Source: a virus. From it: DNA of 64,000 nucleotides. The translations under genes and the position numbers were made by a program. The notes under the pieces were generated by a model. The model made no database searches and was not told the origin of the DNA. It was given only the letters and a program-made list of their open reading frames with translations. Location of the stretch: positions 1-64,000 of IMG/VR virus record IMGVR_UViG_3300005529_000004. One strand, given 5' to 3'. Shown here one piece after another: positions 1 to 64,000 of the stretch. Positions within the stretch are counted from its first letter, which is position 1, and each line of letters starts with the position of its first letter.

Positions 1-706
1 CACCGGAGGCGGGTCGGTCATCAACGCGAACGGAGTCGCGGGAGGCGCAGGAGGCACCAGCTCGTTCGGCGCCTACATCTTCGCCTATGGCGGCGGCGGT
101 GGCGGTGGCGGCACGACGTCCGGCAACAACAGCGGCGCAGGTGGAGGCGGCACCGGATCAGCAGGCGCGAACAGCGGCGGCGCGAACAGCGGCGGCGGGT
201 ACCCGCAGGCCACGAATACGTCATCGGCGGCAGGCTTCGGCGGTGGCGGCGGGACGTCAGCGGCGGCGAACACGACCAACGGCGGACGTGCGGCAGAGTA
301 CGGAGGTGCCTGCAGCTCGGCGACGCCGTCCGCCAACACCGGCACCTCGGGAGGTGGCTCCATCTGGGGTGGCGGAGCTGGTGGGTCGGGCGGCGGCATC
401 GACGCGGCCACAGCAACGCGGCGCGGAGGCGGTGCCGGAGGCCCGGCAGGGACGTGGACGGACCAGCCCGCAGCCGGAGGCGGCGCATCGCCGGGTCCGA
501 ACGACGGGCCGAATGGCAGCGCGGGCAACGGAGCCTACGGCGGAGGCGGAGGCGCGGGAGGCGGCTCCGACTCCGCACGTGGAGGCAACGGCGGAGCGGG
601 TGGTGCTCCGGGAGGCGGCGGCGGAGGAGGCGGAGCATCGACCGGCGGGGCCTCGGGCGCGGGCGGCGTCGGCGGTGTGGGCAAGGTAATCGTGATTGCG
701 TGGTGA
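1..706 (+). CDS. Gly-rich tail fibre/minor tail protein, 5'-truncated
   Basis: Frame from position 2 reads TGGGSVINANGVAGGAGGTSSFGAYIFAYGGGG and ends GKVIVIAW-TGA(704-706). It shares the GGTSSFG-x-Y...AYGGGG and G-x-V-x-V-x-AW motifs with the next gene. Not in the ORF track because the start lies outside the window. Confidence 0.8.
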   Translation, partial: TGGGSVINANGVAGGAGGTSSFGAYIFAYGGGGGGGGTTSGNNSGAGGGGTGSAGANSGGANSGGGYPQATNTSSAAGFGGGGGTSAAANTTNGGRAAEYGGACSSATPSANTGTSGGGSIWGGGAGGSGGGIDAATATRRGGGAGGPAGTWTDQPAAGGGASPGPNDGPNGSAGNGAYGGGGGAGGGSDSARGGNGGAGGAPGGGGGGGGASTGGASGAGGVGGVGKVIVIAW

Positions 707-710
707 TGGC

Positions 711-2399
711 ATGAGTCTCACAAAGGAGAAGTCCGGGCTGCAGGGAGCAACCGGCGCGACGGGTCCCCAGGGCAACACCGGCGCGACGGGACCCGGCACC
801 GGCGTCAACAAGACGACGTACCTCTCGGCGGCATACAAGTCTGCGGTTCTGGTCGATACGCCTTCGTCCTACTTCAGGATGGACGCGGCAGCGGGCACGG
901 TCGAGAACGACCTCGGCTCGCTGAACAACCCCGGCACCTACATCAACAGCCCAACACTCGGAGCTGCCGGAGCCACCGCAGATGGAGACGCGGCCGTCAC
1001 CTTCGTGGCGGCATCGAACCAGAAGCTGCAGATTCCCGATAACGACGCCTACTCCTTCGCGGCCGCATCGCTGACGGTCGAAGCGCTCTGCTCGATCGCG
1101 TCCGTCCCGGCTGGGTCGCAGTACATCGTCTCGAAGATGGCAGCGGCGAACTTCGAGTGGCATATCCAGATCCAGTCGAATGGCATCGTGCGCGCGCAGC
1201 TCTTTACGCTTGCAGGAGCTGCGCTTGCGACGGTCAACCTCGGGACTCCTTCTCTCGGCGTCTTCCACCAGTACGCCTTCGTGGTCGTCAACTCCGGCGA
1301 CACCTCGACGCTCATCGGGTACTTCGACGGGCAGCCGGTCGGCACGTCCACGTTCGCAACGGCATCCGCCGGAAACGGTACGGCGCATGTCAACGTCAGC
1401 CGCCGCGACGACAACACCGGCGCGCTGGACGGCACGGTGGATGAAGTGTCGCTCTACAACAAGGCGCTCTCGGCCGCACGCATCCTGGCGCACTACAACG
1501 CGATCAAGGGAGGCGGCATCTACACCGTCCCGTCTGCTGCTAAGACCGTGATGGTCCTGCTCTGGGGAGGCGGCGGAGGCGGCGGAGGCGGCACCTCGGG
1601 CGCGACTGGCACGAACCGGGGAGGAGGCGGTGGAGGTGGAGGAGGCGCTGCAAACGAGGCGACCTTCTCGACGTCGCAGCTCTCGTCGCAGATTCAGGTC
1701 ATCGTCGGCGCCGGAGGCGGAGGCGGAGTGGACGGCGCGGCTGGCGGTCCGGGCGGCACGTCATCGTTCGGCACCTACCTCTCGGCCTACGGTGGCGGAG
1801 GCGGTGCGGCCGGAAACTCGGCGTCCACCTCGGGAGGCGCGGGCGGCGGGACGGCATCGGCAGGAGGAAACGGAAGCACCTCGAACAGCACCGGCGGCAA
1901 CCCGTCCACCGGCGTCGGCCAGCCCGGCCGTGGCGGGGAGGGCGCGGGCGACAACCTGGCGAACGCCGGACGCGGTGCCGAGGATGGCGGGGCGTCGGGT
2001 GGCGCAGGTGGGTCGGGCGGGACGGATGGACTGAAGGGTGGCAGCTCGCTCTACGGTGGTGGCGGTGGCGGTGGCGGTGGCGGTCTCGGCACGCTGAACA
2101 ACAGCCAGGCCGGTGGCCAGGGCGGACCTCCTGGGACGTTCTCCAACCTGGCGACGAATGCTTCTGGCGGAGGCGCGGCGGCGGGCAATAACCCCGGCGC
2201 AGCGGGGACGGCGGGCAACAGCATCTGGGGAGGCGGTGGAGGTTCCGGCGGCGGGTCGTCCAGCACGCACGGTGGCAATGGCGGTGCTGGTGGATTCCCC
2301 GGAGGAGGTGGAGGTGGCGGAGGCGCCGGGATCAACACCTCCGGTGCCGGGCAGGGTGGCCAGGGCGCGGACGGCGCCGTCTATGTCTACGCGTGGTAA
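711..2399 (+). CDS. Tail fibre-like protein: short collagen repeat, LamG/concanavalin-A domain, Gly-rich domain
   Basis: GATGATGPQGNTGATGP collagen triplets; LamG signature YFRMD...YFDGQ...GTVDEVSLYNKALSAARILAHY; Gly-rich C-terminus ending GAVYVYAW. Confidence 0.8.
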   Translation: MSLTKEKSGLQGATGATGPQGNTGATGPGTGVNKTTYLSAAYKSAVLVDTPSSYFRMDAAAGTVENDLGSLNNPGTYINSPTLGAAGATADGDAAVTFVAASNQKLQIPDNDAYSFAAASLTVEALCSIASVPAGSQYIVSKMAAANFEWHIQIQSNGIVRAQLFTLAGAALATVNLGTPSLGVFHQYAFVVVNSGDTSTLIGYFDGQPVGTSTFATASAGNGTAHVNVSRRDDNTGALDGTVDEVSLYNKALSAARILAHYNAIKGGGIYTVPSAAKTVMVLLWGGGGGGGGGTSGATGTNRGGGGGGGGGAANEATFSTSQLSSQIQVIVGAGGGGGVDGAAGGPGGTSSFGTYLSAYGGGGGAAGNSASTSGGAGGGTASAGGNGSTSNSTGGNPSTGVGQPGRGGEGAGDNLANAGRGAEDGGASGGAGGSGGTDGLKGGSSLYGGGGGGGGGGLGTLNNSQAGGQGGPPGTFSNLATNASGGGAAAGNNPGAAGTAGNSIWGGGGGSGGGSSSTHGGNGGAGGFPGGGGGGGGAGINTSGAGQGGQGADGAVYVYAW

Positions 2400-2408
2400 A
2401 GTTTCGCG

Positions 2409-3551
2409 ATGCGCCTCCATCTCGTAAGTTTGCCGCACACCGAGACGACCGACGCGCACCTCACCTGCGCCTACACCCAGAAGGTCGTCAAGTTCTCGAA
2501 GATGATGACCGGCCTCGGCTACGAAGTCGTCATCTACGGCGGCGAGGAGAACGATGCCGAGTGCTTCGAGCACGTCCCGATCGTCTCCCGGCGCGAGCAG
2601 GTCAAGTGGTTCGGCGAGCACGACTTCAACCGGCTCTACCCTGACATCTGGGACCCGACGTCCGACTGGTGGAGGCTCACGAACAAGCGCGCGGTGAAGG
2701 CCATCCGCGAACACCGAGCCGACCATCACGATCTCGTTCTGCTCACCGGCGGCTGCTGCCAGGAGCTGATCGCCATGCGGCTCAAGGACATGACGAGCTG
2801 CGAGCCGTTCGTCGGCTACAAGGGCATCTTCTCTCGCTTCCGCGCCTTCGAGTCCGTGGCCTGGCGGCACTGGGTCTACGGCGACAAGCGCTGGGATGAT
2901 GGCGCCTGGTACGACGTCGTCATCCCTCCCTTCGTAGACGCCGACGACTTCGTCGCTCCGCCGGTCTCCAAGCGAGGCGACTACCTGCTCTTCCTCGGCC
3001 GCATCTGCTTCCGCAAGGGTCCCGACATCGCGTCCGAGATCGCCGAGGCTGCTGGGCGGCGCCTGATCATCGCTGGCAACGGCGGCGAGGTGTGGGAGGG
3101 TCGCATCCACTCGCTGGAGGGCAACAACCTCACCGACATCTCCATCGGACCGCACGCCGAGTTCTACGGCCCGGCGGACAAGGCGGCGCGGCGCCAGCTC
3201 ATGTCCGAGGCCCGCGCGCTCATCATGCCGACCCGCTTCATCGAGCCGGGCGGCAACGTCGCGATCGAGGCGATGATGTCGGGCACGCCGGTCATCGCGC
3301 CGGACTGGGGAGTCTTCACCGAGACGGTAGTGCCGGGATACACAGGTGAACGCTTCATGCGTCTGCCGGAGGCGGTCGAGGCGATCGACACCGTCGCGTC
3401 GCTGCGCCCGGCTGTGGTCCGCAAGTATGCGGTCGAGCGGTGGTCCCTGGAAGCGATCGGCAAGCGGTACGACCGCTGGTTCCGACAGCTCAACGGCGTC
3501 TGGGGCGGCGACTACGGCGCGGCGTTCGGCGGAGACTGGTACGGGCGCTAG
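2409..3551 (+). CDS. Glycosyltransferase, GT4/GT-B family
   Basis: LFLGRICFRKG and EPGGNVAIEAMMSGTPVIA (E-x7-E motif). Leaderless ATG 6 nt after TAAAGT. Confidence 0.9.
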   Translation: MRLHLVSLPHTETTDAHLTCAYTQKVVKFSKMMTGLGYEVVIYGGEENDAECFEHVPIVSRREQVKWFGEHDFNRLYPDIWDPTSDWWRLTNKRAVKAIREHRADHHDLVLLTGGCCQELIAMRLKDMTSCEPFVGYKGIFSRFRAFESVAWRHWVYGDKRWDDGAWYDVVIPPFVDADDFVAPPVSKRGDYLLFLGRICFRKGPDIASEIAEAAGRRLIIAGNGGEVWEGRIHSLEGNNLTDISIGPHAEFYGPADKAARRQLMSEARALIMPTRFIEPGGNVAIEAMMSGTPVIAPDWGVFTETVVPGYTGERFMRLPEAVEAIDTVASLRPAVVRKYAVERWSLEAIGKRYDRWFRQLNGVWGGDYGAAFGGDWYGR

Positions 3552-3568
3552 CCCGGTAGACTAGACCT

Positions 3569-3811
3569 GTGCCCAACTACACGGTGATCAACGGCGGTTC
3601 CGCGCTCGCCAACATCAACGCCGGGAACGTCGGCGTGGACGAGCTGACCTACAAGGATGGAGTCGCGCTCACCTCTACCGAGCTGACGACTCTGCTCGAC
3701 GGCGTGACCTTCCACAAGAACATCGCGGTGCTGTTCGACCTGACCGGATTCGCCGACGCGCAGCAGCTCAAGCGCGTGCTCGCTATCGCGGGCATGTACC
3801 AGTCCACCTAG
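3569..3811 (+). CDS. Hypothetical protein (80 aa)
   Basis: Clean ORF; GTG 6 nt after TAGACT at 3557. Confidence 0.7.
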   Translation: MPNYTVINGGSALANINAGNVGVDELTYKDGVALTSTELTTLLDGVTFHKNIAVLFDLTGFADAQQLKRVLAIAGMYQST

Positions 3812-3823
3812 CGGGCGCCCGGC

Positions 3824-4852
3824 ATGGCCGGTCTGACTCCAGGGAAGCCCGCCGCCGGAGGCAAGGGCCGCATCATCATGACCGGCGCAGCCGGAGGCGG
3901 CGCCGGGTCAAGTGTAGGAGGTGAGCCGCCCGTCAACCCACCACAGTTCCTCGGCCTGGTTGGGTACGGCTCCGCCGACTTCTCGGACTCCTGCGTCATC
4001 ACTTCTCTGATCGACGTCCCACGCTGCTCGCCGACCGTGGGCCGGACGATCATCGTCTTCTGGATGTCGGCAGGAGCTGTGCACCAGCCATTCGTCAGCC
4101 TCACCGACAACGCCGTGCAGGAGACCTACTTCCACTGCATCAGCGCCAAAAACCTCTACACGCTGCTCGGCCCGGAAAACTCCGAGAGCCTCGGTGGGTC
4201 GATCTCTGCAGACAGCCAGACCTACTCCGCAGCGGTGCTGAACCGCATCCGCGCGGGCGACGAGATCACGCTGCAGTTCAGCGGGCCGTGGGACACGATT
4301 CGCGCCGTCGCGCTGGCCTACGAGGGCCTGCTCAGCGTCGAGCCGCTGTCCGTCCCGTCGCAGTGTCTGCTCATCCCGGACCTCTCCGGCGGTCCCGGCG
4401 GCGACTTCTCGGTCGTCTACCAGGATGTTCGAAACCTCACTGCGGTGCGTCCATCGACCGGACATATCTCTCCGGCGACCCAGGAAGGCGTCTGGAGCTT
4501 CGACAACCGTCTCGGCATTGCGCTCTACTTCACGACTGGCGTGATCGACCCGCAGACGACCTGGGTCTTCGATGACTCCGGCGTCATCGTCCGCGCAAGT
4601 GTCTTCAGCCAGGGCGCCGACAACGTGAGCTGGATCGTCGGCGAGCAGACACTGGCCGGACCGGTCGGGCCGTGGGTCGGCGACAACATCGAGTTCGGCG
4701 GGACCTGGAGCGGCGGCTTCACTAACGGCCAGAACACCTGGGGCGAGATCATCGGCCTGCAGGCAGGAGCAGGCCCGCCGCTCTGTGCGCGCGGCGTCAT
4801 CGTCGCCGACAACTTCAACGAGACGTGGCCGCGCCACCCGGTGGCTCCGTGA
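3824..4852 (+). CDS. Hypothetical, probable virion or minor tail protein
   Basis: Beta-rich Gly/Ser/Thr composition; GTGA overlap with the next gene. Confidence 0.6.
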   Translation: MAGLTPGKPAAGGKGRIIMTGAAGGGAGSSVGGEPPVNPPQFLGLVGYGSADFSDSCVITSLIDVPRCSPTVGRTIIVFWMSAGAVHQPFVSLTDNAVQETYFHCISAKNLYTLLGPENSESLGGSISADSQTYSAAVLNRIRAGDEITLQFSGPWDTIRAVALAYEGLLSVEPLSVPSQCLLIPDLSGGPGGDFSVVYQDVRNLTAVRPSTGHISPATQEGVWSFDNRLGIALYFTTGVIDPQTTWVFDDSGVIVRASVFSQGADNVSWIVGEQTLAGPVGPWVGDNIEFGGTWSGGFTNGQNTWGEIIGLQAGAGPPLCARGVIVADNFNETWPRHPVAP

Positions 4853-5937
4853 GTCCGCAGGGCATCTTCATCCGCGCGAAGATCAAGGAGCTGCATCCCA
4901 GCTACAACGACCGCTTCGAGTACGCCGGACTGTTCAGCGCCGTCCCGAGCATCGACACGAGCACGCGCTGGATCGCGGGAGGCAACACCGTCGAGCCGGG
5001 CGAGCCGATGCCCAGCGCCGGTGACGTCTACCAGACCGTGTGGCTGGAGATCGAGCTGCCTGAAGGCGTCACGTCCTTCGGCTACTCGCTGAGCTTCAAC
5101 CGCAGCTTCGCCTTCGACGCCTACTCCTCCGACAACGGCGAAGTAGGTGGGCCGCTGAACCTGATCGCCGCTGCGTGGGAGGGCAGCTCGCTCGGTGCGC
5201 TCTCAGAGCTGGCGAGCGTCTTCGACGTCGCGCAGAACGGTCCGCTCAACTTCACGGTCTCGGCGGGCAACCGCTACTTCCTCCAGGTCGGCACGGCGCA
5301 GCCTGGGTCGAACGGAATCGTCATCATGGACTGCAGCGGCACCTCGGGTGGAGGCGGAGGCGGCGGAGGCGGCGTGCTCTGGAGCAACATGGACGTCAAG
5401 ATCAACGGCGTTGCCGCACCGACGTTCAACGCCGGAGGGCCGTTCTTCTTCGGCTACGTCCAGATCGGCTCCTACTTCTCCGGCAGCACGATCAACCACC
5501 ACGAGATTCGCAACCTCAAGATCGGGTCCACGCCGGGAGGCAACGACCTGTTCGATATGGGCAGCGGCAGCACGCTTGTCCCGCCCTTCCAGGCGGAGGT
5601 GCCGCCGGGATCGCCGGACATGACCATGAGCGGCGGCGTCGCCACGGTGGACAACATGGGCGCAGACGTCTACGCCACCTACGACTTCGGCACCAACCTG
5701 ACCATTCCGGTCTACATCCACTTCGAGGCGTTCATCGAGGCGGACGAGTACGCCACCGGCTTCGCGTCCGGCGACTTCCTTGACCTCGGGCAGACCGGCG
5801 GTGGGATTATCTCGGGCATCTTCTACGATCCGAGCGGTGCCTCGTCCTGGGTCTGCAACTTCACCGGGCCTGACCTGTCCGGCTGCCCACCCGCCGCAGC
5901 CGGGTCGTGGTTCACCTTCGACATCGAGCTGTCATGA
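4849..5937 (+). CDS. Hypothetical, probable virion protein with a PPC-like beta domain
   Basis: GTG start overlaps the upstream stop; WEGSSLGALSEL...FTVSAGNRYFLQVG resembles PPC-like domains; poly-Gly linker. Confidence 0.6.
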   Translation: MSPQGIFIRAKIKELHPSYNDRFEYAGLFSAVPSIDTSTRWIAGGNTVEPGEPMPSAGDVYQTVWLEIELPEGVTSFGYSLSFNRSFAFDAYSSDNGEVGGPLNLIAAAWEGSSLGALSELASVFDVAQNGPLNFTVSAGNRYFLQVGTAQPGSNGIVIMDCSGTSGGGGGGGGGVLWSNMDVKINGVAAPTFNAGGPFFFGYVQIGSYFSGSTINHHEIRNLKIGSTPGGNDLFDMGSGSTLVPPFQAEVPPGSPDMTMSGGVATVDNMGADVYATYDFGTNLTIPVYIHFEAFIEADEYATGFASGDFLDLGQTGGGIISGIFYDPSGASSWVCNFTGPDLSGCPPAAAGSWFTFDIELS

Positions 5938-7352
5938 GCCGTCGCCGAGAGATCGACATCGACCCGAAGTACCTGGAGCACTTCCGCTCCAACGACGAGG
6001 CCCGTAACGAGCTGGTCGCGGCCGCGACATCCTTCCGGCAGTTCCTCAACCACTGGCGCTTCATCGATGGGCGCACGGGCGTCACGCGCATCCTGGGTGA
6101 GGAGCTGTGGCCCGCGCAGGAGGAGTGGGTCCGCATCGCCGAGGAGCATCCGTGGGTCTACTACCTCAAGGCGAGGCAGCTCGGCGAGACGACGATCGAG
6201 TGCGCGTTCGACGGCTGGGTGATGCGCTTCCGCGACACGCTCGCCCGCGTCCACATCATCGACCACCGCGATGAGGAGGCGATGGAGAAGCTGGAGGCCG
6301 TCAAGTTCGGTCTGACCCAGCTCCCCGAGGAGTGGCAGCTCCCGACGATCCGCGACACGAACCACGAGTACCGAATCGGCGTGGACGCAGCGCACCGGCG
6401 GATGATTCGCGCGTACCCGACGTCGCGCAACCCGGCCCGTGGCCAGGCTTGCACGCACGCGCACGTGGACGAGCTGGCCGCGATGGAGGGCAAGCAGCGC
6501 GCGGTCTGGAAGGCCGTCCAGCCGTCCGCGCACGGGTCGCTGCACATCCTCACGACCGGCGTCGGACCGCAGGACGAGTCGGCCACCATGTGGCGTCGAA
6601 CGATGGACGGCCGGATCATCGACCATCACGGACACCCGATGCACTCCTGCTTCATCGGCGCCCTGGAGCGCCCGGATCGCGACGAGAAGTGGCTGCGCGA
6701 GCAGCGCTCCGGCATGTCCGAAGAAGACTTCCGCCGGGAGTACGCTCTCACCTGGCAGGACGCGCTCTTCGGCGGCGGCGAGTTCGTGTTCAAGAGCGCC
6801 GAGGTGGACAAGGCAGCCGAAGACGCCTACGGCCTGCAGCCGCCGATCCCTGGCGCGAAGTACGTGAAGGCGTGGGACATCGGCCAGACAGACGCGGCGG
6901 TCGGAACGGTGCTGCGGCTGTCGAGCTACGACGGCGGCGCGATCGTCATGGACGTCGTCGCCTGGAAGCGACTGGTCGGTGCGAGCTACCCGCAGATGCA
7001 GGCGGAGATCGAGACGATGCACAAGACCTATCCCGGCCCGACCGCGATCGAGGACAACGCGATGGGAAAGGCCGTGCGCGAGAACCTCAAGCTGCCCGAA
7101 GATCAGGTTCACGGCTGGACGACGTCGAAGCCGAGTAAGGCCAAGATCATCGAGGGCCTGCGGCTCGGTCTGCAGCGCTGGTCGATCAAGTGGGACCCGG
7201 ATCAGGTGCCGCAGCTTGATGAGGAGGTTCGGGGCTACCAGATTCCCGACGACGCGATCCAGCAGGACGCCGTGATGAGCCTGGCTATCGCCATCGAGCA
7301 CGCACCGCTGGCCTACCAGACCGGGCGCATCGGCACGGTCTCCAACGTATAG
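5934..7352 (+). CDS. terL: Terminase large subunit
   Basis: Walker A variant LKARQLGETT, Walker B HAHVDELA, nuclease motifs AWDIG and DAVMSLAIA; ATGA overlap. Confidence 0.92.
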   Translation: MSRRREIDIDPKYLEHFRSNDEARNELVAAATSFRQFLNHWRFIDGRTGVTRILGEELWPAQEEWVRIAEEHPWVYYLKARQLGETTIECAFDGWVMRFRDTLARVHIIDHRDEEAMEKLEAVKFGLTQLPEEWQLPTIRDTNHEYRIGVDAAHRRMIRAYPTSRNPARGQACTHAHVDELAAMEGKQRAVWKAVQPSAHGSLHILTTGVGPQDESATMWRRTMDGRIIDHHGHPMHSCFIGALERPDRDEKWLREQRSGMSEEDFRREYALTWQDALFGGGEFVFKSAEVDKAAEDAYGLQPPIPGAKYVKAWDIGQTDAAVGTVLRLSSYDGGAIVMDVVAWKRLVGASYPQMQAEIETMHKTYPGPTAIEDNAMGKAVRENLKLPEDQVHGWTTSKPSKAKIIEGLRLGLQRWSIKWDPDQVPQLDEEVRGYQIPDDAIQQDAVMSLAIAIEHAPLAYQTGRIGTVSNV

Positions 7353-7398
7353 GCGAAATCAGGCCGCGTGCGGCCACGTGTGCGCCTGTGTCGGCGCG

Positions 7399-7605
7399 CT
7401 ACGGCGTCTGCGACGGATCGGTCGCGGGCGGCTCATCGGACACAGGCGCGGGCCACCGCTCGTGGTGGTCGGCCAGGCGCCGAACGTGGTAGCCGAGGAC
7501 TCCGAGCCTCCACCAGATGGCGATGCCGATTCCGAGCCAGGCCCACTGCATTCCGGTAAGGTAGCTGATGATATGCGACGCCGCTGGCATCCGCAGCCGA
7601 ATCAC
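7399..7605 (-). CDS. Small membrane protein
   Basis: One hydrophobic helix, WAWLGIGIAIWW. Confidence 0.45.
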   Translation of the reverse strand: MIRLRMPAASHIISYLTGMQWAWLGIGIAIWWRLGVLGYHVRRLADHHERWPAPVSDEPPATDPSQTP

Positions 7606-7630
7606 CAGCCCGCCCAGGGCTGATACTCGC

Positions 7631-7703
7631 TGCGGGGTCTGACTAACCGGCAGGTCGCCAGGCTCTGAACCTGGAGGTAGAGGTTCGAATCCTCTCCCCG
7701 CAG
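7631..7703 (+). tRNA. tRNA-Gln(CTG)
   Basis: Acceptor TGCGGGG/CCCCGCA; anticodon arm CCAGG-CTCTGAA-CCTGG; T-loop GGTTCGAATCC. Confidence 0.92.
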
Positions 7704-7717
7704 CCTCGCTTCACCGA

Positions 7718-7790
7718 CTGGGTGAAGGGGAGGTGGCGCCCCGCTCCGTTTGGGCCGGAGAGATGGCAGGTTCGAGTCCTGCCACCCAGA
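7718..7790 (+). tRNA. tRNA-Pro(TGG)
   Basis: Acceptor CTGGGTG/CACCCAG; anticodon arm CTCCG-TTTGGGC-CGGAG; T-loop GGTTCGAGTCC. Confidence 0.88.
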
Positions 7791-7791
7791 T

Positions 7792-7864
7792 TCCGACATA
7801 GCTCAGCAGGTAGAGCGCCCGGCTGTTAACCGGGAGGTCCCAGGTTCGATTCCTGGTGTCGGAG
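7792..7864 (+). tRNA. tRNA-Asn(GTT)
   Basis: TCCGACA-TAGCTCAG...CCCGG-CTGTTAA-CCGGG...GGTTCGATTCC-TGTCGGA-G. Confidence 0.95.
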
Positions 7865-7867
7865 CTG

Positions 7868-7933
7868 GGCGTACCTCTGGGAGGCGGCGTGGCTCCAACC
7901 CTCGCCAGCTCGGTTCGACTCCGAGTGCGCCTG
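7868..7933 (+). tRNA. Atypical 66-nt tRNA-Trp(CCA) with a minimal D-arm
   Basis: Acceptor GGGCGTA/TGCGCCT; D-arm CCTC-TGG-GAGG; anticodon loop CTCCAAC; T-arm CTCGG-TTCGACT-CCGAG. Confidence 0.7.
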
Positions 7934-7937
7934 TCGG

Positions 7938-8016
7938 CAGCGGCGTAGCATAATCGGCCTAATGCCCCTGGTCGTGAGCCAGGACGATGTCGGTTCGAAT
8001 CCGACCCCGCTGACCA
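7938..8016 (+). tRNA. Atypical tRNA, GTG (His) anticodon with C33 and encoded CCA
   Basis: Anticodon arm CCTGG-TCGTGAG-CCAGG; T-arm GTCGG-TTCGAAT-CCGAC; bulged acceptor CAGCGG(C)G/CCCGCTG followed by ACCA. Confidence 0.65.
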
Positions 8017-8017
8017 T

Positions 8018-8072
8018 TTTCACTGAATCGGCCATCTTCACAGCGACGGTGAAGATGGCCGATTCAGTGAAA
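8018..8072. terminator. Perfect 24-bp inverted repeat between convergent tRNA operons
   Basis: TTTCACTGAATCGGCCATCTTCAC-agcgacg-GTGAAGATGGCCGATTCAGTGAAA. Confidence 0.75.
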
Positions 8073-8073
8073 G

Positions 8074-8148
8074 TGCCGGGCCTGGGATTCGAACCCAGAA
8101 GCACTCGGGTCTGAGCCGAGTAGGTTTGCCAGTTTCCGTCAGCCCGGC
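8074..8148 (-). tRNA. tRNA-Leu(CAG) with a short variable arm
   Basis: Reverse complement GCCGGGC...CTCGG-CTCAGAC-CCGAG-TGCTT-CTGGG-TTCGAAT-CCCAG-GCCCGGC-A. Confidence 0.88.
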
Positions 8149-8155
8149 AGGACGA

Positions 8156-8226
8156 ATGACCTCCTGGGAGTCGAACCCAGCGCGCCACGGTTTGCAGCCG
8201 TGGTCCTCGCCGACCGGTCGAGGCCA
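8156..8226 (-). tRNA. tRNA-Cys(GCA)
   Basis: Reverse complement CCACGG-CTGCAAA-CCGTGG; T-arm CTGGG-TTCGACT-CCCAG; U73 discriminator; weak D-arm. Confidence 0.82.
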
Positions 8227-8227
8227 G

Positions 8228-8299
8228 TGGGCGCGGCTCCACTCGAAGGAGAACCTGCGGGGTTACGGCCCGGCGTGCTTCCTCTTACACCACGCGCCC
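8228..8299 (-). tRNA. Atypical tRNA, GTA (Tyr) anticodon with C33, no variable arm, C53:G61
   Basis: Reverse complement GGGCGCG-TG-GTGT..GCAC..CCGGG-CCGTAAC-CCCGC..CTCC-TTCGAGT-GGAG-C-CGCGCCC-A. Confidence 0.6.
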
Positions 8300-8404
8300 A
8301 AGACGGGAGGCCAGCCCGAAGGCTGGCTAGGCGAGGCGTAGATACAAACAGCGCCGCATCCGGTCCAGCTTACCGGGAAGACGCACTCCAGGCAAACTGC
8401 GTCG

Positions 8405-8414
8405 CCGGTAGACT
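8405..8414 (+). promoter_or_regulatory. CCGGTAGACT -10 promoter of the leaderless portal gene (representative of a recurrent motif)
   Basis: TAGACT at 8409-8414, 7 nt before ATG 8422, no SD. The same hexamer occurs at 3557, 14746(-), 36617, 40484, 42603, 44038, 47293, 51538, 52556 and 54567(-). Confidence 0.75.
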
Positions 8415-8421
8415 GGCAGTG

Positions 8422-10224
8422 ATGCCCGAGAAGACGACGCCGAAGCGCGCGACGCGCCGCCCTGCAGCATCCGCCGACAAGCCGCCGAACCTCGATGCGG
8501 CAGCGCAGGCCGTAGCGAAGGCCGTCCGCGAGGAGCCGGGGATCGGCCAGGGCCGCGTCATGAAGGTCCTGTACCTGGACGACCAGGGAAACCCGATCGG
8601 CGAGTGGGCCTCGCAGCAGCTCCCCGAAAACCCGTTCACGGGTCAGATGCAGGGACTGCAGGAGCCTCCCTTCCGCCTGGAACAGCTCGTCTACCTCGCC
8701 GAGAGCCACCCGGTTCACTCCGCCGCGCTGGAGCAGAAGACCGCCGACATCGTCGGTCGCGGCTGGGAGTGGGAGCCGGTGGATGAGCAGGAGGCGCCGG
8801 AGGAGCAGCGCGACGAGATGGCCGAGTGGTTCGAGAGCCTGGCGCCGGACGAGTTCGACATGCGCGAGGTGATCAACGCCGTCTGGCTCGACGTCGAGAC
8901 GACCGGCTGGGGCCTGTTCGAGGTGGCTCGCGATCCGTCCGGCGTGGCGCAGCGCATCTACCACGTCCCGGCGCATACCGTTCGCGCCCACCGCGCGGGC
9001 TTCAAGCTGGCGCAGATCAGGGACGCGCGCAAGGTCTGGTTCCGCCGCTGGGGAGCGGTCGAGGTGGACGGAGCGCCGGTCGAGGTGGACTCGCGGACCG
9101 GCAGCACGTCGAGCGTCAAGATTCCGGCCAACGACCTCTTCATCATCAAGCGCCCGGCGCGGCGCTCCACGTGGTACGGAATCCCCGGCTACGTGTCGTC
9201 GGTCGGCTGGATCGCGCTCGCACTCGCCGTCCGCGATGACAACCTGTTCTTCTTCGCCAACCGACGCGAGCCGCGCTGGGCGATCATCCTGAACAACATC
9301 GCCGACGACCCGAACCTGGAAGAGGACATTCGGCGCGCGTTCACGGTGGACCTGCGGCAGCCGCACCGGAACATCCTCATCCCGATCCAGGGCAACGGCA
9401 CGATCGAGTTCCAGCAGCTTTCGGGCAAGGCGCCACAGGAGGGCAGCTTCGAGAAGCTCGGCGACCGCGCCGACGCTGCGATCATGGTCTCGCACCGCGT
9501 TCCGGCGGAGCGCCTGGCGAACACGAAGACCGGACCGCTCGGCGGCAACGTCGCAGAGTGGGCGAACCGGGTCTACAAGGAGGGCGTGGTCGGGCCGGGC
9601 CAGGAGCTGCTGGCGTCGAGGCTCAACCGCTTCATCTCGGTCGAGTACGCGATTGCCACCGGCGCCAACGGCACGCGCCAGGCGAAGACGCAGAAGGCGA
9701 AGCTGAAGAAGGCACAGGCGTGGAAGCCCGCCTGGTTCATCCAGATGGACGATCTCGACATCGAGACCGACCGCGAGGAGCTGGACCTGGCCGTGATCGC
9801 TTTCCACGGAGACCTCATCACGCTGCGAGAGGCGCGCAACCGGCTGAAGCTCGGGCCGCTGATGGTCCCGAAGCAGGTGCCGATGGTAGACGAGCAGGGC
9901 AACCCGCTGCTCGACCCGGCCACGGGCGAGCCGATGGTCGGCCCGGATACTGGGACGATCGACCCGGCGACCGGCGACGTCATCGCGCCCGAGATGGTCG
10001 AGTCGCCGTACAACGACAAGCTCTTCACCGAGCTGCCGGGAGCCGCAGCGCAGGCCGGACAGCCCGGCGCCGTCCCGACTGGCTCCGGCGGGCTGCTGCA
10101 CAACGCTCGCGGCGATGGCCACGACCCGGCGATGGCGCTCCTCCTCGCGGAGACGCGCGAGTCGCTCGAAGCGTCGCGGAACATCGAGTCGCGAATCGCA
10201 GAGCTGGCTACGCGCGAGGAATGA
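8422..10224 (+). CDS. Portal protein (PBSX/HK97-type)
   Basis: HSAALEQKTADIVGRGW, DVETTGWGLFEVARD, HVPAHTVR, WYGIPGY, HRVPAE and TLREAR; lies between terL and MuF. Confidence 0.9.
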   Translation: MPEKTTPKRATRRPAASADKPPNLDAAAQAVAKAVREEPGIGQGRVMKVLYLDDQGNPIGEWASQQLPENPFTGQMQGLQEPPFRLEQLVYLAESHPVHSAALEQKTADIVGRGWEWEPVDEQEAPEEQRDEMAEWFESLAPDEFDMREVINAVWLDVETTGWGLFEVARDPSGVAQRIYHVPAHTVRAHRAGFKLAQIRDARKVWFRRWGAVEVDGAPVEVDSRTGSTSSVKIPANDLFIIKRPARRSTWYGIPGYVSSVGWIALALAVRDDNLFFFANRREPRWAIILNNIADDPNLEEDIRRAFTVDLRQPHRNILIPIQGNGTIEFQQLSGKAPQEGSFEKLGDRADAAIMVSHRVPAERLANTKTGPLGGNVAEWANRVYKEGVVGPGQELLASRLNRFISVEYAIATGANGTRQAKTQKAKLKKAQAWKPAWFIQMDDLDIETDREELDLAVIAFHGDLITLREARNRLKLGPLMVPKQVPMVDEQGNPLLDPATGEPMVGPDTGTIDPATGDVIAPEMVESPYNDKLFTELPGAAAQAGQPGAVPTGSGGLLHNARGDGHDPAMALLLAETRESLEASRNIESRIAELATREE

Positions 10225-13200
10225 ACCTCGCGGCTGCTCGCGAGCTGAACCGCGAGCACCACCGCATCCTTCGCCGTCGATTCGCCGTCGTCCAGAACGC
10301 AAGCCGCACGCACCGCACGCGGCAGGTGTCCGCCAAGCGGTACGCCACGCTCATCACACACGAGCGGGAGGTGTGGGGCGCTGGGCTGACGCGTATCTCG
10401 GACGACTTCCACTCGAAGCTCGACATCGACGCTGCGATCCAGTACTCCTACACGGAGCAGCGCCCCGGCGTCGTCAAGCGCCTGCTGCGTGCCATCCGCA
10501 AGGCCGACCCGAACCAGCCGCAGGACGGGACGCCGAACAGCCAGGAGGCGCGTGCTCGGCTGATGGCCCAGATCAACGAGGCATCGATGCTCGCCGGTGC
10601 GCTGCAGATGTACCTCGGGATGGCGATGCAGACTGACGCCGCCGCTGGGCAGATCAGCCTGGAGCATCTTGGCATCAACAAGACCTGGGCCTACGCGCAT
10701 CCGCAGAACATGGCGAACGCGCTCTACGCCGTGCGTGGGTCGAAGGTCATCCAGAACCTCTACGGCGACCACGTCGATCGCCTGACCCAGATCATCAACG
10801 AGGCCTGCGACCCACGCCACCCGTGGACGATTCAGCAGGTTCGTCAGAAGATCGCCGCCGAGTGGCCGCAGCTCCAGGCATACCAGGTGGACCGGATCGC
10901 ACGCACGGAGACGGCAGCGGTGTGGACGGCTACGTCGATGAACGCCTACGCCGCGAACGGCATCTCCGGCTGGACGTCCTCAATCGCCACCGGGCCGAGC
11001 ATCGGCATCGACAGCGAGGACCCCTGCGACGAGTGCGTGGAGGCTGCGGAGATGGTCCACACGATGGACGACGACATTCCGCCCTGGCATCCGAACTGCC
11101 GCTGCGAGGCGATCCCCGAGCTGACCGATCCCGAGACCGGGGACGAGTGGCTGCCGCCGGACGAGCCGTTCAATGGCGGAGGACCGGTCACGGTCGAGGG
11201 CACTCCTGCAGCCGACGAGTATGGGCCGCAGACGCAGGGGCCGATCCTGTCGCCGATGCCGGAGCCTGGCGCCCGCTACGCGTCCGGGCCGGGTAGCACG
11301 CTCTCGTCGTCGCCACGCAAGCTGCCGGATGGCTCGCGGGCTGCTGGATACGTGCCGACTTCGACACTCGTGGATGACCTCCGCGCTCAGCTCACGTCCA
11401 CGAACAACCGCATCTCGGGACTGAAGACCCGGCTGAAGAACCTGGACGAGTCGGACGCGCGCTATGCCGAGGTACAGGCGCGGCTGGAGAGCGAGTTTAA
11501 GAAGCGTCAAGAGCTGAAGGACCGGATCGCCGGGAAGACGCCGCCGGTCGAGCGTCCGCTGCCTCCCGAGCGCCCCGGCATTAAGACGGGACGGTCGCCG
11601 GAGGGCAGGCTCCGTAACTTCAAGGCGATGTCCGACGAGAAGCTCAAGGACGTCTGGGATCGCGTCGAGCACGAGGCGAACGATCCCGAGGCTGTCGCTG
11701 CGCTGCGTGCGGAGGGCAAGGCTCGCGGCCTGGATGATCCCTGGGGAGAAACGCCGCCTCCGCCTCCGCCTCCGCCTCCGCCTCCGCCTCCGCCTCCGCC
11801 TCCGCCGATCGAGCCGGTCACGATCGGCGACGACTGGAACGAGACGAAGTTCAACGCCGCGCTCGATCCGCTGGACGGCAACACCGTCCGCATCACGTAT
11901 CAGGGCGGTGGCCAGGTCGAGGGACAGCTCGTCAGGAGCGGGCCGTACTGGACGATCGACGGAGGAACACTCGGCAACGGTCTGGGCGTCGCGAAGATCG
12001 AGATGCGCGGGCCGGATGGCATCTGGCGCTCCGTCGCCGAGAAGCCGCCCGAGCCTGTGCTGCCACCCGAGCCGGACATGACGGCCGACGAGATTCGCGC
12101 CAAGATCACGACCCAGAACAACAAGATCAGCGGACTCAAGACGCGGATCAAGCGCCTGGAGTCGAACGGCGACCGGGACGGGAAGCTGCCCGAGGTGCGG
12201 CAGCGGCTGGCCGACGAGATCGCCGAGCGCGACCGGCTCAAGGGGCTGCTGGAGAAGGCTCCTCCGGCGCCGCGACCGGTCGTCCCGCCAGCGCCGGTGC
12301 CCGTGGCCGTGCCCGCGATGGGCGGCGACCTGTACCAGGCGACGATGGCTGTCCGCAGGCAGCTCATGGACCTGCATCAGGTCACGATCGATGACGCCGG
12401 ACTCGACAGCGTCATCGACCTCGGCACGAGGATTGACGACGCGATCCGCGACGCGATGCCAAAGGACGTCCAGTACGCCTTCGAGGATGCCCAGTCCGCC
12501 TACAACAAGGCCCTCGACGTCCGCGAGGAGACTATGGCGCCGATTGAGGCCGAGTACCGCGCCTCGCAGCAGCAGCTCAGCGCGCTCCATGACGCGACTA
12601 CCCTGCGGCTGTCAAACGGCAAGTACACCCGGTTCCGTGACGTGAGCATGTATCAGGAGCCAGAGCTGCGTCGGGCGATCCTCCACGACCCGGCTGTGGT
12701 GGAGCTGACCGACAAGACCACGGAGCTGAGCAGCGCGTTCTTCCGGCGCTCCCAGGATGAGTGGGCGAAGGTCAACGAGTACAAGGCGAAGGTCGATGCC
12801 ATCGAGGTGGACTACGTGAAGGCGCGACGGCAGGCCATCAAGGACGTCATGTCCCAGATCAGGGACATGGGCAGCGGCGCGGGCGTCCGCGTGAGGTTCG
12901 GGCACTTCCTCCGTGACTCGAAGTCTCGCGAGAGGATTGAGAAGCTGCTCACGAAGGCCCAGGAATACCTGCCCCGTGACTGGATCAGGGACATGCGTGA
13001 GATCGACGCCGGGTCAGCCCGGCGTGGCTACCACCGCAACCAGGGATCGTGGGCAGAGATCAAGGTCTCGAACAGCGACTCGCGGATCGCGGGTGACGGC
13101 AAGGGCCTCTCGACCGCGCTGCACGAGCTGGGGCACGAAGTGGAGGACATGAACTCGCTGGTCGTCCGCCTGGAACGTGCCTACTATCAGCGCCGGACTG

Positions 13201-13415
13201 AGGGCGAAGTGCTCAAGGGCGCTCCAGGCTATGGGCGTGACGAACGCTTCCGCGAGGACAAGTTCAGCGACATCTACATGGGAAAGTACTACGACGGCCG
13301 CAACTACGAGCTGCTGACGATGGGCCTGGAGTCGCTGTTCGAGACGGCGGGTCGCCGGAAGCTCATGGACCTGGATATGCGCCGGTGGCTGCTCGGCGTG
13401 CTGGCTGTCGGCTAG
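10221..13415 (+). CDS. MuF (SPP1 gp7-like) minor head protein with a long C-terminal extension and HExxH metallopeptidase-like domain
   Basis: RIARTE, CDEC and PPWHPNCRC give the MuF signature; poly-Pro linker; C-terminal TALHELGHEVE...YELLTMGLE. Confidence 0.85.
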   Translation: MNLAAARELNREHHRILRRRFAVVQNASRTHRTRQVSAKRYATLITHEREVWGAGLTRISDDFHSKLDIDAAIQYSYTEQRPGVVKRLLRAIRKADPNQPQDGTPNSQEARARLMAQINEASMLAGALQMYLGMAMQTDAAAGQISLEHLGINKTWAYAHPQNMANALYAVRGSKVIQNLYGDHVDRLTQIINEACDPRHPWTIQQVRQKIAAEWPQLQAYQVDRIARTETAAVWTATSMNAYAANGISGWTSSIATGPSIGIDSEDPCDECVEAAEMVHTMDDDIPPWHPNCRCEAIPELTDPETGDEWLPPDEPFNGGGPVTVEGTPAADEYGPQTQGPILSPMPEPGARYASGPGSTLSSSPRKLPDGSRAAGYVPTSTLVDDLRAQLTSTNNRISGLKTRLKNLDESDARYAEVQARLESEFKKRQELKDRIAGKTPPVERPLPPERPGIKTGRSPEGRLRNFKAMSDEKLKDVWDRVEHEANDPEAVAALRAEGKARGLDDPWGETPPPPPPPPPPPPPPPPPPIEPVTIGDDWNETKFNAALDPLDGNTVRITYQGGGQVEGQLVRSGPYWTIDGGTLGNGLGVAKIEMRGPDGIWRSVAEKPPEPVLPPEPDMTADEIRAKITTQNNKISGLKTRIKRLESNGDRDGKLPEVRQRLADEIAERDRLKGLLEKAPPAPRPVVPPAPVPVAVPAMGGDLYQATMAVRRQLMDLHQVTIDDAGLDSVIDLGTRIDDAIRDAMPKDVQYAFEDAQSAYNKALDVREETMAPIEAEYRASQQQLSALHDATTLRLSNGKYTRFRDVSMYQEPELRRAILHDPAVVELTDKTTELSSAFFRRSQDEWAKVNEYKAKVDAIEVDYVKARRQAIKDVMSQIRDMGSGAGVRVRFGHFLRDSKSRERIEKLLTKAQEYLPRDWIRDMREIDAGSARRGYHRNQGSWAEIKVSNSDSRIAGDGKGLSTALHELGHEVEDMNSLVVRLERAYYQRRTEGEVLKGAPGYGRDERFREDKFSDIYMGKYYDGRNYELLTMGLESLFETAGRRKLMDLDMRRWLLGVLAVG
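11753..11807 (+). repeat. (CCGCCT)n hexamer microsatellite encoding about 18 prolines
   Basis: About 9 perfect CCGCCT units, in frame within MuF. Confidence 0.9.
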
Positions 13416-13708
13416 GCGAGCGCGCCGCTTGGGATCGCCAGCTCGTCGGCGATTCCGACTGCGAGAGCCTTGCCCTGGTCATCCAGCTCGACCGTCGCAC
13501 GGCTGTCGAACAGCGAGAGCGCCGTCATGAAGGCATCGGGCGCGGGGCTGGCTGCCGCCTTCACCCAGGGGCCGGTGGGCGTCCAGGCGATCGACGCGCC
13601 CGTGTCCACGAGGTGCCGCGCATCGTCGGAGTCGAAGACGCCGTCCGCCCAGGAGACCTGGGCGTCGGCGCCGTTGATCTTGCCCTTGATCGTGAAGGCT
13701 TCGGCCAT
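13412..13708 (-). CDS. Hypothetical protein (98 aa)
   Basis: Clean ORF, convergent with MuF. Confidence 0.65.
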   Translation of the reverse strand: MAEAFTIKGKINGADAQVSWADGVFDSDDARHLVDTGASIAWTPTGPWVKAAASPAPDAFMTALSLFDSRATVELDDQGKALAVGIADELAIPSGALA

Positions 13709-13713
13709 CAGGA

Positions 13714-14445
13714 TCAGCCTACCAGCTCGCCCGCGAGCAGCTCGGCGTCCTCGGGCAGCTCGGACTTCGCGTTCTCGGCGAGGATCGCGGCCAGCCGGTC
13801 AAGGCCCTCGGCGATCCGCTCGCCTTCGTGTCCGCCGATCAAGCGGGCGGCGCGTGCCTGCTCGCGGGCGCGTGCGGCGCGCTCCTGGCGTCGGGCGATC
13901 CGCGCGGCGTTCCGCTCGCGGCGCTGTTCGGCGGTGCAGATGGTCTCGGCGCCGTCGCGCCGCTCGTGCTGCGAGCCGGTGATCAGGCCGTAGCACTCGG
14001 GGCCGATGCCGCGCTCGATGCTGACCGGATCGGTGAGCGCCCGGCCGCAGCGTCCGCAGGAGCATTCCTCGTAGGCGACGAGGCCCGCCGGAAGCACCTC
14101 GCCTCGGGCGTAGCGGACGAGCTGCTTGGCAGCCCAGATGCGCGCGGGATCGGCGCCGGGCTGCGGGACGAATCCGCGTGCGCGGGTGAACTTGGCGATG
14201 CGGTCGTTCCAGCCGCCGCTCGCGTTGGGAACCTCGAAGAAGACGACGCTGGCCTCGGCGAGGTTGCTGCGCGTCCACCGGGCGCCTTCGCTCTCCGGCG
14301 CCTTCCGCGCCTTCGCGGTCACCGTGAGGTGCGTGCCGCTCGGCGAGAGGAAGGTGACCGTCAGCCGACCTTGCGCCAGCATCCGGCCTGGTCGGGTGTT
14401 CTCGTTGACCTGGAACATTGTGGCCTCCGTTCGGTTGGTCTCCAT
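13714..14445 (-). CDS. DUF6011-like zinc-ribbon protein
   Basis: CGRCGRALTDPVSIERGIGPEC. Start at leaderless ATG 14445 or SD-led ATG 14418. Confidence 0.75.
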   Translation of the reverse strand: METNRTEATMFQVNENTRPGRMLAQGRLTVTFLSPSGTHLTVTAKARKAPESEGARWTRSNLAEASVVFFEVPNASGGWNDRIAKFTRARGFVPQPGADPARIWAAKQLVRYARGEVLPAGLVAYEECSCGRCGRALTDPVSIERGIGPECYGLITGSQHERRDGAETICTAEQRRERNAARIARRQERAARAREQARAARLIGGHEGERIAEGLDRLAAILAENAKSELPEDAELLAGELVG

Positions 14446-14495
14446 ACCCGGATTATCGGGCAGGGCACGACGGATTGTATCCCTCGAACGGGTAG
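14436..14495 (-). repeat. Promoter cassette copy 1 (diverged)
   Basis: Reverse complement CTACCCGTTCGAGGGATacaaTCCGTCgTgCCcTgccCGATAATCCGGGTATGGAGACCA; matches copies at 29995 and 56359. Confidence 0.85.
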
Positions 14496-14498
14496 AGT

Positions 14499-14738
14499 TC
14501 AAGAACGGCGCGGGGAGGCCGAGATGAGCCGTTCCAGCTCCGACTCGACACGAGCGGTCTTCACGATCGCCGCACGATCGGCACCGTGCCTGCGCGCTCG
14601 CTGCTGCCGGACGTCCTCGTAGGCTTCCGCGAGCTGGCGCGAGATTGCCGCCACCTCGTTCTTCGCATCACCAGAGGCCCACAGCTCCTGACGCCGCCGG
14701 GACAGCCGGTCGATACGCGCTAGGAGATCGTCGCTCAT
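14499..14738 (-). CDS. Hypothetical protein (79 aa, helical)
   Basis: Leaderless ATG 7 nt after GGTAGACT. Confidence 0.7.
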   Translation of the reverse strand: MSDDLLARIDRLSRRRQELWASGDAKNEVAAISRQLAEAYEDVRQQRARRHGADRAAIVKTARVESELERLISASPRRS

Positions 14739-14816
14739 ACGGTCGAGTCTACCGAGCCTCCGGCGGCACGTTCTGCAACCAGGAAGGGCGCCGAAGCGCC
14801 CCTCCCGTGTTGCTTG

Positions 14817-15101
14817 CTAGGCGGAAGGACCAGGCGGTCCCGGAGGACCCGGCGGTCCGGTCGGGCCAGGCGGACCCGGCGGTCCGGTCGGGCCTGGCAC
14901 CGGATCGGCCGGGGTCGGCGCCTCGGTGCCGAGGATCGGTGCGAGGTAGCCGCCCGCGAACGAGAGCACGACCGCGAACGCGGCCGCAACGTTCGTCGGC
15001 ACCGTGACCCAGTAGTGGATGGCCCAGAGGATGATCAGGGAGAGCGATCCGCTCAGACCTGCTCCGGCCACCTTCGGGTGGATGTTCAGCTTGCCGTTCA
15101 T
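14817..15101 (-). CDS. Holin-like two-TM membrane protein with a collagen-like tail
   Basis: HPKVAGAG, two hydrophobic helices, and GPTGPPGPPGP repeats. Confidence 0.6.
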   Translation of the reverse strand: MNGKLNIHPKVAGAGLSGSLSLIILWAIHYWVTVPTNVAAAFAVVLSFAGGYLAPILGTEAPTPADPVPGPTGPPGPPGPTGPPGPPGPPGPSA

Positions 15102-15754
15102 GCTTCACCTCCCCTGCGTGTGAGCTTGCGCCGCAGCGCCTCGTCGTGGACGTGTAGGTAGATGGCGGTGGTCTGGAGATTCGCGTGACGGAGCGCCTGC
15201 TGCACCTCCGGCAGAGTGTAGCCTTCCTCGATCAGGGACGTCGCGAACGAGTGGCGGAGGACGTGCGGCGTGCAGATGCCGATGATCCCGGCATCCTCCT
15301 TCGCCTTCTTCAGCAGCCGCTGCAGGTAGCGCGTCGAGACAGGCCTGCCGCTCCGCATCACGAAGATCAGGTTGCTGTTGCCAGCCCAGGCATCACGGAC
15401 CTGGAGCCAGCGGTCGAGCAGCGGCAGCACAATGTCCACGGCGAAGTAGGCGGTGCCGTCGCCGCCCTTCGCGTCGTACAGGCGGATCACACCCTCGCGC
15501 GAGACATCGCGCAGGGCGAGGTTGCAGACCTCTGAGACGCGCAGCCCGGCGTAGTACATGAAGGCGAGCATCGCGACGTTCCGCACGCCGTCCTTTTCAC
15601 TTTGCACAACCTGAAAAAGTCGCTCGGCCTCGACGCCGGAGATGACCTTCGGCAGCTTCCGCTTCTTCCGGCGAGCTGGCTCCCGTACGGTGACAAGATC
15701 GTCAAGCTCCCGTACGGTGACAAGCGGTGACGTCTTTTCGGTGTTCTGCGTCAT
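15098..15754 (-). CDS. Small tyrosine recombinase (XerC/D- or FimB-like, about 218 aa)
   Basis: Catalytic residues in YAGLRVSE, AKGG, HVLRHSFAT and HANLQTTAIY. Confidence 0.92.
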   Translation of the reverse strand: MTQNTEKTSPLVTVRELDDLVTVREPARRKKRKLPKVISGVEAERLFQVVQSEKDGVRNVAMLAFMYYAGLRVSEVCNLALRDVSREGVIRLYDAKGGDGTAYFAVDIVLPLLDRWLQVRDAWAGNSNLIFVMRSGRPVSTRYLQRLLKKAKEDAGIIGICTPHVLRHSFATSLIEEGYTLPEVQQALRHANLQTTAIYLHVHDEALRRKLTRRGGEA

Positions 15755-16224
15755 GGGCGAATGATCGGCGGCATCAGGAGGGCGACGTCGTACTGCAGCG
15801 CCGCCAGCTCGACGTGGCGTGCGAGGATCGAGTCGCCGGGAGGCTTGTAGAATCCGGCCGGGGTCGCGACGGTTCCTCGGTAGCCCTTCTCGTGACGGAT
15901 GACCTCGCCCCAGAGGTAGACCTCGCCGTAGACGAACTGGTGGCCGAAGAACTGCTCCGCGCGCGCCGGGACCTGCATCCCGAACACCGGGAAGTCGTAG
16001 GCGTAGATGCCGCAGGTGTGGATGCGCTCGCCGCCCTCGTAGACCGACCGGCGCGAGCGGCACTTGCACTCCGCCTCCAGCGGCTCACCAACCTGCCAGC
16101 GCGTCTCCTGGGCGTAGACCGACCGCAGCTCCGACTGACCGTCCCTGACGATGATCCTCCACCCTCGATACCCGACGATCGCGTCGATAACGGTGTCGCC
16201 GACGATGATCGGCGCACGCCTCAT
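15751..16224 (-). CDS. Conserved-type Cys/His hypothetical protein
   Basis: GYRGW...LRSV...W...AEC...HTCGIYAY...YGEVYLWGEVIRHEKGYR. Confidence 0.65.
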   Translation of the reverse strand: MRRAPIIVGDTVIDAIVGYRGWRIIVRDGQSELRSVYAQETRWQVGEPLEAECKCRSRRSVYEGGERIHTCGIYAYDFPVFGMQVPARAEQFFGHQFVYGEVYLWGEVIRHEKGYRGTVATPAGFYKPPGDSILARHVELAALQYDVALLMPPIIRP

Positions 16225-16361
16225 GCCGGGACGAGGGCCGGGTCCTCGGCTGGCACTTCGACCGGGTCGAAGTCGGGCGCCAGGTCAGGTTCGGGCACCG
16301 CCTCGGGGAGAGGCTCGGGAGCGACAGTGATGCGCTCAATCTCCTTCCCGATCTCCGCCAT
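16221..16361 (-). CDS. Small acidic Pro-rich peptide (46 aa)
   Basis: MAEIGKEIERITVAPEP...; GGAGG SD upstream; ATGA overlap with the next gene. Confidence 0.6.
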   Translation of the reverse strand: MAEIGKEIERITVAPEPLPEAVPEPDLAPDFDPVEVPAEDPALVPA

Positions 16362-16899
16362 CCGGGTCCACCTCCTCTGCGTCGCCTTCGATGATCTGAG
16401 CCTTGCCGTCTTCACTCAAGTGTACGACCAGCGTCGCGCTGGCCGCAGCTCCAGCGAGGGCGCCGGGCGTTTCGGCGACGGCCTGCTTGAACAGGGACAT
16501 CCCGCCGAGCGCGATGATGTGCTTCACGGCCTCCAGGCGCACGGTCCAGTTGGGCGTCTCGTTCTCGGGCATCGTCGCCTTCAGCGCCTCGCTCAGAAGG
16601 GACTGCGCCTCACGCAGCAGCTCGGCGTGACGGGCCTTGACGCCGGTGAGCAGCGGCTCGATCCGGGCCTGCTGCGCCAGCGCGCGTTCGTCGCGGTAGT
16701 CGCGGTAGTCCTCGCGGCTGCGGAGCACCGACACCTGCTCGCGACGGCACTCCACAGCCTCGGCAATCTCGTCACGGCTCATGCCCATCGCGTCCAGCTC
16801 GGCGATGAGCTTCGCCTGCGCCGTCAGCGGACGGTGCGGTTGAGCCGCGTAGGGCTTGCCCGACGCGGCCGGAAGCCGGTCGGTACGCTTGCGGGGCAT
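16336..16899 (-). CDS. HTH protein, possible terminase small subunit
   Basis: N-terminal HTH (GMSRDEIAEAVECRREQVS), helical middle, acidic tail. Confidence 0.5.
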   Translation of the reverse strand: MPRKRTDRLPAASGKPYAAQPHRPLTAQAKLIAELDAMGMSRDEIAEAVECRREQVSVLRSREDYRDYRDERALAQQARIEPLLTGVKARHAELLREAQSLLSEALKATMPENETPNWTVRLEAVKHIIALGGMSLFKQAVAETPGALAGAAASATLVVHLSEDGKAQIIEGDAEEVDPDGGDREGD

Positions 16900-18098
16900 C
16901 AGTACTCCTGCAGCTCCAGCGGAATCCACTCGGTCATGCCGCGACGCGGGTGGAAGACCAGGAGGTTCTGCGAGGCCGGTGACCCGGCACCGTACTTCTG
17001 GATCGAGTACTCGTCGGGACCCTTGACGGAGCCGTTGACGATGATGCGCTTGTTGTCCACCACGTTCGGCTGGTGGAAGTGGTGCACGAGGAAGTGGTCG
17101 ATACCGCCCGTGATCGCTTCGAACTGCCGCTCCAGCTCGCGCGTCCGGCGCTGCACGCCTCCCCAGGGGATGCCCGGCATGTTCGTCGGGATGCCATCGC
17201 CGTGGAGCATGAAGCAAGTCTGGCCCTGCACCTCGAACCAGGCGTAGGCGCTCTTGGGAATCGTGACCTCGACGCTCGGGTAGTTCGCGAGCTGCAGCTT
17301 GAGCAGGTGGTAGACCATCCAGTCGTAGTTGTCAAAGCGGTTCTTGGCGGTCGGCTTCCGGGTCGTGCGTCCGTGGTTGCCGGTCACGCCGTAGACGCGA
17401 ATCCGCTCGAACAGCGGGACGAGCCGCTCGATGAACCGGGCGCCGTCCATGCCCAGGTCGAGCGCCGTCTCCATGATGACCTTCTCGTTCGTGATCTTCA
17501 GCTCGTCGTGGATGTCGCCCGTGACCATGTCGCCGCCCATCGCGATCACCAGCTCGGGGATCGGGTACGGGCGGTTGCGCTTGAAGGACTCGATCGCGCG
17601 GATGATCTGGTCGTGGCGCCGGAGCATGATGCCCCAGTCGTACTCGTTGACGCCGCCCATCTGGTCGAGGAAGACCTGCTCGCCAGCGTGCAGGTCCGAC
17701 CATTGCAGGACGAATGAGTGCGGAGTGAACTTCGGCTCGTGCTTGAGCGGTGGCCGTGGCGTGTAACGCACCTCCAGCGCGGGGATGCGCTGCTCCAGCA
17801 GCCGAAGAATCCGCTCGTCACGGACGGCGCTCTTGCGCGCCTGGTTGAGCGACGCCAGCAGCTCCTGGTTCTCCTGCTGCAGCATCTCCTCGGTGTTGAC
17901 CTCGCCCTCGCGCACGCGCGACACACCGCCGGGTCCGCGAGGAGATGACCGCACGCGATTCGACGTCCGCTTGGCGCAGGCTGGCGAGTGGAACTTCTGC
18001 GTCGAGCGAGTCGGCGTGAAGGTCTCATCGCAGTCGGGCGCGGCGCAAACCTGCTGCGCCGCGCCCTCCGTCGATCCGCTAGAACGCGGGGTCATCAC
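16899..18098 (-). CDS. Calcineurin-like metallophosphoesterase with an N-terminal zinc finger
   Basis: SDLH, GGDMVTGDIH, GNHGR, HGD and HHFH; CAAPDC...HSPAC at the N-terminus. Confidence 0.85.
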   Translation of the reverse strand: MMTPRSSGSTEGAAQQVCAAPDCDETFTPTRSTQKFHSPACAKRTSNRVRSSPRGPGGVSRVREGEVNTEEMLQQENQELLASLNQARKSAVRDERILRLLEQRIPALEVRYTPRPPLKHEPKFTPHSFVLQWSDLHAGEQVFLDQMGGVNEYDWGIMLRRHDQIIRAIESFKRNRPYPIPELVIAMGGDMVTGDIHDELKITNEKVIMETALDLGMDGARFIERLVPLFERIRVYGVTGNHGRTTRKPTAKNRFDNYDWMVYHLLKLQLANYPSVEVTIPKSAYAWFEVQGQTCFMLHGDGIPTNMPGIPWGGVQRRTRELERQFEAITGGIDHFLVHHFHQPNVVDNKRIIVNGSVKGPDEYSIQKYGAGSPASQNLLVFHPRRGMTEWIPLELQEY

Positions 18099-18831
18099 CA
18101 GTCACCGTACCGACTGCAGGCGCCTCGGCAACGGGCGCTACGGGCGCGGCCGGGGCCGGTGCCGCCGGAGCTACCGGCGCTGCGGCCGGAGCCTCGGGTG
18201 TAGGCGCCACAGGCGCCACAGGAGCCGCAGGTGCGGCCGGAGCGGGCGCAGCCGGGGCTGCGGGCGGCGGAGCCGCCACAACGGGCGCTGCGGGCGCTGC
18301 GACCGGCGCCGGGGCGGGCACCTCGGCAACCGGAGCCGGGGCTGCCGCCGGAGTCGCGACCGGCGTCGCGGTGACCGGCACGCCAGCGACGGGCGCCGGG
18401 AGTGCCGGAGCCGAGACGAGCTGGATGCCGCCGATGAGGAACTGGTTGGACTGCTTGTTCTTGTAGGTGTTGATCTCGACCTGGGCGTTGGCCTCGCGCC
18501 CTTCGAGCGCCTTCGCGACTGCCTGCAGGTACGCCTCGACCGAAGGCAGGGCCGCGTAGCCCGCCGCGACCAGGACGTCCTTCGACAGCCCGAAGCCCGC
18601 GAGGTTCTGGGCGAGGATGCCCGATGCCCGCGACGTCGCCGAGAGGTTGAAGTAGAGGAACTTCCCGGCGTAGGGGCCGTCGAGCACCTGGCACTTGAGC
18701 GAGATGTACGGACTCGCTCCGCCGTTGCCCTTCGCGCCCTTGACGATGAAGTGGTACGGGCCTACCGGAAGCACCTCGCGGGTGTCGTCGTACGCCTCCA
18801 GCAGCTCGTTGACGGTGACCGTGTCGGTCAT
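18079..18831 (-). CDS. DUF669-like ssDNA-binding protein
   Basis: LPVGPY..., CQVLDGPYAGK; Pro/Ala tail ending DDPAF; adjacent to the Sak4-like ATPase. Confidence 0.7.
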   Translation of the reverse strand: MTDTVTVNELLEAYDDTREVLPVGPYHFIVKGAKGNGGASPYISLKCQVLDGPYAGKFLYFNLSATSRASGILAQNLAGFGLSKDVLVAAGYAALPSVEAYLQAVAKALEGREANAQVEINTYKNKQSNQFLIGGIQLVSAPALPAPVAGVPVTATPVATPAAAPAPVAEVPAPAPVAAPAAPVVAAPPPAAPAAPAPAAPAAPVAPVAPTPEAPAAAPVAPAAPAPAAPVAPVAEAPAVGTVTGDDPAF

Positions 18832-19583
18832 GCTGCAACTCCTTCCGTTGCCGCAGCGATAGGCTGCGGCTGGTTGCCGTTGCCGAGCAGCTCCATGAGC
18901 TGCGCGATGTTCGGGTTCGGGATGACCGGCCCAGGCAGCCGCCCGGTCCCGTCCTTCGCCACGAATCCCGGCTGCGGGTGGACCAGCAGGCTGCGCTGAT
19001 ACACCGGCTGCCCGTCCGTTCCTGCCACGGGCGCGACGTAGTAGTAGCCGACCACGTCGAGGTAGTAGGGAACCGTTGTCGCGAGCTGCCCCTGGAGCAG
19101 CGGCCGCTTCGTGCCGTCTGAGTCCTTCGTGCCGACGATGAACAGCACGCACTCGGCGTTGTCAGGCAGCAGGGTCAGGTCGCGGTAGCTGCGGACAAGC
19201 GACTCCAGGCGCCGCAGCAGCGTGCCCCAGTCCTGCTGGTCGAGCATGTTGACTCCGGCGACGGCATCGATGCAGCGCTTCTGGGCCTCCATCAAGGAGT
19301 CCATCACGACGCTCTTGAACGGATGCCGTCCCGACCGGAGCCAGGTGTAAATCCACTGCAGCGTGTCGAAGTCAGCGATCGTCGCCACGCACGTCTGCCA
19401 ACTCCCGTCGTAGACCGGCGGGTCGGCCGGTGGTACCCAGGCGATCTTCGGACCGCTGGGCGTGTACTGTGCGCGCCCCTCCAGGTCGAGGATCAGGCGC
19501 GGCGCCGGGGCGGTGTCCGCCAACCAGCTCTTGCCCACGCCAGACTCGCCGTGGATGAGGCCCGTCAGGGTAGTCCTCATCAT
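18828..19583 (-). CDS. AAA_24/Sak4-like recombination ATPase
   Basis: GESGVGKS, VVMDSL, QQDWG and AKDGTG. Confidence 0.85.
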   Translation of the reverse strand: MMRTTLTGLIHGESGVGKSWLADTAPAPRLILDLEGRAQYTPSGPKIAWVPPADPPVYDGSWQTCVATIADFDTLQWIYTWLRSGRHPFKSVVMDSLMEAQKRCIDAVAGVNMLDQQDWGTLLRRLESLVRSYRDLTLLPDNAECVLFIVGTKDSDGTKRPLLQGQLATTVPYYLDVVGYYYVAPVAGTDGQPVYQRSLLVHPQPGFVAKDGTGRLPGPVIPNPNIAQLMELLGNGNQPQPIAAATEGVAA

Positions 19584-20572
19584 CCTCCTCCTTCTCCCTC
19601 CATCCCCGCCTCCGAGGATAGCGCGAGCGCGTTCTCGTAGCGGGCCAGAGGATTGCGCTCGACGTACATGGCCGCGAGCGCGCCTTCGATGTCGGAACCG
19701 TCGTCGTTCATGACGCAGACCGGCAGGAAGGCACAGTCCCACGAGCAGTCGCGCGTGGGGTTCGGCGGGCACACCACGTGGTGGTCCGCCCCGGCGTCGA
19801 GCGCTGCGGTCGCCGCCTGAATCTCACGGCCGATCGCGACGACATGGCGCCAGTGGTTCCGCAGCTCGATGATGTTGTGCGGGACGTCCTCACGGCCGTA
19901 GAATGGCGGCTGCGCGCGAGCGGTCCGCTTCACCTTGCGGAGCATGTTGTAGAGGATGCCGTGGCACTGCTGCATGGCCTCCTCGGGCGTCGCGCCCTCC
20001 TCGATCGAGTGCAGGAAGCGCGCGAGGTGCTCCGTCAGGAGCTGCGTGTCCAGCTTGAGCAGCGGCATGTTCTGCTCCAGGGTCTGGACGGTCTTGTGTT
20101 CCAGGGCCAGCCGCATGCCGTCCGACTCACGGGTGACCGGCGCGTCGAGCTTCGAGATGAGCGTGATGCCCGGCTCCTCGACCTTGAGCGGCACCTCGAC
20201 GGTCCGCTCCGATCCCTCGACCCGCAGAGCCTGATCCGCGCCGGTCTCCTCCAGCCACTCCAGGTAGCCGACGACCATCGCGACGCACAGCTCCTTCTCG
20301 GACAGGATCGCCTTCTCCAGCGCGGGCATCCTCTCCAGCTTCGCAGCGGCGACCTGCTCGATGAAGGCGACCGGGTCGGGCCGCTTCCGCTTACGCGGAG
20401 GGAGCGGCTCGTAGTAGAGCGCGAGCGCGTCGTGGACGAGGTTGCCGATCGAGAGGCTTCCGCCCGGCTCCTCCTCCACGATCTTGCCCAGCCGCTTGTA
20501 GGTCGAGTAGTACCACTGCCTCCGGCAGCGCCGCCACTGCTTCATCTCGCTGTTGGACAGCCGCAGCGTCAC
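19580..20572 (-). CDS. Cas4/RecB-like PD-(D/E)xK exonuclease
   Basis: SNS...CRRQWYY, GNLVHDAL, KLD...EHKT and C-terminal CSWDCAFLPVC. Confidence 0.85.
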   Translation of the reverse strand: MTLRLSNSEMKQWRRCRRQWYYSTYKRLGKIVEEEPGGSLSIGNLVHDALALYYEPLPPRKRKRPDPVAFIEQVAAAKLERMPALEKAILSEKELCVAMVVGYLEWLEETGADQALRVEGSERTVEVPLKVEEPGITLISKLDAPVTRESDGMRLALEHKTVQTLEQNMPLLKLDTQLLTEHLARFLHSIEEGATPEEAMQQCHGILYNMLRKVKRTARAQPPFYGREDVPHNIIELRNHWRHVVAIGREIQAATAALDAGADHHVVCPPNPTRDCSWDCAFLPVCVMNDDGSDIEGALAAMYVERNPLARYENALALSSEAGMEGEGGG

Positions 20573-20817
20573 GCCGGAACACCGACCAGGATGACCTTCG
20601 CTGCGTGGATGAACAGGGGCGTGCCGTCGAAGCGCTCCAGCTCGACCAGCATGTCCGGGCCGTTCACTGCGTCGTTAATCTTGCGCGAGACCTGCTCGAC
20701 GGTGCCCTTCACGATGACCCAGTGGTCGGGGCCGAAGTCCACCGCGCACTTCGAGCGCAGTCCTGCGCGCCCGCGCGGACGCGGGGACTGTCGTGTCGTC
20801 CGTGCCTTCGCAGTCAT
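20569..20817 (-). CDS. Hypothetical protein
   Basis: 4-bp overlaps on both sides. Confidence 0.6.
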   Translation of the reverse strand: MTAKARTTRQSPRPRGRAGLRSKCAVDFGPDHWVIVKGTVEQVSRKINDAVNGPDMLVELERFDGTPLFIHAAKVILVGVPA

Positions 20818-21413
20818 GCCTGCACCTCCGTGAAGCCGTGGGCGGCGACGATGATGTGCTGGAGCGTGGCTGCGACCTTCTCCTCCAGCTCCTCGATCGT
20901 GCCGTCGTTCTCGATGACGTAGCCGATCAGCGCCGGGTCCGGGTCAGCCTCCGATGCGTGTGTGTCAGAGTCGTCCAGGCCGGGCCGCTCGACCCGAATG
21001 TTGACGCCGCCCTTCGCGATGATCGCCGACAGCTCGTTGTCGAAGCGGGCGTCGGTGAAGCAGACGGCCTCGCCGTCTCCGGGCAGGTTCGCCATCGCGT
21101 AGTCCACCCAGAAGTCGCTGCCGAACACGTCCCGGTGCGCCTCCGTGCCGTAGCGCTGGAGAGCCTCGCGCAGGGTCATCGCGCGGACGATCTGATGCTC
21201 GGCGACGGTGATGCCGAAGATCGCGCCGGGGTCGCTCTTGAAGGTCTCGATGAACGCAACCGGCACGTCGAGCAGGGCCGCGAAGCTCCGCTTCAGCGGG
21301 TCGGCGAACGAGGCCGTCCTGAATCCGTGGTTGCGGGCGAGAATGTCGCCGACCGTGTTCTTGCCCGCGTACTTCTTGCCGTTGATGCCGATGAGCATGT
21401 CCTGGCCCATCAC
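20814..21413 (-). CDS. Deoxynucleoside monophosphate kinase
   Basis: GKKYAGKNT, SFADPLK, REALQRYGTE, DARFDNE and HASE. Confidence 0.9.
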   Translation of the reverse strand: MMGQDMLIGINGKKYAGKNTVGDILARNHGFRTASFADPLKRSFAALLDVPVAFIETFKSDPGAIFGITVAEHQIVRAMTLREALQRYGTEAHRDVFGSDFWVDYAMANLPGDGEAVCFTDARFDNELSAIIAKGGVNIRVERPGLDDSDTHASEADPDPALIGYVIENDGTIEELEEKVAATLQHIIVAAHGFTEVQA

Positions 21414-21967
21414 GCCTCCTCCTTGAGGGTTGCATACCGAGCGAGGAAGGTCCGCTCCGTCCGCTTCGGACTCCAGCCCACGATGCGCGCGGGCAGCGGT
21501 TCGACGTCCCGGTAGTAGGCCCAGTCGTCGGTGCCGTGCAGCAGGTCGCGGGCCTCGGTGACCAGCAGCCGGATGTCAGCTTCCTTGACCGGGCCGGGGA
21601 ACGGGAACGTCACACCGAAGACCTCGCCGATGACGGCCTCGATCCTCTGCTCTGCTCCGCGATACGCCTGGCCCAGGCGCGGGTGGTTCTTCAGCGGCTT
21701 CGCCATGTCCTGGAGGTACGCCTCGGCCGCGTCGTGCAGCAGCGCGTCGAGCGCGAACTCCGGTGGGACGATCCGCGAGGCCAGGACGCAGTGCTGCCCG
21801 ACCGAGTAGAAGTCCCGAAGATGTCCCGAGAACCGGCACTGGCAGGAGAGCGCGTGCGCGATGTCTTCGATGCAGACGTCCTCGGGCTGCAGGTCCAGCG
21901 GATCGACCATCCGGCCGCTGAACGTGTGGATGCGCGAGGGCATCCGCTCGAACTTCTGCTTGCTCAA
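21410..21967 (-). CDS. HD-domain phosphohydrolase (YfbR-like)
   Basis: DIAHALS..CRFSGH..YSVGQH..LLHDAAEAY..D. Confidence 0.88.
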   Translation of the reverse strand: MSKQKFERMPSRIHTFSGRMVDPLDLQPEDVCIEDIAHALSCQCRFSGHLRDFYSVGQHCVLASRIVPPEFALDALLHDAAEAYLQDMAKPLKNHPRLGQAYRGAEQRIEAVIGEVFGVTFPFPGPVKEADIRLLVTEARDLLHGTDDWAYYRDVEPLPARIVGWSPKRTERTFLARYATLKEEA

Positions 21968-22260
21968 CGATTCCTCCTCCTGCTCATCTTCGCCACCCTG
22001 TTGGCGGCTCGGCGGCGCCTCATCAAGCGGGCGCCGTAGGGCGTGCGGAGACCCGGAATGCCCAGGTCCGGCTGCCCTTCCTCCCCTGGAACGTAGTGCA
22101 GCTTGCGGCCAGTGTAGTCGCGCCGCCGAGCGAGCGGTGGCTCCACAGCCAGCCGCTTGATCGTCTCGATGAAGCGCGCCCGGCCGAATGCCTCCTGCAG
22201 CAGCCGCGCCTCACGCTTCGTGCCAGGCCGAGCCTGACCCTTCGGGTGATGTCTCTTCAC
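21964..22260 (-). CDS. Basic hypothetical protein
   Basis: GTG after a GGAGG SD; GTGA overlap. Confidence 0.55.
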   Translation of the reverse strand: MKRHHPKGQARPGTKREARLLQEAFGRARFIETIKRLAVEPPLARRRDYTGRKLHYVPGEEGQPDLGIPGLRTPYGARLMRRRRAANRVAKMSRRRNR

Positions 22261-22754
22261 TGCCGAACCTCCAGGCCGTGGAATGCCACGAAGTCCAAGA
22301 ACTCCTGGGGCAGCTTCGCGACTGGGTTGAGTGGCCACGTCTCCAGCCCCAGGTGTCGCCGCCACAGCATGTCACCCGCCCACTGGGTGTACTCGGCGGC
22401 TTTCGCCGTATCGGGCTTGAACTCATCGCCCTCTCCGAGCGGGATTCCCTGCTCGTCCATCTGACGACGGTGGTTGCCGGTGACGTCTGTGGAACGCCTC
22501 ACGTGGTCGCGAGCGCCTCGATCGTAGTTGTCCGGGCGCTTTCGGTGTCCGTAGCCGACAAGGTCTACGGCCTCGGCCAGCGACTGGTGTACCTGTACGA
22601 GTCGGCGCTCCTTCTCGGCGGTGCTGCGCCCGTAGAGCGGATCAACCGCGCGCTTCGCCGCAAGCTTCTCCGCCTGGCAGGTCCGGCACTCATTCCGTCC
22701 GTCCACAATCGGCTCGCCGTGGACCTCGCAGATGCGCTCTACTTCGCCAGCCAC
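22257..22754 (-). CDS. Hypothetical protein with an N-terminal Cys/His motif
   Basis: CEVH...CRTC; start position uncertain. Confidence 0.5.
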   Translation of the reverse strand: MAGEVERICEVHGEPIVDGRNECRTCQAEKLAAKRAVDPLYGRSTAEKERRLVQVHQSLAEAVDLVGYGHRKRPDNYDRGARDHVRRSTDVTGNHRRQMDEQGIPLGEGDEFKPDTAKAAEYTQWAGDMLWRRHLGLETWPLNPVAKLPQEFLDFVAFHGLEVRQ

Positions 22755-24571
22755 CGCTTCAGCGTCTCCTGGTCGCGGACGATCTCCTCCAGCCGCGCTT
22801 CCTTGTCCATGAGGATCGCGTGGACGCGCTGCTCGATCGTGCCTTCGGTGATGACGTCGATGATCTCGGCGCCGTGCAGGTCGTTCATGCGGCCGTAGAT
22901 GCGGTCCTCCGCCTGGCTGTTCTTGATCAGGCTGAATGAGCGCTGCAAGAACACCGAGGTGTGCGCGGCGGTCAAGGTCAGACCCTCGCCACCGGCGCCC
23001 AGCGTCAGCAGGATCGCCTTGAGCTTGCCCGCCTGAAACTCGTTGACTACCGTTGCGCGGTCGAGCGCCGAGACGCCGCCGTGGATGGCACCGATGTTGT
23101 ATCCCGCCTTCACCAGGCGCGCGCTGCAGATGTCGAGGAGCTGCCGCGACTCCATGAACACGACGATCTGCTGGTCGCCGGTCTCGGCGATGATCTCTTC
23201 CAGGGCGTCGGCCTTGCACGACGGCTCCGACAGGATCAGCGGAGTCTGGTCTACGACCTCGATCTCGTGCCCGGCATAGGTCTGTGTCGCCCAGGACTCG
23301 GCCTGCTCGCGCGTCGGATGGGTCGGGGCGTTGATGAGCTGTCCGTTGACCTTGACGCCGAAGGCAGGCTCGCCCATGTCGCCGGAGCAGCTCGCGAACT
23401 GGAGCAGCCGGGTCATCTTCGTGAGCGGGTTCGTCGTCAGCAGCGTGCCGCTCTCCAGCTCGGCGACCATCTCCTTCCTGATCGCTTCGTAAGCGGTCTT
23501 CTGCTTGGCCGTCATCGTGACGGTGCGCGTGGTGTAGATCTTCGGCGGGAGCTGCGGAAGCACCTGCTGCTTGACCCGGCGCATCATGCGCGGGTCTACG
23601 ATCTTGAACAGCTCGTCCTTCAGCTCCTCGCGGATGCCGATGACCTGCATGAAGCCAAACACGTTCCAGCTCTGCAGCGCATACCGCTCGATGAACTTCG
23701 TCTTCGCCGGGAACTCATGCGGCGCGATGAAGCGCATCAGGCTCCACAGGTCCTCCGGCCCGTTGGCGACCGGCGTGCCGGTCAGTGCAAACCTGTTCTC
23801 GGCCTGGTAGCCCATGAACCACAGCGCGCGGGTCTGCTTCGCCTTCGGGTCCTTCGCCCGGTGCGCCTCGTCCGCGACGACGGTCTTGAAGACGACGTCG
23901 TTCAGCGGGCCGGGCGTCTTCTCCTTGTCGGTGAGGTTGATCGAGCCGTATCCCGCCAGACGCGTGAGCGTCCGCAGCTTCTCGTAGTTGACGACGGCGA
24001 CCTCGGCTTCGCCCGCGACGAGCGCGTCGATCTGCTTCTTGCGTGGTGCTGCGGTGTCGGCCAGCACGACGACCTCGCGGGCTGGCGCCCACTTGCGGAA
24101 CTCCTCGGCCCAGGTGTACCGCATGCTGTTCGGGCAGACGACCAGCGCCGGGTACGCCGCGTTGCCGATCGCCTCCATCGCCGCGATCGTCTGGATGCTC
24201 TTGCCGAGGCCCATCTCGTCGGCGAGCAGAGCCTGCCGCGCCGTGGACAGGAACTTCGCACCGGCGCGCTGGAACGGGTGGAGCGCGGTCATGATCGCGA
24301 AGTCGGGAGCGTCGTCGGCGTCGCGCAGCGCCAGGCAGGGCTGGATGCGGGACTCGATCTCGGCGCGCGCCCAGGCATTCAGCTCGGGGCCGATCGCCAG
24401 CTCGCTGCCGAAGACGCCGCGCGCCTGCACGCAGGCTGCCCAGCTCAGCGGGCACCACCAGGCCTCGATCCCGGCGTCCCACTTGATGCCTGGGATGAGA
24501 CCCACCTGCTGCCGCTCGCGATACTCGGTGTCGAAGACGATGCGGTCGCCCGCCCGTTCAGCTACTGCCAC
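22739..24571 (-). CDS. SNF2-family helicase
   Basis: ADEMGLGKS, DEAH, LTGTP, GEGLTL and QAEDRIY. Confidence 0.93.
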   Translation of the reverse strand: MAVAERAGDRIVFDTEYRERQQVGLIPGIKWDAGIEAWWCPLSWAACVQARGVFGSELAIGPELNAWARAEIESRIQPCLALRDADDAPDFAIMTALHPFQRAGAKFLSTARQALLADEMGLGKSIQTIAAMEAIGNAAYPALVVCPNSMRYTWAEEFRKWAPAREVVVLADTAAPRKKQIDALVAGEAEVAVVNYEKLRTLTRLAGYGSINLTDKEKTPGPLNDVVFKTVVADEAHRAKDPKAKQTRALWFMGYQAENRFALTGTPVANGPEDLWSLMRFIAPHEFPAKTKFIERYALQSWNVFGFMQVIGIREELKDELFKIVDPRMMRRVKQQVLPQLPPKIYTTRTVTMTAKQKTAYEAIRKEMVAELESGTLLTTNPLTKMTRLLQFASCSGDMGEPAFGVKVNGQLINAPTHPTREQAESWATQTYAGHEIEVVDQTPLILSEPSCKADALEEIIAETGDQQIVVFMESRQLLDICSARLVKAGYNIGAIHGGVSALDRATVVNEFQAGKLKAILLTLGAGGEGLTLTAAHTSVFLQRSFSLIKNSQAEDRIYGRMNDLHGAEIIDVITEGTIEQRVHAILMDKEARLEEIVRDQETLKRWLAK

Positions 24572-25064
24572 CTGCCACCTCCTCCTCGGCGGAGGATAGC
24601 AAACTCGACGGTTCGAGCAAGCCGTTCCTCACCATGTAGGTCACGAGGTGCCTGGTGGCATCTCGCGCGTGGTCCTTCCCCGGCGTGTACCAGCCGAGCC
24701 GCTTCAACTTCTCGTCGGTCACGAACGCCTTAGCGTCGGACGGCGACTGCACGACGAACGGGATGGTCTTCCGCAGCTCGCCGTCTTCGTTGTGCTGGTT
24801 CGAGTAGGTGTGCGCGAGCCAGCGCAGGGCGCCGATGATCTCGATGGCGGTGTTCGACCCGCCGCGCGTCGCCTGCACCGTCCGCGAGGAGATCGTGAAC
24901 CGCTCCACGATCAGGACCTCCAGCTCGCCATCGTGCAGCTTCCCGTTGACGTACGTGACGGCGTCCATCGCGGACGGCTCCGCCCAGAAGTACGACTCGC
25001 CGGACTCGGTGTCGAACAGCGCGAAGCCGGTGGTCTCGCCCGGATCGACGGCCAGGAGCCTCAC
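24558..25064 (-). CDS. RuvC-like Holliday junction resolvase
   Basis: AVDPGETTGFA, VERF and DHARDA. Confidence 0.8.
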   Translation of the reverse strand: MRLLAVDPGETTGFALFDTESGESYFWAEPSAMDAVTYVNGKLHDGELEVLIVERFTISSRTVQATRGGSNTAIEIIGALRWLAHTYSNQHNEDGELRKTIPFVVQSPSDAKAFVTDEKLKRLGWYTPGKDHARDATRHLVTYMVRNGLLEPSSLLSSAEEEVAGGSS

Positions 25065-25651
25065 TCAGCCGTCCCGTCACAGTATCGGCAGAGCGGTCCG
25101 GCGTAGCCGTGAAGGTCGCGGCCGCACTGCGTGCAGCACGGATGAGCGCCGAACTCCGGCAGGTGCCGGGCGTCCGAGGAAAGCGGGCGGAATCCCCAAG
25201 CCGCGCGCTCCTGGTCCTCGGCGTTCAGCGGCGCGTGAACAACCGGGAAGGCCATCTCCCCGCGACAGCATCCGTCGCAGCCGTGGACGCCTTCGCCCTC
25301 GCGCCCGATCGAGGCGAGGTATTCCTGGTCATCCGGGTCTGGGTGACCGACGCCGTGCTTGCAGATGCGCTCCACGATCCGCCGATCGCCGCGCCAGTGG
25401 GTCGGCCAGTCCTTCATGTGGTGGTCGCTCGGGTGGTGGACGACGCATCCGCGTCCCTCGCACAGCTCAGGGTCGTGGACGTTCGTGATGACCTCGCCGG
25501 TGCCGGTCACCCAGACGCCAGCGAGCACCTCGTTGATCAGCGTCTCGACGTCGGACCGCCGGATGTAGGAGTACCAGCCGCTCCTCCCGTAGCCATCCTC
25601 GTCCGCCTTCGCCAGCTCCGCGCGCAGCCGGAGCGCCGCCTGGATGCTCAT
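25061..25651 (-). CDS. Cys/His-rich hypothetical protein
   Basis: CVVHHPSDHHM, ERICKHGVGHPDPD, HGCDGCC and a C-terminal CxxC..CxxC. Confidence 0.65.
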   Translation of the reverse strand: MSIQAALRLRAELAKADEDGYGRSGWYSYIRRSDVETLINEVLAGVWVTGTGEVITNVHDPELCEGRGCVVHHPSDHHMKDWPTHWRGDRRIVERICKHGVGHPDPDDQEYLASIGREGEGVHGCDGCCRGEMAFPVVHAPLNAEDQERAAWGFRPLSSDARHLPEFGAHPCCTQCGRDLHGYAGPLCRYCDGTAE

Positions 25652-25977
25652 GGCGTCTCCTTCCGCAGGACTTCGATCATCACCGAGTCGGGCATTGCCA
25701 TCACCGCGCAGTCCTTCGCATGTCCGGTCATCGCGAGCGCGCGCCCGAACGACTCCAGGGCGTGTCGGATGTCCTCTTCGTCCAGATGCGCCTCCGAGAA
25801 CTTGGCGATGACGATGTCGCCCGGCTGCAGCCGGAGAATCTCGACGCTCGGAAACTCGTCCGGCACGATGCTGATGCGGACGTCCTCCGGGTTGAGGACC
25901 GCGCGGAACTCCGGGCAGCCGGAGTCGTGCCCGTCCAGGTCCGTGTTGCGGAAGTCCGAACAGGTGCAGTCGGTCAT
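25648..25977 (-). CDS. Hypothetical protein
   Basis: SD plus ATG; ATGA overlaps. Confidence 0.6.
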   Translation of the reverse strand: MTDCTCSDFRNTDLDGHDSGCPEFRAVLNPEDVRISIVPDEFPSVEILRLQPGDIVIAKFSEAHLDEEDIRHALESFGRALAMTGHAKDCAVMAMPDSVMIEVLRKETP

Positions 25978-27845
25978 GCCGCCTCCTTCTCCAGCCACGG
26001 CGCCGGGGCCGTGGGAATATATGCCGGGTAGTCGTCCCGGTAGTGCTCGCCCCAGCGCGAGACGATGTCGCTGTCGATCTCCAGGGTCACGCCGGGCCAG
26101 TCGTCGCGGTCGGGCATGATCCGCTCCACGATGTCGCGGGCCGCAGCCGCGTGCTCGTTCGGCACCTCGAAGATCAGCTCGTCGTGGACCGAGAGCCGGA
26201 AGAACTCGCCCAGCTCGCCGCAGAGCTGGACCATCTTCTTCTTCATCGTCACGGCGCAACCGCCCTGGATGCGGTAGTTGACGCCGACGTACGCCTTCTG
26301 CAGCTCGACCGGCAGGCGCCTTCCGTCCTGGAGCCTAATCCAGCCCCACTTCCCATCGCCCGCACGATCGCGCACCTGCTGCGTGACGGCCTGCATGAAC
26401 GTGGCGACGCCGGGATAGAGCTGGTCGTAGCTGGTCAGGAACTGCTGCGCCGCCTCGACCGTGATCTTGGCGGTGGCCGCGAACTTCTCCAGCCCGGCGC
26501 CGTAGATCTTCGCGAAGCCTGCGTTCTTGCAGACGGTGCGCTGCGGCTTCGTGAAGCCCTCGCCGTAGAGCGCGAGCGCGGTGGCATCGTGAATGTCGCC
26601 GCCGCTGTTGAAGACGTCCAGCATCCGCTGCTCACGCGCCAGGCTTGCCAGCGCGCGCATCTCCATCCCGCTGAAGTCCGCCATCACGAAGCAGTGGTCA
26701 TCGTGCGGGATGATCGCGTCCCGGACGACCCGGCCGCGCGGGAGCTGCTGGAGCGGTGGATTAGCGACGCTCATGCGCCCCGTGCGCGCCTCCACGGGCC
26801 TCGTGCTGGCGTGGATGATCCCGTGGACGGCTGCGCCCCGCCCGGCCTGCTCGCCGAAGCCGTAGGGGTTCACAGGGCCGAGCTTGTAGAGGTAGTTGTC
26901 GAGCAGCCGCCGCGCGGTGCGCCAGCGGCGGACGATGCCCGCGACCGGGTAGCCGTGCTCGGCCAGCATGTCGAGCACGTCCTTGTCCACCGACAGGTTG
27001 CCCTTCTCGGTGAAGACCGCCCAGACCGCTCCCTGGGCGTGAAGCATGTCGATGATCTGGCGGTCGCTCGCCGGATTCTCGGCGGGAATCTGCGCGCGCA
27101 GCACGGCCGCGTCCTGCTCCAGTTTCTCGATGCACTGCTGACGGTAGGTCTCGTCAATAAGCAGGCCCGCGATCTCGGCCTCGCGCAGGCAGTGGATGAC
27201 GGCCATCTCCAGCTCGTAGGCTTCGCGGTAGGACGAGTGGACGGTGCCGAACACCTTGTCGGCCAGCATCGACGTCAGGCAGGTGTCGAGCGCGGAGTAT
27301 GTCCAGTAGGCCGGGACGTCGGTCGGGACCGTCGCCCAGGTCCAGCCGTGCTGCTGCATCGTCTGCCGGAGCAGGCCCTGCCCGATCTGCGCGCGACGGT
27401 CTACGTACATCGTGGCGAGGCCCTTCAGGTCCATCCGCGCGCTCGGGTCGAGCAAGTGGCCCATGACCATCGTGTCGTGTGCCAGGCGCTGCGGGATGTC
27501 GATTCCGTCCTGCTTCAGCATCCGCGAGTCGAAGAGGAGGTTGTGCGCGACCATCGGGCGGTCGTAGCCTTCGATTACTTCCTTGACGACGCCGCGCCAG
27601 TCCTTGTAGTCGATCGCCCAGCCGTGACGCGAATCGCCGAACTGCACCAGCCGGATGTAGTCGTGGCCGACGTTGAGGCCGGTGGTTTCAATGTCCACTG
27701 CGAGAAAGTCGCGCCGTTCGCCGAGCCACTGCTTGAGCGCATCGATGTCCTCCGATCGGTCGAGTCGGTGGAGCTGCAGGTCGCCCAGCCCGCCGCCTGC
27801 TGCGGGCCGGACGTCCTGCGCGTTGAGCTGCTGAGAGTCGTCCAC
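25974..27845 (-). CDS. DNA polymerase, family A (3'-5' exonuclease plus polymerase)
   Basis: DIETTGL, HNLLFD, RTGRMS..PPLQQLP, ADFSGMEMR, KNAGFAKIYG, NYRIQG and VHDE. Confidence 0.95.
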   Translation of the reverse strand: MDDSQQLNAQDVRPAAGGGLGDLQLHRLDRSEDIDALKQWLGERRDFLAVDIETTGLNVGHDYIRLVQFGDSRHGWAIDYKDWRGVVKEVIEGYDRPMVAHNLLFDSRMLKQDGIDIPQRLAHDTMVMGHLLDPSARMDLKGLATMYVDRRAQIGQGLLRQTMQQHGWTWATVPTDVPAYWTYSALDTCLTSMLADKVFGTVHSSYREAYELEMAVIHCLREAEIAGLLIDETYRQQCIEKLEQDAAVLRAQIPAENPASDRQIIDMLHAQGAVWAVFTEKGNLSVDKDVLDMLAEHGYPVAGIVRRWRTARRLLDNYLYKLGPVNPYGFGEQAGRGAAVHGIIHASTRPVEARTGRMSVANPPLQQLPRGRVVRDAIIPHDDHCFVMADFSGMEMRALASLAREQRMLDVFNSGGDIHDATALALYGEGFTKPQRTVCKNAGFAKIYGAGLEKFAATAKITVEAAQQFLTSYDQLYPGVATFMQAVTQQVRDRAGDGKWGWIRLQDGRRLPVELQKAYVGVNYRIQGGCAVTMKKKMVQLCGELGEFFRLSVHDELIFEVPNEHAAAARDIVERIMPDRDDWPGVTLEIDSDIVSRWGEHYRDDYPAYIPTAPAPWLEKEAA

Positions 27846-28585
27846 TACGAGGGCAGGTCGTGGCCCTTCAGCTTGAACATGACCCGGTGCCCACGGAAGT
27901 CGAACAGGTACGGGTCGGTCCGAGCGATGACTCCCTCGGGCACGGCGTTGCCGGTGCCCTCGGCGGCCGAGACGTCGCTGGTCAGCATCGACCGCACCAG
28001 CTCCTCCACCTCGGCGGTGGACGCATCGACCGCGAGCACGGGCGCCGTGTCGATGTCGAGCTGCGCCGCGACGGTCACGACGTCGTCCCAGGTCCTCCAC
28101 AGAGGCTTGGAGTACTCGTCCCCGTTCGTGACCCGGAAGGTCGCGACGTCGAACGCGCGGAAGCTCTTGTGGCTGGCGTAGTCGCCTCCGCCCTTCTGGA
28201 TGCCAGGTCCGTAGCCCTCGCCGAACACGATCATGGCCAGCTCGCCGATGCCCGATCCGTCTCCGTCGCCGGTGATGTCCGACAGACCGGAGGCGAGCTT
28301 GTTGGCCAGGCTGTCCTGCGACCAGTACGGGCTGCCGTCGTCTCCGAACGCGGAGTCCGCGAAGTCGCCCGGCAGGTTGGCCTTGTCGGTGCGGCCGCGA
28401 ATGTCCACGTGCGGGTAGCCGTTGTCCCAGGTCAGGATCAGCCGGATGTTCATGCCGTCGATCTTCTCGGTCACGTGCCAGCGATCGACCTGCAGGAAGT
28501 CGGGCCGCTTCGCGACACCGACGACCAGCTTGTGCGTCTCGTCGTCGCGGACGTAGAGGTTCTCGATCGACGGGTAGCTGAGCAT
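27845..28585 (-). CDS. ATP-dependent RNA ligase (Rnl2/Rnl5-like nucleotidyltransferase only)
   Basis: EKIDGMN (motif I), FGEGYG, AFDV, EGVI and FKLK. Confidence 0.8.
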   Translation of the reverse strand: MLSYPSIENLYVRDDETHKLVVGVAKRPDFLQVDRWHVTEKIDGMNIRLILTWDNGYPHVDIRGRTDKANLPGDFADSAFGDDGSPYWSQDSLANKLASGLSDITGDGDGSGIGELAMIVFGEGYGPGIQKGGGDYASHKSFRAFDVATFRVTNGDEYSKPLWRTWDDVVTVAAQLDIDTAPVLAVDASTAEVEELVRSMLTSDVSAAEGTGNAVPEGVIARTDPYLFDFRGHRVMFKLKGHDLPS

Positions 28586-28704
28586 CAGCCCGCCTCCACC
28601 AGGATCGACACCACGCACGCCACGATGCCGAGGATGACTCCGGCGTTGCCGAAGCCGGTGAACGCGGCAACCGTGAACGGCACGAGGAAGATTGCAAACA
28701 GCAT
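28585..28704 (-). CDS. Small hydrophobic protein
   Basis: GGAGG SD; two short hydrophobic stretches. Confidence 0.5.
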   Translation of the reverse strand: MLFAIFLVPFTVAAFTGFGNAGVILGIVACVVSILVEAG

Positions 28705-28772
28705 GTCCCACCTCCCCAACCTAGACTTTGAACTACCTCCCGCGCCGAACATTACCACGAGGGCAGGAAGAG

Positions 28773-28796
28773 CGGAAGCCCGCCGGAGCGGGCTTC
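28773..28796 (-). terminator. Hairpin terminator candidate
   Basis: GGAAGCCCGC-cgga-GCGGGCTTCC, followed by pyrimidines on the minus strand. Confidence 0.55.
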
Positions 28797-28828
28797 CTTC
28801 GCCGATGGAGACCAGGCCACCGGAGAAT

Positions 28829-30004
28829 CTAGGTGAGGCCCATCTCCCGCTCGTAGCGGTCGAAGGCCATGTCGTCGGCGGTGGGCGCCTCGGCTGCGAC
28901 CAGCCAGGCATTCTCCGCCTCGATCTCGCTGCGCTGCTGCTCTTCGGCGGCGCGGCAGTTCTCCTCGCCGTGGATCGGGCAGTCGAGCGCCTCGGCCGCA
29001 AACTGGTGCTCGGCCTGGTCGCAGGTGCAGCCGGTGCCGACCGGCGCGTCCAGCAGGTGCGCGTTGGTCGGACGGCTGAAGAATCCGAAGTGCTGGTCGT
29101 CGCGGCTGCGCTCGACCTTCGCGGTCATCGTGACCCGCTCGCCCCGGAATCCGTTGAGGCCGTCGCTGTTGCCCTTCGCCGCGAGCTGGCTCCAGAGTGC
29201 CTGCGCGATCGTGCCGTAGACCTTGTTGCCGTCGTCCTCGCGAACCAGCATCTTGAAGGTCTCGCCGTAGGTGCCGTGCGTCACCTTCGTGCTGACGATC
29301 TCGCCGGTGATCTCGCGGCGTCCCTCGGGGAGGGCCGGGGCGGTGGCGAGTGCAGCCTGCTCAGCGGCTCGGCGGGCGTCCCGCTCGGCCTGGCGCTGGA
29401 TCGAGCGCCGGGCTGCGGCGACCTGGGCCTCGCTCAGCTCGCCCTTGCTCGCGAGCTGCTGCTTGAGGCTGGTCAGGAAGTCGGCCTCGCCGTAGCCGTT
29501 GTAGCGATCCTCGACCGCTTCGAGGAAGGCGACGACGTCCTCGTTAGCTGCGCGGAAGGCGTCGCGCCGGAGCTGCTTCTCCAGGGCCGCTGCCTCGCGA
29601 GCCGCGCGGTCCTTGATGAACTTGGCGCGGAAGGCGTCGCGGCCGTTCAGGTCGCAGCGCTCAGCGCAAATCTCGCCGAAGGCGAGGAAGTCGCCGGAAG
29701 GGATGTACTTGACGACCGCCACCCAGCGGATGCCGGGATGCCCGCAGTGGTTGCACTGGTGGATCGAGCGGTGATCGTCGGCGCCGGTGCGCCAGTTCGG
29801 GAAGTACTGCCAGACCCGATCCTCCCAGCGCTGAACCGCTTGCCGGTATAGCTCGGCGGCTTGTGCGGAGAGCGCGAAGGTCGGCGGCTCGGGGCGGCGG
29901 TTGTCGATGTAGTCAACGACCTCGTAGTCGGCCGGATCGAAGTCGGCCGGGCGATGAACGTCGGTGCGGGGCATTCTGGCCTCCTGGTGGGTGGTGGTCT
30001 CCAT
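28829..30004 (-). CDS. Hypothetical protein with zinc ribbon, coiled coil and OB-fold-like region
   Basis: CNHCG...GEICA; ITGEIVSTK...FFSRPT. Start at 30004 (leaderless) or 29974 (SD). Confidence 0.7.
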   Translation of the reverse strand: METTTHQEARMPRTDVHRPADFDPADYEVVDYIDNRRPEPPTFALSAQAAELYRQAVQRWEDRVWQYFPNWRTGADDHRSIHQCNHCGHPGIRWVAVVKYIPSGDFLAFGEICAERCDLNGRDAFRAKFIKDRAAREAAALEKQLRRDAFRAANEDVVAFLEAVEDRYNGYGEADFLTSLKQQLASKGELSEAQVAAARRSIQRQAERDARRAAEQAALATAPALPEGRREITGEIVSTKVTHGTYGETFKMLVREDDGNKVYGTIAQALWSQLAAKGNSDGLNGFRGERVTMTAKVERSRDDQHFGFFSRPTNAHLLDAPVGTGCTCDQAEHQFAAEALDCPIHGEENCRAAEEQQRSEIEAENAWLVAAEAPTADDMAFDRYEREMGLT

Positions 30005-30061
30005 ACCCGGATTATCGCCGAAGGGGAGGACGGACCGCATCCCTCGAACGGGTAGTTCTTG
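29995..30061 (-). repeat. Promoter cassette copy 2 (67 bp, identical to copy 3)
   Basis: Exact reverse complement of 56359-56425. Confidence 0.92.
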
Positions 30062-30168
30062 AACTACGATCTGAGCGGAGGGACGGCGCCCGTTGCGGGC
30101 CGGAAGGAGGAGGTTGTCCGCACCGCTCGAAGCCGAAGCTCGTTGCGGGCGACGTCCTCGCTCCGCTC

Positions 30169-30966
30169 TCAAGTCTCGGACGAGCTTAGCAGCTCCCGGA
30201 GACGGCGCAATGCTTCCCGCTGCCACGCCTGCACGGTGGTCGTGCTCTTGCCCACGTGCGCGGCGATCTCGCCCAGGCTCAGCGGCGGCTGGCCGTCGAA
30301 TCCGAAGCGCAGCCGGACGATCTCGCCCAGCTCCGGTGGAAGGTCGAGCAGGGCCGCGCGAAGATGCGTCGCGTCCCAGTGTCCCTCGCTCGGGTCGTCG
30401 GCGTGCGGGTCGGCGACCGTGTCCAGCAGGCTCTGGGAGTAGTCGTCATCGAGGTAGACCTCGCGGTTGAGGCTCGTCACGACCTCGGCTGCTTCGAGCG
30501 CGCGCCGAATCTCCTCCGGCTCGGCGTCCAGGTCCTTCGCGAGCTGCTCGATCGTCTTGTGCGGCTCGGCTGCGAGCGCGCCGCGCGCCTTCGCGCGATG
30601 CTCGGCGACCTGGGGAGGCAGACGGATCGTGGCCGCGTTCGCCGACAGGCCGGTGAGAATGTACTTGCGGACCCAGAGCGTGGCGTAGGTCGTGAAGCGG
30701 AAGCCCAGCTCCGGGTCAAACTTGCGCGTGGCGTGGTCGAGACCCAGCACGCCGTCCTGGACGATGTCCTCGTAGTCGCCGCGATGCCTGTAGCCGCGAG
30801 CGATGCTGAGCACGAGGCGCATATTGCACCGGATCAGCTCATGGCGCGCGCTCTCGTCTCCCCGCCCTGCTCGCCGCGCCAGGTCGCGCTCCTCCTTCGC
30901 GGTTAGCAGGCGGTGGTTGGCGGCGGAATCGAGGAACCGCTGGTGGCCCTCGTCCGTCGTTCTCAT
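30169..30966 (-). CDS. Phage sigma-70 family factor (group 1/2-like)
   Basis: Region 1.2 LLTAKEERDLARR; region 2 NMRLVLSIAR..FDPELGFRFTTYAT; region 4 LRFG..SLGEIA..EALRRLR. Confidence 0.92.
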   Translation of the reverse strand: MRTTDEGHQRFLDSAANHRLLTAKEERDLARRAGRGDESARHELIRCNMRLVLSIARGYRHRGDYEDIVQDGVLGLDHATRKFDPELGFRFTTYATLWVRKYILTGLSANAATIRLPPQVAEHRAKARGALAAEPHKTIEQLAKDLDAEPEEIRRALEAAEVVTSLNREVYLDDDYSQSLLDTVADPHADDPSEGHWDATHLRAALLDLPPELGEIVRLRFGFDGQPPLSLGEIAAHVGKSTTTVQAWQREALRRLRELLSSSET

Positions 30967-31040
30967 GTTAGGCGACAGGGTAGCACGAGAGAGGCCCGCT
31001 CATCGCGGGCCTCGCTCGGGGAATAACCGCCTTGTGCGGC

Positions 31041-31643
31041 TTAGCGCAGCTTGGCACGCTCCTCGGCGGTCAGCAACTCCAGCGCATCCTCGCGCCAGTC
31101 GTCCGTCTTCGGCACCGGCGGCAGCTCGCCCTCGCGCCGGAGCCGCTCGATCGCCCCGCAGACGCCGTGGTAGGTCCGCCCGAGCGCCTTCGCGATGATC
31201 TCAGCCGTGTGGCCCTCCTCGACCATCGTGACGATGAAGGTCAGGTCGTACTCGTCGTAGCGCTCGCCGCGATGCCGGGCGCGGGGAAGAGTCGCTGCCT
31301 GGGCCTTCTGCTCGAACTCGATCATCGCCCGCCGCTCAGCCTCGGTCGTGTAGCGGTGCCGGTACTCGTCGCGCCGCTGCGACATCGTGAGGCTGCAGTA
31401 GCGGTAGGCGTCCGCGACCGAGCAGTGGCGGTGACTGGCCAGGACGCCGGGCGAGCGGACGATCCCGTGCGCCGCCCAGCGGTTGACCGTGTCGCGGTTG
31501 ACCCCGAAGAGCTGCGCGAGCTGGACGCTCGGCAGGTAGGTGATCAACTCGCCCGTCTCCGGGTCGGGGATGCGGCGGATGACCATGCCGTGCTTGCGCC
31601 GGGCATCGTTCATCCGGCCGACCCGCTCGGCGACGGCGCTCAC
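31041..31643 (-). CDS. Double-HTH DNA-binding protein
   Basis: QLAQLFGVNRDTVNRW and TAEIIAKALGRT. Confidence 0.7.
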   Translation of the reverse strand: MSAVAERVGRMNDARRKHGMVIRRIPDPETGELITYLPSVQLAQLFGVNRDTVNRWAAHGIVRSPGVLASHRHCSVADAYRYCSLTMSQRRDEYRHRYTTEAERRAMIEFEQKAQAATLPRARHRGERYDEYDLTFIVTMVEEGHTAEIIAKALGRTYHGVCGAIERLRREGELPPVPKTDDWREDALELLTAEERAKLR

Positions 31644-31822
31644 TGGAGCTTCCCGAGCAGGTCGCTGTACTCCTCCTGCTCCTGCCGGGCCGCGCGACGC
31701 TCGGCGGCGGGCAAGTCCGCGTTCCGAAGCTCGGCGCCGGTGATGGCGATGGCGCGCTTGAGGCCCCGCACCAGAACCGTCTGGTCTGAGGCGCTCATCT
31801 TGACGTTGACGGATACGTCCAT
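31640..31822 (-). CDS. Hypothetical protein (60 aa)
   Basis: AGGAGGAG SD; GTGA overlap. Confidence 0.65.
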   Translation of the reverse strand: MDVSVNVKMSASDQTVLVRGLKRAIAITGAELRNADLPAAERRAARQEQEEYSDLLGKLQ

Positions 31823-31872
31823 CTTCTCCTCCTGCTAGCCCGGTTCGTCCGGGTCGCGCTCACCGTACCACA

Positions 31873-31904
31873 AAATGACGCCTTTTGGCTCTTCTGCGTC
31901 ATTT
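31873..31904. promoter_or_regulatory. Operator-like inverted repeat between divergent -10 boxes
   Basis: AAATGACGC-N14-GCGTCATTT, flanked by TACGGT(-) and TAGAAT(+). Confidence 0.6.
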
Positions 31905-32039
31905 CGGCTAGAATCGGAGCAACGGCGGCGCTCAGTCGTCGGCCGCGATCCCGGTGGAAGGCCGTGGACGACTAGTCGAACGAGGGCCGCTGGGCCTGGA
32001 GGTGGGCATGCCGCCTCGCCACCCGGCGGCTCTCGCGGT

Positions 32040-32261
32040 TCACGGGAGCCAGCCTCCGTCCTCGGGATCGTTGCGGTGCGGAGCGGTGGCGATGAGCGCC
32101 CGATGTCTGCGGCGCGCGTCACGTCGCAGGTAGCGACGGGTCTCCAGGGCATTCCGCGCGTTTCTCCCTGCACGCCAGAGCCAACGTCGCACGAACCAGG
32201 CGGTGTCGATCAGCACGACGATCGCTGCGACATCCCAGAGGAGATGCTCGTAGGGCTGCAC
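32040..32261 (-). CDS. Small membrane protein
   Basis: One TM helix followed by a basic tail; abuts the primase stop. Confidence 0.5.
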   Translation of the reverse strand: MQPYEHLLWDVAAIVVLIDTAWFVRRWLWRAGRNARNALETRRYLRRDARRRHRALIATAPHRNDPEDGGWLP

Positions 32262-34837
32262 TAGATCGGCAGGTCGGGGTTGACGACGGCGTCGGCCTCG
32301 CCGGGAAGGTCGAGGCCCTCAATCAGGTGCGCGCGAACGGCCGTCGTGCTCATCGGCGGGCGGACCGGGTCGCCGCCGGAGACGACGAACCGCTCGCGGA
32401 AGTAGTCAAGCAGCGCGATCGAGCGTCCCGGCAGCTCGATGTCGGTCGAGCGCTCCGCCGCGCTGACGAGCGCGCGAGCGCGGACCCACGTGCCCTTGCC
32501 CTCGGTGTCGCGCCAGACCAGCGGGCGGTGGTTTGCGTCGGTCAGGGACAGACCCTCGATCAGGGTGACGAGGTAGATGTTCTCCTCCGGCGCCGCGTCC
32601 TCGTCCGCGTCGAAGCAGGACAAGTCGCAGACCTCGGGGATATGCGGCGGCTTCTGCCCGTGAGCCACGAGGTCGCCGATGAACGCGCGCAGCGTCTCCC
32701 AGCCCGCTTCGAGGATCATGCGGTTGTATTCGGGGCGGCTTGCGGCCGTGAGGCGCATCGTCGGCAGCCCGTCCGGGTTGGTCGCCAGCCAGGAGTGGAT
32801 GGCCGCGCCGATCTTCTGCAGCGGGACGTACTGGATCGAGGCGAGCGCCACCGGATTCTGCTCTCCGCGCGTCGGGTGGACCTGTACGATCCGCTCCCGT
32901 TCGCGGTCGAGCGCGAAGGTGTCCTCGCCTGCGACCATCGTCGGCGCGGTCAGCTCGTAGCGCACGGAGCTGAGGTCACTCTGGCCTCGCTCAGCAGTGC
33001 CGCGCGAGTAGAGCACCGGCACGAACCCCTGGAAGGCCTCGCGCGTGTCCTTGCGCGAGTGCCGCGTCCACTCGTCCACGAACACCGGCAGGCTGCGGGA
33101 GCTGGACAGGGCGCGGAGCAGCACGAACGGAGTCACCGTGCCCAGGTCCACTTCGATGCGCGATCCCGCTAGACGTGCGGTCATCCGGGCAAGCGTGCTC
33201 TTCCCCACGCCGGACGAGCCGCCGATGAACAGCATCGGGAAGTCGCGTGCCTCCGGGCGCCGCATCGCCGCCACGACCCAGGCCAGGAGCGGGTGGGTCA
33301 CGCGGCTGGAGCTGAGCTGCAGGAATGTCTCCAGCCAGCCCCAGTCCGGGTTAGGCTCGGCGGGCAGGTAGACCTGGCCGGTCACGTCCGAGGTGTGCTG
33401 CGTCGGGGCGTAGCGCCAGGGAAGATCGCCGTCGTAGTGACGATTCGGGTAGACGATCGTCGGCCCGGCGTAGGAATACTCCTTCGGCGGCTCGTGCATC
33501 CCGACGCGCGTGGTCTGGAAGATCTCGGGCGTCACGTGGCCGCGCGCCTTGACCCACTCCGCGAGCAGCCGCCGGTCGAAGTCCGTGCCCGTGAAGAGAA
33601 GACGCTGTCCGTTGGCCCAGCGGTTAAGGGCCGCGACGGATGCCATGTCCGAGAGCCGCAGCACCGCATCGGTGACGACTCCGGCGTGCTCAAGGGTCAC
33701 GTCGTAGCCGGGGTCGTCGCCTCCCGCGAGCTGCGCGACCGGCTCGACCGTCCAGTTCGTCACCTGCTCGGCATCGCCAGACTTGCGCGTGATCGCGTAG
33801 CCGTTCCGTTCCTTCGACACCAGCACCGGGTAGGGAAGCGGCCGGACGGCCGAACGCAGCAGGCGCGAGATGTCCGCGCGGGCTGAGCGCAGGTCCTTGC
33901 CGAGCGGCAGGATGCAGACGCGCACGTCCCAGGAGCTACCCGCCTGGCTGAAGAACTCCTCGATCCACCGCCGGGTCGCCTTCACGCCTTCCTCATCCGG
34001 GTCGAGGCCCAGGTAGATGTAGCGCGCGCCCCGGATGAAGTGAACCCAGCTCGCGTCGATCGCCTGCTGTGCGCCAGACGGCAGACCATAGACGTCGATC
34101 GGCTCGTTCTGCTGCGCGGCCATGTACGCCGCGTACGCCGTGTCGGTCTCGCCCTCGGCGATGAAGATGCGCTGGGTCTGACGCGGTCGCCAGCTCCCGT
34201 AGAGGTTCGGGAAGGAGCTGCCGGAGATGGCGCCCTTCGTTCCATCCGCGTGTCGCTTGTGCGCGCCGGTCAACGTTCCGTCCGGTCCCCAGTGAGGAAC
34301 GACGACGGTGCCGACCGGGTCGATGCCCCAGCCCCAGTTGTGGATCAGGTACTGGCCCCAGGCGGTGAGCACGCGCGGGTCGTCGCCGGGCGAGCCAAAC
34401 CCGCCACGGACGGCCAGCACGATCGGAGCGCCGGGGTCCTCGCGGGCGCGCTGCTGGGCAATCGCCACCTCGCCCGCCAGGTCCTCGGGACGGGCGCGAA
34501 CACGTCCCTGCACGGTCGGCTGGACGTAATCGGGCGGAAGCTCCAGCAGGAAGCGCCGAAGCGTGTCGAGGGCCTGACCGAAGTCCTGGTGCAGCTTCTC
34601 GCGGACGAGGCCGATGATGTCGAAGTCCTTGTCGCACGGCTTGCAGCCGATGCGCTGGCCGTCGTCTCCTTCCCAGACCTCCAGGCTCGGGCTGTGGTCG
34701 TCATGCCACGGGCAGAGCGCCCGCCCTCGATCGTCCAGCACGATCCCGAGCCGCGCGCAGACGTAGGCCATGCTGAGCGCCCGCTTCAGCTCCTGCGGTG
34801 TCGCCTCAAGGCCAGGAAAGGTCCCGCTCACTCCCAC
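32261..34837 (-). CDS. DNA primase-helicase (CHC2 zinc finger, TOPRIM, P-loop)
   Basis: CPWHDDHSPS..CKPC, IAEGETD, DPDEEG, GSSGVGKS and VFVDE. Confidence 0.88.
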   Translation of the reverse strand: MGVSGTFPGLEATPQELKRALSMAYVCARLGIVLDDRGRALCPWHDDHSPSLEVWEGDDGQRIGCKPCDKDFDIIGLVREKLHQDFGQALDTLRRFLLELPPDYVQPTVQGRVRARPEDLAGEVAIAQQRAREDPGAPIVLAVRGGFGSPGDDPRVLTAWGQYLIHNWGWGIDPVGTVVVPHWGPDGTLTGAHKRHADGTKGAISGSSFPNLYGSWRPRQTQRIFIAEGETDTAYAAYMAAQQNEPIDVYGLPSGAQQAIDASWVHFIRGARYIYLGLDPDEEGVKATRRWIEEFFSQAGSSWDVRVCILPLGKDLRSARADISRLLRSAVRPLPYPVLVSKERNGYAITRKSGDAEQVTNWTVEPVAQLAGGDDPGYDVTLEHAGVVTDAVLRLSDMASVAALNRWANGQRLLFTGTDFDRRLLAEWVKARGHVTPEIFQTTRVGMHEPPKEYSYAGPTIVYPNRHYDGDLPWRYAPTQHTSDVTGQVYLPAEPNPDWGWLETFLQLSSSRVTHPLLAWVVAAMRRPEARDFPMLFIGGSSGVGKSTLARMTARLAGSRIEVDLGTVTPFVLLRALSSSRSLPVFVDEWTRHSRKDTREAFQGFVPVLYSRGTAERGQSDLSSVRYELTAPTMVAGEDTFALDRERERIVQVHPTRGEQNPVALASIQYVPLQKIGAAIHSWLATNPDGLPTMRLTAASRPEYNRMILEAGWETLRAFIGDLVAHGQKPPHIPEVCDLSCFDADEDAAPEENIYLVTLIEGLSLTDANHRPLVWRDTEGKGTWVRARALVSAAERSTDIELPGRSIALLDYFRERFVVSGGDPVRPPMSTTAVRAHLIEGLDLPGEADAVVNPDLPI

Positions 34838-34842
34838 CTCCC

Positions 34843-35116
34843 GAATGATGCCGGTTCGTCGTTCCGCGCGGGCCTCCTACTCGCGCCCACGCAGCTTACC
34901 TCGTCATTCCACGGGCCGCTCATCGTTCCACGTCATTCCGTACAGCGGAATGATGAGGCCTCAAACCCGCATCGCTCCGCCACATTCTCCCCTTACTCGT
35001 CATTCCATCACTTCAGAGTAGAAGTAGGTACGTGTACGAGGCGCGGAGTGAAACGGGCGGAGACCCACGATTCTGTCAGGGGAGTGGGTCTCCACCGTTC
35101 GAATGACGGAATGACG
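34843..35116. repeat. Iteron-like CGTCATTCC boxes (candidate origin or operator array)
   Basis: CGTCATTCC at 34902, 34931 and 34998; inverted GGAATGA(C/T)G at 34947 and 35108; GAATGACG at 35101; internal IR GGAGACCCAC/GTGGGTCTCC. Confidence 0.7.
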
Positions 35117-35124
35117 ATTCCGGG

Positions 35125-36543
35125 TCACTCGCCGAGCGGTCCAGGGCTGAAGTCGTGGCCCTCCTCGGGCTGCGCCTCGGCCTGCTCGCCGTAGCCCGCC
35201 TGCTCCCGCTCCGCCCGGTAGCGCGGGTAGCGCTGGCGGATGACGTCGGCGTAGCGCGGGTCCAGCTCGACCACGAACGCGCGCCGATCGGTCAGGTCGG
35301 CCGCGATCAGGGTGGAGCCGCTGCCCGCGAACGGGTCGAAGACCACGTCGCCTGGCACCGAGCTGTTCTCGATCGCCTGCGTGATCAGCTCGACGGGCTT
35401 CATGGTCGGATGCTCGCGGCTCGCACTTGGCGCGTCCACCTCGATGACCGAGGTGCAGTTGTCCGGGCCGAACCACCGCGTCGGAACCTCGCCGGAACGG
35501 TTTGCCGCGCTGTTCTCCATCTGGCTGATGCGGCCGGTCCGACGTCCAGGCGTGTAACCGTAGTAGACCGCTTCATGCCGCAGGTGGTAGTCCGAGTGCC
35601 CGAGGATCATCCGCTGCTTGACCCAGACGAGCATCTGGAAGTAGCGCCACGGCGTCTCCAGGTTCTCGAACGAGGTAATGAAGACGCCGCCGTTGCGATC
35701 GGTCGGGCCTGCGACGTAGAACGGCGCCGACTCCTGCATGATCGTCGCGCAGGCAGTCCAGGCATCGCGCAGCAAGGCACGCAGGCCAGCCTGGTCGCGG
35801 GCGTCGTTCTGGATCGTCATCGCGTTGCCCTCGACCTTGCCGACGTAGTCCACGCCGTAGGGCGGGTCGGTCCACATCATCGTGGCCTTGCCGCCTTCAC
35901 CGAGCATCGCCTCGATGCCGGTCTTCAGCGCGTCGGCGTTCGTGGCATCGCCGCAGAACAGCAGGTGCCGCATCGGGTCCTCGGCCGGGCCGATCCAGTG
36001 GAACGAGTTGGGCGGAGTCTCGGGCGTCTCCGGCAGCTCGGGCGCGTCGTTCGTGCCGGGGATGCTGGACTCGATCCGCGACTCCATGTCCTGGAGCGAC
36101 CAGCCATGCTCGGCTGCCTGGCCCAGCCAGTACTCCGCCTTCTCCGCTCCGTAGCGTCGGACACGGCTGAAGTGCGAGAAGCTGACGCCGGGATGTCCTT
36201 CGAACCGCGTCATGTGCCGAGCGCGCTGCTCGTGCGGGAAGAACGCCGACACCGCCGCGTAGACCTTGACCGTCTTCTGGTCGAGGCCACCGATCGGGCT
36301 GGGCCGGTCGATCCACTCCCGGTACTCGCGCGGGAAGTGCGCCTTGTAGAAGTTCGCGATGTCGCCGATCGCGAAGCACGTCGCGTCGGTGATGGCGCCG
36401 AGACCTTCCGCGAGGCTCAGCAGCTCCTGCTCGGATGCACCGGGCGCGAGCTGCAGACCAACCGTCGTCATGCGGGCGTGCTCGGAGAGCGCGACTCCCT
36501 GCCCGCCGAAGACGGCAATCTCAGTGCTGCTCAAGTATCCCAC
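35125..36543 (-). CDS. DNA N6/N4 methyltransferase with an LmbU-like N-terminal domain
   Basis: TDPPY, HPTMKP and DPFAGSGST; N-terminal AIGD..SFSHF..WL.QA..HGWS. Confidence 0.88.
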   Translation of the reverse strand: MGYLSSTEIAVFGGQGVALSEHARMTTVGLQLAPGASEQELLSLAEGLGAITDATCFAIGDIANFYKAHFPREYREWIDRPSPIGGLDQKTVKVYAAVSAFFPHEQRARHMTRFEGHPGVSFSHFSRVRRYGAEKAEYWLGQAAEHGWSLQDMESRIESSIPGTNDAPELPETPETPPNSFHWIGPAEDPMRHLLFCGDATNADALKTGIEAMLGEGGKATMMWTDPPYGVDYVGKVEGNAMTIQNDARDQAGLRALLRDAWTACATIMQESAPFYVAGPTDRNGGVFITSFENLETPWRYFQMLVWVKQRMILGHSDYHLRHEAVYYGYTPGRRTGRISQMENSAANRSGEVPTRWFGPDNCTSVIEVDAPSASREHPTMKPVELITQAIENSSVPGDVVFDPFAGSGSTLIAADLTDRRAFVVELDPRYADVIRQRYPRYRAEREQAGYGEQAEAQPEEGHDFSPGPLGE

Positions 36544-36629
36544 CTCCTTCTATGACTCCCGCATTGTACGCGAACCGCGCCGTCTCCGCGAGCGGGGCTG
36601 CGCGTTCTCTGGCCGGTAGACTCGAACCC

Positions 36630-38096
36630 ATGAAGCCAGACGATCTCTCCGGCGTCTACCTCGTGGAGGACGGCGACGCTGCCGCTTTCTCGTGGGGACC
36701 GGACGGCGCGCGGCACTCGTTCCGTGGCGTCGAGGACGGCGAGCGCGCACTCCGCAAGGCTGTCGCGCACGGGCTGGCGGTCGAGGAGATCGCGAAGATG
36801 TCCGAGTTCGAGCGCGCGGTAGCCCGTGAGCTGTCGGTCGGCGTCGGCGTCCGCAAGGACACCTCGGGCGCCGTGATCATCGGCTACTTCCCCTTCGACG
36901 GCAACGGCGACGAGGACGATGCCTTCGCCAGCCAGCTCTCGCAGCTCGGCTCCGGCTCCGTCGCCGCGACCGACATCCACCTGACCCTGCTCTACCTCGG
37001 CGAGCCGGACCCCGCCTGGGACCTGGACCTGATCGCCGCGTGCGTCAAGATCGCTTGCTGCACCGCGATGCCGATCAAGGGCTGCGTCTCCGGCCTCGGC
37101 CGCTTCGTCGGTCCCGAGGATCAGGACGTCATCGTCGCGCTCGTGGACGTCCCCGAGCTGGGACGGCTGCGTCACCAGATCAAGGACCAGCTCCTCTGCT
37201 ACGGCGCGCTGCCCTACACAGCGCAGTGCTTTCAGGAGGAGCACGGTTACCTGCCTCACTTCACGATCGCGTACGTCTCCAAGAGTGCAGCATCGCCGTC
37301 GCCGCTGACCGAGGTCGTGCCCTTCACGCTCGATTCCCTGGCGCTGGCTGCCGGGCCGAAGCGTGTGCAGTTCGACTTCTCCGGCGGCTACGACGTCGCG
37401 ACGAGCGATCCTGCACCGTACTACGCCGCGCGCCTGCAGAAGGAAGGGCGCGTGCTGCGCCAGGAGCACCTGGAGTGGATGGAGGACTCGATCGCGCGCA
37501 TGCAGGAGATCGTGGACAGGGAGCGCCGTCGCAAGAAGCCCGGCAACCCCGAGTCGAAGGAAGACGACTCCACCGGCGACGCCGCAGCGACGGGTGGCAG
37601 CGCCGCCCAGATGTCGCGCGACGCCGATGGCACCGAGGACCTGGCCTACACCGTCACGAAGGCGCTGGAGGAGGAGCGGTTCACGCTCGGCCCGCTCTAT
37701 GCGCCGGAGCGCAAGGACGCGCATGGCGAGTGGACCGACGCCGCGACGCTGCAGAAGGCTGTCTGGTCCTTCGTGGAAGAAAGTGCTGCAAATGGGCGAC
37801 TTCTGAACCTGCAGCACGGCGATCACGGCACGCAGACGGTCGGCGAGTGGGTCGAGGTCATGGCCTGGCCCTACGAGCACACGATCAAGGTCGCCACGGC
37901 TGGCGGCGAGGAGCGCGAGCTGGAGATGCCTGCGGGCACCGTCTACCTCGGCGCCAAGTGGTCGCCGGAGGCGTGGAAGCTCGTCAAGGCCGGGAAGCTC
38001 AACGGCTGGTCGCTCGGCGGCTCGGCTGTCCGTGTTGCCACCGAGGGCGACCTGCCGATGATGGGCGATGCCAAGATTCCGGCGGCGGTACGCTAA
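36630..38096 (+). CDS. 2H phosphoesterase (Acb1/LigT-like) fused to an XkdF-type prohead protease
   Basis: Two H-x-T motifs (HLTLLYLG, PHFTIAY); C-terminal DAHGEW..NLQH..AWKLVKAGKLNGWSLGG; leaderless start after GGTAGACT. Confidence 0.82.
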   Translation: MKPDDLSGVYLVEDGDAAAFSWGPDGARHSFRGVEDGERALRKAVAHGLAVEEIAKMSEFERAVARELSVGVGVRKDTSGAVIIGYFPFDGNGDEDDAFASQLSQLGSGSVAATDIHLTLLYLGEPDPAWDLDLIAACVKIACCTAMPIKGCVSGLGRFVGPEDQDVIVALVDVPELGRLRHQIKDQLLCYGALPYTAQCFQEEHGYLPHFTIAYVSKSAASPSPLTEVVPFTLDSLALAAGPKRVQFDFSGGYDVATSDPAPYYAARLQKEGRVLRQEHLEWMEDSIARMQEIVDRERRRKKPGNPESKEDDSTGDAAATGGSAAQMSRDADGTEDLAYTVTKALEEERFTLGPLYAPERKDAHGEWTDAATLQKAVWSFVEESAANGRLLNLQHGDHGTQTVGEWVEVMAWPYEHTIKVATAGGEERELEMPAGTVYLGAKWSPEAWKLVKAGKLNGWSLGGSAVRVATEGDLPMMGDAKIPAAVR

Positions 38097-38101
38097 GCAC
38101 C

Positions 38102-38950
38102 ATGAGCGATCTCACCGAGGCAACGCGCAAGGCGTACCAGCTCCGTGACCCGCAGGAGGCGATGGAGATCGTCCACCGCACGGGTCCCGTGAGCGGCTTC
38201 GGGCTGCACGCCGACCTGACCGACACGGTCAGGGCGCAGGCGGAGCTGCACCGCATCTTCGGTACCGGCGGAGCGCTGCAGAAGGGAGTCTCGGACATCC
38301 GGGCGCTCTGGCTGTCTTCGCTCGCCTCGTCTTACTCGCTCCTGAACGACGCGCAGGCTGGCGCGATCGTCAGTGCCTGGAAGCAGGCATTCGGCGAGGA
38401 CCTGGACGCGCTGCCGCCTGATCAGGTCTACAAGGGCAACGGGCGCAACGTCGGCGACTCCGCGTCGCTGCTCGGCGTCCTGATGGAGGTCGTGACGAAG
38501 GCGTCTGACTCCTCGAAGCCCTACGGCAACGTCACCTACGCCGACCCCGGCTGGCAGAAGGACGGGAAGGCGCGCTACCCGCTCGACAGCGAGCAGCACA
38601 TCCGCGCCGCCTGGAGCTACATCAACCAGGCGAAGAACGCCGCGCTCTACACCGCCGCGCAGCTCGGCAAGATCAAGGCGAAGATCAAGGCAGCCATGCA
38701 GAAGATCGGCGCCGACGTCGCTGGCAAGTCCGGCGCTGGCGACGACGGCACGGCGCAGACCTCGGCATCCGGCAAGCCGGACGATCCGAAGGACCCGAAG
38801 CTCAAGACTCCGGCTGCAGTCGGGCTGCTCGCGAAGGCGAAGGCGAAGGGCGAGCCGCACGAGTACGACGGCGGCAAGGACGGAACCGGCCCTTGCACCT
38901 CCTGCGGCATGTCCAAGAGCGACGGCAACCACCTCCCCGAACCGAGTTAG
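38102..38950 (+). CDS. Head-associated protein with a DUF6582-like domain
   Basis: YADPGWQKDGKARYPLDSEQHIRAAWSYINQ. Confidence 0.7.
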   Translation: MSDLTEATRKAYQLRDPQEAMEIVHRTGPVSGFGLHADLTDTVRAQAELHRIFGTGGALQKGVSDIRALWLSSLASSYSLLNDAQAGAIVSAWKQAFGEDLDALPPDQVYKGNGRNVGDSASLLGVLMEVVTKASDSSKPYGNVTYADPGWQKDGKARYPLDSEQHIRAAWSYINQAKNAALYTAAQLGKIKAKIKAAMQKIGADVAGKSGAGDDGTAQTSASGKPDDPKDPKLKTPAAVGLLAKAKAKGEPHEYDGGKDGTGPCTSCGMSKSDGNHLPEPS

Positions 38951-38953
38951 CCC

Positions 38954-39316
38954 GTGGCGACCACGCCCGGCAACGGCAGCGGCGACCGCGTCGAGCTGAC
39001 GCGCGTCTCGATGTCGGTGGAGGTACTTCGCCAGGAGGTGCGCGCGGCCAACGCCGAGACGCGCGATGAGCTGAAGACCTACATCGACACGAAGCTGCAG
39101 CCGATCCTCGACAAGCAGGCGGCGGTGGATCGTGGCGACTTCACGATGGCGGCGACTCGCGCGATCAAGGCGCTGATCGCCAAGAGCTTCTCGCAGCGCG
39201 CCGCTGCAGGCTTCTCCGCCCGCGAGCGCAAGATCGCGCTGCTCGGGCTGTGCGCGGCGATGATCTCGATGGGCGCAGCCGTGTACGTCTCGATCCACGC
39301 AGCGCTGGGAGGGTGA
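38954..39316 (+). CDS. Membrane-anchored coiled-coil protein
   Basis: C-terminal TM helix. Confidence 0.65.
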   Translation: MATTPGNGSGDRVELTRVSMSVEVLRQEVRAANAETRDELKTYIDTKLQPILDKQAAVDRGDFTMAATRAIKALIAKSFSQRAAAGFSARERKIALLGLCAAMISMGAAVYVSIHAALGG

Positions 39317-39753
39317 GCACGATGAAGACACCGGAGCACTTCGAGGACGTCACCGACACCTTCCTCGGCATGACGAAGGTGAAGCTCGTCGGAGTCGTCG
39401 CCTTCCTCTCGATCGTCACCGCCGCGATCTCCACCGTCTCGCTCGGCTACGCCGTCAGCGCCAACCACCGCGCGGTCGAGTCGCAGAAGGCAGCGGTCGT
39501 GGAGGGCCACAAGGTCATCTGCGTGCTGATCCGCTCATCGCTGCAGACGTCGAAGAACCGCGTCTCGGCAGCGCAGTCCGCGAAGGACCTGAACGCGCTC
39601 GCCGACCAGCTCCCGAAGGGCAGCGTCGCTCAGCGCGCGGTGTACGACGTCGCGTCGCAGTTCGCAGTCTCGGGCAAGGGCGCCAAGAGCGGCGAGGCTG
39701 CGTTCTTCGCCGAGCTGCACAAGATCGGCTGCAACGTCAAGCCTCCCGCATGA
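39313..39753 (+). CDS. Membrane protein
   Basis: N-terminal TM helix; two Cys; GTGA overlap. Confidence 0.65.
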   Translation: MSTMKTPEHFEDVTDTFLGMTKVKLVGVVAFLSIVTAAISTVSLGYAVSANHRAVESQKAAVVEGHKVICVLIRSSLQTSKNRVSAAQSAKDLNALADQLPKGSVAQRAVYDVASQFAVSGKGAKSGEAAFFAELHKIGCNVKPPA

Positions 39754-40175
39754 CCGTCGAGGATCGCGAGCAGGCGATCTTCGGGTCGTTCGATGGTCTC
39801 ACGACTGGCATCGGCATCATCGCGGCGCTAATCCTCGCTGGGCACAGCAAGGCGGTGGTCGTCGGCGTCATGGGCGCGGCGGTCGCAGCGGCTGTCGGCA
39901 TGGGCGCGGGCAAGTGGCTGTCCACACCCGATCGCAACTACGGCACGGCTGGCGTCATGTTCATCGCCACGCTGATCGGCGGCGCAGCGCCGGGCATCCC
40001 GTTCACGTTCCTGCCGCTGCACTGGGCAGTCGCGGCTACGAGCCTCATCGCGGTCGGCGTCGCGCTGCAGATCGGCTGGTTCCGTGGCGCAGGGATTCGC
40101 GGCTACGTCGAGACGGCCGTCGTGCTCGTGCTGGTCACCGTGCTGACGGTGGCCACCGGCGCTGGCCTCGGCTAG
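39750..40175 (+). CDS. VIT1/CCC1-family Fe/Mn transporter (minimal)
   Basis: IFGSFDGL, GMGAGKWLS, GG..P.IPF; about 5 TM helices. Confidence 0.75.
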   Translation: MTVEDREQAIFGSFDGLTTGIGIIAALILAGHSKAVVVGVMGAAVAAAVGMGAGKWLSTPDRNYGTAGVMFIATLIGGAAPGIPFTFLPLHWAVAATSLIAVGVALQIGWFRGAGIRGYVETAVVLVLVTVLTVATGAGLG

Positions 40176-40329
40176 AATCCGGCCATGCGCTGTGAGTAGG
40201 CGGGTGGGCACCGCCGAGGGGCAGCGAGCAATGCGGTGGGTAGATTCTGCGACCGGGCTGCAGCCCGCCACCCGGCGGGACGAGGGAGCTGCCAAGCTCC
40301 GCATCTCGTCGGGTGAGGCCCGGAGACAA

Positions 40330-40401
40330 GGGCCGGTAGCTCAGGCGGTAGAGCTGCCGGGTGAAATCCGGCGCGCGCAGGTTCGATCCCTGCCCGGCCC
40401 A
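40330..40401 (+). tRNA. tRNA-Phe(GAA)
   Basis: GGGCCGG-TAGCTCAG..GCCGG-GTGAAAT-CCGGC..GGTTCGATCC..CCGGCCC-A. Confidence 0.9.
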
Positions 40402-40473
40402 TCGGCTGTAGCTCAGCGGAAGAGCACCGGGCGGCGAACCCGGAGGCCGCAGGTTCGAGTCCTGCCAGCCGAA
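40402..40473 (+). tRNA. Atypical tRNA, GCG (Arg) anticodon with G33
   Basis: TCGGCTG-TAGCTCAG..CCGGG-CGGCGAA-CCCGG..GGTTCGAGTCC..CAGCCGA-A. Confidence 0.7.
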
Positions 40474-40497
40474 TCGAGGACAGTAGACTTTGCCGGG

Positions 40498-40749
40498 ATG
40501 GACTGGTCCTTCCTCCCGCACCTCATCCACCCGCTGTCCGGCGACGGCTACCAGTTCTGGTCGGGCATCGGCTCGGACTTCGGTGAGGCGTCGATCCTGA
40601 CGGCGATCATCGTCGGCTTCCGGCACCGCAACTGCCACGTCCGTGGCTGCTGGCACCTCGGGCACGCCGATCCCGAGCACGGCTTCCCCGCTTGCAAGCG
40701 CCACCACTCGAAGCGGCACCTGCACGGGCTTGACCCGAACGCCGACTGA
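40498..40749 (+). CDS. Small membrane/zinc-binding protein
   Basis: GYQFWSGIGSDFGE and CHVRGC..CKRHH; leaderless after TAGACT. Confidence 0.65.
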   Translation: MDWSFLPHLIHPLSGDGYQFWSGIGSDFGEASILTAIIVGFRHRNCHVRGCWHLGHADPEHGFPACKRHHSKRHLHGLDPNAD

Positions 40750-40790
40750 CGCGCTATATTCTGAACTGTCAACGATCGAGGGAGGACCCT

Positions 40791-41135
40791 TTGAGCACCA
40801 TGTCTTCGTCGCTCCGGCGACGCAACCCACTCGACTTTCTGCTGTGGCCGATCGCCAAGCGCGACTGGAACGGTCGCCTGGTGCTGCGGGACGGCATCGC
40901 GGCGATGATCGTCGTCGGCGCCATCGTCGGCGCGGTGGTCGGGATCGTCTACGGCTGCATGCAGTGGGACATGTCGAACACCCGCGCCTACTGCTCGTCG
41001 CTGAACGGGCGCAGCGGGATGCCGACCGAGTTCATCCAGACCAGCGCCTTCGACTGGGACTGCTACGCGAAGACGCCGGGCGGGAAGCTCGTGCCCACCA
41101 GCCAGATCACCTACTTCGTCGGGAGGTCGAAGTGA
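40791..41135 (+). CDS. Membrane protein
   Basis: GGAGGA SD; one TM helix. Confidence 0.6.
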   Translation: MSTMSSSLRRRNPLDFLLWPIAKRDWNGRLVLRDGIAAMIVVGAIVGAVVGIVYGCMQWDMSNTRAYCSSLNGRSGMPTEFIQTSAFDWDCYAKTPGGKLVPTSQITYFVGRSK

Positions 41136-41440
41136 ACTTCGTCAAGGGGACGCTCGGCCTCTTCATCGCAGTCGCGCTGCCGATCGCCCTGGCCCTGGTC
41201 TTCACCGGGCTGGGCCTCGGCTACGACCACCAGCACGTCAACGACCTGACGCTGATCAGCTCTGTCACTCCGGCTGGCGGCGGCGAGATCGACAGGTACG
41301 CGCCGCACTCCTTCTACCACAGCACGGGCGAGATCGTCGCGGTCTCCGGCGCCATCGCCCTCGGCTGGGTGGTCGTCTCGGCCCTCTGCATCTGGCTCGG
41401 GCTGACGATGTTCGTCAAGCGGAACGTTCGCTGGGACTAG
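41132..41440 (+). CDS. Two-TM membrane protein
   Basis: GTGA overlap; hydrophobic ends. Confidence 0.6.
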   Translation: MNFVKGTLGLFIAVALPIALALVFTGLGLGYDHQHVNDLTLISSVTPAGGGEIDRYAPHSFYHSTGEIVAVSGAIALGWVVVSALCIWLGLTMFVKRNVRWD

Positions 41441-41562
41441 GACGCGTAGCAGGCGGCAGGCGAGGCGCCGGGCGACCGGCGCTTCGTCGTTGTATAATCC
41501 AGGCAACGCGTAAACCCCTGCCATCAACCTCTATAGCAGGGCGCGGTAATCAAGGAGGACAG

Positions 41563-42549
41563 GTGAAGCGCAAGCTCATCTTCCTGTCGGTGGCGATGGC
41601 GATGGCGGCGAGTGTCGCCTTCTCGTTCGCTCCGGCGGCATCGGCCTATGCAACGTGTACCGGCGTCGCGGTGGTTCCGCGCTGGCACGCAGGCCAGAAC
41701 CAGCAGACGAACCCGAACGGCTCGCTGACGCCGTACATCGACGGCTCCTGTAGCCAGGACGGGTTGAACGCAAACGTCTGCATCCAGTACAAGCTGGAGC
41801 CGTCGAACGGCTACAAGCTCGACCAGAACGGCAACCCGGTCCCGGACAACAACCCGTGGACGACCTACGTCTGCGGTGGGCAGCTCGGCAGCGGCGGCTA
41901 CCCGAATCCGCCGAACGGCACCGAGTTCGCAGGGCCGCAGCTCAACTGCGACAGCCTCTCATCGACGTATGCCGGTGCGACCTGGCGGACCTACGCCACC
42001 ATCACCTCGACCGATGGAGGAGGCACCGGCTACCTGACGTCGCCGCTCATCCAGGGCAACGGCGTCGGCTGCGCCGCACCGACCGGATCGTCGTGCAACG
42101 GGTCGGGCATCTGCATCCCGGACACCCAGGCCAACATCTTCGACACGTACTCCGGCCTTGCGCCGACCGAAGGTGGAGACGGCTACGAGCACTGCGGCGC
42201 CACGTACTACGGCTTCGACCCGCTCGGGGAGTTCGGCCAGAACCTGATCTTCGTCTACCCGGTCGCGTACGAGTGCGATGGGAACAGCCCGTACAACCAG
42301 GTCTGGATCAGCAACGCGCTTACGCGCGTCGGCTCGAACGGCGGTGCCTACAACGTCTGGAGCGCATCGGCTACCGAGAGCGGAGGCGCCGACCTGTCGG
42401 GCTTCCTGATCGGCGGCATTCACACCTGCGGCTGGTCGTCGGTCGCCAACCTGTTCTACAACACGGTCGATCTCACCCTTTCGTCGGTCTACGGCACGAC
42501 GGAGGACTCCACCGTGGACGACGTTCAGTACGTCCCGAACTGCTCGTAG
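41563..42549 (+). CDS. Secreted Cys-rich protein (moron-like)
   Basis: Sec signal MKRKLIFLSVAMAMAASVAFSFAPAASA; 12 Cys; TGTATAAT at 41491; AAGGAGG SD; own terminator. Confidence 0.8.
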   Translation: MKRKLIFLSVAMAMAASVAFSFAPAASAYATCTGVAVVPRWHAGQNQQTNPNGSLTPYIDGSCSQDGLNANVCIQYKLEPSNGYKLDQNGNPVPDNNPWTTYVCGGQLGSGGYPNPPNGTEFAGPQLNCDSLSSTYAGATWRTYATITSTDGGGTGYLTSPLIQGNGVGCAAPTGSSCNGSGICIPDTQANIFDTYSGLAPTEGGDGYEHCGATYYGFDPLGEFGQNLIFVYPVAYECDGNSPYNQVWISNALTRVGSNGGAYNVWSASATESGGADLSGFLIGGIHTCGWSSVANLFYNTVDLTLSSVYGTTEDSTVDDVQYVPNCS

Positions 42550-42565
42550 CTGAGCCGGGATGCTG

Positions 42566-42593
42566 CGGAGGGCCGGTTTCGACCGGCCCTCCG
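42566..42593 (+). terminator. Intrinsic terminator hairpin
   Basis: CGGAGGGCCGGT-ttcg-ACCGGCCCTCCG. Confidence 0.7.
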
Positions 42594-42629
42594 TCGTTCA
42601 GGTAGACTAGGCCAGGAAAGGGAGGTGGC

Positions 42630-43160
42630 ATGACGCTCACCGAAGAGGAGCTGCTCGACAAGATGCGAGCGGCGGAAGTGCCGGACGGCCTCGGGACGTT
42701 CCGGCTCACGAAGGTGCAGGAGGACGGCGAGGGCCGGAAGGTCAAGCTCTCGCGGGTGTTCGAAATGCAGGAGGTCGAGGCCCGGCTGAAGGACGGCTGG
42801 GAGCCGGACGCTCCCGACGAGGCACCTGGCTCGGACGCGCACGTTCCGGCCTCGGGCTTCGCGGACGGCGACTATCGGCTGACGCGGGTCGTCACCGACA
42901 AGGAGGGCCGCGACGTTCCGATCACGAACGTGGTCGGGCTGGCCGACGTCCCTGCTCGGCTGGAGGCGGGCTGGAAGCCTGCCGACGCACGCACGACCGA
43001 TGCGCTGGTGGAGCGGGGCCTGATCGACGCCGACGCGGAGGACGCCGAGGTTCGGACGGAGGTCACGAAGCCGAAGACGCCACGGCGCACGAAGCCGAAG
43101 GCGAAGGAAGCGACACCTCCGGCGCCGAAGGTCGAGCCGAAGGCCGACAAGGACGAGTAA
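42630..43160 (+). CDS. Hypothetical protein with an internal duplication
   Basis: Two copies of F/Y-RLT...EV/DV-x-ARL-x-x-GW-x-P. Confidence 0.7.
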   Translation: MTLTEEELLDKMRAAEVPDGLGTFRLTKVQEDGEGRKVKLSRVFEMQEVEARLKDGWEPDAPDEAPGSDAHVPASGFADGDYRLTRVVTDKEGRDVPITNVVGLADVPARLEAGWKPADARTTDALVERGLIDADAEDAEVRTEVTKPKTPRRTKPKAKEATPPAPKVEPKADKDE

Positions 43161-43600
43161 TGCGGGTCCGGCGGGCACCGGCAGCGACGGCCTCCGATCG
43201 GGAGGCTCTCGCTGCCGTTGCTCGGATCGAGGAGGCGCTGGCGCTCGTCGTCGCGGCGCTGGAGTCGGTGGCCCGTCGACTGACCGTCATCGAGGAGCAG
43301 ACCAAGCCGAAGCCACGCGCACCGCGCAAGCCTCGCGCCAAGCCTGCACCGAAGCCCGAGCCGGAGACGCTGCCAGCGAGCCTGGCCGTTGAGGATGAAG
43401 AGCCGGGTCCCTCGTCCGAGGAAGAGGACGTCCTCGCTGAGTTCACGCGGCGCTTCGAGGAGCTGGCGGACGGCGACGACGTTCCGTCAATCGAGGTCGA
43501 GGAGCAGCTTGCCCGTGAGTTCGCTGGGCGGCTGCCGCAGTTTCCTGCCGAGGAAGATTCCCGCGAGACGCGTCGTCGGCGCGCTGGCCGGGTATCCTGA
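43160..43600 (+). CDS. Hypothetical protein
   Basis: TAATG overlap with the upstream gene. Confidence 0.6.
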   Translation: MRVRRAPAATASDREALAAVARIEEALALVVAALESVARRLTVIEEQTKPKPRAPRKPRAKPAPKPEPETLPASLAVEDEEPGPSSEEEDVLAEFTRRFEELADGDDVPSIEVEEQLAREFAGRLPQFPAEEDSRETRRRRAGRVS

Positions 43601-43620
43601 ACAACGAGAAGGGAGGGAGA

Positions 43621-43833
43621 ATGGCCCAGAAGACGATCGAGGAGAAGGTCCTGGCCGCGACTGGATCGGCGAAGTCGAAGACGACGCTCGCCGAGAAGTT
43701 CGACGTCAGCTACACCTACGTCTCGCGCACCGTCAACGCGCTGGTGAAGAAGGGCAAGCTCATCGCCATCACCGGCAAGCAGAAGAAGGGCGCGATCGGC
43801 AGGCCCGCGACGCTCTACAAGCGGGCGGCGTAG
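43621..43833 (+). CDS. Small winged-HTH protein
   Basis: LAEKFDVSYTYVSRTVNALVKKG..GRPATLY. Confidence 0.75.
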   Translation: MAQKTIEEKVLAATGSAKSKTTLAEKFDVSYTYVSRTVNALVKKGKLIAITGKQKKGAIGRPATLYKRAA

Positions 43834-43837
43834 GACG

Positions 43838-44035
43838 ATGGCGGAGAGCGAGCGCAGCTACGACCACACCGAGCGCATCCGCAAGCTGCGGAAGATGGTC
43901 GAGCGCGAGGAGAAGGCCGGGTCCGAGGACGAGGACCGGCTGGCGCCCGCGCAGACGTTCATCCACAAGCACGGCGATGGCGGTGTTGCCTCCACGCCAG
44001 GCGGAGGGCGCGAGCGCACGACGCGTCCTGGATGA
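43838..44035 (+). CDS. Hypothetical protein
   Basis: Clean short ORF in the operon. Confidence 0.55.
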   Translation: MAESERSYDHTERIRKLRKMVEREEKAGSEDEDRLAPAQTFIHKHGDGGVASTPGGGRERTTRPG

Positions 44036-44143
44036 GCTAGACTCGGGCTTCATAGCGGCACCAAGCTGCCGCGCTGAGCTACCGGGGAGGGAGCCGCCGC
44101 AAGGCGGCTTCCTCGTTCTTGAACCCTGCGCTATAGTCCGCGC

Positions 44144-45238
44144 ATGGACATCTTCGACCTGATCGACCCGTTTGAGCTGGAGGAGATGATCGAGGCGGGA
44201 TACGTCTCCGCGCAGCAGCATCCACTGCTGCCGCTCACGATCCTCAACTACACCCACCGCTGCCAGTATGATCGCGCCTGGAACGCGACTACGATGAAGT
44301 GCCGTGGCATCATCTACGGCACGCAGGACGGCGTCATCTATGCGCGGCCGTGGGCTAAGTTCTTCAACTACGGCGAGCCGACGCCGGAGGGCCTCGTGCT
44401 CGACCCGGATGCGCTCGTGGAGGTCACCGACAAGCTGGATGGCTCGCTGGGCATCGGCTACTTCGACCCGACCTGGGGCGGGTTGTCGATCGCCACGCGC
44501 GGCTCCTTCACCTCCGACCAGGCTCTGCACGCATCGAAGCTCTACCAGCGCCGGTACGCGCACTGGATGCCCGAGGAGGGCTGGACGCCGCTGTTCGAGA
44601 TCATCTACCCGGAGAACCGGATCGTCGTGGACTATGGCGGCGAGGACGACCTGCACATGATCGGCCAGGTCAAGATCGAGACCGGCGAGCTGCGAGGCCC
44701 GTCGCTCGAATGGCCCGGACCGATGGCGGCGCTGCAGCAGGCGCTGACCTTCCGCGATGCGGTGGCGCTGCCCGAGCGACCCGGCAAGGAAGGCGTCGTC
44801 GTTCGGCTGCTGGAGACCGACGCGCTGGTCAAGATCAAGCAGGCCGACTACGTCGAGCTGCACCGGATCGTCACCCACCTGAATGAGCGCACGGTCTGGG
44901 AGGCGATCGTCGCCGACCGCTTCGAGGAGCTGATCGAGACGCTGCCCGACGAGTTCATGGTCTGGGCAGAGAACGTCCGACGCAACCTGCAGGCCGAGGC
45001 CGACTACATCGAGGCGCGCATCCGCGAGAAGTACGCGTCCGCGACGTCCTGGATGCAGGACCGGCACGGCTCCGACTGGTCGCGCAAGCAGTTCGCGGAG
45101 CTGGTCACCCGGCAGCCGGAATGGGCGCCGTACATGTTCCTGCTGCTGGACGGCAAGAACGTCCACGAGAAGATTTGGGCGTCGATCAGGCCGGAGGCGG
45201 CAAAGCCGCTGATGGACCGAGGAGAGGAGATCGCATGA
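44144..45238 (+). CDS. T4 Rnl1-like RNA ligase
   Basis: CRG..KFFN, DKLDGSL, ATRGSF.S.Q, FEIIYPENRIVV.Y, EGVV and KIK..Y..LHR. Confidence 0.92.
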   Translation: MDIFDLIDPFELEEMIEAGYVSAQQHPLLPLTILNYTHRCQYDRAWNATTMKCRGIIYGTQDGVIYARPWAKFFNYGEPTPEGLVLDPDALVEVTDKLDGSLGIGYFDPTWGGLSIATRGSFTSDQALHASKLYQRRYAHWMPEEGWTPLFEIIYPENRIVVDYGGEDDLHMIGQVKIETGELRGPSLEWPGPMAALQQALTFRDAVALPERPGKEGVVVRLLETDALVKIKQADYVELHRIVTHLNERTVWEAIVADRFEELIETLPDEFMVWAENVRRNLQAEADYIEARIREKYASATSWMQDRHGSDWSRKQFAELVTRQPEWAPYMFLLLDGKNVHEKIWASIRPEAAKPLMDRGEEIA

Positions 45239-45441
45239 GCGATAGCGACATCGTCGTGGAGGCCCTCAAGCAGAAGCTCGGCGACGTCCAGCGTCAGAAG
45301 GAGAACGCGATTACCGAACGCTCCAGCGCACTCGGAGATGTCGAGCTGTGGACGCGGGAGCAGGGCAAGTTTCAAGAGCAGGAGACGGCACTCATCAACG
45401 CGCTCGACGTCATGGCGCCGGGCTGGGAGGAGTCGGCATGA
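45235..45441 (+). CDS. Hypothetical coiled-coil protein
   Basis: ATGA overlap; SD. Confidence 0.6.
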   Translation: MSDSDIVVEALKQKLGDVQRQKENAITERSSALGDVELWTREQGKFQEQETALINALDVMAPGWEESA

Positions 45442-45566
45442 CCGGCAAGAAGAAGGACTACGTGTTGGCGAAGGTCATCGGCGCCGGGATCGGCCGCGCG
45501 CTGATCGGCGTCGAGTACGGGATGGGCGCCTGGATCGTGCTGCACCTGCTGGGGAGGCCGTGGTGA
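45438..45566 (+). CDS. Small membrane peptide
   Basis: ATGA overlap. Confidence 0.5.
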   Translation: MTGKKKDYVLAKVIGAGIGRALIGVEYGMGAWIVLHLLGRPW

Positions 45567-45952
45567 CCGTCGAGGAGCTGACCGACCTGATCTACGTCCC
45601 GTTCGACCGCACGCCGGGTGAGGGGTCGTGGACGAGCGGCGGCTTCAATACCGTGGACGAGTCGAAGGTCGGCCCGTTCGGAAAGGAAGACGTTGCCGAG
45701 GTGCTCTACGGCGGTTCGTCGGGCGACGGGTGGGACGGCTGGGAGGCTGCCGTGATTCGCCTGAAGGACGGGCGGCTGGTGGCCTGGGCGTCGTTCTACG
45801 GGCCGACCGGCGATGGCTTCCACGAAGACGCCTATGGCGGCGACGCCGAGGTCTGGTTCTCTGGGCCGGACAACCTCTCGCTGCTGGTCAAGCAGGCGCT
45901 CGGCGACTGGCAGCGTCGCGGGCTGCGGATTCCCGAGGAGCTGTGGTCATGA
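45563..45952 (+). CDS. Hypothetical protein
   Basis: GTGA overlap; ..WDGWEAAVIRLKDGR.. Confidence 0.6.
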   Translation: MTVEELTDLIYVPFDRTPGEGSWTSGGFNTVDESKVGPFGKEDVAEVLYGGSSGDGWDGWEAAVIRLKDGRLVAWASFYGPTGDGFHEDAYGGDAEVWFSGPDNLSLLVKQALGDWQRRGLRIPEELWS

Positions 45953-46025
45953 GCCGCTTGAAGGTGGCGCTCGCCATCGTCGCCTGCCTGGGCCTCGCGG
46001 CCTACGGCGCGCGGGAGATGCTCTC

Positions 46026-46289
46026 ATGAGGGGCGCCGACTACATGGAGCCGCCGAGCGAGAGGCCGGTCGATCACAAGGCGGCGCTCAAGGCGGCGCAG
46101 CTCGACCACGACATCGCCGAGAAGAAGTCGCGGCTGCAGCGCAAGGCCGACCGTCGCGCTCGGCGCCGCTGCTTCTGGACGCGGCCGCGCGGCCACAACT
46201 GGGTCGGCTCGGCGCCGAGCGAGGCGAGCGACTTCCACTGTGCCAACTGCCCGGCGACCAAGACCGTGTCGGTGGACTATGGCTGGTAG
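46026..46289 (+). CDS. Hypothetical zinc-finger protein
   Basis: C...GHNW...CANC. Confidence 0.55.
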   Translation: MRGADYMEPPSERPVDHKAALKAAQLDHDIAEKKSRLQRKADRRARRRCFWTRPRGHNWVGSAPSEASDFHCANCPATKTVSVDYGW

Positions 46290-46308
46290 TTCAGGTAGGG
46301 TGAGCGCA

Positions 46309-47238
46309 TTGACTCCTGAACTGATCGTCACTCGCGGCATCCCCGGCTCAGGCAAGACGACCTGGGCGAAGGCGTGGGTCGCCGATGACCCGGTCAACCG
46401 GGCACGCATCAACCGCGACGACCTGCGGCTGATGCTCTACAACCGGGGCTACCCGCTCGACCCAGACCCGAAGATCGCCCACCGGCTGGAGACCAACCTC
46501 TCCGCCGCGCAGCAGGAGGCGGTGCGCGGGTTGCTGGAGGCGAAGCGCTCGGTGGTCGTGGACGACACGAACATCTCCTCGCGCTACCTGCGGGCTTGGC
46601 GGGAGCTGGCGCAGGACGCCGGTGCCGACTTCTCGGTCAACGACGACTTCTGCTCCGTGCCGCTCGACCTGTGCATCGAGCGCGACCGCCACTACACGCG
46701 TGGGACAATGGTCGGCGAGGTCGCGATCCGGCAGATGCACGCGCGGCTGCAGAATGCGCTCGGCAACGAGTCGCGCGGCACCGTCTTCTACGAGGACGGC
46801 GGCTACCGCTACCAGCCCGACTTCCGCCTGCCCTCCGCCTTCCTGCTCGACCTGGACGGCACGGCGGCGCTGCACGTAGACCGCTCGCCCTACGACTACT
46901 CGCGGGTCAACACCGACGAGCCGAACCAGCCGGTCATCGACCTGGCGAAGCAGCTCGTCTCAGCGGGCTGGGTCTGCATCTGCCTCTCGGGTCGCCCGGA
47001 TTCGTGCCGGGACGCGACCGAGGAGTGGCTGCGCTGGTCGGGCGTCCCCTGGCACTCGCTCTACATGCGTGAGGAGGGCGACACGCGCAAGGACGAGATC
47101 GTGAAGCTGGAGATCTTCCAGCAGATGATCGCCGACTACTGGCACGTTCGGCTGGCGCTCGATGACCGGAACCGGGTCGTCCGCATGTGGCGCCGGATCG
47201 GTCTGCTCTGCGCGCAGGTCGCGCCGGGAGCGTTCTAG
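46309..47238 (+). CDS. Polynucleotide 5'-kinase/3'-phosphatase (T4 PseT-like)
   Basis: GIPGSGKTT, NRDDLR, DDTN, DLDGT, SGR and DDR. Start is TTG 46309 or GTG 46300. Confidence 0.93.
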   Translation: MTPELIVTRGIPGSGKTTWAKAWVADDPVNRARINRDDLRLMLYNRGYPLDPDPKIAHRLETNLSAAQQEAVRGLLEAKRSVVVDDTNISSRYLRAWRELAQDAGADFSVNDDFCSVPLDLCIERDRHYTRGTMVGEVAIRQMHARLQNALGNESRGTVFYEDGGYRYQPDFRLPSAFLLDLDGTAALHVDRSPYDYSRVNTDEPNQPVIDLAKQLVSAGWVCICLSGRPDSCRDATEEWLRWSGVPWHSLYMREEGDTRKDEIVKLEIFQQMIADYWHVRLALDDRNRVVRMWRRIGLLCAQVAPGAF

Positions 47239-47316
47239 GCGGGCAACGGCCCGCCGGAGAATCTCCGTCCAGAGAACCTTGCTGGCGGCTGGTAGACTGG
47301 TTCTGAAAGGAGGGCT

Positions 47317-47814
47317 ATGGACGAGGAGTTCGAGATCGAGGTCGAGTTGGACTGGAGCGGCCAGGAGACGGTGCGCTCATTGCTCCGGCGGATCGACCGC
47401 AAGCTCGACAAGGTCCTCAAGCTCCTGCAGCACGCCGGGTCGGGACGTCCGGCGAGCGGCAGCTTCTTCTTCACGTCCCATGACGGAAAGGTGAGCATGG
47501 CCGACTTCACTCTGAAGGACACGGACCCGGCAGGCGTCGGAGCCGTCTCCTACGTGGATGCGGACGGCGCTCCGGCTGCGGCTGGTGCGGCGCCCGTGTG
47601 GTCGGTGGACGACCCGACGATCCTGGCGGTCACTCCCGCTGCGGATGGCCTGTCGGCGTCGATCGCACCGGCCCAGCCGCCGAAGCTCGGCACGGCCACC
47701 GTCACGGTCACCCTGACCAACCCGGACGGCTCCGTCGTCACGGTGTCGGCACAGGGCGCGGTCGTCGGCGGCGAGCCTGCCAGCGGCACGTTCGCGTTCA
47801 CGCCGGGCGCGTAG
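47317..47814 (+). CDS. Ig-like domain protein (possible virion decoration)
   Basis: WSVDDPTILAVTP..GTATVTVT. Confidence 0.6.
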   Translation: MDEEFEIEVELDWSGQETVRSLLRRIDRKLDKVLKLLQHAGSGRPASGSFFFTSHDGKVSMADFTLKDTDPAGVGAVSYVDADGAPAAAGAAPVWSVDDPTILAVTPAADGLSASIAPAQPPKLGTATVTVTLTNPDGSVVTVSAQGAVVGGEPASGTFAFTPGA

Positions 47815-47852
47815 CTCGGCAAGGCCTCCCGGTTCGAATCCGGGTCGCGCTA
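47806..47852 (+). ncRNA. Truncated tRNA-like element (acceptor stem plus T-arm only)
   Basis: GGCGCG-TAGCTC..CCCGG-TTCGAAT-CCGGG-T-CGCGCT-A; anticodon arm absent. Confidence 0.55.
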
Positions 47853-47936
47853 CGGCGCGGGAACCAGGTGATTCAGGCGCCCTGGCAGCAAGAGCCTCCC
47901 TCGGGAGGCTCTGCTGGTGCTGGGTAGAGTTGGAGT

Positions 47937-48461
47937 GTGGGATACGCGCCGGTCAGCCTCATCACGATCGGGCCGGAGCCGCCGGGGTCGGGCAGCGGAG
48001 AGCTGACCGTCACCGAGGGCGAAGGGCCGAAGTTCTCCGCCGCTCCGTGGAAGGGCCTCGTCTGGCCGACGAACGACATCCCGCAGCTCGGCGTCAATGC
48101 CTGCGAGATCGAGGTCAACAACGTCAACGGAGACGTGCTGTCCTTCGACCGCGACGACCCGACGATCGACATCCACGCCGGGCTGCAGGTCGCCGAGATT
48201 CAGGCCATCCCGCTGCACGGGATCGGTGGCTCGATCACGCTGTCTGCCGTGTTCGCTTCCGCGAGCGGACCGTACACCGCGCTCCTGCGCTCGCCGTCCG
48301 GCTCGCTGTCCTCCCCGGCGGCTGTCGATGGCGGAGCCGGGAGCGCCTGGTACGGCTTCGCGCCGAACCGCAGCGGCACCTGGGCGTTCCAGTTCGAGGA
48401 CTCGCTCGGCGACCGCTCTCCCGAGCAGGAGTTCTTCGTGCCCTTCGTAGGCACGGAGTAG
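47937..48461 (+). CDS. Hypothetical beta-rich protein
   Basis: GTG 6 nt after GGTAGAGT. Confidence 0.65.
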   Translation: MGYAPVSLITIGPEPPGSGSGELTVTEGEGPKFSAAPWKGLVWPTNDIPQLGVNACEIEVNNVNGDVLSFDRDDPTIDIHAGLQVAEIQAIPLHGIGGSITLSAVFASASGPYTALLRSPSGSLSSPAAVDGGAGSAWYGFAPNRSGTWAFQFEDSLGDRSPEQEFFVPFVGTE

Positions 48462-48470
48462 GCTGACAGC

Positions 48471-48851
48471 ATGGGCCGCGTCCAGATTCCTGTCGCCCGC
48501 GTCACGCGCTCCGGCATCGGAGGCTCGGCGTTCGTCCAGGGCGACGACCAGAACAAGATGTACTTCGCCAACAACGCCGGGAACACCTGGCTTCTGGCGG
48601 TCAACGACGACGCGGCCGACGCCTACGTCGGCGCCGAGTTCGCTACGCCGCAGCTCGACACGGTTCCGACGCCGGACCGCCTGGCCACGGTGCCCGCAGG
48701 CGGCTCGGCCTGGATCGGGACCTTCCCGCGCATGTGGTACAACCAGGACGACAACAGCGTCTGGATCAACCCCGGCACCGGCCCGGCCCATCCGACCACG
48801 CCGACCTGGGTCAACCTCTGGTTCAAGGCCTTCGACTTCCAGGACATCTAG
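48471..48851 (+). CDS. Hypothetical, probable virion protein
   Basis: Leaderless after TAGGCT; ..VPAGGSAWIGTFP..YNQ. Confidence 0.65.
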   Translation: MGRVQIPVARVTRSGIGGSAFVQGDDQNKMYFANNAGNTWLLAVNDDAADAYVGAEFATPQLDTVPTPDRLATVPAGGSAWIGTFPRMWYNQDDNSVWINPGTGPAHPTTPTWVNLWFKAFDFQDI

Positions 48852-49267
48852 TGGCAGACGAGATCGTCAACGTTCGAGGATGCGCGCGCTGCGGTGGGAC
48901 GCACGATGGGCTGGCGTTCAAGAGCCTCGATGCGCCGATCGTGGAGTCGGACGGCACGATCCTCACCCACTCCGCGCCCTGCCCGAAGACGGGTCGCGCG
49001 ATCCTGCTCGGGACGGCGCCGGTCGGCAAGGCGAACAGCATCCCGGCGGCGGTCAACTATCGCCCGGCCAGCGCGCCTGGCGAGTCGTGTGCGACCTGCG
49101 CCTACTTCGACGTCGAGACCGCGCGCTGTGCCATGTTCGACGTCACCGTCTCGCCGAAGTACGTCTGCGACAAGTGGAGCGACGTCGTGAAGCGCATCGT
49201 GCGCGGAGTCGCACAGGCAACCGAGTTCAAGCTGGCGAAGCTCAGAAAGGCGGCGCGCTGTGGCTAG
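48851..49267 (+). CDS. Zinc ribbon plus HiPIP-like 4-Cys domain protein
   Basis: VNY-x8-CATCAYF-x6-C-x6-VSPKYVCDKW. Confidence 0.6.
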   Translation: MADEIVNVRGCARCGGTHDGLAFKSLDAPIVESDGTILTHSAPCPKTGRAILLGTAPVGKANSIPAAVNYRPASAPGESCATCAYFDVETARCAMFDVTVSPKYVCDKWSDVVKRIVRGVAQATEFKLAKLRKAARCG

Positions 49268-50303
49268 CCCTGTTCCGCATCCCCTGCCCTCGTGGTGGGA
49301 CGAGGCGTGCGACTACCGCTACGGCATCCTGCCGAGCAAGCCGCGCCCGAAGGACATCCCGCACCTCACTCGCCCGCAGTACGACTGGTGCTTCGAGCAG
49401 TGGGCCGAGTTCGACGCGTGGAACACCTGGAAGGACAAGGGCGGACCGCGTCCGGCGGTCTGGCACCTCGTCCCGCTGTGGGCGTGGCGCCTGCGGCACG
49501 AGCTGCTGCACGCGCATCCGAAGCCGCCGAAGCCTCCGCCTGCTCACCCGGAGCCGGTCAGCATCTGGAAGAACCCGCCCTGGAAGGGGCGTGGCATCCA
49601 CATCGCCTGGGGCTTCGAGTCGGGCGACTGGACACCGGCGCAGATTGCCGCGCGCCTGCACAAGGCTGGCTTCTCGTGGGCCGCGCTGGAGGGCAGTCCG
49701 GCGCTGCAGAACGAGCAGTTCATGGCCGACTTCGTGGCGGCGCAGCACGAGCTGGGCATGAAGGCGATCCTCTGGGAGCGCAGCGACGTGCAGAAGGACT
49801 ACCCGGAGCCGCGCCTCGACCACGTGACCCGGCTGCTCACGACCTACGGCTTCGACGCGTATGGCGCCGACATCGAGGAGTTCCCGATCGACACGCCGGA
49901 CTTCCCTACGGCCTTCGCCAACGCTCACCCGACCTTCCCTCGCGTCACGCTGTGTGCGGGCATGGCCGACGCGGTCTACTACCAGACCTGGATCGCAGCG
50001 GGCTGGGACTGCATGACCGAGGCGTACTCGGGCATGGCCGGTGTCGCGCCGGGCGTCGGGATCGCAGGCGCGATGGACAGCGACGCCTTCTGGCGCGGCT
50101 TCCCTCGCAACGCCGTCCCGAAGCCTGGTCTCTGGGGAGGCAACGGAACGGGGCCGCACACGTGGCCGATCATCGAAGTCAACGCCGAGAAGAACCCTGG
50201 TCTCGCTCCGCAGCTCAGCGCCGTCGCTCCCTGGGGCGACAACTACTCCATCTGGGACGCCGAGCAGATGCAGGACGCGGACTGGGCCGTCTACGGTGCT
50301 TGA
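49260..50303 (+). CDS. Putative glycoside-hydrolase-like (TIM barrel) protein
   Basis: Trp-rich N-domain, Pro linker, then GIHIAW..FDAYGADIEE..MTEAY..YSIW. Confidence 0.5.
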   Translation: MASPVPHPLPSWWDEACDYRYGILPSKPRPKDIPHLTRPQYDWCFEQWAEFDAWNTWKDKGGPRPAVWHLVPLWAWRLRHELLHAHPKPPKPPPAHPEPVSIWKNPPWKGRGIHIAWGFESGDWTPAQIAARLHKAGFSWAALEGSPALQNEQFMADFVAAQHELGMKAILWERSDVQKDYPEPRLDHVTRLLTTYGFDAYGADIEEFPIDTPDFPTAFANAHPTFPRVTLCAGMADAVYYQTWIAAGWDCMTEAYSGMAGVAPGVGIAGAMDSDAFWRGFPRNAVPKPGLWGGNGTGPHTWPIIEVNAEKNPGLAPQLSAVAPWGDNYSIWDAEQMQDADWAVYGA

Positions 50304-51345
50304 TGCGCGGCTGTTCTCCGTAGGGAAGAACGTCGTCCCGCCACCCGAGTGGCGTCCGACCGCCGCGATCGACTTCGACGGCGTGCTGCACCACTACACC
50401 GGCGACGGCGCCACGACGCCGGTCGCGGTCGATGATCCGCCCGTCGAGGGCGCGATCGAGTGGCTGACGGCGATGCGCGAGATCTTCGACGTCGTGGTTT
50501 TCAGCTCGCGCGGCCGGGACACCGGGGACGTGCTCACGGTGCAGCGCTGGTTGGAGGCGCACGGGCACGGCGACATTCCGGTTACCGCGATCAAGCCCAT
50601 CGCGCACGTCTACGTGGACGATCGGGGCTGGCGCTTCGAGGGGCCTGGTAAGTTCCCCGACCCGCAGGTCCTGCTCAGCGCCCGTCCGTGGTGGTCGGAG
50701 GCCGACACGGGCGCGGACGCGCTCGCACGGGGCCTCTACCGCGAAGCCGTGCGGCACGAACCGGAGACCACCGCGTTTATGGAGCAGGCGGCGCGCGCCA
50801 CGGGCGGCTATCTCGGCGGGCTGGAGTTCCGCTGGAAGGACCCGACGACGCTCGCGGCCAAGATCAAGGCGGTCGCCGAGCGCGACGACTCGACCCTGGA
50901 GGACGCGGCCGGGCATGTCTACGACGCGCTCCGCTACACGCTGATCTACCCGACGATCGACTACACGGACGGCGTTCGAGCGGCGCTCGCGGACCTGCCG
51001 CTCACGGTCCAGCGACTCCGCAACTACTGGACAGGCACGCCGGGCAGCCAGCGATTCCTGCCGGGCACCTACGTCGGAATCAACGCTGTTCTCAGAACCG
51101 ACGACGGATTCCCGGTTGAGCTGCAGTTCCACACGCCGGAGGGCCGCGCCGCCAACGGCGCCAACCAGCTCCTCTACCAGATGGTCGATGACGCGTCGCT
51201 GACGCCGGAGGACGCTCAGCGAATCGGCGACGAGATGCGGGCGAACGTGGACGCCGTGCCGAGGCCCGAGGGAGTGCAGAATATAGGCGCGACCGCTAAG
51301 CTCGCCGCAGCCCTGCTCAGCGTGCCGGGGCCGACCACGCTCTGA
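50296..51345 (+). CDS. HAD phosphatase fused to a RelA/SpoT-type (SAS) nucleotidyltransferase
   Basis: IDFDGVLH..FSSR..KP.A.VYVDDR, then FRWKD..LAAKI..DALRYT..NYW..YVGIN..VELQFHT. Confidence 0.8.
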   Translation: MLDARLFSVGKNVVPPPEWRPTAAIDFDGVLHHYTGDGATTPVAVDDPPVEGAIEWLTAMREIFDVVVFSSRGRDTGDVLTVQRWLEAHGHGDIPVTAIKPIAHVYVDDRGWRFEGPGKFPDPQVLLSARPWWSEADTGADALARGLYREAVRHEPETTAFMEQAARATGGYLGGLEFRWKDPTTLAAKIKAVAERDDSTLEDAAGHVYDALRYTLIYPTIDYTDGVRAALADLPLTVQRLRNYWTGTPGSQRFLPGTYVGINAVLRTDDGFPVELQFHTPEGRAANGANQLLYQMVDDASLTPEDAQRIGDEMRANVDAVPRPEGVQNIGATAKLAAALLSVPGPTTL

Positions 51346-51401
51346 GGCGCGGACCCGCAAGGTGTGGTTGGATTCGGCCGCGCGCCCGTGGTACGCTGAG
51401 C

Positions 51402-51517
51402 AGTCCTATACCCCGAGCTGGAAGGAGGACCCTCCGAGGCAGCCGCTAGCCGGGAAGACCCGGACCCTAGACAGGTCGGACAAGAAACCGAGGCCCGCGC
51501 AAGCGGGCCTCCCTTCT
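51402..51517 (+). ncRNA. Candidate sRNA
   Basis: TGG-TACGCT -10 at about 51391; hairpins GTCCT..AGGAC and CCGGG..CCCGG; terminator GAGGCCCGC-gcaa-GCGGGCCTC. Confidence 0.4.
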
Positions 51518-51550
51518 TCCGGCACGGATGGCGCCGGTAGACTTCCTCCC

Positions 51551-51817
51551 GTGAGCATCACGATCAACAAGGTCAACCGGGCGGACGGCACGTACGACGT
51601 GTCGGCAACCGGCGCGGACGACACGGCCCTGGCAGCGCTCAACGGCGAGGCCACCGGACCCGGCGATGCCGGGCGCAACGACGGCGAGTTCTGCGAGCTG
51701 ATCGGCACCAGCCGGTACCTCGTGACCGCCGGAGTGCTTCGGGCGCAGGGCGTCTCGGGCTTCGCCGCCCCGCAGTACACCGGCGACGCTTCGGCCTACT
51801 CCTTCAAGGGAGTCTAG
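51551..51817 (+). CDS. Small protein, paralog array member 1
   Basis: Leaderless GTG after GGTAGACT; ITINKVNRADGT. Confidence 0.7.
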   Translation: MSITINKVNRADGTYDVSATGADDTALAALNGEATGPGDAGRNDGEFCELIGTSRYLVTAGVLRAQGVSGFAAPQYTGDASAYSFKGV

Positions 51818-51821
51818 GCTC

Positions 51822-52025
51822 ATGCCGCAGGTGGACTACCCGGTCCTCGCGGGGTCCGCAGCCGACACCGCGCTCCAGGCGAAGACGCCGACGACCGGCG
51901 GCTTCAAGGTGCAGGTCACGAAGTCCGCGCATGCGGACGGCCTCGACACCTTCAACGAGCAGCTCATCATGAGCTACGAGCGCGCCCGCAAGCACCTCCA
52001 GGCTGGCACCGGCGAGCTGCTCTAG
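51822..52025 (+). CDS. Small protein
   Basis: GSAADTALQA resembles member 1. Confidence 0.65.
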   Translation: MPQVDYPVLAGSAADTALQAKTPTTGGFKVQVTKSAHADGLDTFNEQLIMSYERARKHLQAGTGELL

Positions 52026-52034
52026 GGACCTGGC

Positions 52035-52283
52035 ATGACGCCGTCCCTGGTCAAGTTCAACCGGGCCGACAACACGGCTCTCGTCACCGGCGCCTACGGG
52101 GACTTCTCGGGCTACAAGCACTCGACCGACTACCCGGCGGCGCAGTACGTCTCAGCGTTCTGGGCGGACGAGGTGGACGGCGAGGCGGTCATCGAGGACG
52201 TGGACGGCTCGGTGCTGCCGGGCACGAATCCTGCCTGGGTCATCAGCCGGGCGCTCGCGGTCAACCTCGGCCTGACCAACTAG
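52035..52283 (+). CDS. Small protein, paralog array member
   Basis: LVKFNRADNT..ISRALA. Confidence 0.7.
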   Translation: MTPSLVKFNRADNTALVTGAYGDFSGYKHSTDYPAAQYVSAFWADEVDGEAVIEDVDGSVLPGTNPAWVISRALAVNLGLTN

Positions 52284-52292
52284 GCGGCGGGC

Positions 52293-52544
52293 GTGCCGAT
52301 CACGCTGGTGCGGATCGACCGCACCTACAACGCGTACTGGGTCACGGCGTCGGGCGCAGAGGAGGCGCAGCTCCAGGCGATGGACGGCTACGTCGATTCG
52401 ACGGCTGCGTCTGGCTCGGAGGGCATCGCGGACGGATCGAAGCAGTGGGTGGACCAGGGCAGCAACCGCTCGCTGGGATCGCAGTACCGGATCAGCCGCG
52501 CAGCGGCCGAGGCGATGGGCGTCATCGCCCCAGGCACGCCGTAG
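52293..52544 (+). CDS. Small protein, paralog array member
   Basis: ITLVRIDRT..ISRAAA. Confidence 0.7.
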   Translation: MPITLVRIDRTYNAYWVTASGAEEAQLQAMDGYVDSTAASGSEGIADGSKQWVDQGSNRSLGSQYRISRAAAEAMGVIAPGTP

Positions 52545-52568
52545 CAGCGAGCCGGTAGACTCTCAGCC

Positions 52569-53330
52569 GTGCAGCTCTGGCGGACGATCAAGCTCGGGAC
52601 GACCGGCGCCGACGCGAAGGCGGCGAAGCGTGCGCTCGCGCGTGCAGGCTACGGTCCCGGCAAGCTTGCGGGCCTGACGCCGGTGTTCGGGCCATTCTCC
52701 GTGCGCTGGCTGAACCAGTGGAAGAAGACGGTCAGCCTGCCGCAGAACGGCCAGATTCAGCAGCCCGCGCTCGATGCGCTGTGGCCCTGGTTCGACGCCT
52801 ACGCGCGCAAGCTCTACGCCAGCTACAAGCCTCCGGCGGTGTACGTCAACCCGTTCGCACACTCGAAGGGCCTCGTACCCGAGCGCACCGACGACGGCGT
52901 GGACTACGGCGGCAACGCCGGGTCGCCGATCGGAGCGCTGGGGCGTTCGAAGATCATCGAGGCGACGACCGATTCGCACTGGCCGGGACCCTACGGCAAC
53001 CCGTCCGGCTTCAACGGACACGGCGGGCTGATCCACGGCGTCTTCCTCGACGGCCCGAACGCTGGTGAGGAGTGGTACCTGGCGGAGTACATCCACGTGG
53101 ACTGCGGTGTGGGTGACGTCGTCCTGCCGGGCCAGCAGATTGCTCGGTTCTACCACGACGCGAACACGGGCGTCGGTATCGAGTACGGCTTCGGGATCGG
53201 CGGCGACCACCAGTCCGCCACCGAAGCAGGTAAGGCGTGGGCGCGGCTGCTGCTCTCCACCGGCGCTCCGGTCCGCGACGATCCGGGTCCTGGGTCGTCT
53301 CTGTCCCCGTTCGGAAAGGTGGTTCAGTAA
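52569..53330 (+). CDS. Endolysin-like: peptidoglycan-binding domain plus M23-like domain
   Basis: LGTTGADAKAAKRAL..FG....V..W; then GVDYGG..GSPI.A..VGDVV.PGQQIA. The zinc-binding His residues are not obvious. Confidence 0.65.
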   Translation: MQLWRTIKLGTTGADAKAAKRALARAGYGPGKLAGLTPVFGPFSVRWLNQWKKTVSLPQNGQIQQPALDALWPWFDAYARKLYASYKPPAVYVNPFAHSKGLVPERTDDGVDYGGNAGSPIGALGRSKIIEATTDSHWPGPYGNPSGFNGHGGLIHGVFLDGPNAGEEWYLAEYIHVDCGVGDVVLPGQQIARFYHDANTGVGIEYGFGIGGDHQSATEAGKAWARLLLSTGAPVRDDPGPGSSLSPFGKVVQ

Positions 53331-53419
53331 TGCTCGCCGACATCACCATCTCGTTCTGGCAGCTCATCCTGGGCATCCTCGCGGTGCTGGCGATCATCTG
53401 GTTTGTGAGGCACCTCTAG
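53330..53419 (+). CDS. 29-aa single-TM peptide (holin/antiholin-like)
   Basis: Hydrophobic peptide between two lysin genes. Confidence 0.55.
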   Translation: MLADITISFWQLILGILAVLAIIWFVRHL

Positions 53420-54105
53420 TGCCGTTCGCCGGGCCGCAGCTCATGCCGCGCGTCTTCGCCAAGTACGCGGCGAAGCACTGGGGAGGCATCGGCCTGATCA
53501 AGGCCGTGGCCACGGCGCACTCCGAGTCGCAGCTCTACGTCGGCGCATGGCACGACAATCTCGACGCGAACGGCAAGGTCGTCTCGCGCGACTGCGGCAT
53601 CTTCCAGATCAACATCCCGGCCTCCCAGATCGGCACGCCTGCCGAGGCAGCGCTGCGGACCGAGAGCACCGACCCAGCCATCTGGGTCCCGGTGGTCGAG
53701 AACAGCGTCGAGGCAGCGCTGAAGCTCTACGACCAGCCCTGGACGCGCGACGGCAAGCCCGACCTCCGCAAGTGGGAGCCGTGGTACGGCTACACGCTCG
53801 GCTACGCGACCTGGGCGGAGTGGTGGGTCTTCCACCAGGAGCCTGCGCCACCGCACTGGTTCTACACCGGGAGGCACGTCCAGAAGGCCATCCCCGGCGT
53901 CGCCAACTACCACCTCCTGATCGCGGCCGACTGGTCCGGCGAGGAGGCGCTCGCCTTCGCGAAGAAGATGCAGGGTGTCTTCAGGATCGAGGGCACGCTG
54001 AAGCTGACGGACAAGGGCGTAACCTGGGGCAGCTTCCCTGCCGAGCCGACTGCACCACCGGCAGACGGTGTCGGCCCGAAGCCGACGCCGAACGACGGCG
54101 CCTAG
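53419..54105 (+). CDS. Lysozyme-like/lytic transglycosylase
   Basis: AVATAHSES..DCGIFQIN..WEPW. Confidence 0.7.
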   Translation: MPFAGPQLMPRVFAKYAAKHWGGIGLIKAVATAHSESQLYVGAWHDNLDANGKVVSRDCGIFQINIPASQIGTPAEAALRTESTDPAIWVPVVENSVEAALKLYDQPWTRDGKPDLRKWEPWYGYTLGYATWAEWWVFHQEPAPPHWFYTGRHVQKAIPGVANYHLLIAADWSGEEALAFAKKMQGVFRIEGTLKLTDKGVTWGSFPAEPTAPPADGVGPKPTPNDGA

Positions 54106-54434
54106 TTCTGCCAGACTGGGTACAGCTCGACAGCCCAGTCGTCTTCGTCGTACTCGCGACCCCAGAGCCTGCAGCACTGCCGCAGGCGTGACTCGATCGT
54201 CTGCAGGGCGAGGTTCCGGGTCGGCGCAACGAGGGCGCCAAACTCCAGCCGCGTCGGGACGAACGTCCCGAAGGCCGGAGGGCCGGTGACGTCCGCACGC
54301 CAGTGCGGGCAGGCGATGGAGATGATCGCGCAGAGCTGGTCGTAGTCCATCAGCAGCCGAGGCGTACCATCCCACTCGGAGATCGGCGCTTCGGTCCGCT
54401 CCGGGTTGAAGAAGCTGTCGGGCCAGTCGCTCAT
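54102..54434 (-). CDS. Hypothetical protein
   Basis: ATGA overlap. Confidence 0.55.
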   Translation of the reverse strand: MSDWPDSFFNPERTEAPISEWDGTPRLLMDYDQLCAIISIACPHWRADVTGPPAFGTFVPTRLEFGALVAPTRNLALQTIESRLRQCCRLWGREYDEDDWAVELYPVWQN

Positions 54435-54559
54435 CGCTTCGGTCGCTTCCGCTTCTTGCGCGGGTCTGCGCTGCTGAGCGGCTGGACGTTGCCCGACTGG
54501 TCGATCGACACGTTGGGCAGGTCCTGCACGCTGAAGACGGATGCGGGCGCGTCGGCCAT
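54431..54559 (-). CDS. Small protein with a basic tail
   Basis: Leaderless ATG 7 nt after GGTAGACT. Confidence 0.55.
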   Translation of the reverse strand: MADAPASVFSVQDLPNVSIDQSGNVQPLSSADPRKKRKRPKR

Positions 54560-54614
54560 CACTCGGAGTCTACCGGCGCTGGCGTGTTCCGCCAGTTCAG
54601 GTATGATTCGGTGC

Positions 54615-54761
54615 ATGAAGCGAAAGGACGGAGCCGAGTTGGGATTCTGCGAGCGCTGCTTCCGTATGCGCTGGCTGCGCGCGTCCTCGGTCACGAAGCG
54701 AGTCGGCGACGTGCCGTATGGCACCTGCACCGGCTGCGAATCGGAAGGGAGCGCTCCATGA
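54615..54761 (+). CDS. Small zinc-finger protein
   Basis: CERC..CTGC; leaderless after TATGAT. Confidence 0.55.
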   Translation: MKRKDGAELGFCERCFRMRWLRASSVTKRVGDVPYGTCTGCESEGSAP

Positions 54762-55024
54762 GAGCCGACGACTACCCGATGCGCTGCACCGGCTGCGACC
54801 GCTACGTCTACGAGGATGCGGATTCGCCGCCCTGCCCTAACTGCTTCCCTGGTTTGGCGATGACCCGACGCGAGGCGGAGGATGCTGGCCTGTCGGAGGA
54901 GAAGATCGCCGAGGAGTTCGGGCAGGTCGCTGCCCGTAGGCGGGCGCCCGCAGCAGATGACCCAGACGAGTCCCGAGGGACGGAGGGCGCTGCGGGCACT
55001 CGCACTTCTGGAAGGGCCGCATGA
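54758..55024 (+). CDS. Small zinc-finger protein
   Basis: CTGC..CPNC; ATGA overlap. Confidence 0.55.
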   Translation: MRADDYPMRCTGCDRYVYEDADSPPCPNCFPGLAMTRREAEDAGLSEEKIAEEFGQVAARRRAPAADDPDESRGTEGAAGTRTSGRAA

Positions 55025-55191
55025 GCTTCGGCAAGCGCTGCGAGGACTGCGGCGGCATCGCCGCCATCCACCGCGTCGCGATCAAGAGGAAGCTGCCCAC
55101 ACACAGCCGCTTCATCCGCGAGGCGATCATCGAGTGCTGGGCCTGGTTCTGCGGCGCGTGCTACATGCGCCGGGCGCCGTGGCGCTCGTAG
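55021..55191 (+). CDS. Small zinc-finger protein
   Basis: CEDC..CGAC; ATGA overlap; below the ORF-track size cutoff. Confidence 0.5.
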   Translation: MSFGKRCEDCGGIAAIHRVAIKRKLPTHSRFIREAIIECWAWFCGACYMRRAPWRS

Positions 55192-56354
55192 AGTTCATCG
55201 GCGGTCCATTCGACGGCCAGACCGAGCTGGTCCACCCACCTGTGCCCGGTGGGGAGATGCCGGAGCAGCTCGCCTACGTCTACCGGCAGCCGACGATCGC
55301 GGTGCTGCTTCCCGTCGATCGTGAGGAGCCGATCGCGATTCCGGCGAACGCGCTCTTCTACACGCGCATCGAGGCGACCGACCGCGCGTCGGACGGCGCC
55401 GAGATTACCTACTACGCCGCGCTGCACGAGCTGGACTGGGATGAGGAGCCGCTCCAGGTTCACGACGAGCTGATCTTCGAGACGGGATCGCGTGACATGA
55501 CGATGGAGGAGTATGCGGCCGTGCTCGACATCGGGCGGGACCTCGGCCGAAGCTACACCGAGATGAGCGCGCTCGTCGGCGACTCGATCCGTGAGATGGG
55601 CGAGGCGGTTGCCGAGTCCGCTCGCGCGATGCGGCCGATGCAGTTCGCCACCGACATCTTCGGCAACCGGCACCGGGTCGAGAACGACCGGCCGCTGGCG
55701 GGCACGGTGCCTCCTCCCGGCTCGACGCACCTGCCGCCGGAGTCGAGCGACCGGCGCTACTTCGGGTTCGACGTCGCGTCCGCCATCGACAATACGGTGC
55801 CTCCCTACACCGCCGAGCTGCGTGGGCCGGACGGCAACGTCATCGGGACAATCTCGAACATCGAGATGACCACCCGGCTGGGCGAGGCGGTCGAATGCAC
55901 TTTCACGCTGCGACCCGATCAGGCTGCTGTTCTCAGTCCTGGCGACCTGCGCGGCTACTCGATCGCCACGCGTCGAGGCGCCGACGAGCCACGTCGCGAG
56001 ATCGACAACCTACACCTCCAGTCGATTCGAGCCGAGCCGCCGGTGGTTCAGGCGGTTGACCTCGTGGGCGGGCCATACCTGGCAACGGTTCCCGGCCCGA
56101 CCGAGTTCCGGGTCACGGCGCAGCAGGCACCTCCACCGCGCCCGGTCGTCCGCGACGTCTGGCGCGACCCGCGTGCAGGCAACTGGACGGTGCGCTATGC
56201 GGACGGATCGCTGCGGTACGTGAACGACGAGGTGATCGAAGAGCCGAACCGCGAGCTGCTCGACCGCACGCTGGCGGAGATCGGGCTGCGCGTCGGCTAC
56301 ACCGCTGAAGGCTTCGAGACGATCGAGGGCATCGAAGAGGACCCCGGATTCTAG
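55179..56354 (+). CDS. Hypothetical protein
   Basis: FIGGPFDG motif at the N-terminus. Confidence 0.65.
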   Translation: MALVEFIGGPFDGQTELVHPPVPGGEMPEQLAYVYRQPTIAVLLPVDREEPIAIPANALFYTRIEATDRASDGAEITYYAALHELDWDEEPLQVHDELIFETGSRDMTMEEYAAVLDIGRDLGRSYTEMSALVGDSIREMGEAVAESARAMRPMQFATDIFGNRHRVENDRPLAGTVPPPGSTHLPPESSDRRYFGFDVASAIDNTVPPYTAELRGPDGNVIGTISNIEMTTRLGEAVECTFTLRPDQAAVLSPGDLRGYSIATRRGADEPRREIDNLHLQSIRAEPPVVQAVDLVGGPYLATVPGPTEFRVTAQQAPPPRPVVRDVWRDPRAGNWTVRYADGSLRYVNDEVIEEPNRELLDRTLAEIGLRVGYTAEGFETIEGIEEDPGF

Positions 56355-56358
56355 AGTG

Positions 56359-56425
56359 CAAGAACTACCCGTTCGAGGGATGCGGTCCGTCCTCCCCTTC
56401 GGCGATAATCCGGGTATGGAGACCA
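56359..56425 (+). repeat. Promoter cassette copy 3
   Basis: CAAGAACTACCCGTTCGAGGGATGCGGTCCGTCCTCCCCTTCGGCGATAATCCGGGTATGGAGACCA. Confidence 0.92.
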
Positions 56426-56751
56426 ACAAGGAGGCCACGATGAACGCACTAAGCGCACCGCTGCCCAGCGCGATCGACCCGAGCTTCCCCGCGAAGAAGA
56501 ACGCGCGGCTAGCCGCACGGCTCGCCTACGCGCGGGAACAAGGCCAGGGCTACCTGACCTGCTCGATCGGCCACGGCAACGCCGTCCACGCCGCGATCAA
56601 GACCACGCGCGGCTGGGGCGGGCACGACCATCCCCGCGCACTCTGCCAGCCGCACTCGCCGCGCTTCTTCGCGGTCGAGCACGACCCGGTCGGCGACGAC
56701 CGCGCGGTCACCTGCCAGCGCTGCTTGGCGGGTCTGGAGAAGCGGTCATGA
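56416..56751 (+). CDS. Hypothetical zinc-binding protein
   Basis: VH..LC..VTCQRC. Start at 56416 (leaderless) or 56440 (SD). Confidence 0.65.
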   Translation: METNKEATMNALSAPLPSAIDPSFPAKKNARLAARLAYAREQGQGYLTCSIGHGNAVHAAIKTTRGWGGHDHPRALCQPHSPRFFAVEHDPVGDDRAVTCQRCLAGLEKRS

Positions 56752-57278
56752 CGCGCCACCTCTACTTCGCCTTCGGGATGAACATGGACCCGGAGACGAT
56801 GGACTACCTGCCCGGACCGCCGATCCCGCTCGGCCGCGCCTGCCTGCCCGACTGGGGCTTGCGGATGCGGGCCTTCGCGGACATCGAGGAGGCGCCGGGC
56901 GAGGTCGTCTACGGCGTCCTTTGGGAGCTGACCCCGGAGGCTCTGCTGCGGCTGGATCAGCGCGAGGGCTACCAGCCCGGAGGCTTCGGCATGTACGACC
57001 GCCGCGAGGTCACCGTGCTCGATCGCGACGGCCAGCCCGAGAAGGCGATCGTCTACTTCATGACGGATCGCTCGCGCGAATGGACGCAGCGACCGGCATC
57101 GGAGCACTACCTCGGCATGCTCCGCCAGGGCTACGCGCACTTCGGCCACGGGCCGGAGGCGGTCGCCTCGATGGAGAAGGCGCAGGCCGATGCCACTCCG
57201 CCCCGGACATTCTGGGACGACTTTCACGACCACTACCCGGATGGCCTTGCGCGCCACCCGGACGCAGAGGAGGACTGA
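56748..57278 (+). CDS. Gamma-glutamylcyclotransferase family protein
   Basis: LYFAFGMNM..VYGVLWEL..LD.REG..PAS..YL. Confidence 0.85.
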   Translation: MTRHLYFAFGMNMDPETMDYLPGPPIPLGRACLPDWGLRMRAFADIEEAPGEVVYGVLWELTPEALLRLDQREGYQPGGFGMYDRREVTVLDRDGQPEKAIVYFMTDRSREWTQRPASEHYLGMLRQGYAHFGHGPEAVASMEKAQADATPPRTFWDDFHDHYPDGLARHPDAEED

Positions 57279-57514
57279 TGAGCAAGATCGTAGACCTGGC
57301 CCAGCGGCGCTTGAAGCGCAAACTGCTGAGCGACGACACGCGGCGCCTGCGCCGTCTGATCGCCGCGCTGAAGGAGGCGGGCGACCGCGCGCACCACGTC
57401 GCCCGTCGCGCCGAGGCGCAAGGCGCCACCGAAGGCGCTCGCTACGAGCGGGAGCTGGCGGATGACCTGTTCGCCATCGCCTCGATGCTCGAAGAGGAGC
57501 TGGTGGGCCGATGA
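57278..57514 (+). CDS. Hypothetical protein
   Basis: GAGGAGG SD. Confidence 0.6.
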   Translation: MSKIVDLAQRRLKRKLLSDDTRRLRRLIAALKEAGDRAHHVARRAEAQGATEGARYERELADDLFAIASMLEEELVGR

Positions 57515-57705
57515 AGGCGTACCAACGGACCATCCGGCGGATCGCCGCCGAGCTAGGCTTCACCGTCGAGGAGGGCAAGAAGCACCTCCGCATCATGGAC
57601 GGAGAGGAGCTGGTTGCAGTCGCGCCGCGATCCTGGACCGAGCGGGGTCGCGGCCACAAGAATCTGGTGGCGGCGCTGCGACGCGCCGCCGAGAGGAGGT
57701 CGTGA
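57511..57705 (+). CDS. HicA-like small protein
   Basis: Helix, LGFTVEEGKKHLRI, P.S, KNLVAALRR. Confidence 0.55.
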   Translation: MKAYQRTIRRIAAELGFTVEEGKKHLRIMDGEELVAVAPRSWTERGRGHKNLVAALRRAAERRS

Positions 57706-57848
57706 TGGTCTGCCCGGTCTGCGGGAAGGAAGTCCGGCTCACGAAGGCGGGCAAGGTCGGCGCTCACAAGCGGTTCCGGCCGTGGGGCAGGTCCGGCAGC
57801 GGGATGCCGTCGCGCAGCCGCTGCGAGGGCACCGGGAGGAAGCCGTGA
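57705..57848 (+). CDS. Small zinc-finger protein
   Basis: CPVCG..H..CEG. Confidence 0.55.
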   Translation: MVCPVCGKEVRLTKAGKVGAHKRFRPWGRSGSGMPSRSRCEGTGRKP

Positions 57849-58309
57849 AGGACACGCTTGGAGTCGAGGTCGGCAGCCGCTGGATCATCTGGCGTGGCGT
57901 TCGCCGCGTCGAGGAGTTCGCCGAGCTGCCGCACAAGGGACCGGGCCTGTACGTCCGGGCCGTGCGAGAAGGCAACCACCCGGAGACCGGCAAGCCCCAC
58001 AAGCCGCACTGGACGGACTGGTTCCCCTTGCGGGCACTCGTCTCGCACGGTGAGCCGCTGGCCGAGGGCGCCGAGGCGCCGAAGGAGCCGGTGCGCTCGT
58101 CGCTGGCCGACGCGATCAAGGCCGAGATGCCGAAGGTCAGCAAGAGGCCGATGACGCCGAAGCGCCGCGCGCAGAACCGCGTCACGTCCCTGCGCTACAA
58201 GATCAAGCATCCCGAGAAGCACGGACGCTCGAAGTGGTCGAAGGCCGAGGTGCAGGAGCTGGCGAACGACCTGGCGGAGGCCGAGGCCGAGCTGGAGGCG
58301 CTGCGCTGA
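57845..58309 (+). CDS. Hypothetical protein
   Basis: GTGA overlap. Confidence 0.6.
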   Translation: MKDTLGVEVGSRWIIWRGVRRVEEFAELPHKGPGLYVRAVREGNHPETGKPHKPHWTDWFPLRALVSHGEPLAEGAEAPKEPVRSSLADAIKAEMPKVSKRPMTPKRRAQNRVTSLRYKIKHPEKHGRSKWSKAEVQELANDLAEAEAELEALR

Positions 58310-58575
58310 TGCCACGCCCGGCCGGGACGATGCTGGTCGTGCTGGAAGGCGGGCCTCCCGAGTGGGATGGCAAGCACACCGCGATCTCGAAGACCGGCGG
58401 CGGCGAGATGGAGCGCTGGTGCCACACGGCCGACGCCGCCTACGTCTGGCGCCGGACCGAGCGCACGCGCGAGGTCGAGGTTGAACATGAGCGCCGTTCA
58501 GGTATTGTGCGACTCATGGAGGAAGCGACCATCTACGAGGCAGTCGGCTACCGGGAGGATCATCCCCGTGCCTAG
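58309..58575 (+). CDS. Hypothetical protein
   Basis: LEGGPPEWDG. Confidence 0.55.
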   Translation: MPRPAGTMLVVLEGGPPEWDGKHTAISKTGGGEMERWCHTADAAYVWRRTERTREVEVEHERRSGIVRLMEEATIYEAVGYREDHPRA

Positions 58576-58966
58576 ACCGCGCCAGGCACGCCGGGCGACC
58601 TTCGTCAACGCGGGCAAGCCGCGCCGAGAGCGCACGCGCCTGGGCACGCAGCTCAAGCCGCAGCGCAAGCTGCCGGGCGGGATCACCCGGAAGTGGACAC
58701 GCTACGACCTGCTCACGAACCAGGGCCGCTGGTGGGTTGATCGCCACGGCGTTTGGCACGACGTCACGAAGATCGACCGCGACTATCAGGAAGCGCTCCT
58801 GCACTACTTCCGGGTCAACGCTTCTCGGCTGCAGCTCGGCTGGCTCTTCAACCGGCCCATCTACCCGTACCGCGACGATTTCGAGGAGATGGAGTACGCC
58901 GATCCGCAGGAGTGGATCATGGCGCAGCCGCTCGTCAAGGCGCTCGTGGAGGCCCTCGGTGCTTAG
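58568..58966 (+). CDS. Hypothetical protein
   Basis: In-operon ORF with a GTG start. Confidence 0.6.
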   Translation: MPRPRQARRATFVNAGKPRRERTRLGTQLKPQRKLPGGITRKWTRYDLLTNQGRWWVDRHGVWHDVTKIDRDYQEALLHYFRVNASRLQLGWLFNRPIYPYRDDFEEMEYADPQEWIMAQPLVKALVEALGA

Positions 58967-59095
58967 ATGGCTCGCCGTGACCCTTGCCGCCTACGCGGTC
59001 GGCGGGCTGTGGCTCGGGACGCAGATGCGCCCGGCCGTTGCCCGCTACGAGAACATGATCGTGCAGAATATCTCCGGCGTCACGTCGGCGCTGCG

Positions 59096-59587
59096 ATGAG
59101 TGTGGTCAAGCACGCCGAGGATTGCTCCTGTCGCGACTGCGTGGCACAGCGGAACGAGCCGGTCACTGAGTCTTGCTCCGCCTGTCGCAAGCGCCGGAAG
59201 TGCAAGATCGACGTGGCGATGTCTCGCGATCCGCTCACCGGCAAGGTGCCATCCTGGGCGCCGCGCTTCTGCTCGGAGTGTCTGCCGCTCTCCGTCGAAG
59301 AGCGCAGGGCGAAGACCGCCGAGGCGAAGACGAAGCGCCGCGAGGAAGAGCCGCCGCTGGCCTGGCCGTGCATCGGAGGTCCGCTTGACGGCAAGTACGC
59401 TGTTCCTCTCGACTTCTACGATTCGCACTGGGCCGATCGAAAGCGCGGTCGCTATGCCGAACACCAGGGCGAGTACGAGATGTACAACGGAGCGAGCGGC
59501 GGCTACAAGCGCATCGGCCACCGTCCGACGATGGTCTTCATCCACCGCTCCCTGCTCAAGCCGATGATCCGGGGACGTGACCGTTGA
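59096..59587 (+). CDS. Cys-rich hypothetical protein
   Basis: Multiple CxxC motifs; IGGPLDG. Confidence 0.6.
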   Translation: MSVVKHAEDCSCRDCVAQRNEPVTESCSACRKRRKCKIDVAMSRDPLTGKVPSWAPRFCSECLPLSVEERRAKTAEAKTKRREEEPPLAWPCIGGPLDGKYAVPLDFYDSHWADRKRGRYAEHQGEYEMYNGASGGYKRIGHRPTMVFIHRSLLKPMIRGRDR

Positions 59588-60180
59588 CCGCGCAGCAGTT
59601 CGAGAAGCGCTGGTGGGGCGATGCCTGCTGGACGTACGGCGAGGAGACGAAGCAGCTCACCTACGCGCGGCTCATGGGACTGCGGTGGTACGAGGATCAG
59701 GGGCGCTGGCCGGTCTACGACTTGGCGGGCAGCCGCGTGCTCGACATCGGCGGCGGGCCGGTCTCGATGCTACTCAAGACCACCGGCGGGCGCGAGAAGC
59801 GAGTGGTTGATCCGCTGCCGATCCCGACATGGTGCAAGGCGCGCTACCGGGCGCACGGCATCGTCTACGACCGCGCGCCCGCCGAGGGCTACCGCGCTGA
59901 GGGCACGCCGAGACGGTTCGATGAGGCGTGGATTTACAACTGCCTCCAGCATGTCCGCGACCCGGAGGCGGTCATCGCTACGGCGAGACGTCACGCCCCG
60001 ATCCTGCGCCTGTTCGAGTGGATCGACATCCCGGCGCACGAGGGACACCCGCATGAGTTGTCCGAGCGGCAGCTCGCCATGTGGCTCGGCGGAGACCGCC
60101 GCGCCGGAGGAAGGTCGGAGTGGCTGAACGAGAACGGCTGCGTCGGCCACGCCTACTTCGGCGTCTTCCGCCTGGACTGA
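59584..60180 (+). CDS. SAM-dependent methyltransferase
   Basis: VLDIGGGP, VVDPL and FD..WIYNCLQHV.DP. Confidence 0.85.
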   Translation: MTAQQFEKRWWGDACWTYGEETKQLTYARLMGLRWYEDQGRWPVYDLAGSRVLDIGGGPVSMLLKTTGGREKRVVDPLPIPTWCKARYRAHGIVYDRAPAEGYRAEGTPRRFDEAWIYNCLQHVRDPEAVIATARRHAPILRLFEWIDIPAHEGHPHELSERQLAMWLGGDRRAGGRSEWLNENGCVGHAYFGVFRLD

Positions 60181-60272
60181 TTCGCGCGGTAGTCTAAGCC
60201 CTGCCCGCACCTGGGGCGGTCTCGGCGTGCCTACTTAAGGCGGGACTGACCAGCGGGGTAGTGTCGTCTGAG

Positions 60273-61220
60273 ATGGCGACGCTCTCGAAGTTGGAGAAGC
60301 TGCTGATCGGTGAGGTCTCCGGTGTGGACTTCGGAGCCAACCTGATCGACGGCTGGATGATCGCGAAGTCGCGTGACGGCGCCGATGCCGACGCGCTCTC
60401 CTTCGTGGTCGGTCCCGAGCAGCCCTGGGTAGTCGGAGAGGCGGAGGCCCGCGTGCGGGCAGCCACCGGCGCCGAGGACGGGCCATCGCCGAAGTACGCC
60501 GCCTGCTTTCTCTGGCAGGATGGCGAGGCCGAGCTGACCGAGGACGGTGTCCCGGCTAGCTACGGCGCGTACAAGTTCCTGGTGGCGGACGTGATCGACG
60601 GCCAGCTCGCGGTCATGCCGAAGGCACTGGAGGCGGTCAAGGACCGGCTCGAAACCTCGTCCCTGACGGACGAGGCGAAGGCCGATGTCGCGAAGACCGT
60701 GTCCGCGCTGGAGGTCGTGACGAAGAGCGCGTCGCAGAGCGCTGGTCAGCAGGACGCTCCCTCGATTCTGGACCGGCTCCGCAAGGTGCTGGACGGAAAG
60801 GACGAGATCGAAATGACGCAGGACGAGCTGAACGCCGCCCTCGACGCCCGCATGGGCGCGCTGGGCGACGAGCTGGTCGAGAAGCTGCGGAAGTCGGTCG
60901 AGGCTCCCTCCGCCGAGGGCGCTCCGGCTGTCGAAGCAGCTCCTGCGGTCGAGCCTGCAGCCACGCCGGAGACCCCGGCCGAGCCGCAGCTCTCGATCGA
61001 GGACGTCACGAAGGCCATCGAGGAGGGCATGAAGCCCTACCACGACATCTTCGAGGCGGTCATCGACCGCGTGGGCAACATCGAGACTGCCCTGGGCATC
61101 GCCGCCCGCAAGAGTCTCGACGGTCAGGAAGGCGAGGCACGCGGCGAGGAGCCGCAGGCCCCGACGACCCAGACCGCCATCGCGAAGGCCCTGCAGGGCC
61201 ACCGGGTGACGCTGCGCTAG
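60273..61220 (+). CDS. Capsid scaffolding protein
   Basis: EVSGVD.GAN..W...KS N-terminus; acidic helical region; directly upstream of the MCP. Confidence 0.7.
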   Translation: MATLSKLEKLLIGEVSGVDFGANLIDGWMIAKSRDGADADALSFVVGPEQPWVVGEAEARVRAATGAEDGPSPKYAACFLWQDGEAELTEDGVPASYGAYKFLVADVIDGQLAVMPKALEAVKDRLETSSLTDEAKADVAKTVSALEVVTKSASQSAGQQDAPSILDRLRKVLDGKDEIEMTQDELNAALDARMGALGDELVEKLRKSVEAPSAEGAPAVEAAPAVEPAATPETPAEPQLSIEDVTKAIEEGMKPYHDIFEAVIDRVGNIETALGIAARKSLDGQEGEARGEEPQAPTTQTAIAKALQGHRVTLR

Positions 61221-61257
61221 CGCGCTGCGGACCGGGCAAGGAAAGGAAGGGAACGAA

Positions 61258-62250
61258 GTGCTGAGCACGGAAGAGCTGCTCCGCAAGGCCGTTCTCTCCG
61301 ATTCCGACGGGACCGCCGGTGCCTTCGCAGGTTCCGGTGGCGACTTCGGCGGAGCGGGCCAGGCGCCGATCAGCATCGAGCAGGTCACTCAGTTCATCGA
61401 GCTGATGGCCGCATCCCAGGTCTTCCTGGGCGATGTTCGAACGGTCACCTCGGCCTCGGCCAAGTGGCAGGAGAGCATCATCAACTTCGCCTCGCGCATC
61501 GCGCGCCCCGGCGTCGAGGCCACGCGCCTCGGCACCACGGACCGCGTGAAGCCGAGTACCGGCATCGTGGAGATCTCCACCGCGCTGATCCGTGGTGAGA
61601 TCCCCGTGTCGGACGAGGTCTTCGAGGACAACGTCGCGGGTCAGAACCTGACCCAGTCGCTGGAGCGGACGATCGCCGACCGCTTCGGCTTCGACATCGA
61701 GGACCTGATGGTCAACGGCGACAAGGCCTCGGGCGACACGTACCTCGCGCTGCTCGACGGCTGGGTGAAGCAGGTCAAGACGTCCGGCAACGCCGTGGAC
61801 GCCACGACCTACGCGCAGGACTACCAGGAGATCTTCCGGGTCGTTCTCGCCAACATGCCCAAGAGGTTCCTGCGGAACCTCGTCCAGAACGGGCGCTACT
61901 ACGTCCCCGTGACCCTGGAGCAGAAGTACCGCGACATCCTCGCCTCGCGCGGGACGCCGCTCGGTGACCTGATGCTCACGGGCACGAACGAGCTGCGCTA
62001 CCAGGGCATCCTGATCAAGGGCTGCCCGTCGCTGGACGCGGGCATCGTCAGCGGTTCGCCGGACACGTCCAGCGTCCTGCTCACGAACCAGAACAACCTC
62101 TACGCGGGCTACCACCGCGCGATGAAGTTCGAGACCTGGCGCGATCCGCGCGAGGGAGCAACGTCCTTCATCGTGACGGCCAGGGTGGACGCGAAGGTCG
62201 CCGTTCCGAGCGCGGCCGTCGTCGCCTACAACGTCAACGTCGAGGTCTAG
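61258..62250 (+). CDS. Major capsid protein (HK97 fold, XkdG/P2-like)
   Basis: EQVTQFI..EVFEDNV..DIEDLMVNGD..DGWVK..LLTN.NNL..RVD. Confidence 0.9.
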   Translation: MLSTEELLRKAVLSDSDGTAGAFAGSGGDFGGAGQAPISIEQVTQFIELMAASQVFLGDVRTVTSASAKWQESIINFASRIARPGVEATRLGTTDRVKPSTGIVEISTALIRGEIPVSDEVFEDNVAGQNLTQSLERTIADRFGFDIEDLMVNGDKASGDTYLALLDGWVKQVKTSGNAVDATTYAQDYQEIFRVVLANMPKRFLRNLVQNGRYYVPVTLEQKYRDILASRGTPLGDLMLTGTNELRYQGILIKGCPSLDAGIVSGSPDTSSVLLTNQNNLYAGYHRAMKFETWRDPREGATSFIVTARVDAKVAVPSAAVVAYNVNVEV

Positions 62251-62262
62251 GAGGGCGGCGCA

Positions 62263-62502
62263 ATGACGTACTCGAACCTGACCCAGGAGGCTCAGATCGC
62301 GGCGTTCTGCTACCTGATCGCAACGCTGGATTCAGGTGTGCAGACGTTCCTCGACGGCCTCCCGCTCCCCGACTTCTCGCAGGTCGAGGAGACGAAGGCT
62401 CTCTGGAGCACGCGGGCACGGGTCGAGGGCGGAACCACTCCCGGCTCCGCATACGTCGTCAGCGCCGAGGCGTACAAGTACGTGAAGGCGCACCGCTACT
62501 AG
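62263..62502 (+). CDS. Small hypothetical head-associated protein
   Basis: GGAGG SD; follows the MCP. Confidence 0.65.
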   Translation: MTYSNLTQEAQIAAFCYLIATLDSGVQTFLDGLPLPDFSQVEETKALWSTRARVEGGTTPGSAYVVSAEAYKYVKAHRY

Positions 62503-62532
62503 CGGCGACGCCCTCCTCGATCGGCCCTCCCT

Positions 62533-62558
62533 GAAGACCCGGCGCAAGCCGGGTCTTC
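62533..62558 (+). terminator. Intrinsic terminator
   Basis: GAAGACCCGGC-gcaa-GCCGGGTCTTC. Confidence 0.7.
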
Positions 62559-62587
62559 TCGTTGCCCGATTTGCTAACCTGCCGTCC

Positions 62588-62662
62588 AGCGGAGTAGAGC
62601 AGTCTGGCCAGCTCGCAAGGCTCATAACCTTGAGGTCGCGGGTTCGAATCCCGCCTCCGCTA
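62588..62662 (+). tRNA. tRNA-Met(CAT), initiator-like D-arm
   Basis: AGCGGAG-TAGAGCAG..AGCTC..CAAGG-CTCATAA-CCTTG..GGTTCGAATCC..CTCCGCT-A. Confidence 0.92.
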
Positions 62663-62684
62663 TCACAACCCAGGGAGGGTAGGC

Positions 62685-64000
62685 GTGCATCAACAGGAAG
62701 GGGCGACTCCACCGTCGATCGAGCCAGGGCCAGCTCCGATCGAGAGCGATCGAGAGCTGAGGCCCGGAGTCGAGTCGGTCGAGGACGTCCCGCAGGCCGA
62801 TGTGCTGGCAGCCCGCCCCGAGGACTCGTTCTTGGAGAACGACGATCGCACGCCGATCATGTGGCACTCGAACGCGCCGTGGGTCGGCTCCGGCTATGGC
62901 ACGCAGACCGGCCTGTTCGGTCCGCTGCTCGACACGCAGCTCGGCTATGACGTCGCCTTCAGCGCGTTCTTCGGGTTGCAGGGCGCGCGCCAGGGCTGGG
63001 TCGCGCCGAACGGCCGTCCCTACGTCGTGTACCCAAGCGGCCGCGACGGGCACGGCAACGACGTCCTGGGCGCACACACGAAGCACTGGTTCCGAGGGCG
63101 CGGTGGCTACTGCATCCTGCTGACGGACCCGTGGGTCATGCAGCCGAAGATCATTCAGCGGCTGCCCTGCCTGGCCTGGGTCCCGGTGGACCACGACCCG
63201 ATCATGCCGCGCACACACCACTGGTTCAACGAGTCCGGTGCTATCGCCGTGGCCATGAGCCGCTTCGGGCAGCGCATCCTGGAGGAGGCCGGGCACGAGG
63301 ACGTCCAGTACGTCCCGCACGGGTTCAACCCACGTACCTTCCGGCCGATCGACCGTGGCGAGGCGAGGAAGGCGCTCGGGCTGCCGCAGGACGCTTTCGT
63401 GGTCGGGATGGTCGCGGCCAACCTCGGCTTCCCGTCACGCAAGAGCTTCTCGCAGGCATTCCAGGCATTCGCCCGGCTGCAGGAGAACCACAACGACTGC
63501 ATCCTCTACCTGCACACCTGGATGGAGAATCCTGACGGCGAGCCGCTCTCTGACATGTGCGACGGCCTCAAGATCAGGCCGTGGGTCGCGGACCAGTACG
63601 GACTGACGCTCGGCATCCCCGACAAGGTCGTCGCGGCCACGCTCAACGCCTTCGACGTGCTGCTCAACCCGAGCACGGGCGAGGGCTTCGGCGTCCCGCT
63701 GCTGGAGGCGCAGGCGTGCGGCACGCCCTGCATCACGACCAACTTCTCCTCGATGCCGGAGGTCGCGCCGGTCGAAGCAGGCAACTGGTGCGTTGGAGGC
63801 CAGCCGGTGTACACGCCGTTTGAGAGCTGGCAGCTCACGCCGAGCGTCGAGGAGCTGGTCGAGTGCCTGGAGGAAGCCTACGCCGACGACGAACAGCAGC
63901 GCCTCCGGCGCCGCGCTTCTACTTGCGCGTGGGCCTCGCAGGAGTACCTCGCGGACGAGATCGTGGAGAAGCACTGGAAGCCGGTGCTGGACTGGGCCGC
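62685..64000 (+). CDS. Glycosyltransferase GT4, 3'-truncated
   Basis: MWHSNAPWVGSGYGTQT, VPHG, RKSF and GEGFGVPLLEAQACGTP. GTG after GGGAGG; runs off the window. Confidence 0.88.
   Translation, partial: MHQQEGATPPSIEPGPAPIESDRELRPGVESVEDVPQADVLAARPEDSFLENDDRTPIMWHSNAPWVGSGYGTQTGLFGPLLDTQLGYDVAFSAFFGLQGARQGWVAPNGRPYVVYPSGRDGHGNDVLGAHTKHWFRGRGGYCILLTDPWVMQPKIIQRLPCLAWVPVDHDPIMPRTHHWFNESGAIAVAMSRFGQRILEEAGHEDVQYVPHGFNPRTFRPIDRGEARKALGLPQDAFVVGMVAANLGFPSRKSFSQAFQAFARLQENHNDCILYLHTWMENPDGEPLSDMCDGLKIRPWVADQYGLTLGIPDKVVAATLNAFDVLLNPSTGEGFGVPLLEAQACGTPCITTNFSSMPEVAPVEAGNWCVGGQPVYTPFESWQLTPSVEELVECLEEAYADDEQQRLRRRASTCAWASQEYLADEIVEKHWKPVLDWA

Follow-up and report, generated by a model that had tools for sequence, protein, structure and literature searches.

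The anticodon nuclease PrrC cuts tRNA 3' to U33, and phage T4 mends the cut with its enzymes Pnk and Rnl1, as described in PMC2610378. According to a preprint (PMC13692257, October 2026), a Cas13b cuts anticodon loops after uridine; the excised bases are U33 in Val(GAC) and GpU in both His(GUG) and Asp(GUC). In minihelices exposed to colicin E5, a purine at the U33-equivalent position nearly abolishes cleavage, and a U-to-C change there leaves full susceptibility (PMC1635277); C33 therefore cannot be taken as a way around colicin E5. Van den Berg et al. (eLife, 2023; PMC10264068) proposed that phage tRNAs with altered anticodon loops escape anticodon nucleases. The supplement of that paper includes C33 tRNAs of cluster C1 mycobacteriophages, namely Val(GAC) with the loop UCGACAC (in 144/161 phages) and Val(CAC) with the loop UCCACAC (in 142/161 phages), as well as one His variant with the loop UCGUGAU; position 33 is not a topic of the paper ('position 33' and 'U-turn' have 0 occurrences), and no purine at 33 is reported. 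Eukaryotic initiator tRNAs also carry C33 (PMC5041475). The one well-known natural elongator tRNA with G33 is the Candida tRNA-Ser(CAG), in which G33 alters recognition by LeuRS (PMC5041475, PMC1991585), and this tRNA decodes with medium efficiency, less than that of its U33 version (PMC1991585).

The DNA analysed here, referred to as the window, is the first 64,000 nt of a complete phage genome of 89,259 bp (67.7% GC) from soil; the host of this 89-kb virus is probably a Thermoleophilia or Solirubrobacterales-like actinobacterium. ARAGORN called 10 tRNA genes in the 64-kb window and the same number in the whole genome, and we compared them with Rfam family RF00005 using Infernal (gathering score 29 bits). 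Three of the 10 have a 7-nt anticodon loop with a base other than T at position 33: C33 in two (His-like and Tyr-like) and G33 in one (Arg). The base at position 33 agrees between the ARAGORN and Infernal alignments for all three genes, confirming the observation, made in a sequence-only reading of this DNA, that three loops lack U33. Their RF00005 matches span model positions 1-71, all above 29 bits, although that of the Tyr-like gene was found only with laxer Infernal filters applied to 7500-8450. All three genes sit in non-coding DNA; the coding signal of the portal gene begins at about 8419, and the ORF 3' of the Arg tRNA begins at 40498. We conclude that these are genuine phage tRNA genes. 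Coordinates are collected in Table 1.

Table 1. Features of the phage window discussed in the text.
Feature	Position	Strand	Basis and remarks
Gln(CUG), Pro(UGG), Asn(GUU) tRNAs	7631..7865	+	ARAGORN; all U33
His(GUG)-like tRNA, loop UCGUGAG, C33	7938..8016	+	ARAGORN; RF00005 40.6 bits
Inverted repeat, 27 nt, 96% complementary, 7-nt loop	8015..8075	.	Between convergent tRNA groups
Leu(CAG), Cys(GCA) tRNAs	8073..8226	-	ARAGORN; both U33
Tyr(GUA)-like tRNA, loop CCGUAAC, C33	8227..8299	-	ARAGORN; RF00005 41.0 bits
Second RNA ligase, PF09414 type	27845..28711	-	Profile families
2H phosphoesterase (2'-5' RNA ligase superfamily) fused to XkdF-like domain	36435..38096	+	Profile families
Promoter-like site TGGCCA, 17-nt spacer, TAGAAT	40150..40178	+	Upstream of Phe-Arg pair
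tRNA-Phe(GAA)	40330..40401	+	ARAGORN; U33; RF00005 57.0 bits
tRNA-Arg(GCG), loop CGGCGAA, G33	40402..40473	+	ARAGORN; RF00005 65.8 bits
T4 Rnl1-type RNA ligase, KLDG motif	44144..45238	+	phrog_562 240.9 bits; PF09511
T4 Pnk-type polynucleotide kinase-phosphatase	46240..47238	+	phrog_505 298.7 bits; PF25109 160.7 bits, AAA_33

Among the neighbouring genes, Gln(CUG) scores 43.4 bits and Asn(GUU) 73.8 bits against RF00005, and Pro(UGG) and Cys(GCA) fall under the cut-off. The acceptor stem and G73 of Gln(CUG) are the same as those of Gln(CUG) in a host-like genome (G005). Leu(CAG) and Cys(GCA) are convergent with the plus-strand tRNA group; Leu(CAG) has no long variable arm, scores 44.5 bits and, with the loop masked, is closest to Leu(UAA) among the host tRNAs. 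The inverted repeat between the two groups may act as a terminator in both directions or as a processing hairpin; it has no run of T, for which reason a simple terminator scan did not call it. At 7866-7933 there is one more tRNA-shaped element, whose D arm is minimal. At the second site, Phe(GAA) directly adjoins Arg(GCG) with zero spacer, and one promoter-like site was found upstream of the pair, where shuffled sequences gave a mean of 0.0; it is a consensus match only.

The arginine tRNA carries G33, which is rare. All of its stem pairs (21/21) are Watson-Crick, leaving four perfect stems, and the minimum-free-energy fold is the cloverleaf. It keeps U8, A14, G18-G19, A20, A21, G53:C61, T54-T55-C56, A58 and A73. 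Bacterial tRNA-Arg identity, as worked out in E. coli, resides in A20, C35, G36 or U36, and A or G73; the phage gene, with the D loop AGCGGAA and with C35, G36 and A73, has these identity bases and resembles cellular Arg tRNAs. A 25-base stretch of its D arm and anticodon stem is identical at 13 cellular loci, 12 of them in Actinomycetota MAGs, and the Arg tRNAs it matches include those of Solirubrobacterales-like members of that phylum; 11 of the 13 read as Arg, 10 of these as Arg(UCG). Position 33 at these loci is U in 9/13, C in 4/13 and G in 0/13, and C33 occurs in 2/10 of the Arg(UCG) tRNAs. When the gene was placed on 251 genomes of the host class, 22 of the 24 best places were Arg tRNAs, with the loops CUACGAA, CUACGGA or CUUCUAA save for one CCUCGAA, and neither G33 nor a GCG anticodon was found among those 24. 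The T arm is identical to that of class Arg(ACG) tRNAs, and with the loop masked the gene matches Arg(UCG) best. Compared with the loops CUACGAA and CUUCGAA, positions 33 and 34 are the sole differences. Judged by these alignments, G33-G34 is a derived state relative to the cellular relatives, and the flawless remainder of the gene argues for maintenance over decay.

The His-like gene presents a mixed picture. Its conserved core (U8, A14, G18-G19, A21, G53:C61, T54-T55-C56, A58) is complete apart from 7:66, where the acceptor stem has, at its lower end, a C.C mismatch or a bulged C, together with an extra linker base. Its anticodon stem is the same as that of the His tRNA in the host-like genome, and the phage tRNAs closest to it, across query bases 7-68, are tRNA-His. 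Its acceptor end is of another kind: the gene has C1:G72, A73 (as the sequence-only reading had stated) and an encoded CCA, with a G preceding the gene, and is without the His acceptor elements G1:C72 and C73. Those elements are present in 30/30 host-order His tRNAs, which end in CAC followed by C; His genes of other phages begin with GUG in 5/5 cases and have C73 in four and A73 in one. The host-order His loop is UUGUGGU, with U33, in all 30 genomes, from which the phage loop departs at 33, 37 and 38. Without the host-type G1:C72 and C73, this tRNA may be uncharged.

The Tyr-like gene departs further from its nominal type. It is 73 nt long and class-I, with a 4-nt variable loop and A73; the absence of the long variable arm of class II tRNA-Tyr and the pair C53:G61 had both been noted earlier, and both hold. 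Mismatches at 27:43 and 49:65 were found in addition, and the minimum-free-energy fold is not a cloverleaf. The host-like genome's tRNA-Tyr is 82 nt long, and those of other phages are 82-88 nt in 4/4 cases, all with the long arm. No BLAST relative of the gene was found in the phage collection, and with the loop masked it comes closest, among host tRNAs, to Val(CAC) and Met. Lacking the long arm and carrying two mismatches, this tRNA too is possibly uncharged. The description of the three tRNAs as "otherwise intact" thus fits the Arg gene but neither of the other two. The suggestion that bodies mismatch anticodons fails for Arg, whose body is of the Arg type, stands for the Tyr-like gene, and is borne out in the His-like gene at the acceptor end but not in its His-type core and anticodon stem.

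The relatives of the phage weigh against the preferred reading given below. No tRNA lies beside the terminase gene in the only two relatives found (TerL 46% identical), and there are no tRNA genes in the whole of the one relative record searchable in full.

The phage tRNAs match the commonest codons of the phage. In 69 ORFs with 20,123 codons, the fractions within the amino acid are 0.51 for CGC (Arg), 0.86 for CAC, 0.92 for TAC, 0.96 for AAC and 0.97 for CAG. A set that reads the commonest codons fits the replacement of attacked host tRNAs, and not the supply of tRNAs for rare codons. The discriminator base or first pair matches the host-like genome for Gln (U1:A72, G73), Pro (C1:G72, A73), Asn (G73) and Cys (U73), and the own isotype is the best loop-masked match for 5/10 phage tRNAs; by these features the set looks selected for charging.

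The window also encodes predicted RNA repair enzymes. The Pnk gene has the P-loop GIPGSGKT and the phosphatase motif DLDGT, and the Pnk and Rnl1 genes, intact-looking from their motifs, lie 1 kb apart, with the Arg tRNA about 4-6 kb upstream of them. A kinase P-loop with DxDxT, a KxDG motif and linkage of the genes would together be expected of a T4-type healing and sealing pair; the phage genes show all of these and make up a putative pair of that type. The presence of Pnk, Rnl1 and two more RNA-end enzymes (Table 1) strengthens the link to anticodon nucleases that had been drawn from the loops alone; the part of that link that named colicin E5 falls away for C33, given the susceptibility of the U-to-C minihelix.

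Our preferred reading, which we hold tentatively and at less than even confidence, is that these are working spare tRNAs in which the loss of U33 removes the uridine beside which anticodon nucleases cut. The phage would bring spare tRNAs for the codons it uses most, and in three of them the uridine preceding the anticodon has been replaced. That uridine is the cut site of HEPN-type anticodon nucleases (PrrC, RloC, Cas13), and enzymes that read the loop, tRNA-guanine transglycosylase (TGT) among them, need it as well. An Arg-type body may have been retargeted by a change at 33-34 only (U-N to G-G), producing a tRNA predicted to read CGC directly, with A34 deamination unnecessary and with a loop without any U; its G33 may shield it against host enzymes that cleave at this position. 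Non-U33 tRNAs and Pnk-Rnl1 healing and sealing could then keep translation going while the host attacks its own tRNAs. What the sequences show directly is the genes and their loops, the derived state of these relative to cellular relatives, the repair genes and the codon match; the expression, charging, decoding and nuclease resistance of the tRNAs we infer.

We rank as nearly as likely the view that the loops reflect tolerated, GC-driven variation with partial decay, in which U33-to-C is near-neutral and favoured by GC, the His-like and Tyr-like copies drift or have already lost their use, G33 is a by-product of anticodon retargeting, and there is no defence selection at position 33. The C33 swap is commonplace, both among phages and in the tRNAs of the likely host itself: it is found in 9/237 tRNAs (3.8%) of nine other phages, in 2/45 of the host-like genome, in two of the cellular Arg(UCG) tRNAs mentioned above and, as a fixed state, in the cellular tRNA-Val(GAC) of 29/29 genomes examined in the order of the likely host. 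As a normal variant, C33 needs no special explanation, and GC pressure, at the GC content of this genome, favours the U-to-C direction. The two C33 genes moreover carry extra defects, are without host-type identity elements and have the lowest scores of the genes that pass the threshold. Against this view, non-U33 is enriched here, at 3/10 versus 9/237 in the nine other phage records (Fisher p = 0.009) and versus 2/45 in the host-like genome (p = 0.037), in tests that are all post hoc on a window chosen for this very feature. The low-scoring Gln, Leu, Pro and Cys genes retain U33 and coherent identity elements, and the undamaged Arg tRNA has a transversion at the most conserved position of the loop, to a base present at 33 in none of 237 phage tRNAs, 45 host-like tRNAs and 37 related cellular tRNA loci. 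The earlier claim of selection at position 33 accordingly draws support from the enrichment and the flawless Arg gene, and loses it where C33 is common to the Val(GAC) tRNAs of the host order.

Other readings are considerably less probable. We consider it unlikely that the phage avoids queuosine, with C33 freeing the His and Tyr tRNAs from the U33-G34-U35 requirement of TGT and plain G34 favouring C-ending codons. Both C33 tRNAs are GUN decoders, 5/5 host-like genomes have a TGT-family gene and the phage does prefer CAC and TAC; however, phage Asn(GUU) retains U33, the Arg G33 is left unexplained, C33 in other phages falls mainly in non-Q tRNAs (Val, Ile, Ala, Leu, Met), and the benefit is speculative. 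Slightly less credible still are non-decoding look-alikes, in which the His-like, Tyr-like and possibly Arg RNAs would serve as decoys or inhibitors of host tRNA-directed nucleases or tRNA-binding proteins, or as RNase P/Z processing signals. The two C33 genes keep the tRNA fold and T loop without host-type aminoacylation elements, and the tRNA-shaped element at 7866-7933 would suit such a role; yet we found no evidence of binding or inhibition, the Arg tRNA holds the full Arg identity set, and the anticodons fit the phage's top codons, which a decoy would not need. Identity-swapped or recoding tRNAs, joining one amino-acid body to another anticodon, seem very improbable. The Tyr-like body matches Val(CAC) and Met best, the His-like acceptor end is non-His, and G33 accompanies the one known natural swap (PMC5041475, PMC1991585), but phage His and Tyr codon usage shows nothing odd and a wrong amino acid at 2.6-2.7% of codons would come at a very high cost. 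A Candida-type swap was rejected for the sole G33 tRNA, which is Arg in body and anticodon. The sequence-only reading had offered both decoys and identity swaps, and neither gained any evidence here. Least probable of all, to the point of being nearly negligible, is artefact. The record comes from metagenome assembly, and false positives do occur with ARAGORN, but two programs concur on the loops and the genes lie at three separate sites, each within an intergenic tRNA cluster. Sequencing error, raised earlier as a possible refutation, finds no backing: contigs of two soil-metagenome DNA runs have 0 differing letters over 7550-8450, and all sampled words of 39500-41500 are present in both, with the reservation that either run is possibly the source of this DNA, so that the agreement gives no independent support.

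The preferred reading of working, nuclease-evading tRNAs can be set beside the known systems. The Candida tRNA-Ser(CAG) shares G33 with the phage Arg tRNA, and its G33 changes reading by a loop enzyme, LeuRS; it differs in being eukaryotic and in joining a Ser body to a Leu anticodon, whereas the phage tRNA is found in a setting of phage-host conflict. The Val(GAC) tRNAs of the host order and the eukaryotic initiator tRNAs are working tRNAs with C33, but they are other isoacceptors than the phage His and Tyr tRNAs. In the host-like clade, His keeps U33 in 30/30 genomes, and in the one host-like genome examined the His and Tyr tRNAs are both U33. With respect to Cas13b6, C33 or G33 would remove one of two cut sites, and the phage Arg loop is without U; that work, however, was done with tRNAs of E. 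coli and with the Cas13 of a different organism, and the phage His-like and Tyr-like loops retain U35. The phage tRNAs of van den Berg et al. repeat host anticodons while departing from the host sequence within the anticodon loop, as do the tRNAs here: the His loop differs at 33, 37 and 38 from that of the presumed host order (30/30 genes), and the Arg loop at 33-34 from those of cellular relatives. In the present host clade, C33 in Val(GAC) is the cellular state and not a phage change. In the T4 system the phage mends the host tRNA-Lys, whereas here no Lys tRNA takes part, the nuclease is hypothetical and an altered phage tRNA goes beyond repair. As in T4, the phage has both Pnk and Rnl1, close together and with intact motifs, and the site at which PrrC cuts is the very position that is changed.

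ARAGORN called ten tRNA genes in the window, and T is absent at position 33 in three of them: His(gtg), Tyr(gta) and Arg(gcg), with anticodon loops TCGTGAG, CCGTAAC and CGGCGAA. Infernal returned the same loops, in agreement with the sequence-only reading that had first reported them. Scored against RF00005 (gathering score 29), the Arg gene reached 65.8 bits, the His-like gene 40.6 and the Tyr-like gene 41.0, the last with lax filters only. The phage tRNAs that keep U33 scored 73.8 (Asn), 68.8 (Met), 57.0 (Phe), 44.5 (Leu) and 43.4 (Gln), and the Pro and Cys tRNAs, both U33, fell under the cut-off. Every tRNA gene is intergenic, the portal coding signal (GC3 0.88) beginning at about 8419 and the ORF 3' of the Arg tRNA at 40498. 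The segment 7550-8450 is found with zero differences in contigs of two soil DNA runs, and every word sampled from 39500-41500 is present there too; since this DNA may come from either run, the agreement argues only against a consensus error. Among the public runs listed as carrying this phage DNA there was no RNA run. The most economical account is that the non-U33 genes are real phage tRNA genes that come from tRNAs of the host lineage.

In the Arg tRNA all 21 stem pairs are Watson-Crick, the conserved core is full, and the minimum-energy fold is the cloverleaf. Where the acceptor stem ends, at its foot, the His-like gene shows a C.C mismatch or a bulged C; it further has C1:G72, an encoded CCA, a three-base linker that the phage Gln and Pro tRNAs share and, as previously noted from the sequence, A73; RNAfold pairs U32 with G38, so that the loop is 5 nt. 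The Tyr-like gene, 73 nt long, was correctly described as having no variable arm (its variable loop is 4 nt) and C53:G61, which is flipped; pairs 27:43 and 49:65 are mismatched as well, and at minimum energy the gene does not fold into a cloverleaf.

Positions of tRNA genes and other features discussed in the text
Feature	Position	Strand	Basis or detail
tRNA genes Gln, Pro, Asn, His	7631-8016	+	ARAGORN
tRNA-shaped gene, between Asn and His	7866-7933	+	missed by ARAGORN
27-nt inverted repeat	8015-8075		96% complementary
tRNA genes Leu, Cys, Tyr	8073-8299	-	ARAGORN
tRNA-Leu(CAG)	8073-8148	-	76 nt
Second RNA ligase	27845-28711	-	family match
Sigma-70 family factor	30169-30966	-	regions 1.2, 2, 3, 4
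2H phosphoesterase fused to XkdF-like domain	36435-38096	+	family match
tRNA genes Phe, Arg	40330-40473	+	ARAGORN
Rnl1-type RNA ligase	44144-45238	+	KLDG
T4-type polynucleotide kinase-phosphatase (Pnk)	46240-47238	+	GIPGSGKT, DLDGT
tRNA gene Met	62588-62662		ARAGORN
Amidoligase, glutamine amidotransferase, ATP-dependent DNA ligase	71356-75097 of the genome (L185:7857-11598)		in a row, past the window

The inverted repeat lies exactly between the convergent tRNA groups and shares bases with the CCA end of the His-like gene and with the 3' end of Leu. Having no T run, it does not qualify as a classic terminator, and scans for terminators and promoters across 7300-8700 found none; a promoter-like site is present 5' of the Phe-Arg pair. 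In the eleventh, tRNA-shaped gene, two of the 7 acceptor-stem pairs are G.U, the D arm is minimal (CCUC-UGG-GAGG), the loop is CUCCAAC (Trp CCA anticodon, U33), the T arm is normal and the discriminator base is G; its top score was just 17.8 bits, to the tRNA-Sec model. The tRNA-Leu(CAG) is without a long variable arm and keeps A73; with its loop masked, it matches Leu(UAA) best among the host-like tRNAs. Three Leu tRNAs annotated in Gordonia phage Sixama measure 74-76 nt, and short Leu tRNAs thus recur in actinophages.

In bacterial genomes sampled at one per species, the 25 bases of the Arg tRNA that begin with the last acceptor base, span the D arm and end at position 32 had exact matches at 13 places. 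Actinomycetota MAGs account for twelve of these (by title, seven Solirubrobacterales, and one each Solirubrobacteraceae, Thermoleophilia, Gaiellaceae, Actinomycetes and Actinomycetota) and a Myxococcales MAG for the other. ARAGORN read these places as eight Arg(UCG) with U33, two Arg(UCG) with C33, one Arg(CCU) and two Arg-type bodies with a CCACCAR loop. The latter two (L428 and L429, in Solirubrobacterales MAGs) have C33 in the loop CCACCAG or CCACCAA and are called 'Gly(ACC)'; they share their 31 5' bases with Arg(UCG), the 3' stem strand is altered, and L428 lies on one contig with an Arg(UCG) variant, L435. They may be paralogues with remodelled anticodon loops. Of 251 genomes sampled from the class, 22 contain matches to the phage Arg tRNA at E <= 1e-10, at 24 places in all, comprising 22 Arg (10 ACG, 11 UCU, 1 UCG) and two Trp; the phage T arm is exact in several of them, and G33 or a GCG anticodon is in none of the 24. 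From the cellular kin loops CUACGAA and CUUCGAA the phage loop differs at positions 33 and 34 alone. The cellular matches therefore make this gene Arg in both body and anticodon.

As a host-like reference we used one Solirubrobacterales MAG (4.6 Mb; 46 RF00005 hits, 45 ARAGORN tRNAs). The phage Gln tRNA is identical to its Gln(CUG) in the acceptor stem, G73 and the following CC, the first pair and discriminator of the phage Pro, Asn and Cys tRNAs are those of the MAG, and the His-like anticodon stem CCUGG/CCAGG is that of its His tRNA. We then removed the seven loop bases and aligned the phage tRNAs to the 45 tRNAs of the MAG, a crude substitute for tRNAscan-SE isotype models. The best match was the gene's own isotype for Gln, His (weakly), Leu, Arg and Met, and another isotype for Tyr (Val(CAC) and Met), Asn, Phe and Cys; Pro was a near tie, Gln(CUG) standing slightly above Tyr and two Pro tRNAs. 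Queried by BLAST against phage records, the His-like gene matched over its bases 7-68, and 14 of the 16 matches covering at least half of the query were tRNA-His; the Tyr-like gene had no match there. The identity rules for aminoacyl-tRNA synthetases applied here are those of E. coli. It had been proposed that the tRNA bodies mismatch their anticodons; this stands for Tyr and for the acceptor end only of His, and is contradicted for Arg by the cellular matches and the loop-masked alignment.

These resemblances indicate a Thermoleophilia-type actinobacterium, which tRNA identity and protein similarity together suggest is the most likely host. We considered an alpha-proteobacterial host as an explanation of the His-like A73, which we take to be an alpha-proteobacterial trait, and dropped it: the helicase and capsid matches point to actinophages and the tRNA matches to Actinomycetota. 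The phage helicase is 36-41% identical to helicases of Actinomycetia, Microbacterium, Micrococcus and Gordonia phages, and Streptomyces phages account for 127 of 230 capsid matches. A sister phage with these tRNAs was not found in phage records, IMG/VR or metagenome contigs. Megablast of 7000-9500 found no match among 50,697 phage records, and every tblastn match to TerL in that set was at 27% identity or less, so that a close relative was not found. In IMG/VR, TerL matched one locus (L001) at 46% identity, with no tRNA found in the locus or anywhere in its record, and a DNA polymerase search found no relative; in metagenome contigs the TerL alignment gave one locus (L140), whose 8.3 kb are without tRNA. 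Twelve IMG/VR loci with Rnl1 relatives were rejected as kin, since they belong to other phage types, and served solely as a tRNA baseline.

The virus record is complete at 89,259 bp, with direct terminal repeats and 67.7% G+C, and its first 64 kb are the window. The genes there include those for terminase, portal, capsid and tail, a replication module, one for a sigma-70 factor and an RNA-end toolkit that is unusually full. Two RNA ligases, the 2H phosphoesterase fusion and Pnk make an unusually full tRNA/RNA repair kit for one 89-kb phage. The amidoligase-ligase row adjoins sugar-nucleotide and glycosyltransferase genes and is possibly a DNA or surface modification module.

U33 is regarded as invariant in elongator tRNAs, where presentation of the anticodon depends on the turn it forms. 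As a phage baseline we took the tRNA regions of nine distinct records (three IMG/VR phages, Cece, DSL-LC01, phiCbK, Tonenili, Annadreamy and Sixama). There, T33 was absent from 9 of 237 ARAGORN calls (3.8%), all nine being C33; an earlier, more redundant phage sample gave 10/149. G34 accompanied C33 in 6/9, against 78/228 of the others (Fisher p = 0.053). In the host-like MAG, C33 was present in Val(GAC) and Arg(UCG), or 2 of 45 tRNAs. Three of ten in this phage exceeds both baselines (p = 0.009 against 9/237; p = 0.037 against 2/45), in tests that are post hoc. G33 was found in none of the 237 phage tRNAs, the 45 host-like tRNAs or 37 related cellular tRNA loci.

Val(GAC) retains C33 across five related 131-kb phages with differing stems, and among cluster C1 mycobacteriophages 144 of 161 phages have it (van den Berg et al., supplement 1a, PMC10264068). 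The Val(GAC) loop UCGACAA, with C33, was found in 29/29 genomes of the host-like MAG's order (L476-L504; also L467), these being the best 30 loci, minus one from an unpublished genome, after all 41 genomes searched had matched. Among genomes examined, Val(GAC) C33 in this Solirubrobacterales-type order is a fixed bacterial exception to the 'invariant' U33. C33 is thus not a phage hallmark in this lineage, and phage C33 counts need a host baseline before a counter-defence label. The host-order His loop was UUGUGGU in 30/30 genomes examined (41 searched, 40 with a match, 30 loci examined).

His(GUG) with C33 also occurs in three unrelated viral contigs, IMG/VR record G002 (58.3 bits), L249 and L293. 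The first, at L181:677-751 in an unrelated 125-kb phage, has C33 (loop CCGUGGA), A73, an encoded CCA and G at -1, all four in common with the His-like gene of the window. The other two are among at least two more such tRNAs from an IMG/VR scan for CGTGR before the T loop (at least 120 loci, at least 89 tRNA calls), which also gave at least five ARAGORN G33 readings (two 'Ser uga', two 'Pro ugg', one undetermined), unvetted and from a pattern that itself selects for G33. The Arg anticodon-arm 15-mer occurred at no fewer than 119 IMG/VR loci, none inside an ARAGORN tRNA among the matches listed; CGGCGAA before the T loop gave at least 117 loci and at least seven tRNA calls, with no in-register Arg(GCG) G33 among the matches listed; and an exact-pattern scan for the His arm with N at 33 gave 0 loci. 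A literature search found no paper treating U33 loss in phage tRNAs as such.

The phage tRNAs read the codons it uses most (781 CGC among 1,543 Arg codons, CAC 0.86, TAC 0.92, in a GC3-based ORF set of our own selection), the pattern expected for replacement of host tRNAs and not for rare-codon supply. For the Arg tRNA, the G33-G34 state is likely to reflect selection, because the change is confined to positions 33-34, would fit an Arg body to the Arg codon that the phage uses most and leaves a loop without uridine in an otherwise perfect tRNA; A34 editing would no longer be needed. RloC cuts at PrrC's site, 3' of U33, plus one base further on (PMC2610378), and a Cas13b is reported to cut anticodon loops after uridine, freeing GpU from the His(GUG) and Asp(GUC) tRNAs, and U33 from that of Val(GAC) (preprint, October 2026, PMC13692257). 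From these papers and the phage repair genes, we infer that nucleases directed at U would spare the uridine-free Arg loop.

Taken as a set, counter-defence is a tentative reading of the three genes, to which we give somewhat less than an even chance. Its most specific form seems to us unlikely: here the Arg tRNA would have evolved as a uridine-free decoder that U-specific HEPN anticodon nucleases (PrrC, RloC or Cas13-type) could neither cut nor use as a source of tRNA-derived signalling nucleotides, and U33 loss would be a general counter-defence above Pnk-Rnl1 repair. Tolerated drift with decay is only slightly less likely than counter-defence for the set, and narrower alternatives share the remaining probability. 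The case for counter-defence is weaker for the two C33 genes than for the Arg tRNA, because ribosomes of the likely host themselves accept C33, U-to-C is a GC-favoured transition, and the His-like and Tyr-like genes are both without host-type charging elements. C33 moreover gives no protection from the one nuclease tested at this position: colicin E5 requires a pyrimidine before GU; U-to-C leaves the substrate susceptible, and A or G nearly abolish cleavage (PMC1635277). The same source gives UGU in the loop as the requirement of tRNA-guanine transglycosylase (TGT), and the available text of PMC10639084 states no sequence requirement; a TGT-family gene is present in 5/5 host-like genomes and absent from the phage. 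The two C33 genes may be hardened spares, queuosine-free decoders, non-decoding look-alikes or decaying copies.

If the most specific reading is true, no elongator tRNA of a bacterial virus before the Arg gene would have been seen to function with a purine at the U-turn position. A structurally perfect Arg tRNA of bacterial type with G33 would show that the translation machinery of an actinobacterium accepts a purine there. Cellular CUACGAA or CUUCGAA and phage CGGCGAA on the same stem would form a natural minimal substrate pair for probing what loop-directed defence nucleases, TGT and TadA read. Among reported exceptions to U33, eukaryotic initiators have C33 and the Candida Ser tRNA(CAG) has G33 (PMC5041475); the Candida tRNA decodes at reduced efficiency, and its G33 makes LeuRS recognise it less well (PMC1991585).

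Follow-up and report, generated by a model that had tools for sequence, protein, structure and literature searches.

Phage-borne and secreted alarmone synthetases (Apk1, Apk2, and the exported alarmone synthetases, EAS) belong to a young field. The nearest example to the protein considered here is SaEAS, an exported alarmone synthetase of Streptomyces albidoflavus with a solved structure (PDB 8VX3; PMC12691689). In the available portion of that paper, the N-terminal partners listed for EAS proteins are Sec, WXG/LXG, XopAD, MuF, DUF4157, and Rhs/PAAR, a list without HAD. Apk2 proteins are toxins of temperate phages in which a (p)ppApp synthetase is fused to MuF; their immunity is of the IapK/Tis1-like and Aph1 kinds (PMC10083569, PMC12226406, PMC5576092). 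All characterised Apk1/Apk2/EAS members are kept in check either by an immunity protein that binds them or by a hydrolase of the HD type.

RelA/SpoT and 2H domains are also named among the constituents of phage-type polyvalent proteins (Iyer, Burroughs, Anand, Aravind 2017, PMC5512222), which routinely combine unrelated effectors. The main text of that paper, as far as it is available, does not name a HAD domain: as a whole word, 'HAD' occurs three times, as the verb.

The uncultured phage described here, from a window of 64,000 nucleotides (the whole stretch of DNA that was analysed), encodes a 349-aa protein in which a HAD phosphatase domain is welded, in fixed order, to a monophyletic branch of alarmone synthetases. 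The pair lets one ask whether phages alter the fate of toxic alarmones, by tuning, recycling, or chemically diverting them, and it bears as well on what MuF-type head cargo does after injection.

Gene and product

The initial annotation had proposed, at the coordinates given in Table 1, a HAD phosphatase fused to a small alarmone synthetase of the RelA/SpoT type. The open reading frame is real, its boundaries are correct, and both domain calls are borne out by fold, homology, and motifs. A record of the identical protein (P0002) is present in the protein collection. The gene is translationally coupled: its start codon, GTG at 50296, lies 8 nt deep in the end of the upstream gene (49260-50303), and 17 nt separate its own stop from the start of the next ORF. 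The in-frame start codon that follows the GTG falls within HAD motif I. A longer frame, of 434 aa from 50041, runs through part of the upstream gene in a different reading frame.

Table 1. Positions in the window of the fused gene, its domains, and other phage features
Feature	Position	Strand	Basis or remark
Portal	8200-10224		Pfam Phage_portal 2.1e-6, below cut-off
Long ORF after portal gene, weak MuF match	10221..13415	+	Start 10221 assumed
Tyrosine integrase	15143-15643		E 1.6e-37
2H phosphoesterase fused to XkdF-type head protease	36435..38096	+	Pfam, tblastn
Rnl1-like RNA ligase	44144-45238		In region 3-6 kb upstream of HAD-synthetase gene
Pnkp	46240-47238		In region 3-6 kb upstream of HAD-synthetase gene
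Cys-rich 138-aa gene	48851..49267	+	Start 48851 is a reading of the frame
HAD-synthetase CDS	50296..51345	+	GTG start, TGA stop, 349 aa
Capless (C0-like) HAD phosphatase domain, residues 19-133	50350..50694	+	Fold, motifs, phrog_1238
RelA/SpoT-type SYNTH domain, Apk/EAS clade, residues 134-338	50695..51309	+	Homology, fold, motifs

All the motifs first named from the translation are there: DFDGVLH (residues 26-32), FSSRG (69-73), IKP (99-101), and VDDRG (107-111) in the HAD domain, and RWK (179-181), DALRY (210-214), YVGIN (259-263), and ELQFHT (275-280) in the synthetase. They are not chance matches, since they are conserved across 12 proteins that carry the two-domain unit. In the alignment of these 12, D26, D28, G29, K100, D108, and D109 of the HAD domain are invariant, as are K181, K189, D210, R213, Y214, G261, E275, Q277, H279, and T280 of the synthetase; conservation is 90% or more at S70, R179, Y259, and N263. 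Judged by these residues, both active sites look intact.

An AlphaFold2 model of the protein, built from 141 sequences, has a mean pLDDT of 87.7. The linker, residues 133-135, falls below 50 and the pTM is 0.67, and the model therefore gives no evidence of shared or facing active sites.

The HAD domain

The catalytic motifs of the HAD domain are assigned as D26-F-D28-G-V (I), S70 (II), K100 (III), and D108-D109 (IV). A P131-W-W133 conserved in the 12 unit proteins closes the domain, just before the synthetase begins. The assignment to the Rossmannoid fold of the HAD superfamily comes from structure: residues 18-130 find many matches among HAD structures, at Z 7-10.5, and the matches to residues 19-129 include 2OBB (Z 10.5), human 5'(3')-deoxyribonucleotidase 6G2N (Z 8.9), and the T4 Pnkp phosphatase 5UJ0 (Z 8.4). 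PHROG phrog_1238 matches the domain at 7.6e-9. The best sequence-profile match to any solved HAD has an E-value of 0.062, no curated HAD family model in Pfam matches the 349-aa protein above its cut-off, and relatives of the domain reach Pfam HAD_SAK_2 at 16.7-23.8 bits, below the cut-off of 27.5. A comparison with the HAD domain of the phage's own Pnkp found no significant similarity in sequence (E 2.4).

The synthetase domain

The four synthetase motifs, assigned after the accessible text of PMC12226406 and the literature on RelA/SpoT homologues (RSH), are R179-x-K181...K189 (syn1), D210-x-L-R-Y-T (syn2), Y259-x-G-x-N263 (syn3), and E275-x-Q-F-H-T (syn4). They align to those of SaEAS and Tas1, including the Mg-binding Asp of syn2 and the catalytic Glu of syn4.

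No Pfam family matches the 349-aa protein at E<=1. RelA_SpoT (PF04607), the model by which the domain was to be checked, finds nothing at that threshold in the whole phage, while it matched 12 of 14 control genomes. This miss is not a disproof, as the model does not reach the clade to which the domain belongs. Because PF04607 is negative, the family call rests on phmmer to SaEAS, profile search, and fold. The SaEAS chain 8VX3 is the sole single-sequence match by phmmer in the PDB (E 2.7e-10), and a profile search of the PDB gives 8VX3 at 1.7e-40 and Tas1 (6OX6) at 2.6e-7. The 8VX3 structure matches residues 134-338 (VIA) with Z 21.0 and an rmsd of 2.6 over 190 residues, at 24% identity; RelP (Z 13.9), Tas1 (13.3), RelQ (13.1), CapRel (11.5), and FaRel (8.4) share the SYNTH fold, which is of the pol-beta-like nucleotidyltransferase kind. 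Foldseek places the domain in the RSH fold as well, with 61 matches at E<=1e-3, led by 8VX3 (E 9.6e-13, TM 0.78-0.80 by target) and including after it RelP, RelQ, Tas1, CapRel, Rel, SpoT, and RelA. The NCBIfam model of the XopAD C-terminus matches at 1.3e-21, and by tblastn the C-termini of MuF/head-morphogenesis proteins match in 59 phage records, 35 of them Streptococcus, with Pasteurella and Haemophilus also among them.

What the enzyme would use as acceptor is another matter. The available text of PMC12226406 gives RYT in syn2, GxN in syn3, and an aromatic-His pair in syn4 as the signature of adenosine 3'-pyrophosphokinases, and AVR, SxH, and IR instead as that of (p)ppGpp synthetases. The first signature, that of Apk2tox, is present in the 349-aa protein and, by alignment, common to SaEAS. 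It does not reveal acceptor specificity, because motif swaps in Apk2 left specificity unswitched (PMC12226406) and because SaEAS, with the same motifs, makes both types of alarmone and prefers guanylates, according to the accessible part of PMC12691689.

Recurrence of the pair

The initial annotation held that a HAD partner is unusual, and so it is. Among 240 loci encoding relatives of the synthetase (80 from viruses, 80 from metagenomes, and 80 from species genomes), the fusion is found on one distinct contig. An exhaustive search of 1.84 billion representatives lists 13 further proteins with HAD and then synthetase, all metagenomic, and one more was found separately. In all 13 the domains are adjacent and in the same order. 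A full-text literature search, with 'haloacid' and alarmone terms, found no paper on the pairing. The sequences indicate that the pairing is rare and not unique to this phage, a conserved unit that resides mostly in large MuF-type polyvalent proteins.

The 14 unit rows and P0144 form one clade of 15 among 104 synthetase domains (SH-aLRT 98, quick tree). Most of the further proteins are of 864-2038 aa, with 2H phosphoesterase and MuF head-protein domains; two, P0044 and P0144 (299-320 aa), have nothing beyond HAD and synthetase. The unit lies at the N-terminus of its carriers or at residues ~400-730. It moves as a block, since its position varies and the pair is never split. HAD and synthetase are best seen as one evolutionary, and probably functional, unit.

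Of seven long unit proteins scanned, six have a 2H domain and six match Phage_Mu_F at E<=1e-3, two of the latter above the Pfam cut-off. One adds Zeta_toxin and DUF3626, another an ADP-ribosyltransferase. At one locus (L002) the carrier gene comes after a portal-sized ORF.

The phage and its other genes

The phage is of high GC, and 127 of the 156 phage records that match its portal are Streptomyces phages. It is temperate, to judge by its tyrosine integrase. The HAD-synthetase gene belongs to a co-directional cluster, where it has RNA-repair genes on one side and small unknown genes on the other.

The 138-aa gene, a separate one, has, at residues ~52-112, a Cys-rich (CxxC...C...C) domain of ~50 aa that occurs also in the unit-bearing polyvalent proteins: blastp finds it in 7 of the 11 long ones and in no other stored protein, tblastn matches as well, and in 4 of those 7 it directly follows the synthetase domain. 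The 2H-protease gene (Pfam 2_5_RNA_ligase2, 4.1e-8; Peptidase_S78_2, 4.1e-10) is matched at 36915-37418 by the 2H segments of polyvalent proteins (tblastn), and the relatives hold the 2H domain and the HAD-synthetase unit in one polypeptide. The last ~330 aa of the long ORF after the portal gene match the C-termini of three unit-bearing proteins (P0038, P0042, P0043) at 1e-37 to 1e-42. That ORF also has the phage's only match to MuF (PF04233, at 10833-11114), with an E-value of 9.9e-4, below the cut-off.

A proposed nucleotide-directed effector

I propose, tentatively and at slightly less than even odds, that the 349-aa protein is a bifunctional nucleotide-directed phage effector, made of coupled enzymes and detached from a virion-cargo protein. 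The synthetase would be an active pyrophosphokinase of the Apk1/Apk2/SaEAS clade that takes the beta,gamma-pyrophosphate from ATP and attaches it at the 3'-OH of a purine nucleotide; its products would be (p)ppApp and/or (p)ppGpp, with AMP left over. The HAD domain would be an active phosphomonoesterase of the nucleotide/polynucleotide type, working on the same nucleotide pool. It might take a phosphate off the 3'-pyrophosphorylated nucleotide made by the synthetase, which would trim or recycle that product, or it might dephosphorylate the AMP by-product and so make the drain on ATP irreversible. The unit usually rides in MuF-type polyvalent head-cargo proteins and has become a free-standing gene in this temperate phage. 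The 349-aa protein itself lacks a MuF domain, and no signal for export or packaging is recognisable in it, so virion delivery is unsupported in its case.

A bolder version, which I regard as quite improbable, is that the pair is a two-step synthase whose product is beyond the reach of either domain by itself. The synthetase would add a 3'-pyrophosphate and the HAD domain would strip only the terminal phosphate, leaving a nucleoside 5'-(di/tri)phosphate 3'-monophosphate such as pppAp or ppGp. That product might be an alarmone of a non-canonical kind, might imitate a host signal, or might terminate chains through its blocked 3' end, and, delivered or made early, it could paralyse host transcription or defence signalling. 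HAD-SYNTH would then parallel the HD-SYNTH core of RelA/SpoT enzymes without being its homologue, and with a different output chemistry. If the HAD domain only drains AMP or erases the product, the pair is a modest addition to what is known; if it creates a new 3'-phosphorylated nucleotide, it would represent a new messenger or toxin chemistry. The free-standing form is a convenient minimal construct, in which two point mutations, one of the motif I Asp and one of the syn2 Asp, would separate the two activities.

Other readings of the pair

It can be argued against coupling that the adjacency of the two domains could stem from a single fusion event. HAD and synthetase would then be independent effectors that travel together and strike different host targets. 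I think this unlikely, though it has the character of the carriers behind it: they have the make-up typical of polyvalent proteins, 2H, MuF, zeta-kinase, and ART in series, and for such proteins the accessible text of PMC5512222 argues distinct targets and possible cleavage apart. The linker, too, is flexible by its low pLDDT, and the same type of HAD domain occurs elsewhere with AEP-TOTE primase domains or unknown partners and stands alone in 88 of 180 stored proteins. Yet adjacency and order are kept in every member of the clade, including P0044, P0144, and the 349-aa protein, the unit shifts its position in the carriers unsplit, and the conserved PWW ends the HAD domain right before the synthetase.

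Another view, rather less likely, makes the protein a self-limiting writer and eraser, a toxin fused to its antitoxin. The HAD domain would hydrolyse the synthetase's alarmone and so play the part of an HD domain or of Aph1/SAH, and the protein would be harmless until regulated, perhaps as an abortive-infection switch of the prophage. The order of hydrolase and then synthetase mirrors the HD-SYNTH of long RSH enzymes (RelSeq 1VJ7 and Rel fragments are among the fold matches), and the phage is temperate. The initial annotation was right that the hydrolases are normally of the HD type, Aph1 being the known enzymatic immunity of the toxin clade (available text of PMC10083569 and PMC12226406), and HD_4 was not found anywhere in this phage. 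No Tis1/IapK-like or HD-type Aph1 gene was recognised beside the HAD-synthetase gene; the downstream ORFs, among them one of 151 aa, have no Pfam, PHROG, or PDB match, and at L002 those listed immediately after the carrier gene run in the opposite direction. An unrecognised immunity protein proves little, however, for such proteins diverge fast, too far for a sequence search to exclude one. A constitutive fusion, moreover, would be a futile ATP-consuming cycle unless regulated, and no sensor domain is present. Most of the relatives are in head-cargo proteins, which suggests that a cell just infected is attacked rather than that a lysogen is defended, and the MuF-type carriers favour an offensive role, as virion cargo or in host takeover, over a self-contained toxin-antitoxin.

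Some evidence draws attention from free nucleotides to RNA ends. The neighbouring Rnl1-like ligase and Pnkp genes lie 3-6 kb upstream, relatives of the HAD domain weakly match HAD_SAK_2, a domain of RNA-repair proteins, and an RNA-end substrate may apply. In its full form this reading has the synthetase pyrophosphorylate the 3'-CCA of tRNA, as do CapRel, FaRel2, and PhRel2, and the HAD domain serve as a 3'-phosphatase that removes or trims the mark, acting on host tRNAs or repairing tRNAs struck by a host toxSAS defence. I consider it improbable. The HAD domain does resemble the 3'-phosphatase of T4 Pnkp (Z 8.4) and the Pnkp1 RNA-repair complex (Z 8.0), but its matches to nucleotidases (Z 8.5-8.9) are equal to these. 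The carriers also have 2H phosphoesterase domains, processors of RNA ends, and the window has 10 tRNA genes. CapRel is among the fold matches of the synthetase, but the tRNA enzymes are structurally farther from it (CapRel 11.5 and FaRel 8.4 vs SaEAS 21.0), and the closest characterised relatives (SaEAS, Apk2, Tas1) use free nucleotides. As a weak further point against it, the synthetase domains are acidic in all 14 unit proteins (pI 4.3-5.5, net charge -3 to -20), while pI exceeds 8 in 34 of 90 other synthetase relatives. The suggestion that host tRNA is inactivated at its 3'-CCA while the phage supplies its own found no positive support, given these relatives and (weakly) the acidic domains, and phage tRNAs share the CCA end and so would not escape.

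Comparison with known systems

The proposed nucleotide effector has its closest counterpart in SaEAS, which is to the synthetase domain both the nearest solved structure and the nearest relative in sequence, with the same RYT, GxN, and QFHT. SaEAS is a secreted protein of a single domain, with a Sec signal peptide; the 349-aa protein carries HAD instead. No hydrophobic leader is seen by inspection in residues 1-18, ahead of the HAD domain at 19, and Pfam and NCBIfam find no EAS export domain or secretion-recognition domain in the protein. Tas1/Apk1, the T6SS (p)ppApp synthetase of Pseudomonas aeruginosa (6OX6), is of the same clade (profile E 2.6e-7, Z 13.3, 23% identity). It is a PAAR-linked T6SS effector with the immunity protein Tis1 and without a phosphatase partner.

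The Apk2-type toxins, in MuF/head-morphogenesis proteins of Streptococcus, Pasteurella, Haemophilus, and Ralstonia phages, have a homologous synthetase (24-33% identity over residues ~127-331). Like them, the 349-aa protein is phage-borne, in a temperate phage, and its unit has relatives in MuF-bearing proteins. Unlike them, it has no MuF domain by Pfam and its synthetase is preceded by HAD, and its long relatives carry the unit at the N-terminus or internally rather than as a toxin tip at the C-terminus. The tRNA-pyrophosphorylating toxSAS enzymes (CapRel, FaRel2, PhRel2) give no PDB match at the level of sequence, and the 349-aa protein has no CapRel-like C-terminal domain.

The HAD domain shares fold and catalytic motifs with the T4 Pnkp phosphatase, 5'(3')-deoxyribonucleotidases, and BT_0820 (2OBB), as a minimal capless domain of ~115 residues, but its similarity in sequence to solved HADs is weak. 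The 11 long relatives (864-2038 aa) fit the phage-type polyvalent proteins, MuF with 2H, RelA/SpoT, zeta-kinase, and ART; the 349-aa protein is the two-domain unit alone.

Long RelA/SpoT homologues (Rel, SpoT) have the same order of phosphohydrolase and then SYNTH in one chain, with a shared SYNTH fold, and they have the regulatory TGS/ACT domains that the 349-aa protein lacks. Their hydrolase is a metal-dependent HD pyrophosphohydrolase, and in its place the 349-aa protein has a HAD phosphatase with an Asp nucleophile. HAD chemistry takes off single phosphoryl groups, not a whole 3'-pyrophosphate.

A HAD phosphatase and an alarmone synthetase in one protein

The initial annotation saw in this gene a HAD domain joined to an alarmone synthetase, and the translation bears it out: the four HAD motifs and all the synthetase motifs it named are present. 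Pfam does not recognize the protein. A scan of its 349 residues gave no family at E<=1, and PF04607, put forward as a check on the synthetase, found no match anywhere in the phage. I have set that absence aside as a disproof, since homology to a PDB chain and the fold clearly place the domain in RelA/SpoT.

Other libraries are more informative. PHROG assigns residues 22-120 to a small HAD-like family (phrog_1238, 7.6e-9) and matches residues 131-326 to 'head morphogenesis' families in their C-terminal part. In NCBIfam the XopAD effector model aligns, through its last 190 positions, with residues 140-330 (1.3e-21). A phmmer search of all PDB chains gave a single match, 8VX3 'SaSAS' (2.7e-10, residues 147-332), identified in PMC12691689 as SaEAS, the exported alarmone synthetase of Streptomyces albidoflavus. 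With a profile from 45 relatives, 8VX3 is found at 1.7e-40, and the T6SS (p)ppApp synthetase Tas1 is added at 2.6e-7.

The fold comes from an AlphaFold2 model based on an alignment of 141 sequences (mean pLDDT 87.7, pTM 0.67), which replaced a discarded single-sequence model (pLDDT 41.6). Residues 134-338 superimpose on 8VX3 with Z 21.0 (rmsd 2.6, 190 aligned), followed by RelP (13.9), Tas1 (13.3), RelQ (13.1), CapRel (11.5), and FaRel (8.4). Residues 19-129 match best the 121-residue HAD protein BT_0820 (Z 10.5), then human 5'(3')-deoxyribonucleotidase (8.9), T4 Pnkp phosphatase (8.4), and MDP-1 (8.0). Because of these matches, the N-terminal domain as modeled is a minimal, capless HAD, and the C-terminal domain, by PDB homology as well, belongs to the Apk/EAS branch of RelA/SpoT SYNTH domains. 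Judged by its kin in fold, the HAD would be a phosphatase acting on nucleotides or polynucleotides. The linker between the domains is poorly modeled (residues 133-135, pLDDT below 50), so the model is silent on substrate channelling.

By motif and conservation, both catalytic domains appear intact. Across 12 aligned proteins with the same unit (HAD, then SYNTH, adjacent in one chain), the invariant residues are D26, D28, G29, K100, D108, and D109 in the HAD and K181, K189, D210, L212, R213, Y214, G257, T258, G261, E275, Q277, H279, T280, and P281 in the synthetase. S70, R179, Y259, N263, and F278 are conserved at >=90%. In syn2, syn3, and syn4 the synthetase bears RYT, GxN, and aromatic-His, respectively, the signatures given for adenosine 3'-pyrophosphokinases by Paulet et al. 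(PMC12226406). The same article reports that swapping the signatures leaves specificity unswitched, so the acceptor nucleotide is not predictable from them.

A rare pairing of single origin

A word-index search within the near-length range returned the protein itself as the only full-length match, and for a time the fusion looked unique. An exhaustive HMMER search, run over 1.84 billion representatives and yielding 4,487 proteins at E<=1e-3, overturned that idea. Among the 150 matches listed, 13 other proteins carry the HAD and the synthetase, adjacent and in the same order: P0033-P0038, P0040-P0044, P0039 (which starts within its HAD), and P0144 (recognized by pairwise alignment). An additional search for longer proteins recovered just three long forms and contributed one more unit protein, P0182. 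The architecture census that the initial annotation called for thus shows a pairing that is rare, yet not unique.

By length, two unit proteins stand alone (299 and 320 aa) and 11 run from 864 to 2038 aa; in these the unit lies either N-terminally or around residues 400-730. All ten that were looked up are metagenomic, with uninformative names. The 180 stored relatives divide into 88 with the HAD only, 78 with the synthetase only (P0144 among them), and 14 with both, counting the protein itself. A quick maximum-likelihood tree built from 104 synthetase domains puts the 14 unit rows and P0144 together in a single 15-row clade (SH-aLRT 98). The unit is conserved at 37-44% identity.

Contigs were scanned at the best 80 loci of 196 viral, at least 539 metagenome, and 312 species-genome relatives. 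The fusion appears at one of the 80 viral loci (L002) and, among the 80 metagenome loci, only on L084, which is the same contig; none of the 80 species-genome loci has it. A HAD gene separate from the synthetase gene was found once in the viral set, at a locus (L013) where the two lie 4 kb apart, and in 0/80 further metagenome loci and 0/80 genome loci. Among ESM Atlas clusters of >=50 members, the size visible there, none has the two-domain layout. From the exhaustive search, the clade, the identity, the contig scans, and the Atlas, I conclude that the pairing is rare, conserved, and of single origin.

Carriers and dispersed building blocks

Pfam was run on seven of the 11 long relatives. Six have a 2H phosphoesterase (2_5_RNA_ligase2/LigT), and six have Phage_Mu_F at E<=1e-3, two of them exceeding the curated cut-off; Zeta_toxin with DUF3626 occurs in one, as does an ADP-ribosyltransferase. 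Their domain content is that of the phage-type polyvalent proteins described by Iyer et al. (PMC5512222), among whose domains RelA/SpoT and 2H are listed. As a whole word, 'HAD' is found in the text of that article only as a verb; its figures might show HAD-linked members. The sole contig that gives context to a long relative (L002) has the carrier gene after terminase- and portal-sized ORFs.

The building blocks joined in these carriers are dispersed over separate genes in the present phage (see table). A 2H domain is fused to the head protease. The last ~330 residues of the long post-portal ORF resemble the C-termini of P0038, P0042, and P0043 (31-35% identity, E 1e-37 to 1e-42), a shared region that matches no Pfam family. 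The 138-aa protein contains, at residues ~52-112, a Cys-rich domain of ~50 aa that is found in seven of the 11 long relatives, directly C-terminal to the synthetase in four of those seven, and in no other stored protein.

An N6/N4 DNA methylase gene (3.4e-23; 35125-36543, minus strand) adjoins the protease fusion. Giant metagenomic proteins (572-3054 aa; P0045-P0048, P0053, P0071, P0109, P0166, P0176) have two or three synthetase domains in tandem. In a set of ~360-aa proteins including P0008, P0012, P0016, and P0018, AEP-TOTE primase-like domains (PF22548) carry a small HAD of the present type fused C-terminally. Ten HAD-only relatives with extra length showed no informative partner domain in Pfam.

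Genes of the phage that bear on the HAD-synthetase protein
Feature	Coordinates	Strand	Remarks
Long post-portal ORF	10221-13415	+	weak MuF match
Tyrosine integrase	15143-15643	-	PF00589, E 1.6e-37
2H + XkdF-type head protease fusion	36435-38096	+	
T4 Rnl1-like RNA ligase	44144-45238	+	Pfam RNA_lig_T4_1, 3.7e-10
Polynucleotide kinase-phosphatase (Pnkp)	46240-47238	+	AAA_33 + HAD_PNKP 3.1e-47; phrog_505 1e-88
138-aa protein, two Cys-rich motifs	48851-49267	+	separate gene
HAD-synthetase CDS	50296-51345	+	GTG start, 349 residues
Four small ORFs (151, 67, 82, 83 aa)	51362-52544	+	directly downstream of HAD-synthetase CDS

The gene, its neighbors, and the phage

At its GTG start the gene shares 8 nt with the end of the upstream one (49260-50303), whose stop is TGA. 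The sole later in-frame start would lose the first catalytic Asp, and a longer frame from 50041 overlies the upstream gene out of frame. An identical protein is held in a large protein collection.

The virus record, whose first 64 kb make up the window, comprises 89,259 bp with direct terminal repeats and is estimated to be complete; GC is ~68% along the whole window. Compared with isolated phages, the portal protein reaches no more than ~29% identity, and none of 50,697 phage records was matched by megablast of 49000-53000, so the phage has no annotated close relative. The tyrosine integrase implies that it is probably temperate. A promoter and terminator scan of 45000-55000 gave nothing exceeding shuffles, and Rfam at E<=0.1 over 40000-56000 gave only two tRNAs (40330-40473). 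ARAGORN places ten tRNA genes (Gln, Pro, Asn, His, Leu, Cys, Tyr, Phe, Arg, Met) in 7631-8299, 40330-40473, and 62588-62662.

By sequence, the Rnl1-like ligase and Pnkp, encoded upstream of the HAD-synthetase gene at a distance of 3-6 kb, are a predicted tRNA-repair pair. The HAD is not a copy of the one in Pnkp, since the two match only at E 2.4. No HD_4 hydrolase was found in the phage. The four small downstream ORFs match no known family; they are weakly similar to each other (best E ~1e-5, in a database of four sequences), and the 151-aa and 83-aa products, 33% identical over 48 residues, may be paralogues. Five neighboring small ORFs have no homologues in any fetched locus of a synthetase relative. 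A predicted complex of the 151-aa product with the synthetase domain scored 0.01 against a mark of 0.32, which speaks neither for nor against binding.

A proposed coupled effector

I propose that the protein is a coupled two-enzyme effector, in which the synthetase would make (p)ppApp, (p)ppGpp, or both, with AMP as by-product, and the substrate of the HAD would be that product or the AMP. The proposal may well be right, though I stop short of calling it probable. The synthetase's kin, as described in PMC12691689, PMC10083569, and PMC12226406, are free-nucleotide pyrophosphokinases toxic in the cytoplasm. The HAD and the synthetase are inherited as one block, mostly within head-cargo proteins; that they are two independent effectors merely traveling together is unlikely, though worth keeping in mind.

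A self-limiting writer/eraser or a fused toxin-antitoxin, as the initial annotation had it, is more doubtful still. The two domains and the motifs that it saw are confirmed, and its interpretation holds up in part; its toxin-antitoxin and tRNA readings both rate below the coupled effector. Least probable is a pair directed at RNA ends, with the tRNA 3'-CCA as target: the RNA-repair neighborhood (Rnl1-like ligase, Pnkp) and the Pnkp-like fold of the HAD favor it, but CapRel (Z 11.5) and FaRel (Z 8.4) are more distant than SaEAS (Z 21.0), and the synthetase domains are acidic in 14/14 unit proteins (pI 4.3-5.5), whereas 34/90 other relatives have a pI above 8.

Comparison with known alarmone synthetases

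A full-text literature search for haloacid together with alarmone synthetases found nothing; it covered main texts and the spelled-out word, the abbreviation 'HAD' alone not being searchable. A HAD is not among the N-terminal partner domains that PMC12691689 lists for its alarmone synthetases, though its supplementary sequence lists might hold HAD-linked members. What we have is a putative phage alarmone-synthetase effector with a conserved phosphatase partner, a pairing previously undescribed in the literature found.

The protein probably works like an Apk/EAS-type alarmone synthetase, yet it is without the defining carrier feature of each named family: the MuF of Apk2, the PAAR of Apk1, and the export signal of EAS. 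Its HAD-then-SYNTH order resembles the HD-then-SYNTH core of the long RelA/SpoT enzymes, with a hydrolase that is non-homologous to theirs. Alarmone-synthetase effectors of phages are already known; what appears to be new is the phosphatase partner conserved alongside the synthetase.
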